The notes beneath the pieces were generated by a model. That model was not told the origin of the DNA. It worked only from the letters and a program-made list of their open reading frames with translations, and searched no databases. A stretch of 64,000 nucleotides of DNA, taken from contig CDRNVI010000044.1 of the NCBI GenBank assembly GCA_977017575.1, forward strand, positions 926,759 through 990,758, in the 5' to 3' direction. The position numbers and the translations under genes were made by a program. The stretch is from Paramoeba atlantica. Taxonomy: Eukaryota > Protista > Discosea. Positions 1 to 64,000 of the stretch are shown here, in pieces (position 1 is the first letter of the stretch; each line of letters opens with the position of its first letter).

Positions 1-2599
1 ATGCCCGTATCGTTTCTTCTTCGTTTGATTCACTCTCTTTTTGCTCTTCTTCAGAACCTTGTTCTTGCATCGGTGTATTGCTTTGTACATTCAACTCTGA
101 ATTCGTCGGCGTTGCATTGCTGTTTGCCTTCTCCGGCACAACGGCTTGCTTATCGGGGGGAGTGGGAAGATTCACAGCGCCGGGGCGTGCGGTGTGATGA
201 AAACGTGAGTTCCTATTGTATCGGTACCCTCTGGAGTAGTTCGGGTATCGATGGGTGGCGTATCCGTGATCCAACACGTTAAAGGGTTGATTTTCGAACA
301 TGGGGCCGGGAACCGAGGGGGGAAATGGTACTGATTGTCCCGAGGGGTAGGGGAAGGGTGTTCCATAATACACGGGGTTTGGGGTCATGTTGTGAAGAAC
401 CGGGTTGTGTGGGTCTCTGACATGTGCAGGGGGAAGCGGGTAGTTCGTGGCCCACGCAGGTCCATGGGGGTAAGTTTCATCTTGAGTTCCATAATAAATG
501 AATGGGGGAACTCCTGGGGTCACGGGTGGTTTGAACTCACCAGCGGGATGCCGTGGCGTCCAAGCGAAGCTGTTCAAATTGACTGCAGGCATGGTCCCCG
601 AATAGGAATTAAGAAAATTCTCCACAGGCAGAGCACGAGGAGGGTGAAGGTGCTTTGATTGGATGTTCCAAGGAGGTTCAAACATGGGCTGTGGAGGGGA
701 ATGAAGCCAGGTAGATGTGTCGCGCAAATTGGGCATAAAACTATGAGAATGTGCCGACAGAGGAGCCTGCATGGCGTGACTACTGTCTGTATTGATATTC
801 TTGTTTGTGGTTCGTGTAACAGGCGTTCTTGCCGCAATTCCCAATCTTGGCGCTTCACTGTTAGATACATCATGATCTCGAATGTTATAACCTATGCGCA
901 CGTCAGAAGGTGAATCAAGTGCGGGCGGATATCTCTGCGAGTTTTCACTTCCGAGATAGTTATTACCCTCCTCACAAATTATCGAGTTTTTGTCCAAAGG
1001 AGATGGTCCAATCATCGGTGGGGATGGACATAATATAGATGCGGGCACCTCTAAATCATCATTTGCTTCTGTACTTTTCGATCGGCTGTTTCGCACTCCT
1101 CGAATATCACAGGAATGAACCGATGCTTCGCGTAAACTCAGCAATTTCTGGCTGAAAATACAAGCATAAGCTGTGCACTTGAAAAACTTTAAAATGGGGC
1201 TTGAACAAATCTTCTGGGGCGTGCCGTTCGATACGCAGGGTGCAATGTTTCTATTATAAATATCGGTCCTTTCTTCATATACAGTGTCTCGCTGGACGAC
1301 AGGATTAAGCTGAACTGTAGCAACTTTTGAAAGTAATGATATTTTCTCGTCGGTATGCACTACATATTCCTGAAGAATTAGATCCAATACATGGGCCGCT
1401 CTTGATATCGCTTCCTGAATCCGGAGTGCGTGGCTCTTGTGGATGCCTCTTGCGAGATTACTTTCGGGTCGTAGAGGATCGGCAATATTTATCGGTCTTG
1501 AGTCAACTATTTCGAAGGAATAGTCAGGATTCGTACCGTCCGGGGCGACGTCTCTTTCGGCAACGTACGCTTCTAGAGGCGGCGCTGTTCCCGTGATACT
1601 TGGTAATTTTTCTGTGGTACTTGAATCTTCTTTGGAATTCTCTGGCAGCGAGTCCAACTCACGTGATGGAGAATTCGCTTCGTACGAGCACTGATGTGAT
1701 GACGAATTTATTGATGCCGGCTGAGTAGACGACAGCAACGGTATATTTTCGTCCAAGAAAGATGCGTAATGGCTCATAAAACTTAGAACATCGTTTCGAC
1801 TTATGATCTTTTTTTGAAATGCAGTTCCTAGGGTCTCTTGTTTTTCCGCCGAGGATTCTGCTGATTTTGAAATGCTACCGTACACTGTAACAATATGCGT
1901 AAGCAGCGAAAACTCCCTGAAGAAGGCAAAAAAATGAGATAGCAACTCCAGAGGTGTAAGCGTACGCAAGGGCACATGTTGAGATAAGGAGTTCAGAACG
2001 CAAAAAAGCATAACTGTTATGGCGTACGTGCCCAATAATCCGCCATTTGCCCCCAAAACTCTTGTCTCGTGATACGCCCAAGCTTTGATCAAAAGAATGC
2101 TGTGTTTGACTAAATTCGAAGGAAAAAGATCAATTTCTGTAACGTGATGCACCAACCTCGCGGTGACAATGCCGAAAACTTGATTAAAGGTGACGTCAAT
2201 ACAGATTTCGTTAATGTAACACTTCAGCAGTTTGACCTCAGCCTGGACGAATTCTACGGGTATCTGGGCTTCCTCAAGTGTACTGTACAAACTATGCATC
2301 AGTGCAACTACGTTCCTTGAAGGAGAACGAACTGTAATATCTACGTCGCCGTCGGGAAGATACGTACCATGATAAAATGATCCGAACAAGTGCACGCTCA
2401 CTTTCGATTTCTCAATACCAAGACGAACCGCACAGCGCTCAATACAATTTTCGATGAAGCTTAGAGCGGTCTTTCGCTTTTCTGTAGATGGAGCAGTGGG
2501 CTGCAAAAAGTTTTCAACAAAGCACGTGAGCTCATCGGAGGCCTCACCCCGAAATAAGGTGAAAAACGTTTGGCGGTCGCATAAAAGTTTGTTCCACAT
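1..2599 (-). CDS. Non-canonical poly(A) polymerase / TUTase (Trf4/PAPD-like, Pol-beta nucleotidyltransferase); 3' end runs off the window
   Basis: Manual translation (codons start at positions = 1 mod 3; ATG at 2599 after in-frame TAA at 2641-2639): VHLFGSFYHGTYLPDGDVDITV (GS + DxD), ICIDVTFNQ (third Asp), INIADPLRPESNLARG (PAP-associated motif), then a Pro-rich and acidic tail to base 1. I read about 1-1500 and 2130-2640 codon by codon; about 1500-2130 was not fully checked. Absent from the ORF track because there is no stop in the window. Confidence 0.85.
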   Translation of the reverse strand, partial: MWNKLLCDRQTFFTLFRGEASDELTCFVENFLQPTAPSTEKRKTALSFIENCIERCAVRLGIEKSKVSVHLFGSFYHGTYLPDGDVDITVRSPSRNVVALMHSLYSTLEEAQIPVEFVQAEVKLLKCYINEICIDVTFNQVFGIVTARLVHHVTEIDLFPSNLVKHSILLIKAWAYHETRVLGANGGLLGTYAITVMLFCVLNSLSQHVPLRTLTPLELLSHFFAFFREFSLLTHIVTVYGSISKSAESSAEKQETLGTAFQKKIISRNDVLSFMSHYASFLDENIPLLSSTQPASINSSSHQCSYEANSPSRELDSLPENSKEDSSTTEKLPSITGTAPPLEAYVAERDVAPDGTNPDYSFEIVDSRPINIADPLRPESNLARGIHKSHALRIQEAISRAAHVLDLILQEYVVHTDEKISLLSKVATVQLNPVVQRDTVYEERTDIYNRNIAPCVSNGTPQKICSSPILKFFKCTAYACIFSQKLLSLREASVHSCDIRGVRNSRSKSTEANDDLEVPASILCPSPPMIGPSPLDKNSIICEEGNNYLGSENSQRYPPALDSPSDVRIGYNIRDHDVSNSEAPRLGIAARTPVTRTTNKNINTDSSHAMQAPLSAHSHSFMPNLRDTSTWLHSPPQPMFEPPWNIQSKHLHPPRALPVENFLNSYSGTMPAVNLNSFAWTPRHPAGEFKPPVTPGVPPFIYYGTQDETYPHGPAWATNYPLPPAHVRDPHNPVLHNMTPNPVYYGTPFPYPSGQSVPFPPSVPGPMFENQPFNVLDHGYATHRYPNYSRGYRYNRNSRFHHTARPGAVNLPTPPDKQAVVPEKANSNATPTNSELNVQSNTPMQEQGSEEEQKESESNEEETIRA

Positions 2600-2972
2600 T
2601 GCACGGATCTTAAAACGAAGGCATAGGGTTGTGTTGGATTATGAGTAGAAATCGGATGTACATGTAACTGTATGTTCGTGGAAAGTACATCCATTTTAGA
2701 CATGCATACATAAACATGAATTTAATGCGCGTTATACATGTATGCATGTAATATATTTACTATCCCCCCGATTCAATGGGGTTCCGAATTTGTGCAATAT
2801 TACACGCACACTATTGGCCTATATTGCAATTGCATGACTTTAAAAAGGCGAGCTTATTATAGTCTATAACAGTAGACTTATGGATGAAAACGGCCGGCTT
2901 AGAAAGGCTTGATACAGTCCGCGTTGTTGTCCAAAATATCTGTTACTGTACCTTATAGCCCGCTGCAAAACT

Positions 2973-3917
2973 TTAAGCAGACCAGAAAAGCTTTTGTTTC
3001 ATTTGTTTCCGCAACTGCACTGCATCCATACCATCCCGCCCGTGGCGACAACCCGTGCTATCCATGACGGCTACTACAATGGGAGGAAATGCATTGGCGC
3101 GCACAATCCCATCGGTCAAACGAAATTCCATCACAGAATACTCCAGCACTTTTTCTGGCTTCTGCTTTCCGTCCAAGTATTCCAACCCCTTTACGCAGTA
3201 CGTAATTTGTAGCCAATCTTCCTGAGGTAAACAACCATAAAACGAAGCAATCGGTGTGAATTCAATAACTTCAAGTGAGTATACATCAGAGGATATGTGG
3301 CTTGAGGCACCATTTTGCAGATCTTTGCTTTTCGACGACAAGTAGTTTCCAGGTACTTTATCTGTCATTGCCATGTGACGCCATTTTGACCCCATTTTTA
3401 CTTTCCGCAGTTCGGCGCTTCGCGTCTCTCTCAGACGCATGGCCTCCCCGGGTGTGGTAAACTGTCCCAAATTCATTAATTCCGCATCGTTTCGAGAGTG
3501 GCTGAGACGTTTGTATTGAAGATAACGATCTAATATGACCGTTTTGGTCAAATCCGGCCGACGGTCACGAAGACGTCGTAAAGACATCCACAAAGAAGCC
3601 CTGGCTTTTAAGCTCTGCCAAGAACCCCAACCCAGTGGTGCGATTGAGGTCTCCATGACGCAGTCTAGGGAGGTGTATGATTGAGTCGCAGCAGCCTTTT
3701 CGGAATCGAAATCGTAGGTCGTGGGGAAAATTTGATTTTGTTGTTCTGCATTTCGCAAACGACTATTTATGTTCCCATGTCGAATTGAGCTCAAGATCAC
3801 AGCGTCTTTGAGGTGCAAAATGCTTCCAAAGTTGTCAACTCTAAAGGCGGAAAGTTGATTTGTGATCAAACGTTTCATTATTTTTTCACAAGCTAAGAAA
3901 TGATATTGAGAAAGCAA
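2973..3917 (-). CDS. Hypothetical mitochondrial protein, possibly Tim44-like/mL45 (Mba1) family
   Basis: 314-aa ORF on the cluster strand; C-terminal WLQITY...VLEYSVMEFRL segment resembles the Tim44-like fold. The family call is pattern-based only. Confidence 0.45.
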   Translation of the reverse strand: MLSQYHFLACEKIMKRLITNQLSAFRVDNFGSILHLKDAVILSSIRHGNINSRLRNAEQQNQIFPTTYDFDSEKAAATQSYTSLDCVMETSIAPLGWGSWQSLKARASLWMSLRRLRDRRPDLTKTVILDRYLQYKRLSHSRNDAELMNLGQFTTPGEAMRLRETRSAELRKVKMGSKWRHMAMTDKVPGNYLSSKSKDLQNGASSHISSDVYSLEVIEFTPIASFYGCLPQEDWLQITYCVKGLEYLDGKQKPEKVLEYSVMEFRLTDGIVRANAFPPIVVAVMDSTGCRHGRDGMDAVQLRKQMKQKLFWSA

Positions 3918-4158
3918 GTTATCCTTGGTACAGTGTGAAATTGTTCAATAATATTGAATATTAAAGGCCTTTGAAGTATGCCATTGTACGTTGTTTACGG
4001 GTCATTTCAAGTAAACGATACAGCATTTCTAATACGAATGGCAAGTATTTTTCATCTGAAGAATAGTGTTTCCGAAAAACAGACGCGGCTATTCTTATAT
4101 TTCTAGTATGAGCTACTATTCACACTTCACGTCTTAATGATATGATCTGTATTATTTT

Positions 4159-7100
4159 TTAACAGTTCAGCTCACGAATTTCGTTGTATTTAGAAGAGGT
4201 AGTTTCTTTCAGGCATGCATGAGCAGAGTGAATGAGTTTTAACGCACTGCGTTTTGTGAGATATTTAACTGCATTTGCTGAGCCATCTTTTCCTTTGAAA
4301 AGATTTGCGCTTGTTTCCTTTAATCGTTGAAGAAGTTTTTCTGGATCTGACTGTGCAAGTTGTTTTATGGTGCGGTATCCTGCCTGCCAAAGTAGCCGTG
4401 CGCGAGTCGCTTGTACTCCTTTGATAGCCATAAGTGGTAAAACATCCGGACGTACACCGTATCCAAGCCGCTTCACATATCCGGACAGAACAGACTCCAA
4501 GGCATACCATCCCATCGCTTGAGCAAAAGCGGTCATGCAAGTGCTGAAAAAAGATGCTGACTTCATCAGGTTTTGTATTTGGCCTGGTAGAATATTGTAG
4601 CGTTCCGCCACAGTATCTACCGGAACCTCGCGCAATAAATCGAAAAGTATGAGAGCACTCCAAAAGCGCCTGGTTGCGAAATGAGCACGTCGGGATGTGT
4701 GTGGACTTTTCCTATTTCCTTCTGTAGGGTTCTGAAGCGAATTATCTTCAACAACGTTCAAGCATATGCCTGAAGCCCGGAGTTGAATGAAATGCTCTGA
4801 AACACCAATAGATTCCGCAATGTTCATTTGCAAAGCCGATAAATGGCTTAATCGTCTTTGATACGTCGACCAGTGAGGCTCCAGCATATCGCGAATAGGG
4901 GTTAACATATACACAATGTGAAGATCATCTTCCATGATAAGTCCTTTCCGCTGCACATCTACAATCTCCGAGTGTATGAGTAAAGCATCAGGAATTGGCA
5001 AATTTGATCGAAATACACTTAAGCCAAGAGGTGAGAGTTCGTAGAATTCTGCTGATTTGCAATAAATCGAATTCCGACATTCGGAACGTTTAGTGAAGTA
5101 ATCTGGAGTCCCTGGTGCGCCACGCTCCGTAGAATACTTGTGAGAAAGTGTGCTAGCGTATTCTGTTGTCGTTCGTCCTCCTATCGCGACCTTATGAAAT
5201 AACTTGTTTTCTTCTAATAAGCGTAGCGCTTCTAACGTTTTGCGAGAAATTAGTAATTCATCTTCCTTCCAACACAATAATTGTTTAACGGATTCAAGCA
5301 TTCCATGACTGCTTTTAGCGATTCCGCAACCCACTATTTCTAACAAATAGCGGCTAAGTACGTATTCGAGTTGAATATCATAATTCTCATGTACGGCATC
5401 CCATTGGCATAATGTATTCTGTAACTTTCCTGTATCTGAGCATGATGATATTCCAGGACAACTTCTAATAGCACTGGTGACTGGCTCCGAAATTTCAGCA
5501 ACAAGGCTATGCACTCGATGAGCGTCCTTGGCGCTGTGAACGAGGTAAGACTCACCGTATGGATCCAGACCTGCTCTGCCTGCTCTCCCACACATTTGAA
5601 GGTATTGTGACTTCCGCAAAAAATTCTTTCCGATATACGGGCTGTGGAATACAACCCTTCTAACGGGCAGATTGACGCCCGCGGCAAGTGTAGATGTTGC
5701 ACACAATACGTAGATCCGTTTTGAACGGAAAGCGCTCTCTATAAATGTACGCTCGTCCGCCGTCAGACCTCCGTGATGGTATCCAACTCTAAAAGGGAGT
5801 AAGCGAACAAGTTTGTCGGCAAAGGCACTGTAGTTTTCTTTGGATTCTTGGGGAAGTGATAAGTCAAGCTCTTCATAAATGTTGCTTGCCTCTTTTTTAC
5901 GGCGGTTCCACAATTTCTTTGCTAAAAACGTCGCCATGCTTTCACACGATAACTTTGTAGCGCAAAATACTATGATCGCACTTTCAAGGAACAGTTCCTC
6001 GACCAAAGCAAGAACTTGCTCCCTCTCAGTTAAAGCATTTGATAGCGTAAGAGTTCGTACTGGTAAAGCATCGTTATTCTGAAACGTTGTATCCTCCAAA
6101 GATTTTGTCTCGTTGGTGTCTTCGAACATTTTTTCTTCACTGCCCAAGCTCTCCTGCTTCTGCATCTGAATATCAGCCCTACAATACCCCGCGTTTTTCA
6201 CAATTCCTCCTGAAACAGTGTACGACATTAACTTTACTGGTCTAAACAAATTCTTGTACTTGTGTGCAGAGATCCATGATGATAAATGTTCGAGATTGGG
6301 AACCGTCGCTGACATTCCAACAATCTGCACGTGGGGAGCTCCTGCCAATAATCTAGCTACAAAGCTTTCAAGCACTGCACCCCTTCCGTTACATTCACTT
6401 ACCATGTGAAGCTCATCAATTACTACAATGCCCAACTCATCAATACGATCAAGCTCATACAATGTATTGAGCATTCCGCTTGCTTTTTCTATGGTGCAAA
6501 CAAAAACTGAAGGAGCGGTTGGAGGTGGATAGCGTCCAGCAGCTCCCGCGTAGGCCTCGACCGAGATTGATGTCCCGTTCGCTACTATGGCTTCCTTCGT
6601 AAGTAGCGGATCACTATTAACACCTTTTTCATTATCCACTAAGCTTCTGAAAGATTCTACTCGTTCTTCAACCAGAGATACATAAGGTAGCACATACATT
6701 GCTAGGGAATTCACCTCTGCCACAGAGGTGTTCATTTTCTGCGAAGCACATTCATTGTACAGTTCTTGGGTGTGTGATTTAGCAATCTCGGAATGTCGCG
6801 GGCGAAGTAAGCGACGTAGAATAAGTATTTCACTTACTAACGTTTTACCACCGCTTGTAGGTAAACTGTAAACTAGATTTTTCTCTAGCCTTGTTGCCTC
6901 AAGCGTAAGTACTTCCTTCTGCCAATCATAGAGATTTGCAATACCACGATCTCTAATCCTCTGTTTTATATTTTCGGGCAGATAGGCAAACGGGTCTTGT
7001 GCTTCGTAAGAATTATAAGAATCCCAGGAATTATGACTTTTTAAGGTTCTTGGAAGGAGCGTCAAAGTACTATCACACGATGCAATGTTCTCTGAATCGT

Positions 7101-7299
7101 GTGTAATTGGTGTGTTTCCATCACCTCTGTGAACGTGGGCCTGAAATGCATTTCTAAGAGGATCCCCAACCGTAGTACAGGAGTTTTCAAGTGATTCAAT
7201 AATGTGATTATCAACATGCGAAATCGTCCTCGCACTTGAAATAGTAAGTGTTCGTGTACCGTACCCCGTACGCGCTTTAGCATCTTCTGCGCATTCCAT
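4159..7299 (-). CDS. HELQ: Ski2-like SF2 DNA helicase, HELQ/HEL308 or helicase-only PolQ type
   Basis: NLVYSLPTSGGKT (motif I), VVIDELH (II), VGMSAT (III), VGYHHGGL, TSTLAAGVNLP, QMCGRAGRAG (VI), C-terminal GVQATRARLLWQAGY HhH; no polymerase domain. Confidence 0.85.
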   Translation of the reverse strand: MECAEDAKARTGYGTRTLTISSARTISHVDNHIIESLENSCTTVGDPLRNAFQAHVHRGDGNTPITHDSENIASCDSTLTLLPRTLKSHNSWDSYNSYEAQDPFAYLPENIKQRIRDRGIANLYDWQKEVLTLEATRLEKNLVYSLPTSGGKTLVSEILILRRLLRPRHSEIAKSHTQELYNECASQKMNTSVAEVNSLAMYVLPYVSLVEERVESFRSLVDNEKGVNSDPLLTKEAIVANGTSISVEAYAGAAGRYPPPTAPSVFVCTIEKASGMLNTLYELDRIDELGIVVIDELHMVSECNGRGAVLESFVARLLAGAPHVQIVGMSATVPNLEHLSSWISAHKYKNLFRPVKLMSYTVSGGIVKNAGYCRADIQMQKQESLGSEEKMFEDTNETKSLEDTTFQNNDALPVRTLTLSNALTEREQVLALVEELFLESAIIVFCATKLSCESMATFLAKKLWNRRKKEASNIYEELDLSLPQESKENYSAFADKLVRLLPFRVGYHHGGLTADERTFIESAFRSKRIYVLCATSTLAAGVNLPVRRVVFHSPYIGKNFLRKSQYLQMCGRAGRAGLDPYGESYLVHSAKDAHRVHSLVAEISEPVTSAIRSCPGISSCSDTGKLQNTLCQWDAVHENYDIQLEYVLSRYLLEIVGCGIAKSSHGMLESVKQLLCWKEDELLISRKTLEALRLLEENKLFHKVAIGGRTTTEYASTLSHKYSTERGAPGTPDYFTKRSECRNSIYCKSAEFYELSPLGLSVFRSNLPIPDALLIHSEIVDVQRKGLIMEDDLHIVYMLTPIRDMLEPHWSTYQRRLSHLSALQMNIAESIGVSEHFIQLRASGICLNVVEDNSLQNPTEGNRKSPHTSRRAHFATRRFWSALILFDLLREVPVDTVAERYNILPGQIQNLMKSASFFSTCMTAFAQAMGWYALESVLSGYVKRLGYGVRPDVLPLMAIKGVQATRARLLWQAGYRTIKQLAQSDPEKLLQRLKETSANLFKGKDGSANAVKYLTKRSALKLIHSAHACLKETTSSKYNEIRELNC

Positions 7300-8072
7300 T
7301 TGAAAACAGACGCTCTGCTAACTAGGGACGTTCCGCAATGCACTAAACATTTGACATTTTTCAACTATAGTTGCGTAAGTCACGGCTACATACAATCACA
7401 TTCTAATTTGTTCAATCATATTCTAAGTAAACATTTCTAATCAGTATGAGTTGGTTTACGAACTTAGTAGTAATTTATTCAGTATTTATGAATCCCGATA
7501 CAATTCCAAAAATCTGAATCGGTGATTCGGTTGCATTTAACGAAGAACATGGTTAAAAACCTGCCTAACTTCTGCATAGTGTAGAGTAAAAGTCGCGTCG
7601 ATATTAGAATTTGCTGGTTATGCTGTTGCAAAATTTATTTTAGTATATTGTTTACTTTACTTCTCAAAATCTGCTCTAATTTTTAGTATTTTAATGTTCG
7701 AAGTAACACCTCTCGATCGACCTAATCGTTCTCACGTGAAAGTTTTTTCCAAGCTTAAAATTGACAGCTATTACGAGAACTGAATAGTAAAAGGTATTTT
7801 TTTGAAGTAAATTGCTCTAAAAAATTGTTCCATGTACAAGCATACTAATTCTGCAGCCCAAAGGTTACAAAAATAGACTATATTCTCAGGGTAAACAGTT
7901 ATGTAAAGGTAATGACAATGTGTAGATTTTAATAACAATACACGTGTATCGGTAAATCTATGCAGCCTATAATCATAGGTTAGAGTAAATAATATGTAGA
8001 ATGAAGAGAGCAATTAGCCCAAACGAAACCTTTCTTACCAGGCAATGTCGAAGACTCATAAAGTAGAGCTAT

Positions 8073-10847
8073 CTAAAGTTTTGAACCGTGTCGTTCTACT
8101 GCGTTGCTATTCGCCGAGATTGGGCCATGGACGATTGCGGCCCGAGCAGCAGAGATAATGGCCGCTGGAACGCGAAACGGAGAGCAGGAAACATACGAAA
8201 GGCCAGCACGATGGAAAAAGTCAATGCTCTCGGGATCACCGCCATGTTCGCCGCAGACACCCATTTTCATCTTTGGCTTAACGCTTCGACCTTTGTTGAC
8301 CGCATGTAGAAGAAGAGACCCAATGCCACTCTGGTCAATGCTCATGAACGGATCTCTCTTGTATATTCCAAGTTGTGCATACCGCTTGAGAAAGGCACCA
8401 GAGTCATCACGACTGAACCCGCAGCCCATTTGAGTCAGATCGTTTGTACCAAAGCTAAAAAAATCAGCCTCAGCAGCTATTTCATCTGCTGTTATTGCCG
8501 CACGAGGAACTTCAATCATAGTTCCCACAGTGTATCCAATCGCGTTGCGAGAGGATTCCGAGACTGATCTTAGCACTTCTTGGCACGTCTTCTCGCACTG
8601 TTCGCGAGAAAATGTCAGTTCTTCCTTTTTACCAACCAGTGGAATCATAATTTCCGGATGTACTTCCAAGCCGCATTGCTCTCGAACTTGTACCGCAGCT
8701 TGCATAATTGCTCGAACTTGTGTGTTGTAAATCTCAGGGAAAGTAATGCCTAATCGGACGCCACGATGTCCCAACATCGGATTAAACTCATGTAATTCTC
8801 GAACACGCTTTTGGATAGCGGACGCAGAAATTCCTAGCTTGCGAGCTAATTTTTGCTGTGCCTGGGAGTCATGTGGTAAAAATTCGTGCAAGGGGGGATC
8901 GAGAAGACGGATAGTACAAGGCTGACCTTTCATTGCTTTGAAAATACCTTCGAAATCGCGCTGCTGAAAAGGAAGAATTTTTTCTAAAGCGACCTGACGC
9001 TGTTCAATGCTTTTCGCCAAGATCATCTCACGAACAGCATCGATTCGGTCAGCTTCAAAGAACATGTGCTCCGTGCGACATAGACCAACTCCTTCGGCCC
9101 CGAAGTTGAAGCTCGTGGCTGCGTCAGTCGGAGTATCAGCATTCGCGCGCACACCCAATGATTTGTACTTTTTCGCGTACCCTAGGATTACTTGAAAGTC
9201 TCCGTGAACACCCGCTTTCATTAATTTAGCTTTACCTTCGTACACATCTCCACGGTTTCCATCGATTGTAATCCAGTCTCCTTGCTTCAAAGTTTTGCCT
9301 TTAATGGTCATGAGCCGCTTCGCCTCTTCAATGTGCATTTCGCCGCATCCACTTACGCATGTTTTGCCCATTCCTCGGGCTACGACGGCGGCGTGAGATG
9401 TGACTCCTCCACGAGAGGTTAAAATACCTTCTGCTGCACTCATACCCGCAAGGTCTTCCGGACTGGTCTCTTCACGAACTAAAATCACTTTTTTGTTTTG
9501 GGAAGCCCAGAGCACTGCGTCCTTCGGACTAAATACGATTTGACCGACACGCGCACCAGGTGACGCAGGAAGACCTTTTGTTAACTTGGGTGGAAGCTTC
9601 GCAGTAGTGTCGAGATTCGGATGTAGGAGATGATCCACCTGGCCGGGTTCTATCCGCATCAGGGCCTCTTTCTCAGATATCAGCCCTTCTCGAACCATCT
9701 GCACGGCAATTCGAGTCGCTGCCAACATCGTACGCTTCCCGTTGCGGGTCTGCAAGATGTACAGCTTTCCGCGCTCGATGGTGAATTCCATGTCCTGCAT
9801 GTCACGAAAGTGTTGCTCTAGCTTATTCTTTACATCCACCAATCTCTGGTAGTTTTCCGGCATACTCTCTTCCATGGAGGGAAAATCACGCTCCCGACGT
9901 GACTCCGGGATACTGCGCTCACTTGCCCAACGTTGCGATACCTCCCGACGCATCTGTTGCGGGGTACGAATCCCAGCGACAACATCCTCCCCCTGGGCGT
10001 TGATTAAATATTCCCCATAGAACCCGGGATCCCCGTTCGCGGGGTTTCGACTGAAACACACCCCCGTGGCGGAATCTGTCGACATGTTACCAAACACCAT
10101 GGCTTGGATGTTCACTCCGGTGCCAATGAGACTGGAGACGTTAAACATGCGACGATAGACAACAGCTCGCTCGTTGTTCCAGCTTCGGAACACAGCACCG
10201 ATCGATGCGAATAATTGTTCCATCGGGTCCTGGGGGAAGCTCTCCCCGGCTTCGCGCTCGTAAATTCCTTTAAACGTCTGAACCAGCGACTTCAGTGCCT
10301 CCGCACTCAAGTCACAGTCCTGACGCGCACCGTGCTTCTCCTTTGCCTTATGCAATGCATCCTCAAAGGCGGCCCGTTTAATACCCTTCACCACGTCGGC
10401 GTACATGACGATAAATCGACGAAAGCTGTCATACACGAAATGCTCGTTTTTTGTCGCTTTCGCAAAGCCAATCACATTCGCGTCATTTAGCCCAAGATTG
10501 AGTACAGTATCCATCATGCCGGGCATACTTGCAGCAGCACCCGAGCGCACAGATACCAGAAGGGGAAGTTCTGCTCCTCCAAATTTACGCCCTAGTTCAT
10601 TCTCCATTCGACGTACCGCATCGACGATTTCTTTTCGGATAGCATCGGTGAGTTTTCCTTGAGTTTGTTCATGAACTTTGCAAGTTTCGGTGGTGATTGT
10701 AAAGCCGGAGGGAACCGGAATGCCCATGTTAACCATCTCTTGTAAGTTCGCCCCTTTACCCCCGAGGAGGTGTTTCATGCTTTTGTCACCCTCGGCTTTG
10801 CCATTACCGAAATAGTACACGTGCTTTTTGCTGGAAAAGTCGGACAT
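8073..10847 (-). CDS. PPDK: Pyruvate phosphate dikinase with C-terminal PTS1 (-SKL), probably glycosomal/peroxisomal
   Basis: LLGGKGANL, LLVSVRSGA..SMPGMMDT, ILTSRGGVTSHAAVVARG (phospho-His), GVGLCRTEHMF, FFSFGTNDLTQ, GVCGEHGG; ends HGSKL*. Confidence 0.97.
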   Translation of the reverse strand: MSDFSSKKHVYYFGNGKAEGDKSMKHLLGGKGANLQEMVNMGIPVPSGFTITTETCKVHEQTQGKLTDAIRKEIVDAVRRMENELGRKFGGAELPLLVSVRSGAAASMPGMMDTVLNLGLNDANVIGFAKATKNEHFVYDSFRRFIVMYADVVKGIKRAAFEDALHKAKEKHGARQDCDLSAEALKSLVQTFKGIYEREAGESFPQDPMEQLFASIGAVFRSWNNERAVVYRRMFNVSSLIGTGVNIQAMVFGNMSTDSATGVCFSRNPANGDPGFYGEYLINAQGEDVVAGIRTPQQMRREVSQRWASERSIPESRRERDFPSMEESMPENYQRLVDVKNKLEQHFRDMQDMEFTIERGKLYILQTRNGKRTMLAATRIAVQMVREGLISEKEALMRIEPGQVDHLLHPNLDTTAKLPPKLTKGLPASPGARVGQIVFSPKDAVLWASQNKKVILVREETSPEDLAGMSAAEGILTSRGGVTSHAAVVARGMGKTCVSGCGEMHIEEAKRLMTIKGKTLKQGDWITIDGNRGDVYEGKAKLMKAGVHGDFQVILGYAKKYKSLGVRANADTPTDAATSFNFGAEGVGLCRTEHMFFEADRIDAVREMILAKSIEQRQVALEKILPFQQRDFEGIFKAMKGQPCTIRLLDPPLHEFLPHDSQAQQKLARKLGISASAIQKRVRELHEFNPMLGHRGVRLGITFPEIYNTQVRAIMQAAVQVREQCGLEVHPEIMIPLVGKKEELTFSREQCEKTCQEVLRSVSESSRNAIGYTVGTMIEVPRAAITADEIAAEADFFSFGTNDLTQMGCGFSRDDSGAFLKRYAQLGIYKRDPFMSIDQSGIGSLLLHAVNKGRSVKPKMKMGVCGEHGGDPESIDFFHRAGLSYVSCSPFRVPAAIISAARAAIVHGPISANSNAVERHGSKL

Positions 10848-11233
10848 GGATCTTAAATCTTAAATCTGCAATGTGTCAGAAAGTGCAATTTATAGCTCTT
10901 TAAGATTCTTATGTACGGTATCTATTAGAGTAGTAAACAACCCACTAATACTAGGGAAAAAGTAATACTCTATAGAATGTACAGCAATGGTGTGTTTTTA
11001 ACTTGTCAATATGGTAGTGATTCCTACTTAACTAATATTGAACACAAGTTATGCGATTAAAACAATGAATGCACAGCACTTTACAACATTCAGATAAGTT
11101 TCTCTTTGTGAAAGTCTCTCATTAATAAGTTATTTTTCCACGAATAAAAATGTTGTTTTTTCCTCTCTTCACAGAAGTCCAATCTTAAAATTGAATATGC
11201 ACTAACAGAACGTTTACCTCTCAGTCACAGTTT

Positions 11234-13315
11234 TTATGTTTTAATCTCCAAATCGTCAGAAGCCTTTTGCGGCTTACTGGCAATGAACGGCTGAAGCTTG
11301 CGTAATGATTTCTTCCACTGTCGAAGATTCAAGTTGTAGGTTGGTTTTTCAACCAAAGTATTTTCTGGATCCGGCCTCTGTGGTATCTCATGAACGAGTT
11401 TGAAGAGTTCTTGCTCTTCCGTTTCATCGTTGACATCTCGAAGATAAGAATGCTGAAAAGGAGGCTTAGGATGATTCATGACATGTAACCACACGACGTA
11501 AGCTTTTGAACGCATCACGGGCGTAAGAGCTTTCTTGCGAGAGCAAACCAATGCGTCTTGTTCACTTAAAGACCCCTCTTTCGAATTCATCATGGCTGTA
11601 CTCGAGTCTCCGACTGAGACATCCTTTGAATTTGTGTAAGCAGGGTCGGGAGACGTGTTTTCTGATGCGAAACTTTCATCTTTGAGCGTCATCGCATGAG
11701 CTTTCTTTTGCTGGAGCGTCAGATTCGTCTTTTCTTTCTTCTTCAGCGAGCGAGGAGTGGGTTTCTGCTTCTCATCTGTTTTCCTTGTGATTCGTGTCGC
11801 TGTTTCCTTCGTTATCTTTTTCACAGAGGTACTGCTTTTCTTTGTCCTTTGATCCGCATAACAGAACCGGCCGTTGTCGTACTTCAACGCGAATTTCAAA
11901 ATGTCCTGCGTGTCTTCCATATCCTCAAGATAGGGCGCATATCGTCGAGGGTAGTGATACATTGTCATCGGATTCACCCACGGCACATACCCAATCTCAT
12001 TCGCCCACGGGTCATACATATACGCCCCACGCGCAAACCTCGAAACATCCTCCCCCACACAACTCGCAGGATCGCTCTCCCGTCCCTCCACCGCACCTTT
12101 CCCCTTCTTTCCCTTCCCCTTTCCCTTTTTTCCTTTTTTCTCCTCCCTCCCCTCTAACCCCCCTCCTTCCCCTGTCTTGATCTCGTTTCCCACCCCCTGC
12201 CCCGTTTTTCCTTCCCCTCCCCCCGGACCCTCCCCCTCCCCCTCCCCGACCGCATACGGCACCGGCACCACCACGGGGGCGTACCGCGGCCCGCACCCCC
12301 AGGCCGCGCGCCACCCCGTCCCGCACGCACGCTCCAGCACGCGGTACGCCGCAGCCGTCAGCCACCGGTTCCCCCCGACGTGGCCGTGCGGGAAGGAGAC
12401 CCCGGGAAGGAGAGGGGCGCCGGGCATGCGGGGAGTAGCCGTCGTAGTGGTTGCTGCTGCTGCTGCTGCTGCTGTTGTCGTAGTAGTAGTAGTAGTAGTT
12501 GTTGTTGTGGTTGTGGCTACTGGAGAGAGCTGGGAGAGCTGGGAGAGCTGGGTGTGTAGGGCTGTACTGTAGGTAGGGGTGTGGGAGGTAGGGAGTGAGG
12601 GGGGGAGGTGTGGGGGGTAGTCGTGAGGGGGGAGAGGGTGCAGTTGTTGCTGTTGTTGTTGTTGTTGTTGTTGCTGTGAGGTTAGGCGTTTCTGTTGAGT
12701 TTGTTGGGGTTGCGGTTGTTGCTGTTGTTGTGGTTGATGTTGTGCGGGGGGTTTGTTGTACAGCGTGGGGGGGTGGGTAGGGAGAGAGGTAGAGGAGGGG
12801 GGAGGGGGGGGACGGGGGGTGGTAGTGCCACTGGGATGGGATGGGGGCGTAGAGGTAATAACGGGGACAGGTCCGGATGGGGTACGCACTGTGGCGTGGG
12901 TACGGATCTTTTCTCGGAGTTGTTGAAGCTGGTGTCGTTCGTCGGTGCTGATGAGGGTGTCGGTGCGGCGGATCGTTGAGGAGGGGTGGGAGGAAGGGGG
13001 GAGGAAGGGGGAGGTGAATTCGGCGGGGTATTTTTCGGTGGTTTTCCGTGTCGTGGTGTGGAGAATTTTGTGTGTTGAGAGGATGTGCTCGGGAATGGTG
13101 GGGGTTTGGTCGTGAACGGTGTCAAGGTGAGACCGTGGGGGGATGACGTGGGATCGAGTCTCCACGCGGGATGGGCGATCCGGGCGAGTGAAACCGCTAG
13201 AGAGGAAGGACGGGGAGGTTCCGCTTTGGAGGTCAAGTAGTGACCGTACGCGCAGACGAATACGTTGGAGCTCGTCGTAGGAGTACTTGATGCGAGGAAC
13301 TGTGGCGATTGACAT
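11234..13315 (-). CDS. Low-complexity P/Q/T/G-rich protein with N-terminal eIF4E-binding-like motif (4E-IP-like)
   Basis: 693-aa ORF; N-terminus RIKYSYDELQRIR; poly-Q, poly-T, poly-A and Gly/Glu/Lys tracts. Confidence 0.55.
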   Translation of the reverse strand: MSIATVPRIKYSYDELQRIRLRVRSLLDLQSGTSPSFLSSGFTRPDRPSRVETRSHVIPPRSHLDTVHDQTPTIPEHILSTHKILHTTTRKTTEKYPAEFTSPFLPPSSHPSSTIRRTDTLISTDERHQLQQLREKIRTHATVRTPSGPVPVITSTPPSHPSGTTTPRPPPPPSSTSLPTHPPTLYNKPPAQHQPQQQQQPQPQQTQQKRLTSQQQQQQQQQQQLHPLPPHDYPPHLPPSLPTSHTPTYSTALHTQLSQLSQLSPVATTTTTTTTTTTTTTAAAAAAATTTTATPRMPGAPLLPGVSFPHGHVGGNRWLTAAAYRVLERACGTGWRAAWGCGPRYAPVVVPVPYAVGEGEGEGPGGGEGKTGQGVGNEIKTGEGGGLEGREEKKGKKGKGKGKKGKGAVEGRESDPASCVGEDVSRFARGAYMYDPWANEIGYVPWVNPMTMYHYPRRYAPYLEDMEDTQDILKFALKYDNGRFCYADQRTKKSSTSVKKITKETATRITRKTDEKQKPTPRSLKKKEKTNLTLQQKKAHAMTLKDESFASENTSPDPAYTNSKDVSVGDSSTAMMNSKEGSLSEQDALVCSRKKALTPVMRSKAYVVWLHVMNHPKPPFQHSYLRDVNDETEEQELFKLVHEIPQRPDPENTLVEKPTYNLNLRQWKKSLRKLQPFIASKPQKASDDLEIKT
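12453..12745. repeat. Coding microsatellites (GCT)n, (TAG)n, (GTT)n and (GAGAGCTGG)x3
   Basis: Directly visible; they encode poly-Ala, poly-Thr, poly-Gln and SQL repeats on the minus strand. Confidence 0.9.
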
Positions 13316-13506
13316 AGCGAGGAGAATATGTAAAAAAGAGTATAAATCAAACTAGATGCAGGTAAACTTGATGAGGATATTGTAATGACCATATCGTGTT
13401 GATTCATCTTGCGACTTTACGAGTATCAATTGTTTTGTCTATATAGGGGGGTCACAGTTTAGGGGGGTCACAGTATATGCTAGGAAGATGATTCTGAAAA
13501 CGGGAA

Positions 13507-14007
13507 CTACTGCACATGCGGTGGTACAGCTTCGAATGTGTGTGGGTATCGGGGATAATAATGGTAATATTTGTGTCGAGTGGCATTGTATCCCGCCCAA
13601 CGATCAGCAATACGACGTATTTCTTTTTGGCCAGCAGGATCCTCACTGTGCAGAGAGGCGGCGATATCTTCGGACTCCGGCATCGGGCCTGGTTGTCCAG
13701 GTGCAACTAACGTCGCCCGTCGCATGTCGTCCACTTCAAGAGGATTGACAATTCTTGTGTATGGTTCGTAGTCAGAATCTTCGGGATGATTGAGCGTGTA
13801 CTCTGCTCGTACTTCCGGCTCCACACTCTTTAGTACATAGTACGGACGTCGTAGTGTCGCCTCATTGGCTTCTGCAGCGTCTCGCTTAAACCATTCGTAC
13901 TTTCGGACACTATTGGGGAGCGGATGTAGAAGATGACGCCACTTTGTGTGAATGCGCCGCAGAAATCTGCAACGGTTGATCATAATACAGAAAAAGCTTA
14001 GCAACAA
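13507..14007 (-). CDS. Hypothetical protein, possibly mitochondrial
   Basis: 166-aa ORF on the cluster strand, Arg-rich N-terminus (RCRFLRRIH), normal composition. Confidence 0.6.
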   Translation of the reverse strand: MLLSFFCIMINRCRFLRRIHTKWRHLLHPLPNSVRKYEWFKRDAAEANEATLRRPYYVLKSVEPEVRAEYTLNHPEDSDYEPYTRIVNPLEVDDMRRATLVAPGQPGPMPESEDIAASLHSEDPAGQKEIRRIADRWAGYNATRHKYYHYYPRYPHTFEAVPPHVQ

Positions 14008-14213
14008 TAACTCTACTTCTAAGTTCTGTGTGTTTTGCTATACAAAATGGAAAACTTCATAAAACGTGGTTTTTACTGCAGGCTTTTGAACACAAAACTG
14101 GTAAATATTGGTATTTAAGGTCTTAAAAGGTTTTAATCTTGACTTGAACTTTTCATCAAATATCCGTGTGAACGAGCCCCAGTACACTAAATATCAACTT
14201 CACCATTGATACA

Positions 14214-17174
14214 TTAAAATTGGTCACTTTCGGATACCAATTGCTTTTCTGTAGTTTCGTGATCTCGTTCAATTCTTGCACTAGAAGCGTGAAGTGAAAA
14301 TGATACTTCAGACCCTAAACTATCACTACCGTACTCAGGAATCGGTTCGATATTCTGTGGACGCTTCTTTTTTTTACGATGCTTAGTCTTGCCGGAAGTG
14401 GGATGAATTTTGTTTTTGATATTCTTCAAAAGCATTTTATCCTTGTTTTGTGTCTTGGAAACATCCAAGTTTTCAGTAGTAGTACATGATTGCATCGTCT
14501 TTAATGCATGCTCAGCCTCGCCTTCGCTCATATTTATCTCAGCATGTGCTAACGTCTTGTGAGATTCGTCGTCATAAAGAGCTGACGTAGCAGCTACAGT
14601 GCTTATCTCCTTCCACGTTGAGTTCGATAGAGGAAAGATTAGCCTCGGCAAGGATATCTTCAAACCTACTTTACGAATGGCAGCTACTGTGATCCGGGTC
14701 ATTTGAAGCGCAATTTCTCGTAATTCATGACGTTCTCGACTTTGTGCCTGCGTGTGTAAATGTGCAAAACTAGAATTGTCTAATAGGGTCCGCCTAGCAA
14801 CAGACGATACTTCGCACTCTTTTGTTTTCATCAGTATATCGAAATACAACAATAAAAAGTTCATGTTGACCAGCGGAGCATGGCACTTCAAATGAACCAT
14901 CGTGTAAAAGAGTGTTTTGATGGAGCGAATGGTGTCTAATGAGAGCGAATCCCACTGATTTAGGGCGAGTTCGTAAGGATATAAACTCCAAGGATCTGAT
15001 GAAATAGACAATACAGCACACATTTCGCCATCTTCAGGATCGACTCTACGCCAAATTATTGTTGTTAGATACACAAGTTGTAGCAAATCAGAAAGGTAAC
15101 CTGGCTCGCTACTTACCCGTGGATGAAATCGCTTCCCTATCCATGAACGAATGCCATCCCACAACTTACCTTCCTGAATCAGACTCTTCGCTATCGAGTC
15201 GGGTAGAAAGTATGGAAATGCTGCCATGGAAGTTAAGTATTCTTTAAGAAAGCGCAAAAGTAAGGTCATTTCCCTTTGCCGTTTTCGTAAATGAACTGCC
15301 GTACAGACACGCAGTGCGGTAGCTCCAATTGTACCAGGCTTGTAGGGAATTTTTGAGATCGGACTAGGTCTATCCAAATCCCCTTTTTCAAGTTCGGTAG
15401 AATCGTTATGATGCGGAGTCACACTAGGTTCCTCAGTATCATTCTCGTTAAGTGAGCTAATATCATCATGTGATTCTTTGCATAAAGGGTCAAACGATTC
15501 CTTTTCTAAAGAATCTATACTTCCGGTTGCCTGTACCTCATTTTTACTTCCCTCCGTTATTTTTCCCCAAATAAGTCGAAGAGTCACTTTTATCAGTTCT
15601 ACTGTCTCAAAGTGGTTCTCAGTGCCTTGCGAATGCTTCGAATCAGAGCGACCATATTCGCGTACGGCACAAAGTACGGCAGCGAGAATAATAAAAAAGC
15701 TTCTTACAGGAACGGGGCACGCGTCGTCGTGCATCATTGCCTCTCTTTCCTCAAACTTTTCGGTCCCATCGTCGGCACTGGAAGACCATGCCACCAGAAT
15801 AGGAACGTAGTGTAGCATCCAATCCTGAAAACAGCCTTGCAAAAAAGTCAACATGCTATTGGAAAACACTTTGCGTACAATGTGAAAACCTGTATGTAAT
15901 TCTGAAATATTTTCCCTTTGAGTGGTCAAATGCTCTGGGGTAGACATCTCTTGAATTGCTTTCGTGTACAAGGGCGCTGCTTGAGTATTTTTCCGTGGCC
16001 CTGTCCTAACAATTTTTCTCTTGTCAATTTCTTCAAGTCGAGCGAGTGGCGGTAAGTCTTGCCTACGAATCATATGCCCTTCAGCATTTCGTCGAATTAG
16101 AAGCTCAGTGTTGAAACTTTGCGAACGCGGCGCTGGGTTTACAGGTGTGTCCAGTGTCTTATTTTCCCGGTTGGGGGAAGCTGTCGATACACTTTGGGTT
16201 TCGTTCCTTTCCAGAGCAGCATCTGGTGGCTGATCTGGAGAGATCCAGTCAAGAGGAGTTTCGGCCAGCTTGAACATGGCCGCCAACGAAAAAGAAATCA
16301 GCTCGTTCCACCGCATTTGTCGTTCACAGTCCATAGAGCTAGTATTATTTTGCTTCATTGCTACGAATAGGAAGTCAACACACCCACTGTCATATAAGGA
16401 ACGTAGGTATGTTGAGCGATACTCATGAGAATTTTTCACGCGCTCTCTGAGTAAGCTAATGTTCTTAACATACAGGAGGGACAACTCGATAAAATCCATG
16501 TCATCAGGGCACAGTGGAGACGAACCAAGTAGCAGTGAGACTGCGTATTGAGTAGTAGCTGTCATAGACGCATTCCTTAGTAGCATTTGGAGGCTTTCTT
16601 CCCTTACGACTTGCAATTCTGCTTCGTCGTATTCTGTCTCCACTTCGCAGAGCGTAGTTGCAGCCACTAGTGCCCTGAGGCAGCCACGGATAATTGAATC
16701 ACACCGAGAAAGGGTCACTTCTCCGTGTAATCTGTCCGCAGATTGCTCTCCTAAAGTAAGTAATGCGTAGTTCAAAAGTGGGAATAGTTCATTAGCAATA
16801 ACGTGAGCCTTGTGTATATATACGAATCTTGATCTCTCAAGCTGGCACAGGTAGGATGATGAAACAGAACTTCCGTGACGAGCACTATGTAATTCTGCCG
16901 TTTTCGCTTCACCAGATTTTCCGGTTCCATCATATAGGGAAGATTCTCGACGCTCGTTGATGGATCGCATTTCACGCACCAAAAGAGATTTTACTAATCG
17001 TAAGGCGTCAATACAATGTTCAGGAAGGTCGTATGTTATATCGTTCCATGACCACATCGGTTCTGCATCGTCAGCTTCATAATCCTCGTCCTCCGACGAA
17101 GCTGAATAGGTTTTACGTAGCACGTTAACAGATTGCGTTAGGACTGTTAAAGCCTCCGAAACATGGCCCTGCAT
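14214..17174 (-). CDS. Timeless/Tof1-like protein (divergent)
   Basis: 986 aa; N-terminal PEHCIDALRLVKSLLVRE...HVIANELFPLL and FIELSLLYVKNI resemble Timeless N-terminal helices; basic C-terminal patch KHRKKKKRP. Confidence 0.5.
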   Translation of the reverse strand: MQGHVSEALTVLTQSVNVLRKTYSASSEDEDYEADDAEPMWSWNDITYDLPEHCIDALRLVKSLLVREMRSINERRESSLYDGTGKSGEAKTAELHSARHGSSVSSSYLCQLERSRFVYIHKAHVIANELFPLLNYALLTLGEQSADRLHGEVTLSRCDSIIRGCLRALVAATTLCEVETEYDEAELQVVREESLQMLLRNASMTATTQYAVSLLLGSSPLCPDDMDFIELSLLYVKNISLLRERVKNSHEYRSTYLRSLYDSGCVDFLFVAMKQNNTSSMDCERQMRWNELISFSLAAMFKLAETPLDWISPDQPPDAALERNETQSVSTASPNRENKTLDTPVNPAPRSQSFNTELLIRRNAEGHMIRRQDLPPLARLEEIDKRKIVRTGPRKNTQAAPLYTKAIQEMSTPEHLTTQRENISELHTGFHIVRKVFSNSMLTFLQGCFQDWMLHYVPILVAWSSSADDGTEKFEEREAMMHDDACPVPVRSFFIILAAVLCAVREYGRSDSKHSQGTENHFETVELIKVTLRLIWGKITEGSKNEVQATGSIDSLEKESFDPLCKESHDDISSLNENDTEEPSVTPHHNDSTELEKGDLDRPSPISKIPYKPGTIGATALRVCTAVHLRKRQREMTLLLRFLKEYLTSMAAFPYFLPDSIAKSLIQEGKLWDGIRSWIGKRFHPRVSSEPGYLSDLLQLVYLTTIIWRRVDPEDGEMCAVLSISSDPWSLYPYELALNQWDSLSLDTIRSIKTLFYTMVHLKCHAPLVNMNFLLLYFDILMKTKECEVSSVARRTLLDNSSFAHLHTQAQSRERHELREIALQMTRITVAAIRKVGLKISLPRLIFPLSNSTWKEISTVAATSALYDDESHKTLAHAEINMSEGEAEHALKTMQSCTTTENLDVSKTQNKDKMLLKNIKNKIHPTSGKTKHRKKKKRPQNIEPIPEYGSDSLGSEVSFSLHASSARIERDHETTEKQLVSESDQF

Positions 17175-17684
17175 GAAAAATCGCAGTAATACTTTTCCTA
17201 TTTAGCATGAAATCTTTGCGTAGTATTGTTGGATGCTCGTATTTAAAGTAATCGGGCTGATTCCTTAGAAGTCTTAAAATAGCTCTTAAAACAGGAACTT
17301 CAAAACCCGTTTATGAGGCACCGTTTTACGATTACTTATTCATAAGCACGCTATACAACTGCGTTGTAGTGTTCTCTTATTATACGTAGCTGTAACCCTC
17401 TATTTTCGTCTGCATACAAGTACAAGTTTATAAAATTATAAAATGCACGTGGGTTGCTCCAGTAGGACTATATTACACGTGAGCCTCGATCATCTCGAGA
17501 TGTATTTTTTTCACATAATTGAGAGAAACACAAAAGAATACATAGTGTTCCTCATAATCACATATTTGATTTGCATAAAACCCCTTCCGAATCAATAGTA
17601 AAATTCAGGCATGCTTCTGCAGTCCTAGGAACTTTCCGCAGTCCAAAATTTTCACGTAGTTTGATCTGAATTTAAGATCTGCAA

Positions 17685-18998
17685 TTAAGGAGATGAAACC
17701 ACTGTTGTACCTACCGAGGAATACTCTGGTCGCGCTATTCTCATTCCTTTGAAATCCAATGACAAGTCTTCACATCGATTAAGAAGTTCCTGCAGCTTTA
17801 AGGTATCTTTTCGCCCTTCCAGCGTATCCATTTTATGTTTCCTTGCATCCGAAATTTGCGCTTTAAGCAATACCTCAATCTTTTTCTCCAAGGCTTCGAG
17901 TTCATGATCAAGATCATCTAAAAAGAGGCTAGATGATTCTAGTTTAGGTCTGAGATCTAAGAATTCTTTCTCTGTAGCGTCAAAAACATCTCTATTGACT
18001 GTCTCGGCTTCTGCTTCAATATCCGGTTGCAGTAACTTACGGTCTTCCTCAGAGACTTCCCCAGCAGACTCGCGCATAGTTCGTAGAATTTGTATTGCGT
18101 TTGTCATCTTCGTCGTTACGAGCTGCACATTTCTTTCTTCGGTCTCGATGGATCGGTTTTGGTTGTTGCAGACCTCCTTTGTTTTCTTAATGTTGTGATG
18201 CGTGGTACGCTTTTGGTTTTCAAGATTACGCATATACGCATGTTCATCTTTCCGACTAAGCTCGGTAAGAAGTATGTCCTTTCGCCTTGTTACCTGCTCC
18301 ATTCGACGTAGCTCCTCCTTGATGTCTTGCTCTTCCAATTCGTTTTCGTCAAGCTCCTGAAGTACATCCCGAAGCTCATTATCTACGCGGTTTAGGCTTT
18401 GAAGGTTTTCAGTTATATCTTGCAAAAGCTCCGTTTTCGCGGATGCTGAATTTTTTATTGCTTTCTGCTCATTATACATCCTCGTGAGTGATCGTCTCAG
18501 CTCTCCGTGTTTGTTTTCCATGTCAAACGCTTCCGGAAAGGAAATTTTCGCCTGGCATCGTGTCTCATATTCTGTATCTTGCTTTGCAGCCTCTAATTCA
18601 CGCTCTATTTTTTTGATTTCATTGTTTTTTGTGGAAATGGAGCCCTCTTTCGTGCGAAGCTCTTCGAGAAGGTTGTCATGGACCTGTCCTTCACTTTTGA
18701 GTCGGTTATCTAAATCAATTAACTCCGAGACCGTTGAACTAGATAAAGGACCTTTCCGACGATTCGCAGTCAAAGCAGAGTTTTCGACTTTTCGAATAGC
18801 CATCAAATTCGTTGTGTTGAGTTCCTCGAGAATAGCAATTTCTTCCTTAAGGGTCTTGCAATTCGCTTCTTTATCCTTGATACCCATTTCCAATATTCGA
18901 ATACGCTCTTTTGCATTTTGGAGTGAAGAGGGCGTAGGACAGTCGCCAATGGCGGAAGTTGCGTCGTCTGGGATAGGCTCAGATAGGGCAGACAACAT
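17685..18998 (-). CDS. Coiled-coil protein
   Basis: 437 aa, E/K/L/Q-rich heptads throughout. Confidence 0.7.
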   Translation of the reverse strand: MLSALSEPIPDDATSAIGDCPTPSSLQNAKERIRILEMGIKDKEANCKTLKEEIAILEELNTTNLMAIRKVENSALTANRRKGPLSSSTVSELIDLDNRLKSEGQVHDNLLEELRTKEGSISTKNNEIKKIERELEAAKQDTEYETRCQAKISFPEAFDMENKHGELRRSLTRMYNEQKAIKNSASAKTELLQDITENLQSLNRVDNELRDVLQELDENELEEQDIKEELRRMEQVTRRKDILLTELSRKDEHAYMRNLENQKRTTHHNIKKTKEVCNNQNRSIETEERNVQLVTTKMTNAIQILRTMRESAGEVSEEDRKLLQPDIEAEAETVNRDVFDATEKEFLDLRPKLESSSLFLDDLDHELEALEKKIEVLLKAQISDARKHKMDTLEGRKDTLKLQELLNRCEDLSLDFKGMRIARPEYSSVGTTVVSSP

Positions 18999-19153
18999 GA
19001 TGATACAACAATGTAAGAACCAATATAAGAACGTAGAAAATTCTAAAAAGACTGTGTGTGAATCTTATCTTAGATTAAAAGACTTACAGGTACATCAGCA
19101 AGACAATAAAACACAGTACTATTCTTTCCGAAGATTAGTTTTTCTCGCTTTTT

Positions 19154-20467
19154 TCAGTCAACGGTCGGTTTACAGGCAAAGGTAAGGCTCGTAGAGGATG
19201 CATCAATCTGCACTTCAGTTGCATTACAGGTATAAGATGAAGCAGAAGACATTTTTTTCGGATCAGAAGATGACACATTTCTTGTCAATGTTTCAAGACA
19301 ATGTATCAGATCTTCTATGCTGCGAATAAATTCATGACCTATAAATAATAGGCGCCTTCGTTGTATCTGTTTGTAAATCAGATGGGCTCCTCCTCCAGGA
19401 GTGCAATCACAGACAGTCAGATCATCAATACGCAGGGAAAAGCACCATAAGGTTTGTACAGTGTCTTGCATAATTATAAAATCTGACACAGGCAGATTAC
19501 ACGACAAAAATACTGAAAAGACTTCTATTTCGAGCTCGAGATCTAAAGTAGTTGATCGACAGGCCTCTCGCTGTAAGACTGGCATCGAGGCAATCTCTTC
19601 ATTTACAAGAATTATTTTAGATTTCGGAATCAGTATGCCTGAAGGAGAAATATGAACTGGTGTACTTAATTCTCGTGAATCCGTAATCTTATGCGCAGCG
19701 TCTGAGCTCAAGTGAATGTTTTTCTGCTCTTTCTCTGTCACTGGCTGTGACCATCGTAGAAGAGTAAGATTAGAATCAACAACGAGACCCCAACTTTGGT
19801 GCTGAGCAATCGCTGGGTTTCCTCTCCCTTTCGTTGTTGCATCGATAGTTATTTCACCTCGATGCAGAGTTGCAGTACATCTGATGAAGGAAAGGTCGGA
19901 ACAGGGCGTTTGTAGTCTTTCTAAGAGACGATCATGAGAATTCTTGTGGGGTTCAGCATTGGCAAAGTAGCCCTCCTTTTCTTTTACAGCAGTGCGTGCG
20001 GCAATTGTGTTTGAATCTTGATTATCTTTGGAGTGCCTCCAAACGGGGGGGAAAGAAATGTAGGGTAAGTGGCGATCATTTTCTTTCTTCATCCACCGCG
20101 AGATGCGTGACCTCAGCATTGAAGGGCTGCTGAGCTGTCTGTGTGTGTCGCTACATGACCTTGCTCCGCGCATTCTATCATAAGTTCGACGTAGCTCAGA
20201 GTTACAAAGAAATTGAAATGCACTTTGTATGAGACAAAATCCTTCGGACGCGGCAGAACTTTCCTGTGTCCTATCTGGATGTGTGAGTAGACATTTCTGT
20301 CTATAGGCACGCTGTAGCTCAGGATATGTCGCGTCAGAAGAAATACCTAGAATCTCATAGGGATTTGCAACGTCAGATTCCGTGCGAGCAAATTTGTCAA
20401 GTGCTTTTGGTAAGAAGCGCTGCAGTAGATTTATTTCCTCTGGCGTGTATGTTTGCATACAGGTCAC
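19154..20467 (-). CDS. DnaJ/Hsp40 J-domain protein (type III)
   Basis: NPYEILGIS...LQRAYRQKCLLTHPDR...FCLIQSAFQFL...RRTYD, with the HPD motif. Confidence 0.82.
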   Translation of the reverse strand: MTCMQTYTPEEINLLQRFLPKALDKFARTESDVANPYEILGISSDATYPELQRAYRQKCLLTHPDRTQESSAASEGFCLIQSAFQFLCNSELRRTYDRMRGARSCSDTHRQLSSPSMLRSRISRWMKKENDRHLPYISFPPVWRHSKDNQDSNTIAARTAVKEKEGYFANAEPHKNSHDRLLERLQTPCSDLSFIRCTATLHRGEITIDATTKGRGNPAIAQHQSWGLVVDSNLTLLRWSQPVTEKEQKNIHLSSDAAHKITDSRELSTPVHISPSGILIPKSKIILVNEEIASMPVLQREACRSTTLDLELEIEVFSVFLSCNLPVSDFIIMQDTVQTLWCFSLRIDDLTVCDCTPGGGAHLIYKQIQRRRLLFIGHEFIRSIEDLIHCLETLTRNVSSSDPKKMSSASSYTCNATEVQIDASSTSLTFACKPTVD

Positions 20468-21009
20468 ATTTAAAATTACCTCTTTAAAAATTGTTCTACC
20501 TACTAGCAGCCCAAAAAGATTCTGTATAACATCTCTCGTAGTATAAGAGTTGGTGTCTCAAACGTAAGTACAATGCATCCCTGTCAGCTTGCTTCGTACG
20601 TAGTTTCAGTGCACAATAGATAAAAGTATTACTAAATCCTTAATTTAAAGAAACTCTATATTAAGAATCAAGGTAAAGAACTCAAAATCTTTACGTGCCC
20701 TGAGCTTTTATTGCCTTCTTCTTTTTTCTTTTCGAAAACTATCCAAATTTATAAATCTTTCAAAACTCATACTTAGACTATTCTGAGCAATATGCAACAT
20801 TATACTGTCAATTCGTTCACAAATTGTTGGAACAATTCCATCTCCTTTGCAAAAACGGGTTGTAAGTAATTGAAAAAGGTAGAATAGCAATTTTTTGAAG
20901 ATATATTTTTATCATAAAAAAAATACAAGCATTTCGTATCACACTTGCTAGCCCAAAGCACCCGCACGTATCCCTTCTACACATGTCGCTGAGAGTTACT
21001 TTGGGGAAA

Positions 21010-23262
21010 CTACGCACTCTTGTACGCCCGCAGCACGTTCAATGCCTCTGAGAGTTTACTTTGTAAGATGTTAGGATCCTCCAGGACATTCAAAATCTCG
21101 GTCGTGTCCATTTCTAACAGCATCCCTGTGATTTTCGCAGCCTGCTCCGGCTCTTGCGACTCAATTCGAGCATACAATCGCTCGCCTAACGCATTTTTCT
21201 GTTCCTCTTCGCTCATCGCCGCGAGCGCGGAGGACGTCAACGGTGGTAGTCCCTGAAACCCGGGAATGCTTTTCACGGGGGGTGGGGGCGTCACACTGGG
21301 TTGTGCCGGCGCCTGTGGACCACTCCCATACGCCGAAGTCGGCATCCCCTGTACCCCGGGTCGCTGGGGCACCGCCGGAGCCATCGCAGGCATCTTCGGC
21401 CGCATCAAATGCGGTTGTGGCCCTGCCACCCCACCTGCGGGCGGGAGCATTCCTGCTGGAACGCCTCCAGCCCCTACCGGGGGAACTCCTACCCCTCGTC
21501 CCCCTCCTTGCATCATCATCCCTGCCTGGGAGAATGGATGAGGTCGGGGATTCACCAAATTCGGATTCACGCCCAGATGGGGATTTCCCGGGGGGTGCAT
21601 TCCCATCCCGGGCATCGCACTCGGAGGCACCCGGGGAGGGTAACCATAGGGCATACGAGCCGGGGCCATTCCCATGGGGTTCGCCCCGGTTGCGGGGGTT
21701 CCCCCGGGTACGGCTACGCCCCCTGGGGCTCCCATTCCCCGGCCGGGGACCATACCTCCTCGTGGGGGATACCCTCCCGGTCCCCCGACGCCTCCCCCTC
21801 TCCCCATTGCACTCATTACGGCTGGATACGGACTGCCACCATAGTAACTCGGGGAGGCGGTGCCGTAGGGTCCAGCCAATGGAGGGATCCCAGAGGGGGG
21901 AAGCCCGGGGTGGGCCGAGGCCGTGGGGTAGGCATGAGGGAGCGGCCATCGTGGGTGGCCAGGGGCCCCGGGGTACGTGGGTAGTGCGGTAGGCAGCCCC
22001 GCGGTGCTGGCCCCCCCGGTCGCCTGGGTCTCACGGTACCGACGACGTTGTTGGAGGTTAAGGAAGGGGGTAACGAGGAGGGGTTTGCCAGCGACCAGTT
22101 TGCCGTTCAGGACGGAGATTGCACGGTCGGCGTCCTCACGGGATTTGAATCGGACAAAGCCGTAGCCTTTGGAGAGCCCGGTGGTGGTGTCCTGCATCAC
22201 GACGGCACTGCTGACCTCGCCGATTTTGGAGAAAAGTTCAGTGAGTTTTTCGGTGGTGAAGCCATCGGGGATATTTTTGACGTAGACATTGCCTTCGAGG
22301 AATTCCGCCCCCTTGCCGTCTTCTGTGGCAGCGTACTGAACGGCTTTCATACGTTCCGCACTTTTCATAGCACGACCGGCAAACAAGGTGAGGTCACCGC
22401 CGATTTCTTCAATGACTTTGTCGTTGAGTTCCTCAACGCACTTGAGAGCCTCCTCGTGGGATTCAAAGCTCGCAAAGCCAAACTTGGCTTTGAATTGTTT
22501 ACTCTCGGTGAGTTCAGAGACGCTGACAACTTTTCCGAATTTCGACAAATATTCCTTCAAAGCATCAGTGGTGAGATCTGGTTTGAGATTACGAAGAAAC
22601 ACGTTCGTGTAGGATCCATCCTGTTCACCGAAACGCTCTTTGGTCGATTTGAAAGGACCCACGTACAGTTCAAGGTCGTTGATCTTCGCACCATTCATTT
22701 CCGCAATAGCCGTATCTGCCTCGGAATCATTTTCAAACTGCACGAATCCGTGACCCATACTTTCTCCTTTGCGGGTACGTCCGACTTTCGCGGAGGTGAT
22801 TGCACCAAACTTTGCAAAGATTTTCGCCAAACTCTTGTCGTCGACATCCTTAGTGAGATTCTTAATAAAAATGTTCCCGTGTCCCGATTTCCGCTTCGTC
22901 GGGTCACGCTCGTACCACATCAGCCGCATCGGTTTAGCTCCGGGACGAATGGGGACGTAGTTCAGCGCGTTCAGCGACTTCTCTGCGTCCTCGGTGCAGG
23001 AAAAATTCACGTAGCCATACCCCAGGGAGGCCTGTGTGTTAAGGTCCCGACACACCCGCACGGAGGTCACCGGGCTGTGCTTGGAGAAGAACGCAAACAA
23101 GGCGGGCTCGCTGATCTCCGGGGTGATGTTGCCGACATAGAGTGTGGCGGAGGTGGTGGGTTCCGTGCCAAGGGGCACACCTTCGGGGGTGGGATGGGAC
23201 ATGTCCGCTGGGATGGGAATCTCCGGGACGGGCGCGGTCTCAGTTGCTGGATTAGCGGACAT
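21010..23262 (-). CDS. PABP: Polyadenylate-binding protein
   Basis: Four RRMs (LYVGNI/LGYGYVNF, IFIKNL/GHGFVQF, VFLRNL/FGFASF, VYVKNI/KGYGFVRF), Pro/Gly/Met linker, C-terminal MLLE domain (KNALGERLY...KITGMLLE). Confidence 0.96.
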   Translation of the reverse strand: MSANPATETAPVPEIPIPADMSHPTPEGVPLGTEPTTSATLYVGNITPEISEPALFAFFSKHSPVTSVRVCRDLNTQASLGYGYVNFSCTEDAEKSLNALNYVPIRPGAKPMRLMWYERDPTKRKSGHGNIFIKNLTKDVDDKSLAKIFAKFGAITSAKVGRTRKGESMGHGFVQFENDSEADTAIAEMNGAKINDLELYVGPFKSTKERFGEQDGSYTNVFLRNLKPDLTTDALKEYLSKFGKVVSVSELTESKQFKAKFGFASFESHEEALKCVEELNDKVIEEIGGDLTLFAGRAMKSAERMKAVQYAATEDGKGAEFLEGNVYVKNIPDGFTTEKLTELFSKIGEVSSAVVMQDTTTGLSKGYGFVRFKSREDADRAISVLNGKLVAGKPLLVTPFLNLQQRRRYRETQATGGASTAGLPTALPTYPGAPGHPRWPLPHAYPTASAHPGLPPSGIPPLAGPYGTASPSYYGGSPYPAVMSAMGRGGGVGGPGGYPPRGGMVPGRGMGAPGGVAVPGGTPATGANPMGMAPARMPYGYPPRVPPSAMPGMGMHPPGNPHLGVNPNLVNPRPHPFSQAGMMMQGGGRGVGVPPVGAGGVPAGMLPPAGGVAGPQPHLMRPKMPAMAPAVPQRPGVQGMPTSAYGSGPQAPAQPSVTPPPPVKSIPGFQGLPPLTSSALAAMSEEEQKNALGERLYARIESQEPEQAAKITGMLLEMDTTEILNVLEDPNILQSKLSEALNVLRAYKSA

Positions 23263-23672
23263 TCAGAAACAGTAAACCACTAGGAAGGAAAAAGTGTGTT
23301 AAGGAAGGAAATGGTTGGATAATTCTGTCAAGGCGAAGAGAAAGAATACACGGTCAGCTTGTCAACTTTTCTTTGAAGTACACAATATCATTTACACAAA
23401 GTACAATGTGATAGAAAACTAAAAAATGCAATGGTTTAGTAGCCAAAAATGCAAGTGAATAGTTGCAAAAAATTGCAATTGAAGCCCAATGCACAAATGC
23501 CGTGTGTATCAGTTGAAGCAAATCAGCCTTTTTGAAGCTGATCGGTAGCATCCGCTACGATTTCATAGCTGGAACTCAGCTATGATAGATATGATACGTA
23601 CGGCAGGGAATGATCGTCGTATCATTTCCCTAGGACTCACGCACAGCTCCCAGGTTAAGTAAAAAAGTGGCG

Positions 23673-24965
23673 CTAAACGTACATCGCATGAGATGAGGCA
23701 GCGGATTTTGCCGTCTCCTGTCGATTCCAGTACTCAGGTGTCGACATCTCATACAACCGCGATAGCGCTCGATCCATCATGAACCGTTCATCTTGATGTG
23801 TAAAAATGTTCATGGAGCGGTTACTTGTGCTTTTTCCGTTTTCTGTGAGACCCAACGAATCAATCATGTGACGATCGTCATCGGAGAGCTCCGCTCGCCC
23901 CGATTGGGGAGTAGATTCCATTTCGGGACATAAGTGGGCTGGATCAGCATCTGCTAGACACACCAGCTTTACCCGGTGTTGATAGAATACGTCCAGTGCA
24001 ATAATAAGTCGTCGTACCTCTGAAGACTGGCGCAGCGAAATATGAGGAATATCGGTCACGAAAACATAAGGAAAAGACTGTGCAATGGCCTCGTAATCAA
24101 TGGCACTGCGCTCCTCGCCGCACAACTGCTGAAAGGTAAAAAGACACACTCCATGCTGCTGAGCAGCGCATGGAACCGAAACAAGACGGTTGACCGAACT
24201 GACAAGTGTTGCAGGGGACAAGGTCTCACCATTTCGTAGCTTTGTGAGTAGATGGTAAAATGCTTCACGCTCTGTTTTGTTGTCCGACGGTGAGAAATAC
24301 CGACGAGATTCAGTTGACGATGTTTGTTTGTTACGTAAACGGTAGTCAACATCGGACTCCATGTCAAACACTGTACAACGCTTTTTTAGCAAAGAGACAA
24401 ACGGGAGAAACAGCTCGCGGTTCAGTCCGTTAGCATACAGATCGCCCGGGGGTCGATTCGATGTCACCACGGAACACAAGCCCAGTTCATCGAATGAGTT
24501 AAACAACCGTTTTAGAATCATTGCATCGGCAACATCTGTAACCATCATCTCATCAAAACAGAGTACTTCCACATCTCCTATCAAGCGTTTCGTTGTCTCA
24601 CGCATTCCATCAGTTACGGAATCCTTCTTTTTTATGTCACGTATGGTCTTGTGGACCTCGGACATAAATGCGTGAAAGTGGACACGTCTTCGGGTAAGAT
24701 TTTGTGGGAGGCAGCTCTCCAAAAGATCCATCAAATACGTTTTTCCACAGCCTACACCACCCCAGAGATATGCCCCTTTAATACCCTGAAGACGAGATCG
24801 AGATCGACTTTCGGAGGTACCGGATCCTGCGTATTGCGTTAAGCTTGTGTGAAGAGGATCCAAGCACGAGGTGAGGCAACGCATTTGCTTTGCGTCTGAA
24901 AGCACTAGCCCCTTTGCTACTCGTTCCGTATACGCCGCTGTGGGCTTGGATAGAGCTGCATTCAT
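23673..24965 (-). CDS. AFG1: AFG1/LACE1-like mitochondrial ATPase
   Basis: KGAYLWGGVGCGKT, RVHFHAFM, LCFDEMMVTDVADAMIL, VTSNRPP..LYANGLNR, RRLIIALDVFY. Confidence 0.92.
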   Translation of the reverse strand: MNAALSKPTAAYTERVAKGLVLSDAKQMRCLTSCLDPLHTSLTQYAGSGTSESRSRSRLQGIKGAYLWGGVGCGKTYLMDLLESCLPQNLTRRRVHFHAFMSEVHKTIRDIKKKDSVTDGMRETTKRLIGDVEVLCFDEMMVTDVADAMILKRLFNSFDELGLCSVVTSNRPPGDLYANGLNRELFLPFVSLLKKRCTVFDMESDVDYRLRNKQTSSTESRRYFSPSDNKTEREAFYHLLTKLRNGETLSPATLVSSVNRLVSVPCAAQQHGVCLFTFQQLCGEERSAIDYEAIAQSFPYVFVTDIPHISLRQSSEVRRLIIALDVFYQHRVKLVCLADADPAHLCPEMESTPQSGRAELSDDDRHMIDSLGLTENGKSTSNRSMNIFTHQDERFMMDRALSRLYEMSTPEYWNRQETAKSAASSHAMYV

Positions 24966-25193
24966 CTCTCGTAATATATACTTTTCGGGAATTTTTGAAC
25001 ACCCAATTTTCAGGAAGAGAAAAGTAGAGAAATACGATATTGTTCTACATTTAGTACATTGTGGTGTATAAAATGAATACGATGTAAATTTAATTCAACA
25101 ATAGCGTAAAGTCTGAAAGGAGAATTGCAAGCAGGTACTGTACTTCACGTGATTGAATACTATTTTTCGAAACTAAACATAATCAGTACCTTA

Positions 25194-26492
25194 CTATACT
25201 TTTTCTTTCAAGCGGCGATTGAGTTCTTCTATGTATCTTGCCCATCGATCTTTTTTCTTCTTCATACGCGTGATTTCCTCCTCCAAAGCTTGAATCTCAC
25301 TTTGTTCGCTCAAAGTCGCAGTAACCCCAGAGGAATTCTTCAGGAGTTCCTTGCAGTAAAACGTTTTATCAAAACATATTTCTCGCACTGTGCTTATTTG
25401 GTGACACGTACTAGAAATGCTTTCATTCGCAGGCTGCAATCCTGAACATGGAATCACATCGCAGTTCTCAGAAAGTTGTGAGACTACCGCTGTCAAGACG
25501 GAATGTAACTCTACACTCATCTCCATTTCCTTCCTCCATACCGACTTCGAAAAATCATCCAGCTTATCGGGCACTACGGCACATATTTTGCAATCCTTAA
25601 GGCAAACGTCGTCGCAATACGATAGTTTTAGGGAAATGTTCTGTAAACGGTCTATCTCTTTTGCAAATAATACCAGGTCGACGGAATGGTAGTGGCAAAC
25701 CTTCAGTTCCCTCCCCAGTACTGTATTGGGATGTATCCATTGCAAGGAAGAAGCCTTCGATTCTTCTTGGTCATACTTCATTAAAAGTATATGGCCTGTA
25801 GAAAAGCAGGCGGATATCACCACCTGTTGGCACCCATGCAAATTCATCGGAGCGCAATCCAAAGCGGTGATACTGTATTTTGATTCCTGGCCGACCGAAT
25901 CACCGTGAGGAAACTCATTCGCTATTTCACTCGTGCTTAACGAAATTTGAATGGTCCCTGTAGACAAGGAATAAACATAAACTTCTCCATTTCTTGTACC
26001 GACGGCTAACTGATATTTCGCCTCAATGATTTTTTCTTCTGCTCTCTGGGGATCAATAAAAGAGTATGAGTCATTTGCGCTCCCAGAGGGCACTGAAGTT
26101 CCCTTCGTACATGGGATGACAAAATTACAAGCTGTCGGCGTGAAGGGGGAATATAAAACTTTCAGAGGTAGTGGTCTCCCGGGCGTATTTTCCCCTTGAG
26201 GCCGATTCGATCCCATGGATCGAGTTTGCAAATCCTTTTTCTTAAAATTCTCGACAACAGAAGACGGACACCACAGTCGTATGACAGCGTCGATAGATGT
26301 CGTTGCGATCAAACAACCATCCGGAGAACAACACAGCGAACTAATAAAATCACGACCATAAGGTCCGGTTGACAAAGTGGGTTGCGGGACAGCCACAGAT
26401 TTTGTGGAATCACATCGAGCATGTCGAAGAAGAGAGTTGTGAGCAATAAAGGAATGGGCCAAAAGTGGTTCCTCAAAGTATGCGTCTGTCAT
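25194..26492 (-). CDS. WD40-repeat protein with C-terminal coiled coil
   Basis: ISSLCCSPDGCLIATTSIDAVIRLW; LAVGTRNGEVYVY; ends LEEEITRMKKKKDRWARYIEELNRRL. Confidence 0.7.
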   Translation of the reverse strand: MTDAYFEEPLLAHSFIAHNSLLRHARCDSTKSVAVPQPTLSTGPYGRDFISSLCCSPDGCLIATTSIDAVIRLWCPSSVVENFKKKDLQTRSMGSNRPQGENTPGRPLPLKVLYSPFTPTACNFVIPCTKGTSVPSGSANDSYSFIDPQRAEEKIIEAKYQLAVGTRNGEVYVYSLSTGTIQISLSTSEIANEFPHGDSVGQESKYSITALDCAPMNLHGCQQVVISACFSTGHILLMKYDQEESKASSLQWIHPNTVLGRELKVCHYHSVDLVLFAKEIDRLQNISLKLSYCDDVCLKDCKICAVVPDKLDDFSKSVWRKEMEMSVELHSVLTAVVSQLSENCDVIPCSGLQPANESISSTCHQISTVREICFDKTFYCKELLKNSSGVTATLSEQSEIQALEEEITRMKKKKDRWARYIEELNRRLKEKV

Positions 26493-26682
26493 TCCTTCGA
26501 ATCACATTATTTACTGTTAAGCGGTAGAGAAAAGTGGCTAACGGATTACTAGATAGAGTATGTGACGTACAGTATAGTATTCGATTGCTAGAGTACAAAA
26601 TATGCTACAAACTTTACACTAACTGTCTTTCCATATTTTTTTGAAGTATGCAGGAATATAGAAGTAGCGGTATTGGCTCTGT

Positions 26683-27684
26683 CTAGTCATCGAAAAGATC
26701 GTCCAATACTCCAGTACCAGAGTAGGAGGTCTCAGCGGGATGTTGAATATTATCCTCCACTCGTCTGTCTTCTATAGGGTGCGCCAGCTTATCTTCATGG
26801 TGTAATTTTGTATTACATACGCCGATATCTTTTGTCACTTCCTTTGCTTCATCGAGGCCAGCTAACTCATGTTCCCTTGCTCTTAATTCTGCTTCCGTAT
26901 GCTGTAATGGAGAAATAATTTCTCTCGTAACAAACTGCAGCGCTTGGGTAACGCATTCCAGAGCTTTACGAAGTTCCTTATGCTCCGCTTCCTCCGTATC
27001 TGTTTTTGAGCTTGTTTCCGATTTAATCTTTTGTGACAATCGAGTCTTGCGCCATTTCTCCACTAAGTCTTGTAAGGTTCGTTGTTTTGTAGCCAATTCA
27101 CCGAGGCATGGTGCAACGTCATGCTTTATTTCTGATGCGGGTATAGCCTTCAAAACTGTAAGCGGTGGTTTCCCGGAAAACTGCCTGGTTCGATCCACTG
27201 CATTCCACAACGTTTTCATTATTGTGGGTGGAAAGATGCCCATTTCTTTCCAAGCAAGCACAAGTTTCGACAGGCACTCGATTAAAGCCTCCTGTTCGGG
27301 TCCCAAATTAGATGCCTCGCGGAGTTCTTGTGATACAGCCATCACGGCCAGCGGCAGTTCCACACAGATATCTTCGAGATAGATACGTGCCCGCATACGT
27401 GTATCGGAGGAAGCCGAGATAATATTGTGTAAAATATCGTGCACGATGTACAAAAGTGCAACTCGCGTCCTTTCGGGAAGCTCCGCATTGCACAAGTGTG
27501 TACGCCATTGCTTCAGAATGGCACGACGATGAGTTTTGTTTAGTAAACACCACATGCTTAAAGATTGCACTCCCGTTTGTGTCGGTGTGGCATTGCGTAG
27601 GCGCCATGCGATAATTTCATCCGGAAGGAGAAGAGATGACTGGGGATCCATTCGACTAGGAAAGAAAAAATAGACGGAAATCAA
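26683..27684 (-). CDS. CID (RNA Pol II CTD-interacting domain) protein, RPRD1/Rtt103-like; true start probably ATG 27651
   Basis: GVQSLSMWCL...AILKQW...RVALLYIVHDILH matches the CID helical pattern, followed by a coiled coil. Confidence 0.72.
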   Translation of the reverse strand: MISVYFFFPSRMDPQSSLLLPDEIIAWRLRNATPTQTGVQSLSMWCLLNKTHRRAILKQWRTHLCNAELPERTRVALLYIVHDILHNIISASSDTRMRARIYLEDICVELPLAVMAVSQELREASNLGPEQEALIECLSKLVLAWKEMGIFPPTIMKTLWNAVDRTRQFSGKPPLTVLKAIPASEIKHDVAPCLGELATKQRTLQDLVEKWRKTRLSQKIKSETSSKTDTEEAEHKELRKALECVTQALQFVTREIISPLQHTEAELRAREHELAGLDEAKEVTKDIGVCNTKLHHEDKLAHPIEDRRVEDNIQHPAETSYSGTGVLDDLFDD

Positions 27685-27827
27685 AAATACTAAAGAAGCA
27701 CGCTAGCTCAAATTTTACAAAAATGTGCTGCGAAATTTTATCAAGAGTTGAACAAAGAAAAAATAAATGCTTCATGAAGGGTGGCACGCGGTACCATGGA
27801 CAACCACTAGGGTGTGAAAATATATTT

Positions 27828-29045
27828 TCAGAATTCTGGGTCTGAATCTCTGGACGTATCGGGAAAATCTTGAACCAAGATACTTTCGTGTAATTCCGAC
27901 TGCCACGTCTCAGAAGTCATTACATTCTCCCTTGCTGGGGTGTCCAACTCGGTCTCATTGTACCGTCGTAAAAGGTTGGCGCAAGAAATCAAAGCTAGTT
28001 CTCGTTTCTTAGACTCATTCGTACCGTCACTCGGCACTGTACTCCTCGTCCCATCACTATTTGAATCCTTGAACGCAAGATATCGTTCCGCTGTTTTGCA
28101 GCATACACCGAATGTGGCTGCCACTGCACGCCTTAGTAAGTGGGTGTATTTAGTAAGTGGGTCGACAGGTGGCTTATGCCCTTTATTAATTCTGTAAGCC
28201 AGAAGCAGAGCCGTCAACAAATCACCAGTTCCAGCAAAATGATACGGACGCTTAACTCGAGGTGACAGCATACGGCGCATTTTTATATCTAAAGCCGCAT
28301 TTGGTAATTTTCTCACTCCATGAGCAAAGCTAACTACACAGGCAAGCTTGTCATCCAACGGACAAGGAAAGTGTTTCGCATGAGAAACAATTTCTCTTAT
28401 ATCACTCGACTCTTCATTGTGCGAAACCATAATAAGTTTTTCCTCTTGCGTTGGACTCATAAACGCATTAAAACAACGCCTTAGCAATGTTTTTACACAG
28501 CTGATCTCCTCACCTTGTGGTGTGTCACAATCTGTAAGAGATGCATTCCTAAGCAAGCTTCGTATTTCAAAAAGATTACATCGAATCACGTCTGCAAGGT
28601 GTAGCAGTCTGCAAAGCTCCGGGAGACAACTTTTCGGTAGATAAAGCTTTTCCTTACGTGCACATATCTCACCATTCTCTTCGTATTGCACCTCATCTCC
28701 GCAAACGGGATCGCAGAAATATACAAGATCAGGTCTCTCTTGTTTCATTTGAAGTATAAAGTCATGAATCGAAGAGATCAGTTCAGGATCTGGACCGAGA
28801 TACCCTGTGAGTAAGTGTGTGTATTCCTGTAGAATACAATTCTTTCGTAGCGCCGAGATAACCGATTGGAATTCCTCAACGCTGAGTCTTGAGCCACGAA
28901 CACAGCCGTACCCCCCATGGTTGCTATAGCGAACGGTGTGAATACAGTCTACTTCGATGCCTAGGAAATGAAATACGGTGGCGGCACATGAGTTGCCGAC
29001 GTATCCAGAGCTCACATGTGATTGGATACTTAAAACACGTGGCAT
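27828..29045 (-). CDS. pdxK: Pyridoxal kinase
   Basis: RVLSIQSHVSSGYVGN, TVRYSNHGGY, LLTGYL, YFCDPVCGD, KLY, GTGDLLTALLL. Confidence 0.92.
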   Translation of the reverse strand: MPRVLSIQSHVSSGYVGNSCAATVFHFLGIEVDCIHTVRYSNHGGYGCVRGSRLSVEEFQSVISALRKNCILQEYTHLLTGYLGPDPELISSIHDFILQMKQERPDLVYFCDPVCGDEVQYEENGEICARKEKLYLPKSCLPELCRLLHLADVIRCNLFEIRSLLRNASLTDCDTPQGEEISCVKTLLRRCFNAFMSPTQEEKLIMVSHNEESSDIREIVSHAKHFPCPLDDKLACVVSFAHGVRKLPNAALDIKMRRMLSPRVKRPYHFAGTGDLLTALLLAYRINKGHKPPVDPLTKYTHLLRRAVAATFGVCCKTAERYLAFKDSNSDGTRSTVPSDGTNESKKRELALISCANLLRRYNETELDTPARENVMTSETWQSELHESILVQDFPDTSRDSDPEF

Positions 29046-29269
29046 GAAACGTTCTGAAGGTGGGGAGGAAGACTCAGCTGCATTAGCTTTAATGAAATTG
29101 TAGCCTTGGTAGAGAAAAGCTTGTAAAACACTTCTAAAAGAGACGTTTGGTAGAGATAGAGCGTTGTTTGTTTGTATTTCAAGGTGTACTTCTCACAAAA
29201 ATGTTGGAACACAATTCAAAGGATGTGCATGTAAGGTGTGGATGGACTACATGCAAGAAATCAGCGGAA

Positions 29270-32203
29270 TCAACTTTCAGCGATTTGATCTTGTACGGCA
29301 AATCGCCTAGCGCATTGCTCCATGATTTGCCCAACACGCGCAGCAAATGATTCAATTACGCCTTCCGGAGAGTGAAGAGTTTTATCAACGCTAAGATCCA
29401 TAAAATCTAAATTTATCACATGCGAATGTCCATATAATTCGGCAAGTTCTGGTTGATGGGACAGAACATGACGTGCAACGCGGTATAATTCGGAGAGCGT
29501 CGAAGTTTGTGGACTTTCACTTTCTGAAACTGAGTTGTCGGTCTCGAAAGGCTCTTCGTGCAACACGACCACATTTCGTACTCTTTTTCCCATGCGTACC
29601 ATAAGCATAGTTTCTCGCAGGAGATGCGTTGCGAACGTTTGCAATAAAAATGCTTTTTTGTTCTGTTCGTCTTGAACTCTGTGACCTTGATGTTGATATG
29701 CTGCTCCTCTTCTGAAAGAACCACCATGAAGATCGTCTTCCTGAGGTTCCTTAAAATATATTGGCGGCATGACAACCAGCAAAGTGGCCCCGTTAGTAGA
29801 ATCATTGTAGGCCAGCATCGGGTATGTGTCCTCTGTAGCACAGTCCAATTGCGAACTCACTAACGGTGAAATGAGAACCCCATTAGAATATGAAAGTGTC
29901 CTGTTAAGTGTTGCTGAGCCACCTATACTGGCTAGAACCCGACTGAATAATGGTTGGTGGCATGCTTTTTGATCATGGCACACGTCAACGCATGAGAAGG
30001 ATATGACCCATTCTAGAAAAAGGGGCGCGTCACTCGAATGTTGCATCATTTCATGCCACTGCCATCCAGTAAAGAGGCACGCAGCGCGATGACACCATAA
30101 TAGAGCATAAGAAGACTCGGCAAAACAAATCCATAGGGGATCAAGTAAACGCAAAGCGTTCGTTAGCGCATCTGATTCTTCTTCAATATTGTCTTCTTCA
30201 ATATTGTGAGGCTCTATTTCTATTCTAGTGCTCTCGTTGTCTGTACTACGAAGATCGGAGGACAAGATTTGTTGGGTGTTTTGATCTACTTTTGCGTACT
30301 CGAGCTCTGAAAACTTATTGTCTACGATAGTGTGAGAACTCAACTCGGTAATTTTAGGCAAAGAATGCACATGGTCCTGTAAAATAACTTCTTGCGCCAG
30401 AGGGGGTGTTGCTTTTTGTTCCATAACCGCCGGGCATACGGGAGCAGCTGCGTAAAATGCATCTGCTGCAACGATAGAATCCTGTCCTGGTTGTGCTTTT
30501 TGCGCTATGCCTTCGATGGCGTCGCGGGAATTCCAAAAGCGGTTGTTCTGTGAGAAATTTGATTCGGTCTCTACTGGAGTGAGTACTTCGTCCTCCGATT
30601 CATCTTCACTAATGGCTGATTGTGAATCGGATTTTGTTTCGTGTGCTTCCTGTGTTATGGTCGTGGGTGATGGCCGTATACTATCTAGATTAGTTTTCTG
30701 TTCCTGCTCCTCATTTGATGGGTCAGCAGATTTGGGCTTCGCCGGGCTGTCAACCTTAGCATTCATGCTGAGGGCTTTTAGTGTAATTGCACGGACATTA
30801 GCTAACGAGTTTTCCAAAAGTGTCCCAAACGTTTTCCATTGCTCAAGGGTTTGTTCGAGACTTTCGCTGAAGTATCCCCTGACGAGTGTTTCGGATGACA
30901 TCGGCAAGGCATGTTCCTTGTGGTGAAATGTAGCTATGGATGTGACAGCATTATAGTGAAGTGGTAACAACAGTTTCGACTTTCCATGCTTTTCCCAAAT
31001 TAATTCGTTTGAATCTTTGGAACCGCAAATCAGGTCGTCAGCATCAATCACGCTCTCCGCGGCCATGAACAGGGACACGAATTTCTCCATCTGATCTGTA
31101 TTTCGAAAAAGCAACATTCTAGATGCATCGGCGAGTGACATTCTTCCCGTTAGTCTTGACCGATTCAAGCCATGAGCTTTTCCACAAAGTAGATCTTGCA
31201 ATGCACGGACTCGAATGTATGAAAGACTAGTTTCCACGAGCGCCACTTGCAAAGGATTTAGTGTTTTTACCATGTCAAGAAGAGATAGCCATTGCGCTGT
31301 TTCCATGTAATGTATGGCTTGTAGAGAAACCCACACACTTTGTGAGGGGATCTTTTCTAGTGCTGCACTTGTCGTTATCTCGTGGAGAATTTGTCTCCGT
31401 TGAATAAGTGAGTCATGCCACCACGTTCGTGAGTCACTCTCGGCATCGTGTCCGAGACACCGCAATAGAAAATACGACAGCATCTCCTCACAGTGTGGGT
31501 TCCCTGTGTTTTCTTTATAATATCGTAGGAGACCTCCTCGAACGGCGTCTAATCGCTCGTTGTTTAGTTTTTTAAATGGTCCAAATAGCTCACACCCATC
31601 CTCTGTGGATAGACACCTTAATATACGGAGAATATAAATGCGAAAAACGACATTCATATTTTCTAAATGAGATTCACTATGAATGGACTGAGATTCGTAA
31701 TCCTTAGCTATCGCACGCATGCGGTCATCTAGGAAGACGAAAAGTTGATTAAGCTCTGGATCGGAAAGAAACGTGGAGTCCTCTGTTAGGGGGAGTAGAG
31801 TGCTGCAAATGTAGTCAAGTGTCCTCTTTAGCGTTTCTGGTGTTCGAATATCTTCCTCTTGTTGCGTTTTCCCTGCAGCGGATCTAGAGTACTGTTTTAA
31901 CGGGAACAAGGCCCTCTCCACGATATCACCAGCTTGGTTCTTCAATTTCACGAAACCTGTCTCAAACTGTAAGTCAATGGGCCGGGCTTCGTCACTGACT
32001 TCGGTTTCTGTGGCAAAAGAGGTACATCTTCCTTGCATAGTGCTTGAGGTTCCACTCAACTGGATGATCGATGTGACAAAAGATGAATACATCTCGACAG
32101 CATGGTCATGTTTCGCCGGTTTTGTTTCATGTATACCCTCCTTTCTAAGAGAGAAGACAACACCAATATCCTGGGAAAGACTTACGAGCGAATCAGAAAT
32201 CAT
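29270..32203 (-). CDS. SAC3/GANP family protein
   Basis: KQYSRSAAG...DIRTPETLKRTLDYI...FLDDRMRAIAKD and YIRVRAL match the Sac3 core pattern. Confidence 0.7.
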   Translation of the reverse strand: MISDSLVSLSQDIGVVFSLRKEGIHETKPAKHDHAVEMYSSFVTSIIQLSGTSSTMQGRCTSFATETEVSDEARPIDLQFETGFVKLKNQAGDIVERALFPLKQYSRSAAGKTQQEEDIRTPETLKRTLDYICSTLLPLTEDSTFLSDPELNQLFVFLDDRMRAIAKDYESQSIHSESHLENMNVVFRIYILRILRCLSTEDGCELFGPFKKLNNERLDAVRGGLLRYYKENTGNPHCEEMLSYFLLRCLGHDAESDSRTWWHDSLIQRRQILHEITTSAALEKIPSQSVWVSLQAIHYMETAQWLSLLDMVKTLNPLQVALVETSLSYIRVRALQDLLCGKAHGLNRSRLTGRMSLADASRMLLFRNTDQMEKFVSLFMAAESVIDADDLICGSKDSNELIWEKHGKSKLLLPLHYNAVTSIATFHHKEHALPMSSETLVRGYFSESLEQTLEQWKTFGTLLENSLANVRAITLKALSMNAKVDSPAKPKSADPSNEEQEQKTNLDSIRPSPTTITQEAHETKSDSQSAISEDESEDEVLTPVETESNFSQNNRFWNSRDAIEGIAQKAQPGQDSIVAADAFYAAAPVCPAVMEQKATPPLAQEVILQDHVHSLPKITELSSHTIVDNKFSELEYAKVDQNTQQILSSDLRSTDNESTRIEIEPHNIEEDNIEEESDALTNALRLLDPLWICFAESSYALLWCHRAACLFTGWQWHEMMQHSSDAPLFLEWVISFSCVDVCHDQKACHQPLFSRVLASIGGSATLNRTLSYSNGVLISPLVSSQLDCATEDTYPMLAYNDSTNGATLLVVMPPIYFKEPQEDDLHGGSFRRGAAYQHQGHRVQDEQNKKAFLLQTFATHLLRETMLMVRMGKRVRNVVVLHEEPFETDNSVSESESPQTSTLSELYRVARHVLSHQPELAELYGHSHVINLDFMDLSVDKTLHSPEGVIESFAARVGQIMEQCARRFAVQDQIAES

Positions 32204-32496
32204 GTAAGCAAGCGCTATCCTGTCTTCAGTGTCAGCGTAACGGCATGTCGGTTTTTCTTGTAAGATATTTATGAGCGGTAGGACATGAGTGGAAGATAGA
32301 AGCTATAATAATTTTCTTAAGCGTTACGTTGAGCGAGTAAACGTGAGATCCGAAACTCTTTTCCCTTTGATACTTGGTTACTAGTGGTACTGTTGTCAAA
32401 TCTTCATTCATCCCTTTAACTAAAAGATCAACCGATTTTAGGAAAACCAAAACTAATCACACAACCCATCTCATTTACCCACGCGCATACACCCGC

Positions 32497-33102
32497 TCAC
32501 ACCGTCGACCGCACCTCCAAAAACCGCTTCAAATAGCGCATCTGAAACAGCCCCATCCCCACCAGCACCGCCGCCTCAAAAAGCGACCAATACAGCAAAT
32601 ACTCCGCCGTCTCCTCCACCGTGTCCCGGTGCAGCCTCTCCGTGACCCTTAACGCTCGCTGCTCCTCCTCGAGCTCCGCTAGATCCTCATTCAACGTCAT
32701 CACAGCACGCTCCACGGGGTCCACATCCGAGGCTTTCGCAATATGGGGGTTGTGTCCCCTGTGGACATAAAAACTCATCCACTTCGGGGTCCATTTGGAG
32801 TGTTCATTGGAGAAACACAGCGCGACCAAGCGATCGGTTTTGGGGCGATCCGACCACTTCCCCTCGGGCTCCGCGTTCCACTGCTGGATCACCACCCCGG
32901 AGTGCCCCTCCTCGACGGTCACCACCACATCCAGCTGTCCCCCCGCGACCGCCTGGAACTGGAAGGAGGTGTGGGTGTTGGAGGGGATCTGCTCCAAGTA
33001 GCACTCCTTGGTGCGGGGCTCAATGCGTGTGGTGAGGCAGTGGGTGGGGGGGAGGAGCGAGAGGAGGAGGAGGAGGAGGGGGAGGGGGAAGGGAGGGGGC
33101 AT
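32497..33102 (-). CDS. p24/emp24/gp25L (GOLD domain) cargo receptor
   Basis: Signal peptide, IEPRTKECYLE, GGQLDV, LCFSNEHSKWTPK, coiled coil, TM (WSLFEAAVLVGMGLFQMRYLKRFLE). Confidence 0.92.
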   Translation of the reverse strand: MPPPFPLPLLLLLLSLLPPTHCLTTRIEPRTKECYLEQIPSNTHTSFQFQAVAGGQLDVVVTVEEGHSGVVIQQWNAEPEGKWSDRPKTDRLVALCFSNEHSKWTPKWMSFYVHRGHNPHIAKASDVDPVERAVMTLNEDLAELEEEQRALRVTERLHRDTVEETAEYLLYWSLFEAAVLVGMGLFQMRYLKRFLEVRSTV

Positions 33103-33190
33103 GGGAGGGGAGGGGAGGGAAGGGTGAAGAGAGGGGGGAAGGTGGGTGTTGGGTGGGAAAGATGAAAAAGGAAAGAAAAGAAAGAGGTAA
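33103..33190 (-). promoter_or_regulatory. Polypyrimidine tract upstream of the p24 ATG (probable trans-splicing signal)
   Basis: Plus strand is almost pure G/A with a few T, so the sense strand is C/T-rich. Similar tracts precede the genes starting at 43367, 54272 and 57103-57166. Confidence 0.5.
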
Positions 33191-33956
33191 AAAGGGGCGT
33201 TTCTACACAGCTGGAAAATCGAGTACGTCTAAGGGCAAAATATTTTTCTTTTAACCTCCTTTTTTTATTTATTAATTAATTAATTAAATGCACTAAACAA
33301 GAAAAATTGTGAGCTTTATCCCCGTTTCGGTTCTGAGCTCGGAAAAAGATTTCAAATTCCTTCAACATTGGATTACAAGAGGTCTTTAATTGCATCATAC
33401 AGCACAGTCTTCTATCACTGTGTCATCCAAGGTTCCCAACTACAGGATTCGCATACGATTTGATGCGGTTAGACATCTTGAAGCCTATGCGAAGAAAAAT
33501 GATAGAACGGAGTCGTGTAAGTAAATACGATGCTTAATCACTCGCTTAGATAATACAAAAAATTTTGTTGCGAAACTAATGCAAAATTGAGAAAGTAATT
33601 TCGAGCACGTCTAGACATTGGGTGACTAAACTTTATACACACAAGTACACAGTACAATACGATGTGCTAAATCTAGTACGGACTTCTCTTTTCGTACCAG
33701 GATAGTAAACACCGGAGTTTTTCAACGTTGGCAACTGGCTCACATGTTTAAGAAGACGACATGTCGAAGGATTTGATTTAGCGATCGCGTCTCAGGTTGT
33801 TCTCCTAAATGAGCGTTGAGTGAAACACGCTCTGTATTTGAATGACATGGGCGACGCGTATGGCCACATCACCCATGGCACTCTTGTTTCCTTGCGTCAC
33901 AGGCTCCGCCAACTTCTCACCAACAATGGATATTCGTATTCGATGCAAAAGAGAAA

Positions 33957-34275
33957 TACTACCCCCCCCCCTATTTAATAGGACTCCGATTTTGGGCAAA
34001 ATGTCCTTTTAAAGGAAGGGTACATGGAAAATAATGTGAAAGAAAAAAAGTCGGCGCCGCTTCGCAGCGCCTTTTTTTATCGTCGTTAAACACGGTCCTG
34101 CTCCTTTTGATACACTTTTTGTTGCTGGGGTAGACACGAAAAAGAAAATCCGCCCCTTCGCGGCGGATTCGACAAACTTTTTGATCTTACCTGAAATCTA
34201 TTTTGGCCTTCCAGACAAAATAGCCCTATTAAAAGGGGGGTCGCACGTAGCCCTATTAAATAGGGGGGGATAGTA
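33957..34275. mobile_element. Putative 315-bp MITE with about 23-bp terminal inverted repeats and TA target-site duplication
   Basis: TA(33957-58)-CTAC10TATTTAATAGG(33959-82) ... CCTATTAAATAG7ATAG(34252-73)-TA(34274-75); subterminal TAGCCCTATTAAA x2 (34221, 34248); two internal GC hairpins. Confidence 0.55.
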
Positions 34276-34959
34276 TGTGTCTCACGCAGCGGCAAAAAGA
34301 GTATCGAGTCAAGTTTGCCGAGATGACCCTCGGGCAAGACTCAACCTTATTCGACCGTTTGGTTTTCTCTGACGATTTCAGCACCGATTTTAGCAGGAGA
34401 TTTGAGCAAGAAGGCATGGCAGCACCCTGACGCCCGTCTTTTGGATCGTAACTCGTTACACATCGTCCAACGCAAATGATGGTGCGCGATGCATTTGAAA
34501 GATTTGGAAGTGCGTTCAAAGAATTTTATTGCTCCTACATTGCATCAGGTGGAACAGGAGCCATTTCACCGAACAAGGGTTTAAGAAGTTTATACCGTAT
34601 ACCCCCCAGTAATAGAATCGATTTTGGACCCAAATGGCCAAATCTCTGTTACTGTGAAGGTTGGTAGTCCTAATCTGGGCTTACCCAGAGAGAGTCCACC
34701 AACCCGTCATTATCACGGCGCAGTAGAATATGTGGGTAAAAAATATTTTAGAAAAATCTATAGGATTCTTGAAAAATCCTCTCATTCCAATAATAAATTA
34801 AGTAGCGTCTGGACATCAATCTCTTCTTAACTTTCAGATAGTGTTTCGTCTTGACGAAACCTCATCAAGCACTACCTTCGGAATCGTAAAGTTATCCATA
34901 AAAAATGGAAAATTCTTTTTCAAAAGATTTAGAAAACAGTTTGTCGAACATAACGTTCA

Positions 34960-35027
34960 TTACGCCCAAACTTAATTAAGGCCAAAATCTGGCTTTGGGC
35001 TTAATTTTAAGTTAAGTTTGGGCGTAA
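34960..35027. repeat. Nested inverted repeat (cruciform-capable)
   Basis: Perfect 16-bp arms TTACGCCCAAACTTAA (34960-75) / TTAAGTTTGGGCGTAA (35012-27), with an inner AATTAAG..CCAAA / TTTGG..CTTAATT stem. Confidence 0.9.
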
Positions 35028-35229
35028 CCCAGATTGAAAGGGGCGAGGGAGATACGAAGCAACAGGCGTGGCAGATTCCCACTGAAAAGAAATGGTATCT
35101 CCCCGCACGAGAAAAGCATTTGCGCTTGCTAGCTCGGCTAGCTTCCACAACATGGCGATCTGTAACAACACTCTCTAAATGGAACACCAGTGCAGCCACT
35201 GGTGGCGCACGGTCTCTCATGTGGGTGTT

Positions 35230-35940
35230 TCATGTGCAGCCACCTGCACCCACGTTCCACTATAGCTACACACTGCATCAATACAGTCACCGCCTCACGT
35301 GGCAGTACACTTACTCTCGCACTTGCCACTGTAGCTACATTGCATTACTGCAGTCACTTCCTCACGTGGCAGTGCACTTACTCTCGCACTGTGCAGTCAC
35401 TGACTCTCTCACGCGCCACTGCATCTGCACTGCGTTCACTGCCTCACGTGGCAGTACACTTACTCTCTCACGTGCCACTGCATCTACACTGCGTTCACTG
35501 CCTCACGTGGCAGTACACTTACTCTCTCACGTGCCACTGCATCTACACTGCGTTCACTGCCTCACGTGGCAGTACACTTACTCTTTCACGTACCACTGTA
35601 CTTACAGTGGTAGTGCACTTACTCTCGCACGTGCCACTGCAGCTACACTGCAGTCACTTACTCTCTCACGCGCCACTGCGTTCACTGCCTCACGTGGCAG
35701 TACACTTACTCTTTCACGTACGTGATGCAGCTGCACTGCAGTCACTTCCTCACGTGGCAGTGCACTTACTCTCGCACGTGCCACTGCAGCTGCACTGCAT
35801 CACTGTGCAACCACTGCCTCACATGGCAGTGCACTTACTCTCTCACGTGCCACTGTACTTACACTGCAGCACTGTGCAACCACTGCCTCACGTGGCAGTA
35901 CACTTACTCTCTCACGGGCACTGTAGCTGCACACTACCAC
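35230..35940. repeat. Degenerate minisatellite, 59-bp unit
   Basis: Consensus CACTGCCTCACGTGGCAGTACACTTACTCTCTCACGTGCCACTGCATCTACACTGCGTT; near-perfect copies about 35437-35600, rearranged copies either side. Confidence 0.95.
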
Positions 35941-36109
35941 TCGGACCTCCTCATTATTTTTCTCTCTATATATATACAAAATGCAAACCGTGTTTTTGGT
36001 GGCCAGCTGGTCACTTTTTCGAGAAAAAAGTCTGAAAAAAAATTTGTTCCGAATTTGTTTTTTTGGCGATCTTGAGCAAATAAATTTTTTTTCGATTTTT
36101 TTAGTAAAA

Positions 36110-36186
36110 TGTCGATGTCGGGAATCGAACCGCGGACGTTCAGCGTCAAAATGGAACCCCTTTACCAACTGGACTACTCAAAGGAC
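36110..36186 (-). pseudogene. tRNA-like element with intact Pol III box A/box B but degenerate cloverleaf
   Basis: Box A TAGTCCAGTTGG (36176-36165), box B GGTTCGATTCC (36131-36121), tRNA-like spacing, TTTT immediately 3'; acceptor, anticodon and T stems have multiple mismatches. Confidence 0.6.
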
Positions 36187-37555
36187 GCTCCTTAGTCAAC
36201 CAGTTTGTCGTATCGCAGACCTTTGCACACGCAATTATTTTTACGAAAAATGTTCTAAAATTTGGGATATAAGGTTGTTTTAGATGATTTTTAGAGTATT
36301 TAAGAGTTCATCTAATGACCTACTGCTACGTTTTGGAATTTTGAAAAAACTCGATCTTATGCTTCTTTGGCGATCTTTTTCAGTTTTTGGAATTAACCTT
36401 AGTAAGCGAGTTAGATACTCCTCACTCAATTAAGTTTAGACCGGTATTATAAATTGTAATAATTTTTTCAGGTGGTTAGAACATTTTCTCAACCTTTTTT
36501 TTCCTCAATTCGAATAACAAAATTTCGTCTTATTTACGCCTACATCATATTCGCGTTTCTCCAGAATATGTGCCAACGAAAGACAATCATGCTGATGCAT
36601 GGAGCCGCATCATTACTACACTTGGCGAGACGGAGTTCACAAACTTGCGACTGGGTGGGGACCTCCGGTACCCAGTCGTTAGTTTTTGTAATCCCCTTTC
36701 TTTCATAACTCTAAAGTTTGAATAATTTCCATGCTATTTTTCAAATTGAGCAACATAAAACACACGCAACCAGCACTAGAAGCTTGCGAAAAGACTTGTA
36801 GAATGAACCTTTTTAGTTATAGGGATGATACATTGCCGACGGGCATTGTACGTCGTAGCTTCTATATTGACACAAAGCATTATACAGTGAACTGCAAATA
36901 GAACGCATTTTTATCCTTCTAAACCTTTCCTCTGTCCGACGCGTGGTCCACTGATGAGCATACTACTCATGCTGAGCATGAAGGTGATGGAAAGTGGTGA
37001 AGATACGTTCTTCGATATTCTGGTCGCAGAGAACGAATCAATTTCGGCCACTTACCCCTGTGATCACCTACTACGATCTCGCCGGAAAAGTGAATGAGAA
37101 CATGGTGTCAGTTTCTCGAACAAATGACAGCTTTTTCAATGTCACTCGTTTCGTGTGCGGTGTGCAACCGACCCCCACTTCTCGAAAGCACCATCCTTCG
37201 CTTGGTCGATGGTCGAGGACATTTTCTTTTGTATTCCCGAATGGATTGCATTGCATGGGAGAAGCGAAAGAACAGTGTTCGTGACTTATAGAGGTCATGA
37301 ACTGATAGAAGTGACTTATAGAATACTTACCAAGCTGACTTTCAACCGTTTTTGGTTCATGTCGCGAAAGACTTGTTTCAGTGTGGTGTCAAGCTGTTCG
37401 ATATATCACAGTACGAATGGGTAAGTTATCTTCTGTGCTCTGAACATGTACATGCTGTATCCCTAGATAGTCCCACATACATGTAGGTGTCGGCTCATAC
37501 AGCTTTGAGAAAAGACTCATGATACGCTCCGAGCTAAATCACATATTTCGTACTA

Positions 37556-37834
37556 CTATGGTTTAGTTAAGTTTCTTGGAGGCACAATCCATAATGTGGA
37601 ATCAGGAAAACCGTAGTACATTGTCAAGTACCATGCTACGAAGATCGGTATGCTACAAATGAAGGCTATACCACTCATTCTAGCATATTTTTGAACCACT
37701 AGGTCTTCGGGATGTACAGTACGAAAAAGGAAATAGTTTGAAAACCACAACCAAGGTGCGGCAAAAAATCCACCGTAGAAATAGGCGCGTGCAATGTAGC
37801 GCGATCTCTCGAGTGTCAGGGGTCGCGAATACAT
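37556..37834 (-). CDS. PEN2: Gamma-secretase subunit PEN-2 homologue
   Basis: 92 aa; ARAYFYGGFFAAPWLWFSNYFLF resembles PEN-2 ([23 protein letters not shown]); second hydrophobic helix present. Confidence 0.78.
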   Translation of the reverse strand: MYSRPLTLERSRYIARAYFYGGFFAAPWLWFSNYFLFRTVHPEDLVVQKYARMSGIAFICSIPIFVAWYLTMYYGFPDSTLWIVPPRNLTKP

Positions 37835-38274
37835 GATTTCGTCTGATCTCTATTGTGCTCGGATCGCTTAGCAAAAGATAAATATAATTTGCACTAAAAA
37901 TATTTAAAAAAAAACAGTTCAACATTTGTAAGTGTCGATAGAACACGTTTACATTGGCATAGAAAACATTTTCTCTACAGCTCATACTCTTTTTTTCAAA
38001 AGTTGACACTGCATTGTCGAATATCATTACGTACATCTATTTCAAATATCGGTCGCGCTTCAAAGCACAACAAATTTAGAGCACATTTCTTGTAAAGCTA
38101 ACTGTTTTTTTTGCTTTAGTCTTTTTTTTGCTTTAGAAAGCAACACAAGAACGTTAAAGGCAACATTGCCTAACTACGAAACTTTTAAAATCAACTATCC
38201 GCAGCACACATCTTTCTTTTCCTCACCTGTCAAGGAGTGCAATCTTTTCGTACGATGCAATTCGGTGAAAGAAT

Positions 38275-40581
38275 CTAAATAACTTTCTCCTTACTCTCCA
38301 GAACGATTTCTTGCACTCGAGTATTTTCCACGAAAACAACGCCGTGTTTCTTCTCCAAATTTTGTTGCAGTTTCTTCCTTTCCAGCGTCTTGGGCTCGTT
38401 CTCCTTTCGAATTTCATTGATCCACTTGGTAAACTTTTCCATCACGGCGGCTTCCTTGCTCCGTGCCTCCTCTTGGTCCAGCAATCGTCGTCGCTCCTCC
38501 GTGGCTTCATATCGAGCTACGTACTCATCGATGTGGTCCCGAATCTCCTTCAACCGGCCCATACCGAGTTGCGTTGGGGGACGAGGACGCCACAGAAAGT
38601 GCGAAAACTTCTCCAAGTCCTGATGCATCAGCAACTGACCTAGAAAGTTGTAAATACGGAACCCATTGTCCAACTCCGTGTGATGTACGGAGACCGATGT
38701 CAGAAAATACCGCCCGGAGTTATCCCACATGGCATCTGTACAACTAAAATGTTCCTGGACCTGTAGCACCGTGACATTGTCATTTTCTACCTTCAAAAAC
38801 TCCAACATCCCGTTCGCATTCTTCGCCACAGCATGACTTCCCAACGGTGACCACAACACCTCCGAGGTCTCCGTGTCCTCCCTCAGTGCCATCACCCGGG
38901 CCCGGCCCTCCGAGAGTCGATAAAACCCTTGGCGGTGCTTCGTCTTCTTCTCCCCTTTCTTCATAGTGCTGGTCACACAAAACCGGGCCCCCTCTCGCCC
39001 TTCGGGGTCCCACACCACCTCCATCACATTCCCCTCGACCTCGATTTGCTCAATATCAACTTTACGCCCGTGGACACAGTACAGGTCGATTTTATCCCGT
39101 CGTTGGGTACCGACACGACGCATGAGAACCGCACAGTAGGCACGATCACTGCTACTCCCCGTACTCCCCCCCGTACCCCCATAACGACATGAGCTCCTCG
39201 GTTGCCACTTCATGCTCACCTCCTTGACCTCATACACCGTTCGGTTGGATAACTCCTGGATTTGACTCCCCGCTTTAATCTGCTGCACAAACACTTTGGT
39301 CATTTGATCCCCCCCGGGGCGCGAGGCCGCGCTGACGACACTGTAGAGCAGCACGGAGGCGACCGGCGCCCAGGCAAAACACAGCGTGGCCTCTTTTTCG
39401 ATTTTATGAATCGAGACCGGGGAAAGCTCGCTCATCGCACAAAGATACAGACTCGCCTTGGTGCGCTGCACAAAGAAGTCCTCCGAGGCGTTCCAATGGA
39501 AGAGCGGCCAGGAAGCTTCATTGTGGCTGCTGTTACTGCTGCTGTTTTCCTTTTTACTCATCTTATGCTCACTCTCACTCTTGTCTTCGCTCTTTTTCGG
39601 CTCTACACTCTGCAATGGGTGGGGCCCGAGCGCTGTGGCAAAGGTCCGTAGCTTTCTTCCTTTTTCAATATCCCACAGTGTGGTGCATTTCGTACACGCC
39701 GTGAGGGCATACCGCTCGCTGGGGGTGACATAGGCACGACGGAGCTTGGGGTGGTTGAGCCGAAGCACGAGCTCCCAGGGGGGGGTGGGGGTCTTACTAC
39801 TGCCTTGGTCCATCGCGTTCGTCCCGTGTTCGTTGTTGGGGTCCCGAAACGACCAGAAACCTAAATAGGAGGGGTGCAGCGTGAGGACGTAGGAACCCAG
39901 GGGGGACCACATGGGGTAGGCGGGCTGGACACGGCGGGCGGAACGGTCGAATGCGGTCCACTCCGCGGGGGAGGGGGGGAGGGGGGGGCCGCGGGTGGAG
40001 GCCTCGGTGGGGTTGGGGGGCGGTCCCATGATGGGGACGGTTTTCACCACCATGTGGGGATCATGCCAGCCCCAGAGGATGTCGTACCCAGGACCGGATT
40101 TCAGGAGGAACTGCTCCCGGCCATTGGGGTCACGGAGGAAGGTGTAGGGGAGGTCATAGGCGACGGGGGGCTCGGTGTCGGGGAGATTGGTGTCGAGGTT
40201 TCTTTCAACATTCTCGGGGGTTTCGTTGAGGTACGTGTCAAAGTCACCCCACTCATTGGCAATCAGTCGGCGCGTCTTGTCCATAGGGAGGTCGTTGAGT
40301 TGGGAGACTGCTTTTTGTGCCTCAGCGCGGGAGCTGCACTCGACAAACATGTAGCCCAGGGAGGCGTGGGTGAGTTCGTCTCGCATGAGGTCGGCACGTT
40401 TCGGAAAGACACCGTGGTCGTTCATGAGTTTGGTGATCACACGTAGAAAGTTGGGTACCATCCCGCCAACGACTTTGGGGAGCCCGTCAAGGACAAAGCA
40501 GTTAGACATGTCACGGAGGCTGCCAAGGGAGTCCGTCTTCGTCTCCGACTGGTACTGTTTGAAATCCGCTGAAACAGACAT
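38275..40581 (-). CDS. eIF3b: Translation initiation factor eIF3 subunit b
   Basis: N-terminal RRM (FVLDGLP...LGYMFVEC...LNDLPMDKTRRL), beta-propeller (WSPLGSY, WSPLGSH, WDNSGRYFLTSVS...DNGFRIYNFLG...FLWRPRPP), C-terminal helix. Confidence 0.92.
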   Translation of the reverse strand: MSVSADFKQYQSETKTDSLGSLRDMSNCFVLDGLPKVVGGMVPNFLRVITKLMNDHGVFPKRADLMRDELTHASLGYMFVECSSRAEAQKAVSQLNDLPMDKTRRLIANEWGDFDTYLNETPENVERNLDTNLPDTEPPVAYDLPYTFLRDPNGREQFLLKSGPGYDILWGWHDPHMVVKTVPIMGPPPNPTEASTRGPPLPPSPAEWTAFDRSARRVQPAYPMWSPLGSYVLTLHPSYLGFWSFRDPNNEHGTNAMDQGSSKTPTPPWELVLRLNHPKLRRAYVTPSERYALTACTKCTTLWDIEKGRKLRTFATALGPHPLQSVEPKKSEDKSESEHKMSKKENSSSNSSHNEASWPLFHWNASEDFFVQRTKASLYLCAMSELSPVSIHKIEKEATLCFAWAPVASVLLYSVVSAASRPGGDQMTKVFVQQIKAGSQIQELSNRTVYEVKEVSMKWQPRSSCRYGGTGGSTGSSSDRAYCAVLMRRVGTQRRDKIDLYCVHGRKVDIEQIEVEGNVMEVVWDPEGREGARFCVTSTMKKGEKKTKHRQGFYRLSEGRARVMALREDTETSEVLWSPLGSHAVAKNANGMLEFLKVENDNVTVLQVQEHFSCTDAMWDNSGRYFLTSVSVHHTELDNGFRIYNFLGQLLMHQDLEKFSHFLWRPRPPTQLGMGRLKEIRDHIDEYVARYEATEERRRLLDQEEARSKEAAVMEKFTKWINEIRKENEPKTLERKKLQQNLEKKHGVVFVENTRVQEIVLESKEKVI

Positions 40582-40806
40582 TAAAGAATTTTGCGAAGTT
40601 GTGGATCAATTCCTAGAAATTCTTGATTACAGTAGTTCTGGTTGATATTGTTCGATAAGCGTAGCTTTGGAGATGCATCAAAACACTTTCTGCATTCTGT
40701 ATGATGAAAAGGTGTTGTAAAATACGATGTTTCAAAAGCATTAAAGCAAAATACCGAACTTATTTAAACCAGGAGAAACAAACATCCTTGTGATTCTTTC
40801 AAAAGA

Positions 40807-42216
40807 TCAGTCTGAAGACCAGTAGGGATGCATATCGTCATCAGGAACGAACATGTCCCAGTCATCGTCGTCGGTGTCATAGTAGTCATCTCCCGAGGCA
40901 TCAAAGTCATCCTCGGTATCTCCCTCCGGGGAGGCACACTCCGAGCCATCGTCGCCAGCCTCAGTGAGGGAGGAGTCCTCGAGGAGCTTCCTCACGTAGG
41001 ATGCAGAGTGTGTTTGCTGCAGAAAACGTATCACTTCACTATGTAAATTAGCCATGTGTATGCGATCCATGGGACTTTCATCCATCCAGTGAAGGCGCGC
41101 CATGGCGTCCATCATACGACCATCCGCGGCACGAGAGAGCGCCCGAAGAATAAGTTGTCGATGACGCTGATACTGAGATTCCGCATCGATCAGTCCAGGC
41201 AGCTTCTGGTGAGCATTCCTCCATCCACTTGTCGATACAGAACGTAGCACGAGGGAAGTTAAAATGACACCAAAGAATTGGTCAGAGGATTCGGACTCGT
41301 TTTCAGGTGTCTCGCCTTGAAAGTACCACCCGAGGTGTTGACTACAGATGGCACAGCACGCCGTCTTCCATGAATAGGGCGGAAACCACGAGTGCTCAGT
41401 GCTTGGTTCCGAGTTGTCAAGTATGTGCGATCGTATTGTGTTTATTTTACCCGATACGCGAATGATGTCAAACCGTTGTTGAGAGGGATTCGTAGCGCTG
41501 TAGCACCAGTAGGTGGATTGGCTTTCTGGGTTTACATTTCTCTGCGCCGGTTCTTGTGCTTTACGCGACGGTTCCCCATCATTTTGTGACTGTTTTGATT
41601 GGATTTTTCCGGCTTCTGCGACTTCATCGGCTAGCCAGTCTAGTTCGTAGCAAAAAACGCTGGAGTTTAACGTGGAGGTAAACTTTTTTTGAAGCAGATC
41701 AGAAGCTTTTAGTAAAGGAAAGCCGCATTTATTGCAGTGGAAGCAATAAAAGTGCGTGTCCATCTCCGGAGTTTCTTTTTCGACAATTGTGGCTTCTTCA
41801 GATTCTGCGTTTGGATTTACCTCGCTAGGGTCAGCAGGTGGGGATGGACGGGTGTGTAGAGCAATCGCACGCTCCAATCTTTCTGAGGGATCCATGTAGC
41901 GTATCACTTCCTCTTGGTTTGAGTCTTCGTTCTCATCATTTTCCTCATCCGTGACGGTTTCATACGTACCACTTGTGGAACCACTTTCACTTGCAGGTAA
42001 ATTTTGACTATTATCCACGTTAGCGATTGGGGTATCGCGAGAATCATGAGAGCGTAAATCGGCAGTAGCGGAATCGGGCTGCGTATTCTGAGCTGCGGAC
42101 CTCTCAGAAATGTTTTCTACATTGACTACAGTATTTTCAGAGGGCTCATTACACGGACGCCGCATACTACGGTTTCCTGAATTCACAGCCTCCGCAGGGT
42201 CCTCTGAAGGCGTCAT
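40807..42216 (-). CDS. Cereblon-like CULT (thalidomide-binding, Yippee-fold) domain protein
   Basis: FYCFHCNKCG (first CxxC) and TEHSWFPPYSWKTACCAICSQHLGWYF (tri-Trp cage plus second CxxC); acidic, low-complexity termini. Confidence 0.85.
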   Translation of the reverse strand: MTPSEDPAEAVNSGNRSMRRPCNEPSENTVVNVENISERSAAQNTQPDSATADLRSHDSRDTPIANVDNSQNLPASESGSTSGTYETVTDEENDENEDSNQEEVIRYMDPSERLERAIALHTRPSPPADPSEVNPNAESEEATIVEKETPEMDTHFYCFHCNKCGFPLLKASDLLQKKFTSTLNSSVFCYELDWLADEVAEAGKIQSKQSQNDGEPSRKAQEPAQRNVNPESQSTYWCYSATNPSQQRFDIIRVSGKINTIRSHILDNSEPSTEHSWFPPYSWKTACCAICSQHLGWYFQGETPENESESSDQFFGVILTSLVLRSVSTSGWRNAHQKLPGLIDAESQYQRHRQLILRALSRAADGRMMDAMARLHWMDESPMDRIHMANLHSEVIRFLQQTHSASYVRKLLEDSSLTEAGDDGSECASPEGDTEDDFDASGDDYYDTDDDDWDMFVPDDDMHPYWSSD

Positions 42217-42452
42217 TATATTCAGCGGGTATTCTAGTTTTGAATACTATAACTACAGGGCTGTATCTATCGCGTCATATTGATGTTAAAAATTACGTAC
42301 AACAAGAACGTACAACAAATGAACTCTTGAAACCTACGAAGTAACTATCACAAGAATGCTTTACATAATGTAGCAAGCACATTCAATTAATCTCTTCCCT
42401 TGAATATTCCCCATGGCCTCATTAAAAAGGAATAGGTCATTCACTAAAAAGT

Positions 42453-43562
42453 TTATCCTTTTCTCAACAAACTTGTGGATTGCGCCCACTTGACCACCGC
42501 ACCTTTCACCCGCGCTACCCCTTCCATCCGTGACACGATCTCTGGTCCGTACCCCTCCCACTCCATCACACTCTCCTCGCACGTCCCCACATGGTGCTGA
42601 GGGACATGCAGGGAACGGGAACACACCCGAGGGTAGGCCGACCCGTCCCAGGGACCATACACCGCCACGTCCTCGGCAACGACCAGAACCGGCCACGTAA
42701 TCTCCGGTGCCGGAGATGGCCCACTCTTGTTCTCTTTTATGTCTTCCTTGATTTCCTCCCCTCCTTTCCTCCTCCCCGTTTCCCTCTCACAATGCTCCCG
42801 GTGGGATTGTAGAATTAACGCCACATCCCTTTCATCCCCCCAACGTGTGTCACCGTACTGCCGTGCGAGTGTCGTGAACAACTCGTAGGGGGCAATGGGA
42901 TATTCACAACCGTTCAAACCCTTCGAAGGTGGTTCCTTCGAACTTAACGTTTTAGGGTTTAACGTTCGATCGTTTAACCCTTTTACGGCGTTACGCGTTT
43001 CCCCTCCCCCGGGGGGGAGCGCTCGACCGGTGGTCACGCGCTCCAGCCGGGCACGAAGCTGGTCGTAGTCCGGGGAGGGGAGCGGCTGCTCCGCGCTGGC
43101 GCAGAAGTACCGCTGTCGCACCACCGCGTGGGCGGTGTTGGTGGATTTCTCCTCGACGCGGATCTCACGCACCGCGGCGGCGTGGAACACTGTCGTGGTG
43201 CCGTCGGAGGGCTGGATGACCACCGCGAGCTGGGCGTCGTGGTCCACGGCGAAGAGCAGCCCCTGGAGGGTGTCGTGCGGGCCAGGGGCGGGGGACTCGG
43301 GGGTGGGGGGTCGATGGAGGTGAACGGTAACGAAGCGACCGATGTGGGTGTTTTGGAGTTGTTGCATTGGGTTTGGGGGGTGGGAAAATAGGGGGAGAAG
43401 AGGAAAAAGAGATGTGGTGGAGGAAAGTGGTAACGTAGGGTGGATGAAGGGGGATAGAGGAGGTGAAATACAGGGTGAGGATGGAGTCATTGGGGTGGAA
43501 TAGGGAAGGCTAACCAGTATTTTTAAAGGGATGCTACAACCATTTACAACTTGTAAAAGCAA
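42453..43562 (-). CDS. LSM12-like protein (Lsm N-terminal plus anticodon-binding-like domain); true start probably ATG 43367
   Basis: IGRFVTVHL...LQGLLFAVD; YELFTTLARQYGDTRW...LVVAEDVAVYGPW...VARVKGAV follows the LSM12/AD-domain layout. The upstream in-frame part is a pyrimidine tract. Confidence 0.62.
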   Translation of the reverse strand: MLLQVVNGCSIPLKILVSLPYSTPMTPSSPCISPPLSPFIHPTLPLSSTTSLFPLLPLFSHPPNPMQQLQNTHIGRFVTVHLHRPPTPESPAPGPHDTLQGLLFAVDHDAQLAVVIQPSDGTTTVFHAAAVREIRVEEKSTNTAHAVVRQRYFCASAEQPLPSPDYDQLRARLERVTTGRALPPGGGETRNAVKGLNDRTLNPKTLSSKEPPSKGLNGCEYPIAPYELFTTLARQYGDTRWGDERDVALILQSHREHCERETGRRKGGEEIKEDIKENKSGPSPAPEITWPVLVVAEDVAVYGPWDGSAYPRVCSRSLHVPQHHVGTCEESVMEWEGYGPEIVSRMEGVARVKGAVVKWAQSTSLLRKG

Positions 43563-44089
43563 CTTATGACAAAGGTTTCAAAAACATCCTGTGGGAAATT
43601 CAAATTATTTCTTCAGTTTTTGCTCATTTTGCGGACTACTTTCCGCATCAGCAGCTTCTACTTCCTTGCAAACAGGTTTGAAAGATGGTCTTCTCTGGAA
43701 TATGCAACAGAGACATGACGCAGTTTCGATAGTACAGGAACTATTGGGTGACGGCCCCTCGCAAACCTCACTAGACGCTTCCGCTCCGGTAAATCGTAAA
43801 CGGTCAACATCTAAGTGTTCATGCGTAGGGCACGTCCATACCTAGTGCACGAATTTATTATCGCGGAAAATGAGCAGGCCGGTGAGGAATCTTCACAGAA
43901 CGAAGGAGCCGTCCAAAGTGGTGACTTGAGGACGTGTAGGAGGCGCAGAGAAGCTTACAAGGAGCTCGAAGAAAGACTTAGAGAAGCACCAGCACAAGCT
44001 GATGTACCTGTCTCAGAAAGAGTCGTCATAGGGAACTCTTCATATCGAAAATAAAGTCAAAAATAATTCCTTCTAAATCGCTACGTACT

Positions 44090-44460
44090 AATATTTAAAT
44101 GCGGATGAATATTTAAATTTGCTTTAATATTTAAATTGCAAGTTAATATTTAAATATTATTCCGCACCCCGGGTTACATGGAACAAAACTCGTCTTCCCA
44201 ATAACCCTTTTAGCTAATTACACTGTAATAATAATCAGCCCCCCGGTTTATACTTCTAAACTCGAGCGTCTGCGGGTGAGGCCCAAAACGATATCACTAG
44301 AGATCATGTGAGATCATACTCGCATCCCTTCATTCGTAAAAAAAGATCATACCTTGAAAAACATTCTGGAAATTAAATATTAACCTGCTTGCACATTAAT
44401 ATTTAAATCGGAATTTAAATATTAACCCCGGGTTACAATTTCAGTATACAGTTCCATGTA
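44090..44460. repeat. Iteron-like array of AATATTTAAAT with duplicated CCCCGGGTTAC
   Basis: AATATTTAAAT at 44090, 44108, 44126, 44145, 44398 and reversed at 44413; CCCCGGGTTAC at 44167 and 44426; 10-bp IR TACATGGAAC (44175) / GTTCCATGTA (44451). Confidence 0.88.
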
Positions 44461-45390
44461 TATTTCAGTATACGCACCTTGGATGCGCAAGCACGAGGGG
44501 TCCGATTTGTGCATGAAGAACAGTATGGGACACCATGTGCACCTGATGTGTCATCGGTGCCGCCACATTACTCATTCCTCGTCAATCAGCTCTCTACGTC
44601 CACGCGCGCATACATGTATTCAGCACACAGCTCCTTTAAAAGGCAGTCTTTACTTCAACACCACTCACGTCAGATCGCTTAGGCCAAGAAATTATGCCCC
44701 CGTACTGTGCAATACGTCAGGATCACTAGAAACATCGTTGAGTCTCTTGAAAAAGAATGAGACTAGTAGTGTGGGATAGGGGCAGTAATTATATATAGTA
44801 TTGCGGGGGTTGTTTACAACCTCTGCCTCTTGCACGAACTACATGCAGCACAAATGTCGTTAGATGTAGTGGGAAGTAATTTGCGAAGTCGGAGGGGGTG
44901 GTATGGTGAGGGCCCGCGTGAGCGGGAACGGGTGCGCCGAGTTCGGATTTTTTTGGAAAAAAGAATTGAAAAAAAAAACATCTTGGCGAAACAAATCGTA
45001 AACAAAATATTTTTCCAAAATCGTTTCACCTACTGTATTTTGAGAATTTTGCACCTATACTAGCTTTCTACGCTGTTGTTTTCGCAAGCTAACCCTTCTT
45101 CGAGCTGTGGTATGCCTGCGAAAATGACCTATTTTTGACTAAAAAATGCGAAAAAGTAATTTTCGGATCGAAGGGGGTCTTTTTGTGTCGGAAGAATGGT
45201 GTGGTTGGAGGCGCATTCTCTACCCATTGCGTTCGGTAGGCTTAATTCGTGCCTACGAGTGATTTCTCACGCGCAAATATCGGTTTTGGTGCTCTGAGAG
45301 CAAAAATACGTAAAAATACCCCTATTTTTACCTAAAAATCGGCTAATTTTGGCTCAAATCCTTCCGTTTTCTTCAGCTTTCCTATTCAAT

Positions 45391-45509
45391 TTTTCTTTTT
45401 TAGTCTCTTCGTTAAACGCGATGGTAGTTACCAACGCGAAGCGCACAGCATGAGTGACTTCTAAGTTGAAAACAACCACCGCTTTCAACGAAGAGACTAA
45501 AAATGAAAA
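45391..45509. repeat. 119-bp fold-back element
   Basis: 23-bp arms with 1 mismatch (45391-413 / 45487-509), extended inward 16 bp with 12 matches, about 40-nt loop. Confidence 0.88.
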
Positions 45510-45561
45510 TCTTATAAGTCTATGCATAAGCCATTTAATGGCCTCTCGGCAAATATATATC

Positions 45562-46368
45562 TTACAAATGTTTTGAAGGCTTTATTACGTATTCTTTAAA
45601 TACCTTGCAGAAGCGCTCAGGGCACTCCACAATATTGAGCTCGTTAGGTAGCACTTGAATAACCCGTACAGAGGTGGGGAGTGATTTCATTTCAATGCTG
45701 CCATGAAAATTGTTTTTATGCAGCCACAAACGTGTCATGGATTTGGGAAGCTCTGAGAGATCCAAAGTACCCTCCAATTTGTTATCAAAAAGCTTAAGGG
45801 TATGCAAATGAGTGGGTAAAGTGCAAAAATCAATTGTTCCGTAAAACATATTCTGCGAGAGATTTAAGAAACGTAGGTCGGCAGGTAACGCTGTCGTGTC
45901 AATTTTTCCGGTAAACTCATTGGCGGGCAGCTCTAGAGTTTGCAAATTCAAAGATAAATTTTCGAAGTTTATCATTCCTTCGCACAAATTGTCGCCTAGA
46001 TTGAAGATTAGCAAATCTTTTGGCAGCTCCTCGGCTGGAAGACTCCCGCGCACCTCATTTAGGTTCAGGAATAGAAGTTTTACTGTAGAGGGCAATGCGT
46101 GCCACGCTGGGGCACAGGAAAGTCCCATATGTCGCCACCGCATCTCCATAAGAGCTCCGTGTGAATCACAAATGACGTTCGACCAGGTACACCCCGGCTG
46201 ATCACGACTCCAGGACGACGATAGTGTGGTGCTCCAAGCCTGATCCCCTAAAAATCGCATGAGCTGCATTTCCAAAGGAAGCAGAGAAATGTTTAGTTTC
46301 GCTGCCCGTGTTCGGGATTCGAGTGGGCTATCGCTAGTGCGGGTAAATGAAATGATGGGAGCCGACAT
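45562..46368 (-). CDS. Leucine-rich repeat protein with plant-like LRRNT cap
   Basis: SWSRDQPGCTWSNVICD cap; about 7 repeats of LP..L..L.L..N.F.G.ID; no obvious signal peptide or TM. Confidence 0.9.
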   Translation of the reverse strand: MSAPIISFTRTSDSPLESRTRAAKLNISLLPLEMQLMRFLGDQAWSTTLSSSWSRDQPGCTWSNVICDSHGALMEMRWRHMGLSCAPAWHALPSTVKLLFLNLNEVRGSLPAEELPKDLLIFNLGDNLCEGMINFENLSLNLQTLELPANEFTGKIDTTALPADLRFLNLSQNMFYGTIDFCTLPTHLHTLKLFDNKLEGTLDLSELPKSMTRLWLHKNNFHGSIEMKSLPTSVRVIQVLPNELNIVECPERFCKVFKEYVIKPSKHL

Positions 46369-46810
46369 GGGCGCACAAAAGGCTTAGTTTAAAATTCAAA
46401 GAGTATGTAGTACTGCACTACAATATAATACTGCACCACAGTATTCCGAAAAATAATGTATTGACGTTTTCTGTATTTGCAGTATTCCACGCAATGGAAC
46501 GACGCAGTAATACTGTCCGCATAAGGGATGTAACTATCATAATCAACAGCATAAGGGATGTAACTGTCAGCGTCATATGCGCAAGCTAGTTAAATCTTAA
46601 AATACTCTATCTTTAAAAGTATGATACTATCATACGTATACAAACCACGATTCATACAACCGCAATCTCTCCTGTGTTGCATGCCCAAAATAAGGGGAAC
46701 CGTATGGGAACATGGGATCAGCATGCTACGCAGAATACAATACGAATCAATGGCTCAATGTCTTCATGGTAGAGGTATTGAAGGACAATTTAACAATTCG
46801 ACAATACTAT

Positions 46811-48847
46811 TTATTGTCTCGTAAGTTCATTTTTGTCCGTGAAACGGGCAGTTTCGACTAGTTGATCAAGAAATTGACATCCTGCAATGAACTCGGTGCC
46901 GCCTACAATTACATTCTTGTCCCGGTTTTTTGGTCGAATTTTCCATTGCCCAAGGTCATAGTATTCAGTATAGGTTAAACCACCAACTACTACGACCACA
47001 CAGGAGGAAAATGTATGCTCCGCGATATCGATTGCATTATGCGTAAAAGGGTCAATACACCACAATGCTCGTAGAAGGTTTTGACGCACATCCTCGCCTG
47101 AGGAAAGAAAGTTGGGAAGCAGGGAGGAATCCTCTTGGGTGGTTCTCGACTCCGACATTACGACCTCTATCAATTCGACAAGAGGGGAAAGCAAATTTGA
47201 ATCCTCTGTGAGAGACGTCGCAAGCTTGCGAGCCACGTCCGATATCTTCTGTTCCCATCTACCAGCCTCTATTGCAGTGTCATTTTGCTTGTCTGGACCG
47301 CAGCCTTCAAGGTACACAGTGCACATGGTACGCACAAGACTCAAGACTTGTTTCGGCTCGGTGGTATGCTCTGGAAACCGCTTCATGAGTTCGTTGCAAA
47401 ACTGCTCAAGATGGTCCCCCTCTACGCAATTCGTCTCTTCAATGCCGTCCAACCTATGATACATCTGATACTGTTCTAAACACAGGGCATACACCAGTAA
47501 AGTGCGCATACGATCCTTCCATGTCCTTTTTGAGGTATTCGACAGGATAAGGTCTTTTAGTAGCGTAAAATCAATATTTTCCAACCCACCCCCACGGCTC
47601 CAGGCTACCCGCATCAGTTGTCTATCCATAGCATGGGCTCGGTCAAGGTCTCGGTCCTGTACATGCCTTACGATGGCGTGACACAGCGTGGTGTGGGAAT
47701 CCAGATGCCGCTTTTGTTCCGCAAGTTTCGGCACGTGGCTCATTAATCCGGGAAGCTCCTCGGCTCCCTCCTGGGTGAGTTTTTGTCGCTGAGCTGAAAA
47801 CTGTGAAAATGAACTCTCCACACGCTCGCAAACTTGGCTAAAGTCTTTGGCAAAGTTTTCTCTCCAAAACTCGTCCGTGTCATCGAGAAAAATGGTCTTT
47901 TTCTTCTTTTGGGTGTCGGAAACATTTGGCGTAGTTTTAAGATCCGAAGACGCAGGATTCGATTCTTCTACTCCAACTTTATTTAGTTGCATCTCCATTG
48001 TATCCGCTAGCAATGCTCCATAGCTAAACGGAGTGTGTAGTGGAGTGATTAAGTCCATGTTACGGTCGACCAGCAGCAGCAGTGGGCGTTGCTGCCCCAT
48101 GAAAGAGCTTACACGGGGAAACCCCTTGCTATTTTCAGAATCTTCCTTTAATTTGTTGCTAACGGCCTCAACGAGTCGTAGACACGAGGGCGTTCGAGAC
48201 CCCGCGATATAAGGAGCCAGACGAAGCGCACGAGATACGGCGGCAATACTGTCCACGATGTCGTCGATCGGGTGATCATTTTTTGGGGTATTTGTCGTAA
48301 ATTTGGGCACATGTGATTGCATGTAAAATCCTTTGTGCTCAAGAGAGAAGAAATCATTCTCCAAAGCAGCGAAACATAACGGCCAGTCTCGGATACGTAT
48401 GGGAGGGAGAACATCAACCCCTTCCGCAAGTTCTTGCGCCAACAGCTGTAACAGCTCCGTCGTGCACGACCCACTAAAATTTACATCAAAGGAGGCGTAA
48501 AGCGAAGTTTTGATATCACACGCAATGCGCCGGACATTGTCTGCGGTTGGTAAAATAAAATAGACACCAGGGGAGCAAACCACAGGCTCACGATTCGCTA
48601 GCACCCCTAAATGCAGCGTAACCCCTAACTCTTGAAGTTCATGGAATTTAAGCAGCGTGGCTAAAATGTTACGCGCGAAAGGGTCATGGATTAAAATCTT
48701 CCAGTGAGGAATGGTGTCCGAGGGGATAAAGGAAGAATCAGAATTCGTTTCGGGAGATTTGGGATCCATGGGAATGATATCCTCCGAAAGCATTTGCACC
48801 AGTGACTGGCGAGCAATATCACGTAACGCAAAAGGCTTATACGTCAT
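46811..48847 (-). CDS. SLY1: Sec1/Munc18 family protein Sly1 (SCFD1)
   Basis: WKILIHD, LQELGVTLHL, PGVYFILPTADN, LYASFDVNF, RPLLLLVDRNMDLITPLHTPFSYGALLAD, DEFW, VVVVVGGLTYTEY. Confidence 0.9.
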   Translation of the reverse strand: MTYKPFALRDIARQSLVQMLSEDIIPMDPKSPETNSDSSFIPSDTIPHWKILIHDPFARNILATLLKFHELQELGVTLHLGVLANREPVVCSPGVYFILPTADNVRRIACDIKTSLYASFDVNFSGSCTTELLQLLAQELAEGVDVLPPIRIRDWPLCFAALENDFFSLEHKGFYMQSHVPKFTTNTPKNDHPIDDIVDSIAAVSRALRLAPYIAGSRTPSCLRLVEAVSNKLKEDSENSKGFPRVSSFMGQQRPLLLLVDRNMDLITPLHTPFSYGALLADTMEMQLNKVGVEESNPASSDLKTTPNVSDTQKKKKTIFLDDTDEFWRENFAKDFSQVCERVESSFSQFSAQRQKLTQEGAEELPGLMSHVPKLAEQKRHLDSHTTLCHAIVRHVQDRDLDRAHAMDRQLMRVAWSRGGGLENIDFTLLKDLILSNTSKRTWKDRMRTLLVYALCLEQYQMYHRLDGIEETNCVEGDHLEQFCNELMKRFPEHTTEPKQVLSLVRTMCTVYLEGCGPDKQNDTAIEAGRWEQKISDVARKLATSLTEDSNLLSPLVELIEVVMSESRTTQEDSSLLPNFLSSGEDVRQNLLRALWCIDPFTHNAIDIAEHTFSSCVVVVVGGLTYTEYYDLGQWKIRPKNRDKNVIVGGTEFIAGCQFLDQLVETARFTDKNELTRQ

Positions 48848-49042
48848 TTTGCAGTGGTGGAGAGCGTGGCATGTGTTCCAAAGATAAATTTCTACAATTG
48901 AGAATGTATGTATCTAAAGCAATATTACTGGGAAGGTGAGTGGGTAAGAACCCGATTATTAAAAAAAATAACCGAAGAAATGAATCTGTGTGCTCAATAC
49001 ATTTATGGAATGTACATTTATGGAAGTTGATATTCTCAACGT

Positions 49043-52000
49043 CTAATCCTTCCCTTTTTTAGTTCTGTGTTGGCAAGTTAATGGCTTTTCTTTTCGTTCT
49101 GTGGGATCATTGTCTGTCGTTCGCCTGTCATTCTTTTCGTCTGATATTGGTCGAGTATTTCCTACATCCTTCTCCGACGGACTCTGATCAAGTGCCTTTT
49201 TAGTGTTCCCGATCTTCAGAGTTCCTTCAGGTACAGATGCTTTCTCCTTTTCTGATACTTCATTATTCTCAAGCTTTGCATCAGAAGGACAATGAGTTTT
49301 TGCAGGCACATCTTCCTTCATAGTTTCTGCGCTCGAGATATTACTTGGGGTTGGATGACTCGGTTTGATTGGCTCGGCTTGATCCGTAGGTGTATCATCA
49401 TCGTTCTTTTTTGCATCAGAGCCTTGTACCGGAGATTCGCTCTGGCCTAGATGTTGTTGTTCTAGCGTAGAATCTGAAGAAAATAATTTTGCTGAAGAGG
49501 TACCTGTGGTTAGTGATTGTTGTTGCGCCCGAATAATATCGTGGACGTAAGCCAGGACCTTTTCAGCACCACTCGAGTCGTGTTTTACTAAATTCAAGTA
49601 GTTCGCGTAAAGTAGCAAGCAATCTACGTTAGAAGCGTCTAATTGAAAGATTTCCTTGAAAAGAGCCTCAGCGTAAAACAGGAAAAGCTGATTTTGATGA
49701 TTGTAGCCGTATTGAAAGAGGAATGCAACTACCAGTCGAAGCAAGTTTAAGTTTTTTGGATCTTGACGAAGTGAACGAAAAAATACTTCTGCCGCGCCGA
49801 GAAAATTTAGTCGCCATGTTGCCAGAAAACAGGCATAATGCTGAAGATGATTGGTGTTGGAGGGTTCTTGTTCCAGCGCATTGCGATAAAGCGTATCAAT
49901 TAAGTTAAGCCGGTCCCTGTGGAACATTTCCTGCTCCGTATATGTCACAGAGACCCGAGGCAATGTCTCCGAGAGGCGAGGCGATGTGTCAGCACATCGC
50001 TCGCTCTCTGATTTTTGTATCGCTTCAATGGTTTGCTTCGTGAGTTTCTTAATTTTAGCCGCTGTCCATGTTGAGGTCTCCGTACTGCCGCTGGGTGACG
50101 TCTTCCTCTTAACCGAGCGGTTTTTTCGCATCGCCTTTTTGACTGCTGCAATAATTTTGGTCACTCGATCGCGTAGTTCCTTTTCGCTCGGCATTTTCGG
50201 CTCCGCCTCCTTGGATTCCGCCTCGTCCTCCTCTTCCTCCTCTTCTACTTTTTCCTGTATATTCATTAACTTGGCGACGCGGAGATCATCGGGTCCTAAT
50301 TTTAGATGCATGTAAATCGCATACGCACCCATGGCTGAGGCATCTTGGGGATACGACTGGTAAAGGCTTTCGTAGTAGGGTCCACGCAAGCTTGTGTGCT
50401 CAGCATTTTGCATGGCAAAGCACGCATATTGGTGCGCTGCCCGTGGTGGATCTCGTCTCCCTAACCGCAGCGCTTGTAGGTGGCAATCCTCTGCAGCGTC
50501 CAGATCCCCTTTTTGGGATTGATAGTAATCCGAGAGAAAGTCCAACGCGAAAAGGTTCCCCGGGTCTGCAGCGAGTACGGTGTTGAATTGCTCTCTCGCT
50601 CCTTCGAAATCAATCCCGTGGTCATAGAGCATTCGCCCGTAGTGTAGCGCAATGTTCGAGTCCGTGGGCATACGACGACGTAGAATACTGTAACACATTG
50701 CAGCGTCCTGGTGACGATGCATGCGGTAGTTTAACACAGCAGCGTACTCCGCAGCTGCGTGGATGTTACTCGTTTTGGTGCAAATTTCCTCGAGAGTCAC
50801 TTTTTCCTTCTCCGCACACCCAAGTAACATACTTTGATAGTAGGAGGAAAGAACATCCTCCACACTGGATGGAGACTTCAGCTCGTGCAGTTTAGCAATC
50901 CGTAAATACGTCCCACTGGCCTCAGAGGGAAACAGTTCAAGCATACGTTGCGCTGTGGCAAATCCTTTCTCAATCGCACGTGACTGAATCAGCGTGTCGA
51001 GGAAAAGTTGCCAGGCCCCATGCTGGGGGACGGTCGTGGAAATGGAGGCCGTGAACCAGTGGCTCGATTCCACAGCCTTTCCATTGGTGTGATAGAGAAT
51101 GGCTAAATTCGCGCAGACTTGTGCGTAGTTGTCGGATTCGGAGGCTCCAACGCTACTCACGGCTTTGTTGTACATTTCCTCCGCACGCACGAGATCTTTC
51201 TCCGTATCATGTAAATAGACAGCGTACTCGCCATAGGTGAAACACCCGTCCCAACGACTCGCATCGGGGTGAGATTCATAAATGCGAATCGCTTCCTCGA
51301 AGGCTGTGCGGATGAGAGTGTTGGGTTGATGCACGCGTGACATGCACCACGCGTATTGCACTAGCATGTGTACATTTAAAGGATTACGCTCGAGACACAT
51401 TTTGTACCGTGTGGCGGCCTCCTCAAACCTACCTTTCAGCTGGAGGTGCTCGGCGTAACGTCGCAGTATCTCATTGTTGTCTTGCGCGCCTAGCGAATGG
51501 GTCGAGTCCATGAGAAAGGAGTAGATCTCCTCTGCCTCGTTGGGTCGATTCGAGGCCTCGAGAAAGTCCAGACGACGTACCCAGGAGCGTAGTGGAAGAC
51601 GAACACCTTGTTGGTTGTGGTGACGTACGAGAGCAAATAATTCGTCCTCAGCCTCAGCCGCTCGCGCGTCCTCTCCCATATCTCGCAAAAGCTGAATGAA
51701 AGCATCCAAGGATTCCATTTTTGTCGGAAGATCAATCGACGGGGACGACAATGCTTTGGTAAAATAAGTCTCCGCCAATTCATGATCACCTTGGGTGGAC
51801 AGAAACGCAGCGTATCGACCATAAATTTCCGCCGCATTCAAATCCTTTCTTCGCCCCATGGCATCAATTTGCAGTGGTAAAATGCCTCCGACGGCCTTGT
51901 CGGCTTGTTCCACCAAAAGTTGATACGTCCCAGCCGCCCCTTTGGAGTCTCTACACTCCTCGAGTGCTCGTGCGAGTGTGAGCTGAATTCGACCGACACA

Positions 52001-53488
52001 AGCACCTCCATGAGGTTTGTTTTTTGTGATCAGCGAAATCGCTTCTGTTAGAACAGGATGAGACAACTCAGGCTCTAAAGTTGTGAGATGCGCATGTCCC
52101 ATGTTGTACAATGCCTCCGGGAGAAGATGCTCCCGTACGCCTGGCCACTCCATGTTGCGACGCATGTGACAGATACTGCGTGAGTACTGCGTGACCGAGG
52201 CTAGAGGTTTCTCACGAGCGTATTGTAAAAAGTGGGCATATTCCAGGCCCGCCAGAAAAGCTTCTGGTCGTACTTTTAACAGGGAATCATACGCCACGTC
52301 AGCGACTTTGTAAAACCGTTTGGTGTGCAGAATACATTTCCTTGCAAGAAAAAGATTGCCGTACCAAAGTACTTGCGAATTGGTGGAATTTTGCTCTACA
52401 AGTTTCTGTAATAACTGAATTCCTTTCTCGCGTGACTCACAAAAAAAGAAGACGAACACGGAAAGTAGGTCCGAGCACCATTTGGACAATCGAGTGGAGC
52501 CTACATCGAACTGCACCGAATCTACATTCGAATTCTTTTCCGCAGCCTTGACGGCATCTTTTGCCTTATCCTTCATGCGAGCTTTTTCGTAGCATTCAGC
52601 TAATCGCAACTGTAGACGCACTGCGCGGGAGGGCTTGTCCGGCAAAGTAAGAAAAGAAACGCTCTTTTCGTAGATCTTACAAGCCAAGGCGAAACTCAGT
52701 ACAGGCATACCGGAAGAATTCTGCTTGGAGGACTCCACTTCGGGAGAATCGAACTGTTTGAGCATTGGGAGGAATGGTAACTTAGGGAGTGACTCATCCA
52801 TCAACTCACGTTCCACCACACCCAGAAGTGAGCAGTGCTCCACACAATCCTCAATACACTTTGCAAAATTCATATACACTCGCGCTCTCAACGCAGCATT
52901 CTTACTTCGGTCCCCGTGCTCCATGGCTTTAGCGTAAAGCGCTAGACTTTGCCTCGGGAGTCTCTTTTCAAAATGCACATGCAAGGCCTGTGAAAGCGAC
53001 CGTTCACATGCCCCGTCCTCTGTTGTTTTGAGATTCTGCATTCTTTTTGACTTTTCTTTCGACGCAGAACTCAAGAGTGAAGAGCTCGAGGGACGCAGCA
53101 GCACATTTAGGGTAGAACTGTGTGCGGGTGGCACGTGGGTTAAGGATTTAATCAGCCCGGGCGTGGGCTGATTGAGTCTTTTGGAGGAACGAATGCTATG
53201 GGTGTCAACATTTTTTGTGCGGGAGGGTAATTTGGAGCTCTCCTTTGTTTTATTCGAAGGTTCAGATTTGGTGCCTTTTGCTGTGTCGCAGCTAGGTGAG
53301 GATTCGGTTGAAGAGGGTACCTCACGTGTTGCTCCCTGAGACTTCTCCACTGACTTCTTGTTTTCTAGGGTCGCCGATGAGGCCTCCAGTTCTGGACACG
53401 TTTCTCTCATATTTGGTAGTTTACGTTCTCCAGATCGCATCGTTAACGAGCATGTTACAAAAAGATTCCTGTACGCACGGCGCAGCAT
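49043..53488 (-). CDS. Large TPR/HAT-repeat protein, possibly mitochondrial
   Basis: 1481 aa; repeated YA.FL...D...AE..Y..AL...P.N helical units; N-terminus MLRRAYRNLF resembles a mitochondrial presequence. Confidence 0.8.
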   Translation of the reverse strand: MLRRAYRNLFVTCSLTMRSGERKLPNMRETCPELEASSATLENKKSVEKSQGATREVPSSTESSPSCDTAKGTKSEPSNKTKESSKLPSRTKNVDTHSIRSSKRLNQPTPGLIKSLTHVPPAHSSTLNVLLRPSSSSLLSSASKEKSKRMQNLKTTEDGACERSLSQALHVHFEKRLPRQSLALYAKAMEHGDRSKNAALRARVYMNFAKCIEDCVEHCSLLGVVERELMDESLPKLPFLPMLKQFDSPEVESSKQNSSGMPVLSFALACKIYEKSVSFLTLPDKPSRAVRLQLRLAECYEKARMKDKAKDAVKAAEKNSNVDSVQFDVGSTRLSKWCSDLLSVFVFFFCESREKGIQLLQKLVEQNSTNSQVLWYGNLFLARKCILHTKRFYKVADVAYDSLLKVRPEAFLAGLEYAHFLQYAREKPLASVTQYSRSICHMRRNMEWPGVREHLLPEALYNMGHAHLTTLEPELSHPVLTEAISLITKNKPHGGACVGRIQLTLARALEECRDSKGAAGTYQLLVEQADKAVGGILPLQIDAMGRRKDLNAAEIYGRYAAFLSTQGDHELAETYFTKALSSPSIDLPTKMESLDAFIQLLRDMGEDARAAEAEDELFALVRHHNQQGVRLPLRSWVRRLDFLEASNRPNEAEEIYSFLMDSTHSLGAQDNNEILRRYAEHLQLKGRFEEAATRYKMCLERNPLNVHMLVQYAWCMSRVHQPNTLIRTAFEEAIRIYESHPDASRWDGCFTYGEYAVYLHDTEKDLVRAEEMYNKAVSSVGASESDNYAQVCANLAILYHTNGKAVESSHWFTASISTTVPQHGAWQLFLDTLIQSRAIEKGFATAQRMLELFPSEASGTYLRIAKLHELKSPSSVEDVLSSYYQSMLLGCAEKEKVTLEEICTKTSNIHAAAEYAAVLNYRMHRHQDAAMCYSILRRRMPTDSNIALHYGRMLYDHGIDFEGAREQFNTVLAADPGNLFALDFLSDYYQSQKGDLDAAEDCHLQALRLGRRDPPRAAHQYACFAMQNAEHTSLRGPYYESLYQSYPQDASAMGAYAIYMHLKLGPDDLRVAKLMNIQEKVEEEEEEDEAESKEAEPKMPSEKELRDRVTKIIAAVKKAMRKNRSVKRKTSPSGSTETSTWTAAKIKKLTKQTIEAIQKSESERCADTSPRLSETLPRVSVTYTEQEMFHRDRLNLIDTLYRNALEQEPSNTNHLQHYACFLATWRLNFLGAAEVFFRSLRQDPKNLNLLRLVVAFLFQYGYNHQNQLFLFYAEALFKEIFQLDASNVDCLLLYANYLNLVKHDSSGAEKVLAYVHDIIRAQQQSLTTGTSSAKLFSSDSTLEQQHLGQSESPVQGSDAKKNDDDTPTDQAEPIKPSHPTPSNISSAETMKEDVPAKTHCPSDAKLENNEVSEKEKASVPEGTLKIGNTKKALDQSPSEKDVGNTRPISDEKNDRRTTDNDPTERKEKPLTCQHRTKKGKD

Positions 53489-53687
53489 TCTGAATATGTC
53501 TTGGAAGGAAACAAAATAATAATTAAAATATTAGCTATCAAAAAAACAAAATTGCTAAGAATACATAATCCAAATTGTCAAAACAAATACCCACCATTTT
53601 CCAATTTATTACGCTAAAACCCATCACCCCTTAGTTTATATGCTATCACCCCATAGGCTATCACTACCCGTCCCCCTCCCTTATTCC

Positions 53688-54272
53688 CTATTTCCCCCGC
53701 CACACCACCCACCCCCTATACACCGACACCACCACCCCCACCCCTGCCATCACCATCGTACCCACCACCGCTACCTTCGCAAACACCCAATTCCGGGACC
53801 TGCACCGTGCCTGCACGGAGGTCGTGTCCCGGTACAGAGGCATCTGTCCCCGTACCCTACGTTCGAACCCATTCACCAGGGTACAGATGTTGGGTAACTC
53901 CCCGGTAATACGGGGAGTGGGACTACTCGTATTATTCGTAGTACTTGTCGTATTACGACGCGTATGACTCTTTCGAGTCGTATTACTCTTCCTCTCCCCC
54001 TCCCCCTCCCCCCACATTCGGTACAGCGGTGTGAAGTGCTGGAGTTCCCGCTCCATGAGTCCCACACAGGCGTGGTGGGTACAGAGCGAGCAGTGGGTCA
54101 CGGGGAACGACCCCACGGGGGAGCAGTCCCCGAGGTAACAGCAGTGACACAGACACAGCGTGGTGGGGGGAGGGGGGCTAGGAGGAGTAGTAGTGTTAGC
54201 ACTACAGAGCAGAGGGGTGGGGGAGAGGATAAGGAGATAGAGGAGATAGGGAGGGAAGCGAGGGGGTGGCAT
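53688..54272 (-). CDS. Small secreted or type-I membrane Cys-rich protein
   Basis: Signal-like YLLYLLILSPTPLLCSA; CLCHCCYLGDC...CSLCTHHAC...C...C; C-terminal hydrophobic helix VAVVGTMVMAGVGVVVSV. Confidence 0.6.
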   Translation of the reverse strand: MPPPRFPPYLLYLLILSPTPLLCSANTTTPPSPPPPTTLCLCHCCYLGDCSPVGSFPVTHCSLCTHHACVGLMERELQHFTPLYRMWGEGEGERKSNTTRKSHTRRNTTSTTNNTSSPTPRITGELPNICTLVNGFERRVRGQMPLYRDTTSVQARCRSRNWVFAKVAVVGTMVMAGVGVVVSVYRGWVVWRGK

Positions 54273-54591
54273 GGGGGAGGCTGGGGTGGGGGTTAAGATT
54301 GAGATGGGGGAAGGAGGGGGGGGAGGGGGAGGAGAGTGAGAGGGGGAAGAGGGGGGGATAGTGGTGGAGGGTGAGACATGAAGAGGTGAGAGAGGTAAAA
54401 AGGAAGGAAAAGGTAGAGGTTTTTTTGTGATTGAAATTAAGGAAAGGCAAAGTAGACGGGAGAAGATTTATAAGGCCCTTTAGAGGAATATGATTACCGT
54501 ATACCCCCACCTCAGTGATAGAATGGGCTTCGGGACAAAATCTCTTTTATTTGGGGGAATGCTTTTTTTGGGGGTGTTTTTCTTTATGCCC

Positions 54592-54745
54592 AGCCAACTC
54601 CGCTGCTCAGCCATCCCCATCCTCCCAACCACCCTCAGCTCGACCAGCCATCCTCACCTGTCCAGCCACCCCCGCCCACTCAGCCTCCTCAGCCAGCCAG
54701 CCTCCCGAGCCAAATCCCTGTTACTGGGGGGGGGGGGGGGGGGGG
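54592..54745. repeat. CAGCC/GGCTG-rich segment followed by a G20 homopolymer
   Basis: About 8 CAGCC copies in 54592-54705; G run 54726-54745. Confidence 0.85.
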
Positions 54746-54829
54746 CTATTCACAGTTGCATACAGTGTGACAACAGATTTCGATTTATAAATCATAAATC
54801 ACACATGTATAAATTTAATGTCCCTTTTC

Positions 54830-55093
54830 CTACCCATGAGAAGTGATGAGAAGAACTCCGTCGCCTCTAAGCCATAGTAAATCTTTTCGAGCTGTCTCAA
54901 TGGTTGGTTCTTTAGTGTGATTGCTTGCAGCACCATGTGTCTCATCAGGTAGAGTGTAAGAGATTTCCTCTCCTTCCTTTAACAACAAATTAAAGTATTC
55001 ATCGAAGGCAACCAGGGTCCCAGTAACTTGCTGATCGCCTTTCAGGTAGGCAGTAATGCGCTTGCGAAGTGACGAAAGAAGTAACTCGGTCAT
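54830..55093 (-). CDS. Sm-like protein, closest in pattern to LSm3
   Basis: Sm1 ITAYLKGDQQVTGTLVAFDEYFNLLLKEGEE; Sm2 LWLRGDGVLLI. Confidence 0.82.
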   Translation of the reverse strand: MTELLLSSLRKRITAYLKGDQQVTGTLVAFDEYFNLLLKEGEEISYTLPDETHGAASNHTKEPTIETARKDLLWLRGDGVLLITSHG

Positions 55094-55446
55094 AAAAAGC
55101 TAGTAATGGGAGTTAAAAAGATCCATATGTTTAATTGCAGAAAAACTTCTTGTGAAAAAGCGGTAAGGAGTAACGTGTAGTAAAAAAGAATAAATAGAAG
55201 TGAATTTATCAAGATGTTGACACAACCATAAATCGGAAATAAAAGATGTCATTGAGTGGTACGCAGCGAAAAAAGAATGTAAGCAAAACGACCTTATGCC
55301 AATAAATGAACGGAATATCAATCGACTTCAGGGGTAAAGTAGCGCCTCACACTGTTTTCATGGTTTAGATTGCGTGAATTGGCAAGGGCGAATTGGCAGA
55401 CTCATGAATGCATCTCAAGTGTGACTTAAGATTCTACTGGTGGCGT

Positions 55447-55698
55447 TCAACTCTCTTTATTAGAAATTTGTTCACTGTTTGAATCTTCCGGTTTGGCTTT
55501 TCCCTCCTTGATGCGCCGAAATTTGGATTCTATAAGGGCGGCTTCGTGGGGTATTTGTTGTGCCTTTATTTTTCCTCGAACACGACGCTTTTGTGACGTT
55601 AGGTGGCGCTTCATTTGGGGATGTCGAGCTGACAGTTTCCTGCGACGGGCTTTATTTTGTCGACGTGAAAGATAAGGGAAAAGTTTGCTTCGTCCCAT
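55447..55698 (-). CDS. Small basic hypothetical protein
   Basis: 83 aa, R/K-rich, on the cluster strand in a gene-sized gap. Confidence 0.45.
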   Translation of the reverse strand: MGRSKLFPYLSRRQNKARRRKLSARHPQMKRHLTSQKRRVRGKIKAQQIPHEAALIESKFRRIKEGKAKPEDSNSEQISNKES

Positions 55699-55996
55699 GG
55701 TGGAAAAATGTAGGTCCTTTCAAGTATTAATGAAATGTTGGAGTCCTTAACGTACAAAAACAAGCATCTCCTAAACGTACACACGAAAATTAACACAAAG
55801 GTAGTTGCAAAATGTACCAAAAGCAAAGTGTATGTACGAAAAGAAGTAGTGGCAATAAATTGCATGTGCGGGGATAAGACTTGGCAGCGAGTTGACAAGC
55901 CACCTTAGTTGGGAGCTATCATGATTACGCCGTAACCACTTGATACTGTCACCTCTGATGTACAAGTTTCTTGGAAGATGACGAATCCCTTAGAAT

Positions 55997-57166
55997 TCAC
56001 GTATAGGTAACGTAAATAACTATTCGAGGAGGGAATTCATATTCGCTTAATCGTATAGTAGAGTCCTTTGGAAGCTTTTTTATAGGATGTGATTGAACAG
56101 ATAAAGCAAGGCTTGCTTTATTGCCAGGCAAGGCGCCCTGCGCGACGGGTATCGGGTATTCGGCTAAATACTGTTCCACAAAATCATACACCGCGTCCGT
56201 TGTGTCCACGACTCGAAACTGGCGCATTACCGTTTTCCCCGTGGGCAAAATAATTTTGGTATACAGCACTTCCTCTCCTTCTGTCTCAACTCCTGTCTCC
56301 ACTTTCATGCTCTCAGTTCCGGAGGCTGATATCCCACACGTTGTGAGAACCTCAGGCACATATGCAGGGGTCTCTGGCACACAAGCAGGGGTACTCATTA
56401 CAGTCCTACCAACGCCCGCAACCTCCTCCGTTTCACCGACTTTTCCCCCAACCTCCACTTCCTCCCCTTTTTCCTCCCCCTCCCCACCCCCCCTTCCCCT
56501 CCCCGCATCCCTCCCCCAGGCCACTTCATATTCCCCCTGCTGGGTCTTTCGCAACCCCACCCGGCTCACCCCCTCCCCTCTCCTGGACGCCAGCGTCTCC
56601 CCCACCCCACGGTGCCTCTCCCCCACCACCCGACGCAGCTGGTCGACCACAGCCTCGGGGGGGAGTAGACGCCCGTGTTGTTCTCCTTCTTCTCCTTCCA
56701 CTCCTCCTTCCACTCCTCCTTCCACTCCTCCTTCTACTCTTCCCTCTACTCTCCGTTCTACTCCTCCTTCTACTCCTCTCTCTTCCCCTCCCTCCCCTGC
56801 ACTATACTGCATACGACAGATCAGTTGATCATGGCCGTGGATGCGGACCAGTACAGCGTAGAGCGGGGCCGAGACCCCGTGGAGGGCATGGAAGGCCGCG
56901 AGACCCTCGGGGGTGTGGAGGGGTCGTTGCCACAGTACAAAGTGGTGGTGGAGGAAGGAGCAGGAGGAGGGTGAGAGGGAGGGGAGGGGGGAGGCAGAGC
57001 AGGAGAAGGAGGGGGTAATGCAAACCAGGAGGAATTTGTGTTGGCGTGAGCTCTCGGCGAGGGCATCACGGTAGGAAAGAGGTTGTGGGGGGGAGGGGGG
57101 CATGGGGAGGAGTGGAGGGGTGGAGAGGGAGTGAGATGGCGGGGAAGGATAAAAAGACGAGCGCAA
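55997..57166 (-). CDS. UBX-domain protein (FAF1/UBXN-like, UAS plus UBX)
   Basis: N-terminal YRDALAES...KFLLVCI...FLHHHFVLWQ (UAS-like); C-terminal TKIILPTGKTVMRQFRVVDTTDAVYDFV...PIKKL...LSEYEFPPRIVIYV (UBX). Confidence 0.75.
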   Translation of the reverse strand: MRSSFYPSPPSHSLSTPPLLPMPPSPPQPLSYRDALAESSRQHKFLLVCITPSFSCSASPLPSLSPSSCSFLHHHFVLWQRPLHTPEGLAAFHALHGVSAPLYAVLVRIHGHDQLICRMQYSAGEGGEERGVEGGVERRVEGRVEGGVEGGVEGGVEGEEGEQHGRLLPPEAVVDQLRRVVGERHRGVGETLASRRGEGVSRVGLRKTQQGEYEVAWGRDAGRGRGGGEGEEKGEEVEVGGKVGETEEVAGVGRTVMSTPACVPETPAYVPEVLTTCGISASGTESMKVETGVETEGEEVLYTKIILPTGKTVMRQFRVVDTTDAVYDFVEQYLAEYPIPVAQGALPGNKASLALSVQSHPIKKLPKDSTIRLSEYEFPPRIVIYVTYT

Positions 57167-57434
57167 GGGGTTGACGGTGTTTGTAAATTAAGGTAGGGAT
57201 CAGTACAATGAAACCAATACAGGTAGGAAACCTGAAAAGACACTCATCGAAGTCCTTGTTTAGATGAAATGCATTGCTTTTTTTAGAGGAATGCATTGCT
57301 TTTTTTTGTCTACGTTTTTCCTGTGGGGGGTCATCTCTCCACCTTGGCGGACATTACGCGGATCTTGCCATAATGTCTCTGGATCTTGCACTAAAGGATA
57401 AAGATGCAGTTTCTGTGCCTTATTGGTACATTTT

Positions 57435-57508
57435 CCTAGCTCATCATTTCTCTCCCGGAAGCGGGCATATTTTTACTGTGTTCATGCCCGCTTCCGGATG
57501 ACGCTAGG
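57435..57508. repeat. GC-rich hairpin
   Basis: Perfect 14-bp arms CCGGAAGCGGGCAT (57455-68) / ATGCCCGCTTCCGG (57484-97), plus outer CCTAGCTCAT / ATGACGCTAGG stem. Confidence 0.88.
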
Positions 57509-57720
57509 CGGGGAACTGTCCCTCTTGTCATAAAGTAGAAGTGCGGCTCCCTTTTTACATTCCTCAATAACCCGGTCGGAACACGGTTGCGAGTCCCCAT
57601 GCGCTGCTGGACCCTTCTACGGGACCACGCGGCCTGCCTCCCCACTAACGTGACACCGGTACTTCTGCGCGCAGGAGGCTTCCATATACTGGAAGTCCCC
57701 CGCACGACGAGCAAACGCGT

Positions 57721-57841
57721 TACAGTGCGCCCAGTTGGTAAAGTCCCAAAAAACGGTTTCCCGAATGGTAACGTTTTTTTAGTAGTTACCCAAACTCGGT
57801 GGTAACTACTAAAAAAAACTTTACTATCGGGGCGCACTGTA
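57721..57841. repeat. Nested fold-back element (121 bp)
   Basis: Outer TACAGTGCGCCC / GGGCGCACTGTA (12 bp) plus GTAAAGT / ACTTTAC; inner perfect 17-bp T7AGTAGTTACC / GGTAACTACTA7. Confidence 0.9.
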
Positions 57842-57961
57842 TATGCGTGCTCGAGAGGATGCTCTATGGTGCCTCCCTTGCTCACCAGCCGTGGCGGATT
57901 CTGTGGGACCCCGATCACCATGACGCACGATGAACCATGACTTCATTTGCCAGCACGTATA

Positions 57962-58035
57962 CATGGCCCTGACCGTGTTGTATGATACAGTATGGTCAGG
58001 GCCATGGATTCATGATACAGTATCATGAATCATGG
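57962..58035. repeat. Double hairpin with shared internal 12-mer
   Basis: CATGGCCCTGACC / GGTCAGGGCCATG (13 bp), then GATTCATGATAC-A-GTATCATGAATC (12 bp); ATGATACAGTAT occurs at 57982 and 58012. Confidence 0.9.
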
Positions 58036-58099
58036 AAGTCATTTGTAGCATGTACGATGGGAATTCCATTCGCGTCCCACGGAAGGGAGTTAGCCCCCT

Positions 58100-58768
58100 C
58101 AACAGTGGTCGTATGAACACCATCCTCGGTTACCCACGCGTCTTGGGGGTGTTTCAACCCACACCAGCGACAAATGTCCAATATGCAGAACCGAAACGAA
58201 GACCACACGCCATTAGTAACCACACGCCATAAGTATCCTCTCCGGGTGTGCAAAATCACTCGAACAGGGCCCATACACCCTGCGGCATGATCTAGTACTC
58301 CAAACCCTAGCATTCCGTGTTGTCAATTCTCCTGCAACAAAAATCGCACACTTTGATCTTCCACAGTTCCGTTCCATTCCGTCGTCGCTCACAATCTTGG
58401 ACACTGAGCTCCGACCGGACGGCTGGGTGAAAGTTGCGAACGGGGAAGAATATATCATAGAGCTAACTTGCCCATGGGAGGAGAACCTTACCTACGCACA
58501 TGAGCGGAACATGAAGAAGTACACGAATATTTATCATTCCAGGAAGCTTGAACACCCAGCCACCTTTCTTTTGGTGTTCGAAGTAGGCGCGCGAGGGAAG
58601 CTCCACAGCTCAGCTCGAGCTCTGAACTCTCTTTTTCTTGGGAACGATAGTCTCATCGAGGCATGCCGGCAAAGTATGACCCAGAGCGCACTGCGAGGAA
58701 GTTTTAATTTTTTTCAGCACCGCGATGACGTAAACTGGATCCATGACCCAAATTCAAACGTTGCTTAA
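58100..58768 (+). mobile_element. Decayed 3' end of an RLE-type non-LTR retrotransposon (CCHC knuckle plus restriction-like endonuclease)
   Basis: One frame reads KCPICRTETKTTRH[21-bp insert with stops]ILSGCAKSLEQGPYTLRHDLVL...LRPDGWV...IIELTCPWEENLTYAHERNMKKY...FEVGARG; no RT motifs seen upstream. Confidence 0.85.
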
Positions 58769-58943
58769 ACTAAAAGTGAATTAAACGCGTCGTGTGCGCG
58801 GATAACGGAATTATTTTCCGATATTCACTTTACCAAATCTCTGCAGATTATCTGTATGATAATGTATATGAATGGCGATACTCCAACGATATCTCCTTTT
58901 GAAGCCGGGGACGTTATGACATGCCCCGTCCGTCCATATCCGA

Positions 58944-58985
58944 GTGACATATCCTCTCATCGGTTGTAGACAGAGGATATGTCAC
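58944..58985. repeat. Perfect 14-bp inverted repeat
   Basis: GTGACATATCCTCT (58944-57) / AGAGGATATGTCAC (58972-85). Confidence 0.9.
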
Positions 58986-59124
58986 CTAGTCGGACAAGTG
59001 AAGGGGGTGAACGGTCATCGAAGGGAGTGACGGTAATTCTTCTTAGCGTAATACACGGTTTATCACTTCGACAGTTCATGCAGTTGAAACAGTCCACATC
59101 AAGTACACACATGGTCATTCCGAA

Positions 59125-59853
59125 TCATACTGCTAATTGGCCTCCGAGATAAACATCCCGAGATAAACATCCGTTGGAGGCCGTAATATTTGTGTACCGA
59201 AAGTCATACTTCAAATCCAGACTACACAGTCTCACGTCGAATGCACCTTTGAGTTCACTGTTCCAAGACAACGTCAGGTCGGTCAAACTTGTCGGAAGTA
59301 ATGAAAAATCGACGAGGCCAAAAAAATAATTGCTTTGGACGTCGAACACCTCCAGTAAAGGAGGAAGCTGCAGAAGGTCGAGATTACCTATTAACTTATT
59401 GGAATACAGATAAATATGTAGGAGAGTCGGGGGAAACATCTCTAGGGGAAGTTCACAACGAAGCTGGGCACTCATCGCCTGAAGCGACATTAAACTTAAA
59501 GGCAAATATTTCCAAATTAACGTTTCTAGATCCGTAAAGGACCAGGCGATTCCTATAACTTGCTTCTCACAACATAGAATGCCATTCCACTCACAGGCAG
59601 GTGTGTTCGTGTCCCAGCTAGGATGCCTTTTCTCTACATTTTCAATAAGTCTTACCAAATCGTATTCTTGCGGCACGAAAACAGACCTTACCTTCGCTGC
59701 ACGTGGATTCTTTGAAGACTGCACGTCTGATGTCCGTAGCGCACGTAACAATGAAAAGGAATAAGTCATTGAAAATAGCAATGGTTTCGATTTATTAACG
59801 TCGACTATATATGGTTTACAGAAAATGAAAGAGGTTGTGAATAAATTGTTCAA
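59125..59853 (-). CDS. Leucine-rich repeat protein, paralogue of 45562-46368; start probably ATG 59769
   Basis: SWDTNTPACEWNGILC cap; LP..L....SN.L.G.LDL..LP repeats; fewer repeats than the paralogue, and the C-terminus contains a short tandem duplication (CCGAGATAAACATC x2). Confidence 0.85.
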   Translation of the reverse strand: MNNLFTTSFIFCKPYIVDVNKSKPLLFSMTYSFSLLRALRTSDVQSSKNPRAAKVRSVFVPQEYDLVRLIENVEKRHPSWDTNTPACEWNGILCCEKQVIGIAWSFTDLETLIWKYLPLSLMSLQAMSAQLRCELPLEMFPPTLLHIYLYSNKLIGNLDLLQLPPLLEVFDVQSNYFFGLVDFSLLPTSLTDLTLSWNSELKGAFDVRLCSLDLKYDFRYTNITASNGCLSRDVYLGGQLAV

Positions 59854-59976
59854 TCAAACTAACTATCGTAGAGATCAAAAGTACTGCGTATATTTCGTAT
59901 CTGAGTTTTCTGTAGCATGGCTTCGCGTCCTCTAAACTCTCTCAAGGTATTCAAAAGAAGTCAAATTCCGGCTTGA

Positions 59977-60013
59977 GGGCACGTTCGTTGAATGTTCAAC
60001 GAACTGAGTGCCC
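59977..60013. repeat. Hairpin upstream of the Merlin transposase
   Basis: GGGCAC-GTTCGTTGAA-TG-TTCAACGAAC-TGA-GTGCCC. Confidence 0.85.
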
Positions 60014-60088
60014 GTTCATTGAACATACCGTACGTGGCGAAATATTGAGGTTCGACCTGTTTGTAGGGGGTGTCCGGGGTGCGCCTGC

Positions 60089-61062
60089 ATGAGGTTATGG
60101 CGAAGCGTTGCCGCCATTCCTCAGGGGAATGATGCGGAGAAGTGGATGAAGTCTCACGGTCTGTTTGGCCCACCCAAATGCCCTGATCATGGGAACCAGT
60201 TCAGGGTTGACATCCCGGGCAATAATCGGATGCGGCTTTGTGTGCACCGAGAACCTGGTGATCGGAATTCTTGCCGAGTGCACGTTAGCCGATTTCTCCT
60301 TTATATTTCAAGGCGCACTTTGCTGACTCCGAGCATGCTTCTCTTGGTGTGGGCAGATATTGTGAACCATTTGTGCACTGTGGTATCGGACGAAAGGCTG
60401 TGAAGGACATCTTGCGTCACCTCGCGGAGGCTGCGCTTGATCAAGAGCGCAATTTTGATCACGCGTTTTCGCGAATCTAAGTGGACGAGACGTTCATTGG
60501 TAGGGGAAAATACAACAGAGGTCGTAGACAAGGTCAGCGGGGTTGGTGGTTCGCAACACTTACTGAGCAGGAGGGACGGAAAACGGGTCTTACCCATTGG
60601 AAGCTGGTGAGGCGTCGTGACCTAGAAACTCTTCATTCCTTCATTCTGCCCCATCTGGCCAGCGCGATGACTGTTGTGGTCAGCGATTACTGGAAAGGAT
60701 ACGTCAACCTCGGCGAGTATTGCCGACACTGCGCGGTGAACCTCAGCAAGGAGTTCGTTACCTATCAAGGGTACCACACTAATCACGCAGAGGGCGTCCG
60801 CGGTACCATAAAGGGATGGGTTAAGCGCCAGCACTATAATTACGAGGCCACCCCTTTGCAACTCCAGCGAAACGTTGCGCTTCAGTGCGTGAAACTTGGT
60901 GCCACTCACATGGGCTTACACCAAGCTTGGCAATGTCGAATGCAAAATCTTTTGAACTGCGTCCTGCTGCACTACGGGGCTGAAAATCCTGAACGGGAGG
61001 AAGCCAGCGAGAGTTCGTGTAGCGACGGTGACGTAAGTGGCGATGCTGGCGATGGTTTATAA
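60089..61062 (+). mobile_element. Merlin (IS1595/ISXO2-like) DDE transposase pseudogene
   Basis: N-terminal GLF..PKCP.HG...C; RI*VDETFIGRGKYNRGR (D1; TAA at 60478-80), VVSDYWKGY (D2), VNLSKEFV, HTNHAEG (E). One frameshift between the two ORF-track pieces plus a nonsense codon. Confidence 0.92.
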
Positions 61063-62479
61063 TTCTATAAAATATGTTTTTTTCGTATATAGTGGTTTAC
61101 ATATTTTGCTGGGACTCAGGGCTCAACTGTTCTCTCAGCAGGCCGATCATCCTTATCCGTTCCTATATTTACCCATTTCTCTTACAATGTTGATTTTTCA
61201 CATATCGTGGGGGCGCAAAAGGGGGGAAACATCATGCACAGTTGCGGATGTGCAAAATAAACTACGTTTTAGGCAAGTCAATAATTTCAAAAAAAAGAGC
61301 AAGCGAAGGAAGAAGTAATAGTACATCAACTCTTGACAAGAAGGAACTTTGGATCCTGCAGACCTTGTCAGGATGTCCTTTCTTCTGATGGTACAAACCG
61401 ACATAACTTATGTGGATTCCTCGGCTACACTTTATAATAAAGTGGAAAAGCTGCAGTGATTTCGCTAGGTGTCTCAATAGATATCTAATTGAACGCCTTA
61501 CGCATTAGATAAGCATTCACTCAGAGCTGTAGTGAATACCATAAAATACGTACGAGATACAGCGGTGTATGCAACGGATCAATAGATAAGATCAATAAAA
61601 AATATGCATGTAATATGAGTGTGTTCCCACCAGGAGGTCACTCATTCTTCCCCCTTCACAAGCTAGTGTGAAAAACCAACCTGGCCGTGACTTTTCTTGT
61701 GTACCATATTACAGTCAACATCACTTATTACAAAAACACTTATTACAGTCAGCAAGGACTTGCACCCAACTCCTCAGACAATTACCACTAGGCATCCCGT
61801 TGGCAAGGAAGAAGAAATGGGGGCATTTTCTGCAAGAAACGTCTGTTGAATTTTATAATTGTCTATTATAAAAGTCTAAGGGTTTCGAATCCTTCTCTCA
61901 AAAATCCCTCAAAAAAATATGATAGCTCAACGTTAATCATACAGGGTCATCACACGTTCATCATACAGCATCTCTGAGCCATACTGCTTAACAACAGCCG
62001 ATGCTGAAAAGGATATCTACCAGGACTTTGTCATCTTTCGGTCATAAAAAAAATCGGGAACCGACTTGTGGGAGAAAATCCTATGGAGATGGAGAATTCT
62101 TTTTATTTTCATAGGTTGAGTGATAAGCACGCGACAGAAAAAAATATGCACAAGTCACACAGTTCAGATAAAGAAGTACGTAGTGAATGCGCGCAAACGA
62201 ATTCGTCAGAAACTCCATTGAAGAGGACCTCACTAGGAAATGTAAAATGTTTCTAAATGATAAAATACAAAAGTGTGCAATATTTCCAAAAGAACGAAAG
62301 GGACTACATCTGGTTCTGGAAACTAGAATAGATCAATATTTCTGATGTTTCGTTGTAATCAAAAGAATATTCTTCCTTTCGATAGTTTTATCCTTTGTCG
62401 TTATACGGCACTATTTTATGCTTTCAGCTTCAAACATCTGCCATGTACATTACACGTCAATATGTCTGCATTTTTTCAG

Positions 62480-62866
62480 TTATGCAGCCTTCACGAAATA
62501 CGTACGCTTGGGAAAGGCCTTCATCTTTTTCACTTGCTTAAGACTTTTTGCATTTCTTTCGTGTGGCTTTAAAGCTAGTCGTTTCGCCTTTGTCAGCTTT
62601 GGTTTTAAGAATTTCGGCATTTTGCGCTTGTTTTGAGGGCGATCATAAAATTTGCGCAAATTCTCTTTCTCAGTCTGGTTTAAAACTGTTAAAACGCGCG
62701 CTATGCTCCGTCGGACAACCCACTGCTTGCAAGCTTTGGTCTGTGTTCCGGAAGTCTTCGCCGCACAGCGGAGTTGGAGGAGCTCTTTCTTTAGCACATC
62801 CACGCGGGACAGTAAATCCTTCTTGGAAAACTGACGGAGGGCACGTGCACTGTTTGCGTTTACCAT
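62480..62866 (-). CDS. RPL35: 60S ribosomal protein L35 (uL29)
   Basis: ARALRQFSKKDLL...LKKELLQLR...VVRRSIARVLTVLNQTEKENLRKFY...PKLTKAKRLAL...FPKRTYFVKA. Confidence 0.96.
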   Translation of the reverse strand: MVNANSARALRQFSKKDLLSRVDVLKKELLQLRCAAKTSGTQTKACKQWVVRRSIARVLTVLNQTEKENLRKFYDRPQNKRKMPKFLKPKLTKAKRLALKPHERNAKSLKQVKKMKAFPKRTYFVKAA

Positions 62867-63028
62867 TTCAAAATAAAAGGATTATAAAAATGGAAAGAAT
62901 ACCCGAACGCTTCTATAAAGAAAATAAAATGCAGCAAACAAGTAGTTCAACAGTAGTGATTGTATTCTAACCATGATTACAAGTGACACAACATACACCA
63001 CAACATACCCCCATTGGTCATTACCATG

Positions 63029-64000
63029 TTAGATATCTTTAAACGCATCTTTCACACACTGAAAGACGCGCAACGGTACGCCTCGAAAACCAAACTCTTC
63101 CACCAAAGCATTCCGTATCATATTTTCGTATCTTGGGGGCAATTTTTTCCTATCATTCCGTGTTTGTAGGTGTAACAAAAACGTCGGGGGTCGTATATTG
63201 ATTTGCTGTAGCCTACGCACCCGCGTCACGTGATGCGGCATGCTCACCGTTTTCTCCAAGCGCTGCCAAAATCGCGTCAACACGGACGCCGGAATGTGTC
63301 GATTCCACGTCTCATACGCCCGAATCACACTATCCAACAACAGATCCAAATTCAACCCCGTCACCCCAGACACCGCCACGGCATTACAATACTTCACCTC
63401 ATACAGCTGTCTGCGTAGCTTATAATCAATCGCCTCCGCGGTCGCGATCCCATCCTCTACCGTATCCCACTTATTGGCCGCATACACCACCGCCCGCCCC
63501 TCATCCACGCATCGGTACCCAAGAATGAGATCCGCCTTGCTGGGGCACCCCTTGCTGGCATCAAACACCACCACCACGACACTGGCAAACCGCAGCGCCG
63601 ATCGGGTCCGTTTCCACAGTGCCTCCCGAAACGGCCGATCGCGCAGCTCTCGTATGCGCACAAACCCCGCAGTGTCAATCAGCTTCATCCGCGTCCCTTT
63701 GTACACGCAACGTACCTCTAACGTATCCCGTGTGGTCCCCGGCACCTTGGAGACCCGAGCCCGTGGGTGTGCAAACACTCGAGGAGCTTGTTGTGTTCCT
63801 GGGTTACCTTGTGAGAGTCCTCCTCCACGACCTTGTTCAGAGCATCGTTCGGGGGGATCTAACTTCCTTTTCTCCTCCCCCCCTCCCCTCCGTCCTTCCT
63901 CTCCCCCTCCCCCCCTTTCCTCTTCTCCCCCTCCCCTCCCTTCTCCCCAAGATTCCACATGCTCCCCCCCATCTACTTCCCCTCCCCCTCCATCCCCTCC
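63029..64000 (-). CDS. der: EngA/Der-family GTPase, C-terminal part (second G domain plus KH-like domain); 5' end beyond the window
   Basis: VSKVPGTTRD (G2), LIDTAG (G3), ANKWD (G4), PPTFLL...YENMIRNALVEEFGFRGVPLR; frame stays open from 63958 to 64000. Confidence 0.85.
   Translation of the reverse strand, partial: GGDGGGGEVDGGEHVESWGEGRGGGEEERGGGGEEGRRGGGEEKRKLDPPERCSEQGRGGGLSQGNPGTQQAPRVFAHPRARVSKVPGTTRDTLEVRCVYKGTRMKLIDTAGFVRIRELRDRPFREALWKRTRSALRFASVVVVVFDASKGCPSKADLILGYRCVDEGRAVVYAANKWDTVEDGIATAEAIDYKLRRQLYEVKYCNAVAVSGVTGLNLDLLLDSVIRAYETWNRHIPASVLTRFWQRLEKTVSMPHHVTRVRRLQQINIRPPTFLLHLQTRNDRKKLPPRYENMIRNALVEEFGFRGVPLRVFQCVKDAFKDI

What the first reader, a model, noticed from the sequence alone, without database searches (positions are those of the whole stretch)
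11990..64000. Recurrent bipolar GC-skew islands (C-rich then G-rich on both strands) cutting through genes
Seen: about 8 GC-rich islands of roughly 1-2 kb interrupt otherwise ordinary, more AT-rich DNA, at about 12.0-13.3, 21.2-23.3, 32.5-33.2, 38.8-40.5, 42.5-43.5, 53.6-54.4, 56.4-57.2 and 63.2->64 kb. In most, the plus strand is C-rich on the left and G-rich on the right, so either strand reads C-rich then G-rich 5'->3'; PABP is less clear-cut, and only the C-rich half of the last island is in view. The host proteins follow the DNA: Pro/Ser/Thr/Leu runs first (PSPPSHSLSTPP, TPPSPPPPTT), then Gly/Glu/Arg runs (VEGGVEGG, GEGEGEGPGGG, GGGEEERGGGG), in unrelated families (UBX, p24, LSM12, eIF3b, EngA, PABP). 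Established: a negative-to-positive skew switch is the signature of bidirectional strand-asymmetric processes. Inference: these are fixed chromosomal sites (replication origins, internal bidirectional Pol II initiation/R-loop sites, or recombination hotspots) strong enough to rewrite coding sequence. I know of no description of this in kinetoplastids.
Basis: partly seen in the sequence, partly recalled or inferred. Interest (0 to 1): 0.85.

Follow-up and report, generated by a model that had tools for sequence, protein, structure and literature searches.

The report
Skew-flip GC islands inside kinetoplastid genes
In this kinetoplastid gene cluster about one gene in three carries a 1-2 kb GC-rich stretch in which even silent codon positions switch sharply from C-rich to G-rich; this is the footprint of a DNA-level process working outward from a fixed point in the gene, and I found no description of it in this group.

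Summary
Nine GC-rich islands (GC 0.56-0.64 against 0.46) all run C-rich to G-rich.

- **Not an artefact.** A second haplotig and RNA contigs from two studies carry the islands.
- **Not driven by amino acids.** Fourfold sites go from C .21/G .22 in ordinary genes to C .56 in 5' arms and G .50 in 3' arms.
- **Strand-specific.** Only one of the two complementary transitions rises in each arm, so classical GC-biased gene conversion fails. The two arms are mirror images.
- **Shape.** Skew peaks 250-600 nt from a sharp switch and fades by about 1 kb.
- **G4 motifs.** All 27 lie in islands, on the strand running away from the switch.

Three corrections:
- "C then G on both strands" is an arithmetical identity.
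- Islands sit in register with genes and never straddle an intergenic region.
- Two relatives lack them.

**Best reading (0.35):** self-reinforcing divergent R-loop/initiation zones. The exposed non-template strand turns to G through abasic-site bypass.

**Rivals:** break-repair hotspots, RNA-level selection, replication origins. The origin reading is weakened because T. brucei origins show the opposite G4 polarity.

Other first readers noted the same islands elsewhere in this genome; those notes are unchecked. I found no published description.

The parts
11950..13320 (.). Island 1. Switch at about 12376. The sense (minus-strand) C arm is 12377-13320, starting at the ATG of gene 11234-13315. 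The G arm is 11950-12376 and ends in mid-gene.
   Evidence: Fourfold skew is -0.68 then +0.80.
21010..22600 (.). PABP island. Switch at about 21850. RRM3-4 uses C-ending codons and the MLLE domain uses G-ending codons. A weak GC3-rich stretch at 22900-23320 has little skew.
32400..33200 (.). p24/GOLD gene island. A sharp switch at 32953 lies inside the conserved domain. The C arm runs through about 100 nt upstream of the ATG, and the G arm about 60-100 nt past the stop.
38300..40560 (.). eIF3b island. Switch at about 39610. The C-type codon bias appears to resume beyond the AT-rich intergenic gap, in the 3' end of the upstream gene (40807-41050).
40622..40622 (-). Spliced-leader acceptor site of the eIF3b mRNA. 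The poly(A) site is near 38100.
   Evidence: Loose ends of RNA contigs carry the spliced-leader 3' end.
42480..43520 (.). Island 5, in a gene of unknown family. Switch at 43010, where a C run abuts a G run. The spliced-leader acceptor is at 43411, and the C-rich polypyrimidine tract upstream of it belongs to the island.
53600..54420 (.). Island 6, around the small ORF 53688-54272. Switch at about 54019-54068. Both arms spill about 100-150 nt into non-coding flanks (G 0.01 upstream, C 0.06 downstream on the sense strand).
54580..54745 (.). Non-coding mini unit. On the sense strand a run of 19 C is followed by about 150 nt of G-rich sequence.
56300..57200 (.). Island 7, in the 5' two thirds of gene 55997-57166. 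Switch at 56814. A weak UBX-like C-terminus lies outside the island.
63200..64000 (.). Partial island in the EngA-like GTPase gene. Only the sense G arm is in view.

Best explanation
**Shown.** Each island is a domain in which A:T pairs have been replaced by G:C pairs in a strand-specific, mirror-symmetric way around a sharp switch point. G has accumulated at the expense of T, A and slightly C on the strand that runs 5'->3' away from the switch. This holds at silent sites, in UTRs and, where the protein tolerates it, in amino acids (Pro/Ser/Thr then Gly/Glu/Arg). It is therefore a DNA-level substitution bias, not codon or protein selection.

**Inferred.**
- The G-gaining strand is the one that is repeatedly single-stranded.
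- Lost or excised bases on it are bypassed by inserting C opposite the abasic site (Rev1-type bypass). Any base then becomes G, largely whatever its neighbours are.
- Divergent transcription with R-loops exposes exactly these strands on both sides of a point. The non-template strand is displaced in each direction, as at CpG-island promoters and trypanosome GT/G-rich start regions.
- G-rich non-template DNA favours R-loops and G4s. From my own knowledge, R-loops can themselves seed antisense initiation. The system would then feed back on itself, giving all-or-none islands with extreme skew.
- Islands survive only inside genes because a G arm laid over a polypyrimidine/splice-acceptor region would abolish trans-splicing.

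**Confidence.** About 0.65 that this is a centre-out DNA-level strand-asymmetric process. About 0.35 that divergent initiation with R-loops is the generator.
For: - **Silent sites.** Fourfold sites are A .29 C .21 G .22 T .29 in ordinary genes, C .56 G .16 in 5' arms and G .50 C .20 in 3' arms.
- **One transition per arm.** In twofold codons the NNY C-share is .75 in 5' arms against a base of .42, while the NNR G-share stays at .46. In 3' arms the values are .40 and .66.
- **Mirror symmetry.** The complement of the 5' arm is not distinguishable from the 3' arm (p = 0.06). The A/T asymmetry flips between arms (Fisher p = 5e-5). Neighbour effects mirror each other too: the share of the enriched base is .36 against .33 in a GpC context and .43 against .44 in a CpG context.
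- **Distance profile.** Skew peaks 250-600 nt from the switch and returns to baseline by about 1 kb.
- **Non-coding arms.** They reach G .01 or C .06.
- **G4 motifs.** All 27 lie on the outward-running strands.
- **No intrinsic PTU skew.** Ordinary genes of the same transcription unit show no skew at all, so plain read-through transcription is not enough.
- **Yeast precedent.** Transcription-dependent T>G and A>C changes arise through uracil, abasic site and Rev1 C-insertion. T>G on the non-transcribed strand is further raised when R-loops accumulate (PMC6063437).
- **Lineage-specific.** eIF3b of Perkinsela and of a metagenomic kinetoplastid has no island.
- **RNA depth.** RNA contig depth is 1.6-fold higher downstream of the eIF3b switch. 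This is weak, because 3' bias is an alternative.
Against: - There is no direct evidence of initiation or antisense RNA at the switch points. The RNA data are unstranded contigs.
- Known kinetoplastid start regions lie between or at the heads of polycistronic units and are several kb wide (own knowledge). They are not inside coding sequences every 5-10 kb.
- Arms often stop abruptly at gene ends, even next to apparently unconstrained DNA, for example at 33200. The model explains this only by selection.
- CpG observed/expected is not raised.
- SNP density in islands (5.8/kb) equals that of other coding DNA (6.1/kb). No present-day hypermutation is visible, though numbers are small.
- Whether this organism has Rev1-type bypass was not tested.
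Confidence: 0.35

Rival explanations
1. **Recurrent DNA breaks with strand-asymmetric repair.** These would be recombination or fragile-site hotspots. Resection and error-prone fill-in around a fixed break point would rewrite about 1 kb on each side.
For: - The length scale of 0.3-1 kb per arm and the off-centre peak of the effect resemble resection tracts and the off-centre mutation peaks at human hotspots (PMC7615360).
- C-run/G-run junctions at the switch could be fragile.
- Strand asymmetry that flips at the break is documented.
Against: - In the human data the single-stranded 3' tail loses C and A, and so gains G. For a break at the switch this gives G-rich then C-rich, the opposite of what is seen.
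- Placing breaks at the island edges repairs the polarity, but then mirror arms should appear in the neighbouring genes. They do not.
- Classical GC-biased conversion is excluded by the one-transition-per-arm result.
- Heterozygosity is not raised.
Confidence: 0.2
2. **Selection on the RNA.** The (pre-)mRNA of these genes would be selected to be C-rich in its 5' part and G-rich in its 3' part, for protein binding, RNA G4s, long-range pairing or less local structure.
For: - Islands are in register with genes. The C arm is always at the 5' end, and both arms usually lie within one mRNA.
- UTRs are included.
- Only the sense-strand base rises in each arm.
- C/G segregation lowers local folding in eIF3b (z = 3.9) and slightly in p24.
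Against: - Mirror symmetry of composition and of neighbour effects between arms has no reason under RNA selection.
- The C-rich tract upstream of the splice acceptor at 43411 is not in the mature mRNA.
- The eIF3b C arm seems to resume in the upstream gene.
- The arms are not complementary beyond G-C content. They are C/T against G/T in island 1 and C/A against G/A in p24.
- Island mRNAs are still more structured than ordinary ones, and island 6 shows no structure gain.
- There is no sign of higher expression. The island-5 gene has about the same RNA depth as its non-island neighbour, and islands 6 and 7 were absent from the 2015 transcriptome.
Confidence: 0.15
3. **Replication origins at the switch points.** The lagging-strand template, which is the outward-running parental strand, is transiently single-stranded and gains G.
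For: - The polarity (minus to plus skew on the + strand) is that of bacterial origins and of human skew jumps (own knowledge).
- The same abasic-site logic would work on the exposed lagging-strand template.
- G4-rich elements accompany origins in many eukaryotes.
Against: - The skew is confined to about 1 kb per side instead of persisting to the next terminus.
- The GC rise is not predicted.
- Origins mapped by stranded nascent-strand sequencing in T. brucei are intergenic. [quoted passage not shown] That is the opposite orientation to these islands (PMC13179062).
- Eight origins in 52 kb would be very dense.
Confidence: 0.1
4. **Ordinary causes.** These would be expression-linked GC3 codon bias plus low-complexity protein segments, or an assembly artefact.
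For: - Some well-expressed genes (PPDK 5' half, cytochrome c1, PABP 5' end) have raised GC3 without a flip. A separate codon-usage effect therefore exists.
- Low-complexity runs are abundant in islands 1, 6 and 7.
Against: - The preferred ending flips within conserved domains.
- The bias continues in UTRs and in a non-coding mini unit.
- Islands are present in a second haplotig and in RNA contigs of two studies.
Confidence: 0.03

Closest known systems
Mammalian CpG-island bidirectional promoters with GC skew and R-loops (own knowledge: Ginno et al. 2012/2013; Polak & Arndt 2008)
   Same: - A GC-rich block of about 1-2 kb.
- Skew flips at a point, so that the non-template strand is G-rich in both directions.
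- Skew peaks a few hundred nt from the point and fades by about 1 kb.
- G4 motifs lie on the non-template strand.
   Different: - These islands lie inside coding sequences of a unidirectional polycistronic cluster.
- The skew is several-fold stronger, up to 0.9.
- It arises from W>G gain rather than C loss.
- CpG is not enriched.
- Initiation at the centre is not shown.
Trypanosome Pol II start regions with G runs / GT-rich promoters (own knowledge: Siegel et al. 2009; Wedel et al. 2017) and R-loops at start regions (PMC6294496 and 10.1101/541300, listed but not read)
   Same: - The phylum is the same.
- The G/T-rich strand follows the direction of transcription, so divergent start regions read C-rich then G-rich.
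   Different: - Those regions lie between or at the heads of gene clusters and span several kb.
- They are not reported to recode genes.
- Chromatin marks cannot be tested here.
Replication-origin skew switches (bacterial oriC, human skew jumps) and T. brucei origins mapped by stranded nascent-strand sequencing (PMC13179062)
   Same: There is a sharp sign change of strand composition at a point. G4 motifs are arranged strand-specifically around a centre.
   Different: - The island skew dies out within 1 kb.
- T. brucei origins are intergenic and have the opposite G4 orientation.
Strand-asymmetric mutagenesis and GC-biased conversion at meiotic hotspots (PMC7615360; GC peaks of dogs, birds and gerbils, own knowledge and PMC7403616, listed but not read)
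   Same: - The zone around a fixed point is kb in scale.
- The asymmetry flips at the centre.
- The mutation peaks are off-centre.
- GC rises locally and overrides coding constraints.
   Different: - The polarity is opposite for a central break.
- Only one of the two complementary W>S transitions is raised per arm.
- Diversity shows no excess.
GC3-rich gene class of grasses with 5'-3' gradients and slight C3/G3 skew (PMC2895627)
   Same: Genes fall into two classes by GC3, and the pattern depends on position along the gene.
   Different: The grass C3/G3 skew is about 0.05-0.1 with no sharp flip. Here fourfold-site skew runs from -0.28 to -0.93 in the 5' arm and from +0.23 to +0.80 in the 3' arm, and the bias extends into UTRs.

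Membership tests
Replication origin (skew-switch type / T. brucei origin topology) | Sign change of GC skew from minus to plus on the + strand at a point | tested here: met
Replication origin (skew-switch type / T. brucei origin topology) | Asymmetry persists over the replicon rather than a short zone | tested here: not met
   Fourfold-site bias is back to baseline by about 0.9-1.5 kb from the switch.
Replication origin (skew-switch type / T. brucei origin topology) | Intergenic, nucleosome-poor centre with G4 on the + strand upstream and on the - strand downstream (PMC13179062) | tested here: not met
   The centres lie in coding sequence. G4 motifs lie on the + strand to the right and on the - strand to the left of the centre.
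Replication origin (skew-switch type / T. brucei origin topology) | Nascent strands or ORC binding at the site | not testable with these tools
   No such data are reachable.
Bidirectional Pol II start region / CpG-island-like promoter | GC-rich block of about 1-2 kb with the non-template strand G-rich on both sides of the centre | tested here: met
   (composition only)
Bidirectional Pol II start region / CpG-island-like promoter | Transcripts start at the centre in both directions | tested here: inconclusive
   Only unstranded contigs are available. There is a contig break and a 1.6-fold depth step at the eIF3b switch, which a SNP and 3' bias can also explain.
Bidirectional Pol II start region / CpG-island-like promoter | CpG enrichment | tested here: not met
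   CpG observed/expected is 0.45-1.0 in islands against 1.03 outside. This may not be defining in an organism without CpG methylation.
Bidirectional Pol II start region / CpG-island-like promoter | Start-region chromatin (H2A.Z, acetylated histones) and R-loops | not testable with these tools
   It needs ChIP-seq and DRIP-seq.
GC-biased gene conversion hotspot | GC rise at all site classes, including non-coding | tested here: met
GC-biased gene conversion hotspot | Both W>S transitions favoured on a given strand (no strand preference) | tested here: not met
   In 5' arms the NNY C-share is .75 but the NNR G-share is .46 (base .42). In 3' arms the values are .40 and .66.
Meiotic-break strand-asymmetric mutagenesis (human hotspot type) | The single-stranded 3' tail is the strand that loses C and A, so G-rich then C-rich around the break | tested here: not met
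   Islands read C-rich then G-rich around the switch. The polarity would fit only breaks at island edges, and the mirror arms this predicts in neighbouring genes are absent.
Translational codon bias of highly expressed genes | Confined to coding sequence, with the same preferred codons along the gene | tested here: not met
   The preferred ending flips within genes. The bias continues in UTRs and in a non-coding unit.
Amino-acid-driven low complexity | Skew absent at fourfold-degenerate sites of conserved domains | tested here: not met
   In the p24 domain C is .92 before the switch and G .61 after it. eIF3b, PABP and the EngA-like gene behave likewise.

The most novel reading that the evidence does not exclude
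This kinetoplastid has evolved many gene-internal, self-reinforcing bidirectional R-loop/initiation zones. They would be CpG-island-like promoters embedded in coding sequence every 5-10 kb, and they recode the host genes. This would break the textbook picture of promoter-poor polycistronic transcription in the group. It would also show a runaway 'any base to G' mutational feedback in a nuclear genome.
Probability: 0.3. Interest if true: 0.9.

Novelty: new variant of a known kind. Interest (0 to 1): 0.75.

Why it matters
- **Size of the effect.** Strand-composition switches are the classic footprint of replication, transcription and repair. In eukaryotic nuclear genomes they are normally faint. 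Here the effect dominates silent sites (C or G up to 0.6-0.9) and pushes Pro-rich or Gly-rich segments into conserved housekeeping proteins.
- **A map of initiation points.** If the islands mark initiation zones, they would give a sequence-readable map of where transcription or replication starts in a kinetoplastid. That question has stayed open for the group.
- **A natural experiment.** It shows how far a local substitution bias can override selection on proteins.
- **A practical warning.** Gene finders split or mis-start genes in these islands. The public gene call for eIF3b started at residue 257, and p24 was called as a 67-residue fragment.

Tried and rejected
- **Hairpin or inverted-repeat element.** Only short imperfect C-rich/G-rich matches were found. 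The arms are not complementary beyond G-C content.
- **Retroposed cDNA copies.** There is no spliced-leader or poly(A) remnant at island edges. The one SL-like 20-mer is on the other strand next to a retroelement relic.
- **tRNA or known RNA genes as anchors.** None were found.
- **A property of the gene families themselves.** eIF3b in Perkinsela and in a metagenomic kinetoplastid, 22 kb of Perkinsela DNA, and PPDK of a relative show no flip.
- **Hypermutation seen as extra heterozygosity.** It is not seen. The haplotype comparison is patchy (zero SNPs over 2-19 kb) and unpolarised, so the power is low.
- **G-run slippage or selection for G4 as the driver.** G at silent sites is not more frequent next to G. 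The G4 motifs look like a by-product of composition.
- **RNA structure avoidance.** The effect is weak and inconsistent.
- **A generic flip detector with block shuffles.** It was too coarse, because island edges score as reverse flips.
- **Organism identity.** It was not resolved. The best named PPDK hit is Trypanoplasma borreli at 62%. The best eIF3b hits are Perkinsela and strain PhF-6, at about 36-43% identity.
- **Protein searches.** The first eIF3b word search was swamped by low-complexity words and gave only 3 hits. The exhaustive search gave one further relative with DNA.

Full report
**Setting.** The window is a kinetoplastid-type polycistronic cluster.
- All credible genes lie on the minus strand.
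- Pfam identifies PPDK, a POLQ-like helicase, PABP, AFG1, SAC3, p24, eIF3b, Sec1, an Sm protein and an EngA-like GTPase.
- RNA contigs end in a spliced-leader 3' end, which maps trans-splice acceptors at 40622 (eIF3b) and 43411. A poly(A) site lies near 38100.
- The organism is not identified. The best named PPDK hit is a Trypanoplasma borreli transcript at 62%. The nearest eIF3b proteins are Perkinsela and strain PhF-6, at about 36-43% identity.

**Observation.** The window averages 46.5% GC.
- At 100-nt resolution every island has a C-rich left part and a G-rich right part on the + strand, with extremes such as G60/C1.
- A 165-nt non-coding unit at 54580-54745 has the same layout.
- A segment that is C-rich then G-rich reads the same way on its reverse complement. 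The 'both strands' property is therefore automatic. The real finding is that only C-to-G islands occur and no G-to-C ones.
- All 7 complete islands show the sign change at fourfold sites.

**Not an artefact.**
- An independent haplotig (ENA ERZ24900291, ctg3866l; 98-99.8% identical) carries the islands over window 1-45 kb.
- RNA contigs from a 2023 run run through the eIF3b and island-5 islands, bounded by spliced leader and poly(A).
- A 2015 RNA run holds 86% of the sampled words of the PABP stretch.

**Not driven by amino acids or codon choice.**

| Site class | Ordinary genes | Island 5' arms | Island 3' arms |
|---|---|---|---|
| Fourfold sites | A .29 C .21 G .22 T .29 | C .56 G .16 A .11 T .17 | G .50 C .20 A .18 T .12 |
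| NNY codons, C-share | .42 | .75 | .40 |
| NNR codons, G-share | .42 | .46 | .66 |

- The fourfold differences give chi2 = 416 and 281.
- The same holds inside conserved domains. In p24, C is .92 before the switch and G .61 after it. eIF3b, PABP RRM3-4 against MLLE, and the EngA-like gene behave likewise.
- Each arm has only one of the two complementary transitions raised. That excludes strand-blind GC-biased conversion.
- Non-coding flanks inside islands are even more extreme, with sense G .01 upstream of two ATGs and C .06-.07 after two stops.
- In the eIF3b alignment the lineage-specific inserts follow the local bias. They are Pro-rich in the C arm and Gly-rich in the G arm.

**Symmetry and shape.**
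- The complement of the pooled 5' arm cannot be told from the 3' arm (p = 0.06).
- On the G-gaining strand T is more depleted than A in both arms (Fisher p = 5e-5).
- Neighbour effects mirror each other. The enriched base is rarer only next to its complement, and G is not favoured next to G.
- Against distance from the switch, fourfold C peaks at -250 to -600 nt and G at +250 to +400 nt. Both return to baseline by about 1 kb.
- The switch is often abrupt, with a G run right after it.
- All 27 G4 motifs of the window lie in islands, on the + strand in right arms and on the - strand in left arms.
- Together this describes a DNA-level process that is symmetric about a point and adds G to the strand running 5'->3' away from it.

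**Relation to genes.**
- Every C arm begins at or near a gene's 5' end, and several islands cover a whole short gene.
- None of 8 straddles an intergenic region, although about half would by chance.
- Arms commonly stop within about 100 nt of gene ends.
- In eIF3b the C-type bias seems to resume in the last 80 codons of the upstream gene, across the AT-rich gap. This suggests that intergenic signals resist the bias rather than bound the process.
- A G arm over a polypyrimidine/splice-acceptor tract would be lethal. Selection can therefore explain the register whatever the generator is.

**Lineage specificity and diversity.**
- eIF3b of Perkinsela, 22 kb around it, and eIF3b of a metagenomic kinetoplastid show no flip.
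- SNP density between haplotypes is 5.8/kb in islands and 6.1/kb in other coding DNA.

**Mechanism.**
- 'Any base to G on one strand, almost regardless of context' is what C-insertion opposite abasic sites produces on a strand that is often single-stranded.
- Yeast shows transcription-dependent T>G/A>C through uracil, abasic sites and Rev1. T>G on the non-transcribed strand rises further when R-loops accumulate (PMC6063437).
- The strands exposed here are the outward-running ones. They are the non-template strands of divergent transcription, or the lagging-strand templates of an origin. They are not the 3' tails of a central break.
- Human hotspots show the tail strand losing C and A, which is the opposite polarity (PMC7615360).
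- T. brucei origins are intergenic with the opposite G4 orientation (PMC13179062), and an origin effect should not end within 1 kb.
- I therefore favour divergent R-loop/initiation zones with positive feedback (0.35). Break-repair hotspots follow (0.2), then RNA-level selection (0.15) and origins (0.1).
- Ordinary genes of the same unit have no skew, so read-through transcription alone is insufficient.
- Nothing here shows initiation at the switch points.

**Novelty.**
- Five literature searches found no description of such islands in kinetoplastids or elsewhere.
- The nearest codon-level analogue, grass GC3-rich genes, has a C3/G3 skew of only 0.05-0.1 (PMC2895627).
- Other first readers of this scan noted the same islands in other windows of this genome. 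Those notes are unchecked.

Noticed in passing
window 57406-57425 (+): A 20-mer matches the spliced-leader 3' end deduced from RNA loose ends, with 3 mismatches. It lies on the strand opposite to the genes, about 700 nt before the retroelement relic noted at 58.1-58.8 kb. It may be the head of an SL-capped retroelement copy.
   Followed up: partly
window 2001-19000 against 19001-45465 (haplotig L002/L003): The two haplotypes are identical over about 17 kb, then differ by 3-21 SNPs/kb. This is a long loss-of-heterozygosity tract or a collapsed assembly. Divergence jumps to about 20/kb at about 33 kb, at the edge of the p24 island, in the repeat-rich stretch.
   Followed up: partly
window 35003-36428: The minisatellite stretch does not align between the two haplotypes, so the array probably differs in length or content.
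   Followed up: no
L002 6026-7564 and 11761-11964: Public gene calls are broken by the islands. eIF3b is called from residue 257 only, and p24 as a 67-residue fragment. Spurious ORFs are called on the opposite strand inside islands.
   Followed up: partly
window 8073-10847 (PPDK) and L007 17309-18091 (cytochrome c1): These genes have raised GC3 (0.6-0.8) with little or no C-to-G flip. This suggests a separate, ordinary codon-usage effect or faint/old islands.
   Followed up: partly
window 54830-55093 (-): A small Sm/LSM-domain gene (Pfam E = 4e-12) lies between islands 6 and 7. The non-coding mini C-to-G unit sits just downstream of it.
   Followed up: partly
window 38105: All four runs share a 15-letter loose end at the eIF3b 3' end: 9 letters that differ from the window, then a T run. 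It is either a poly(A) junction with a small haplotype difference or a genomic variant.
   Followed up: no
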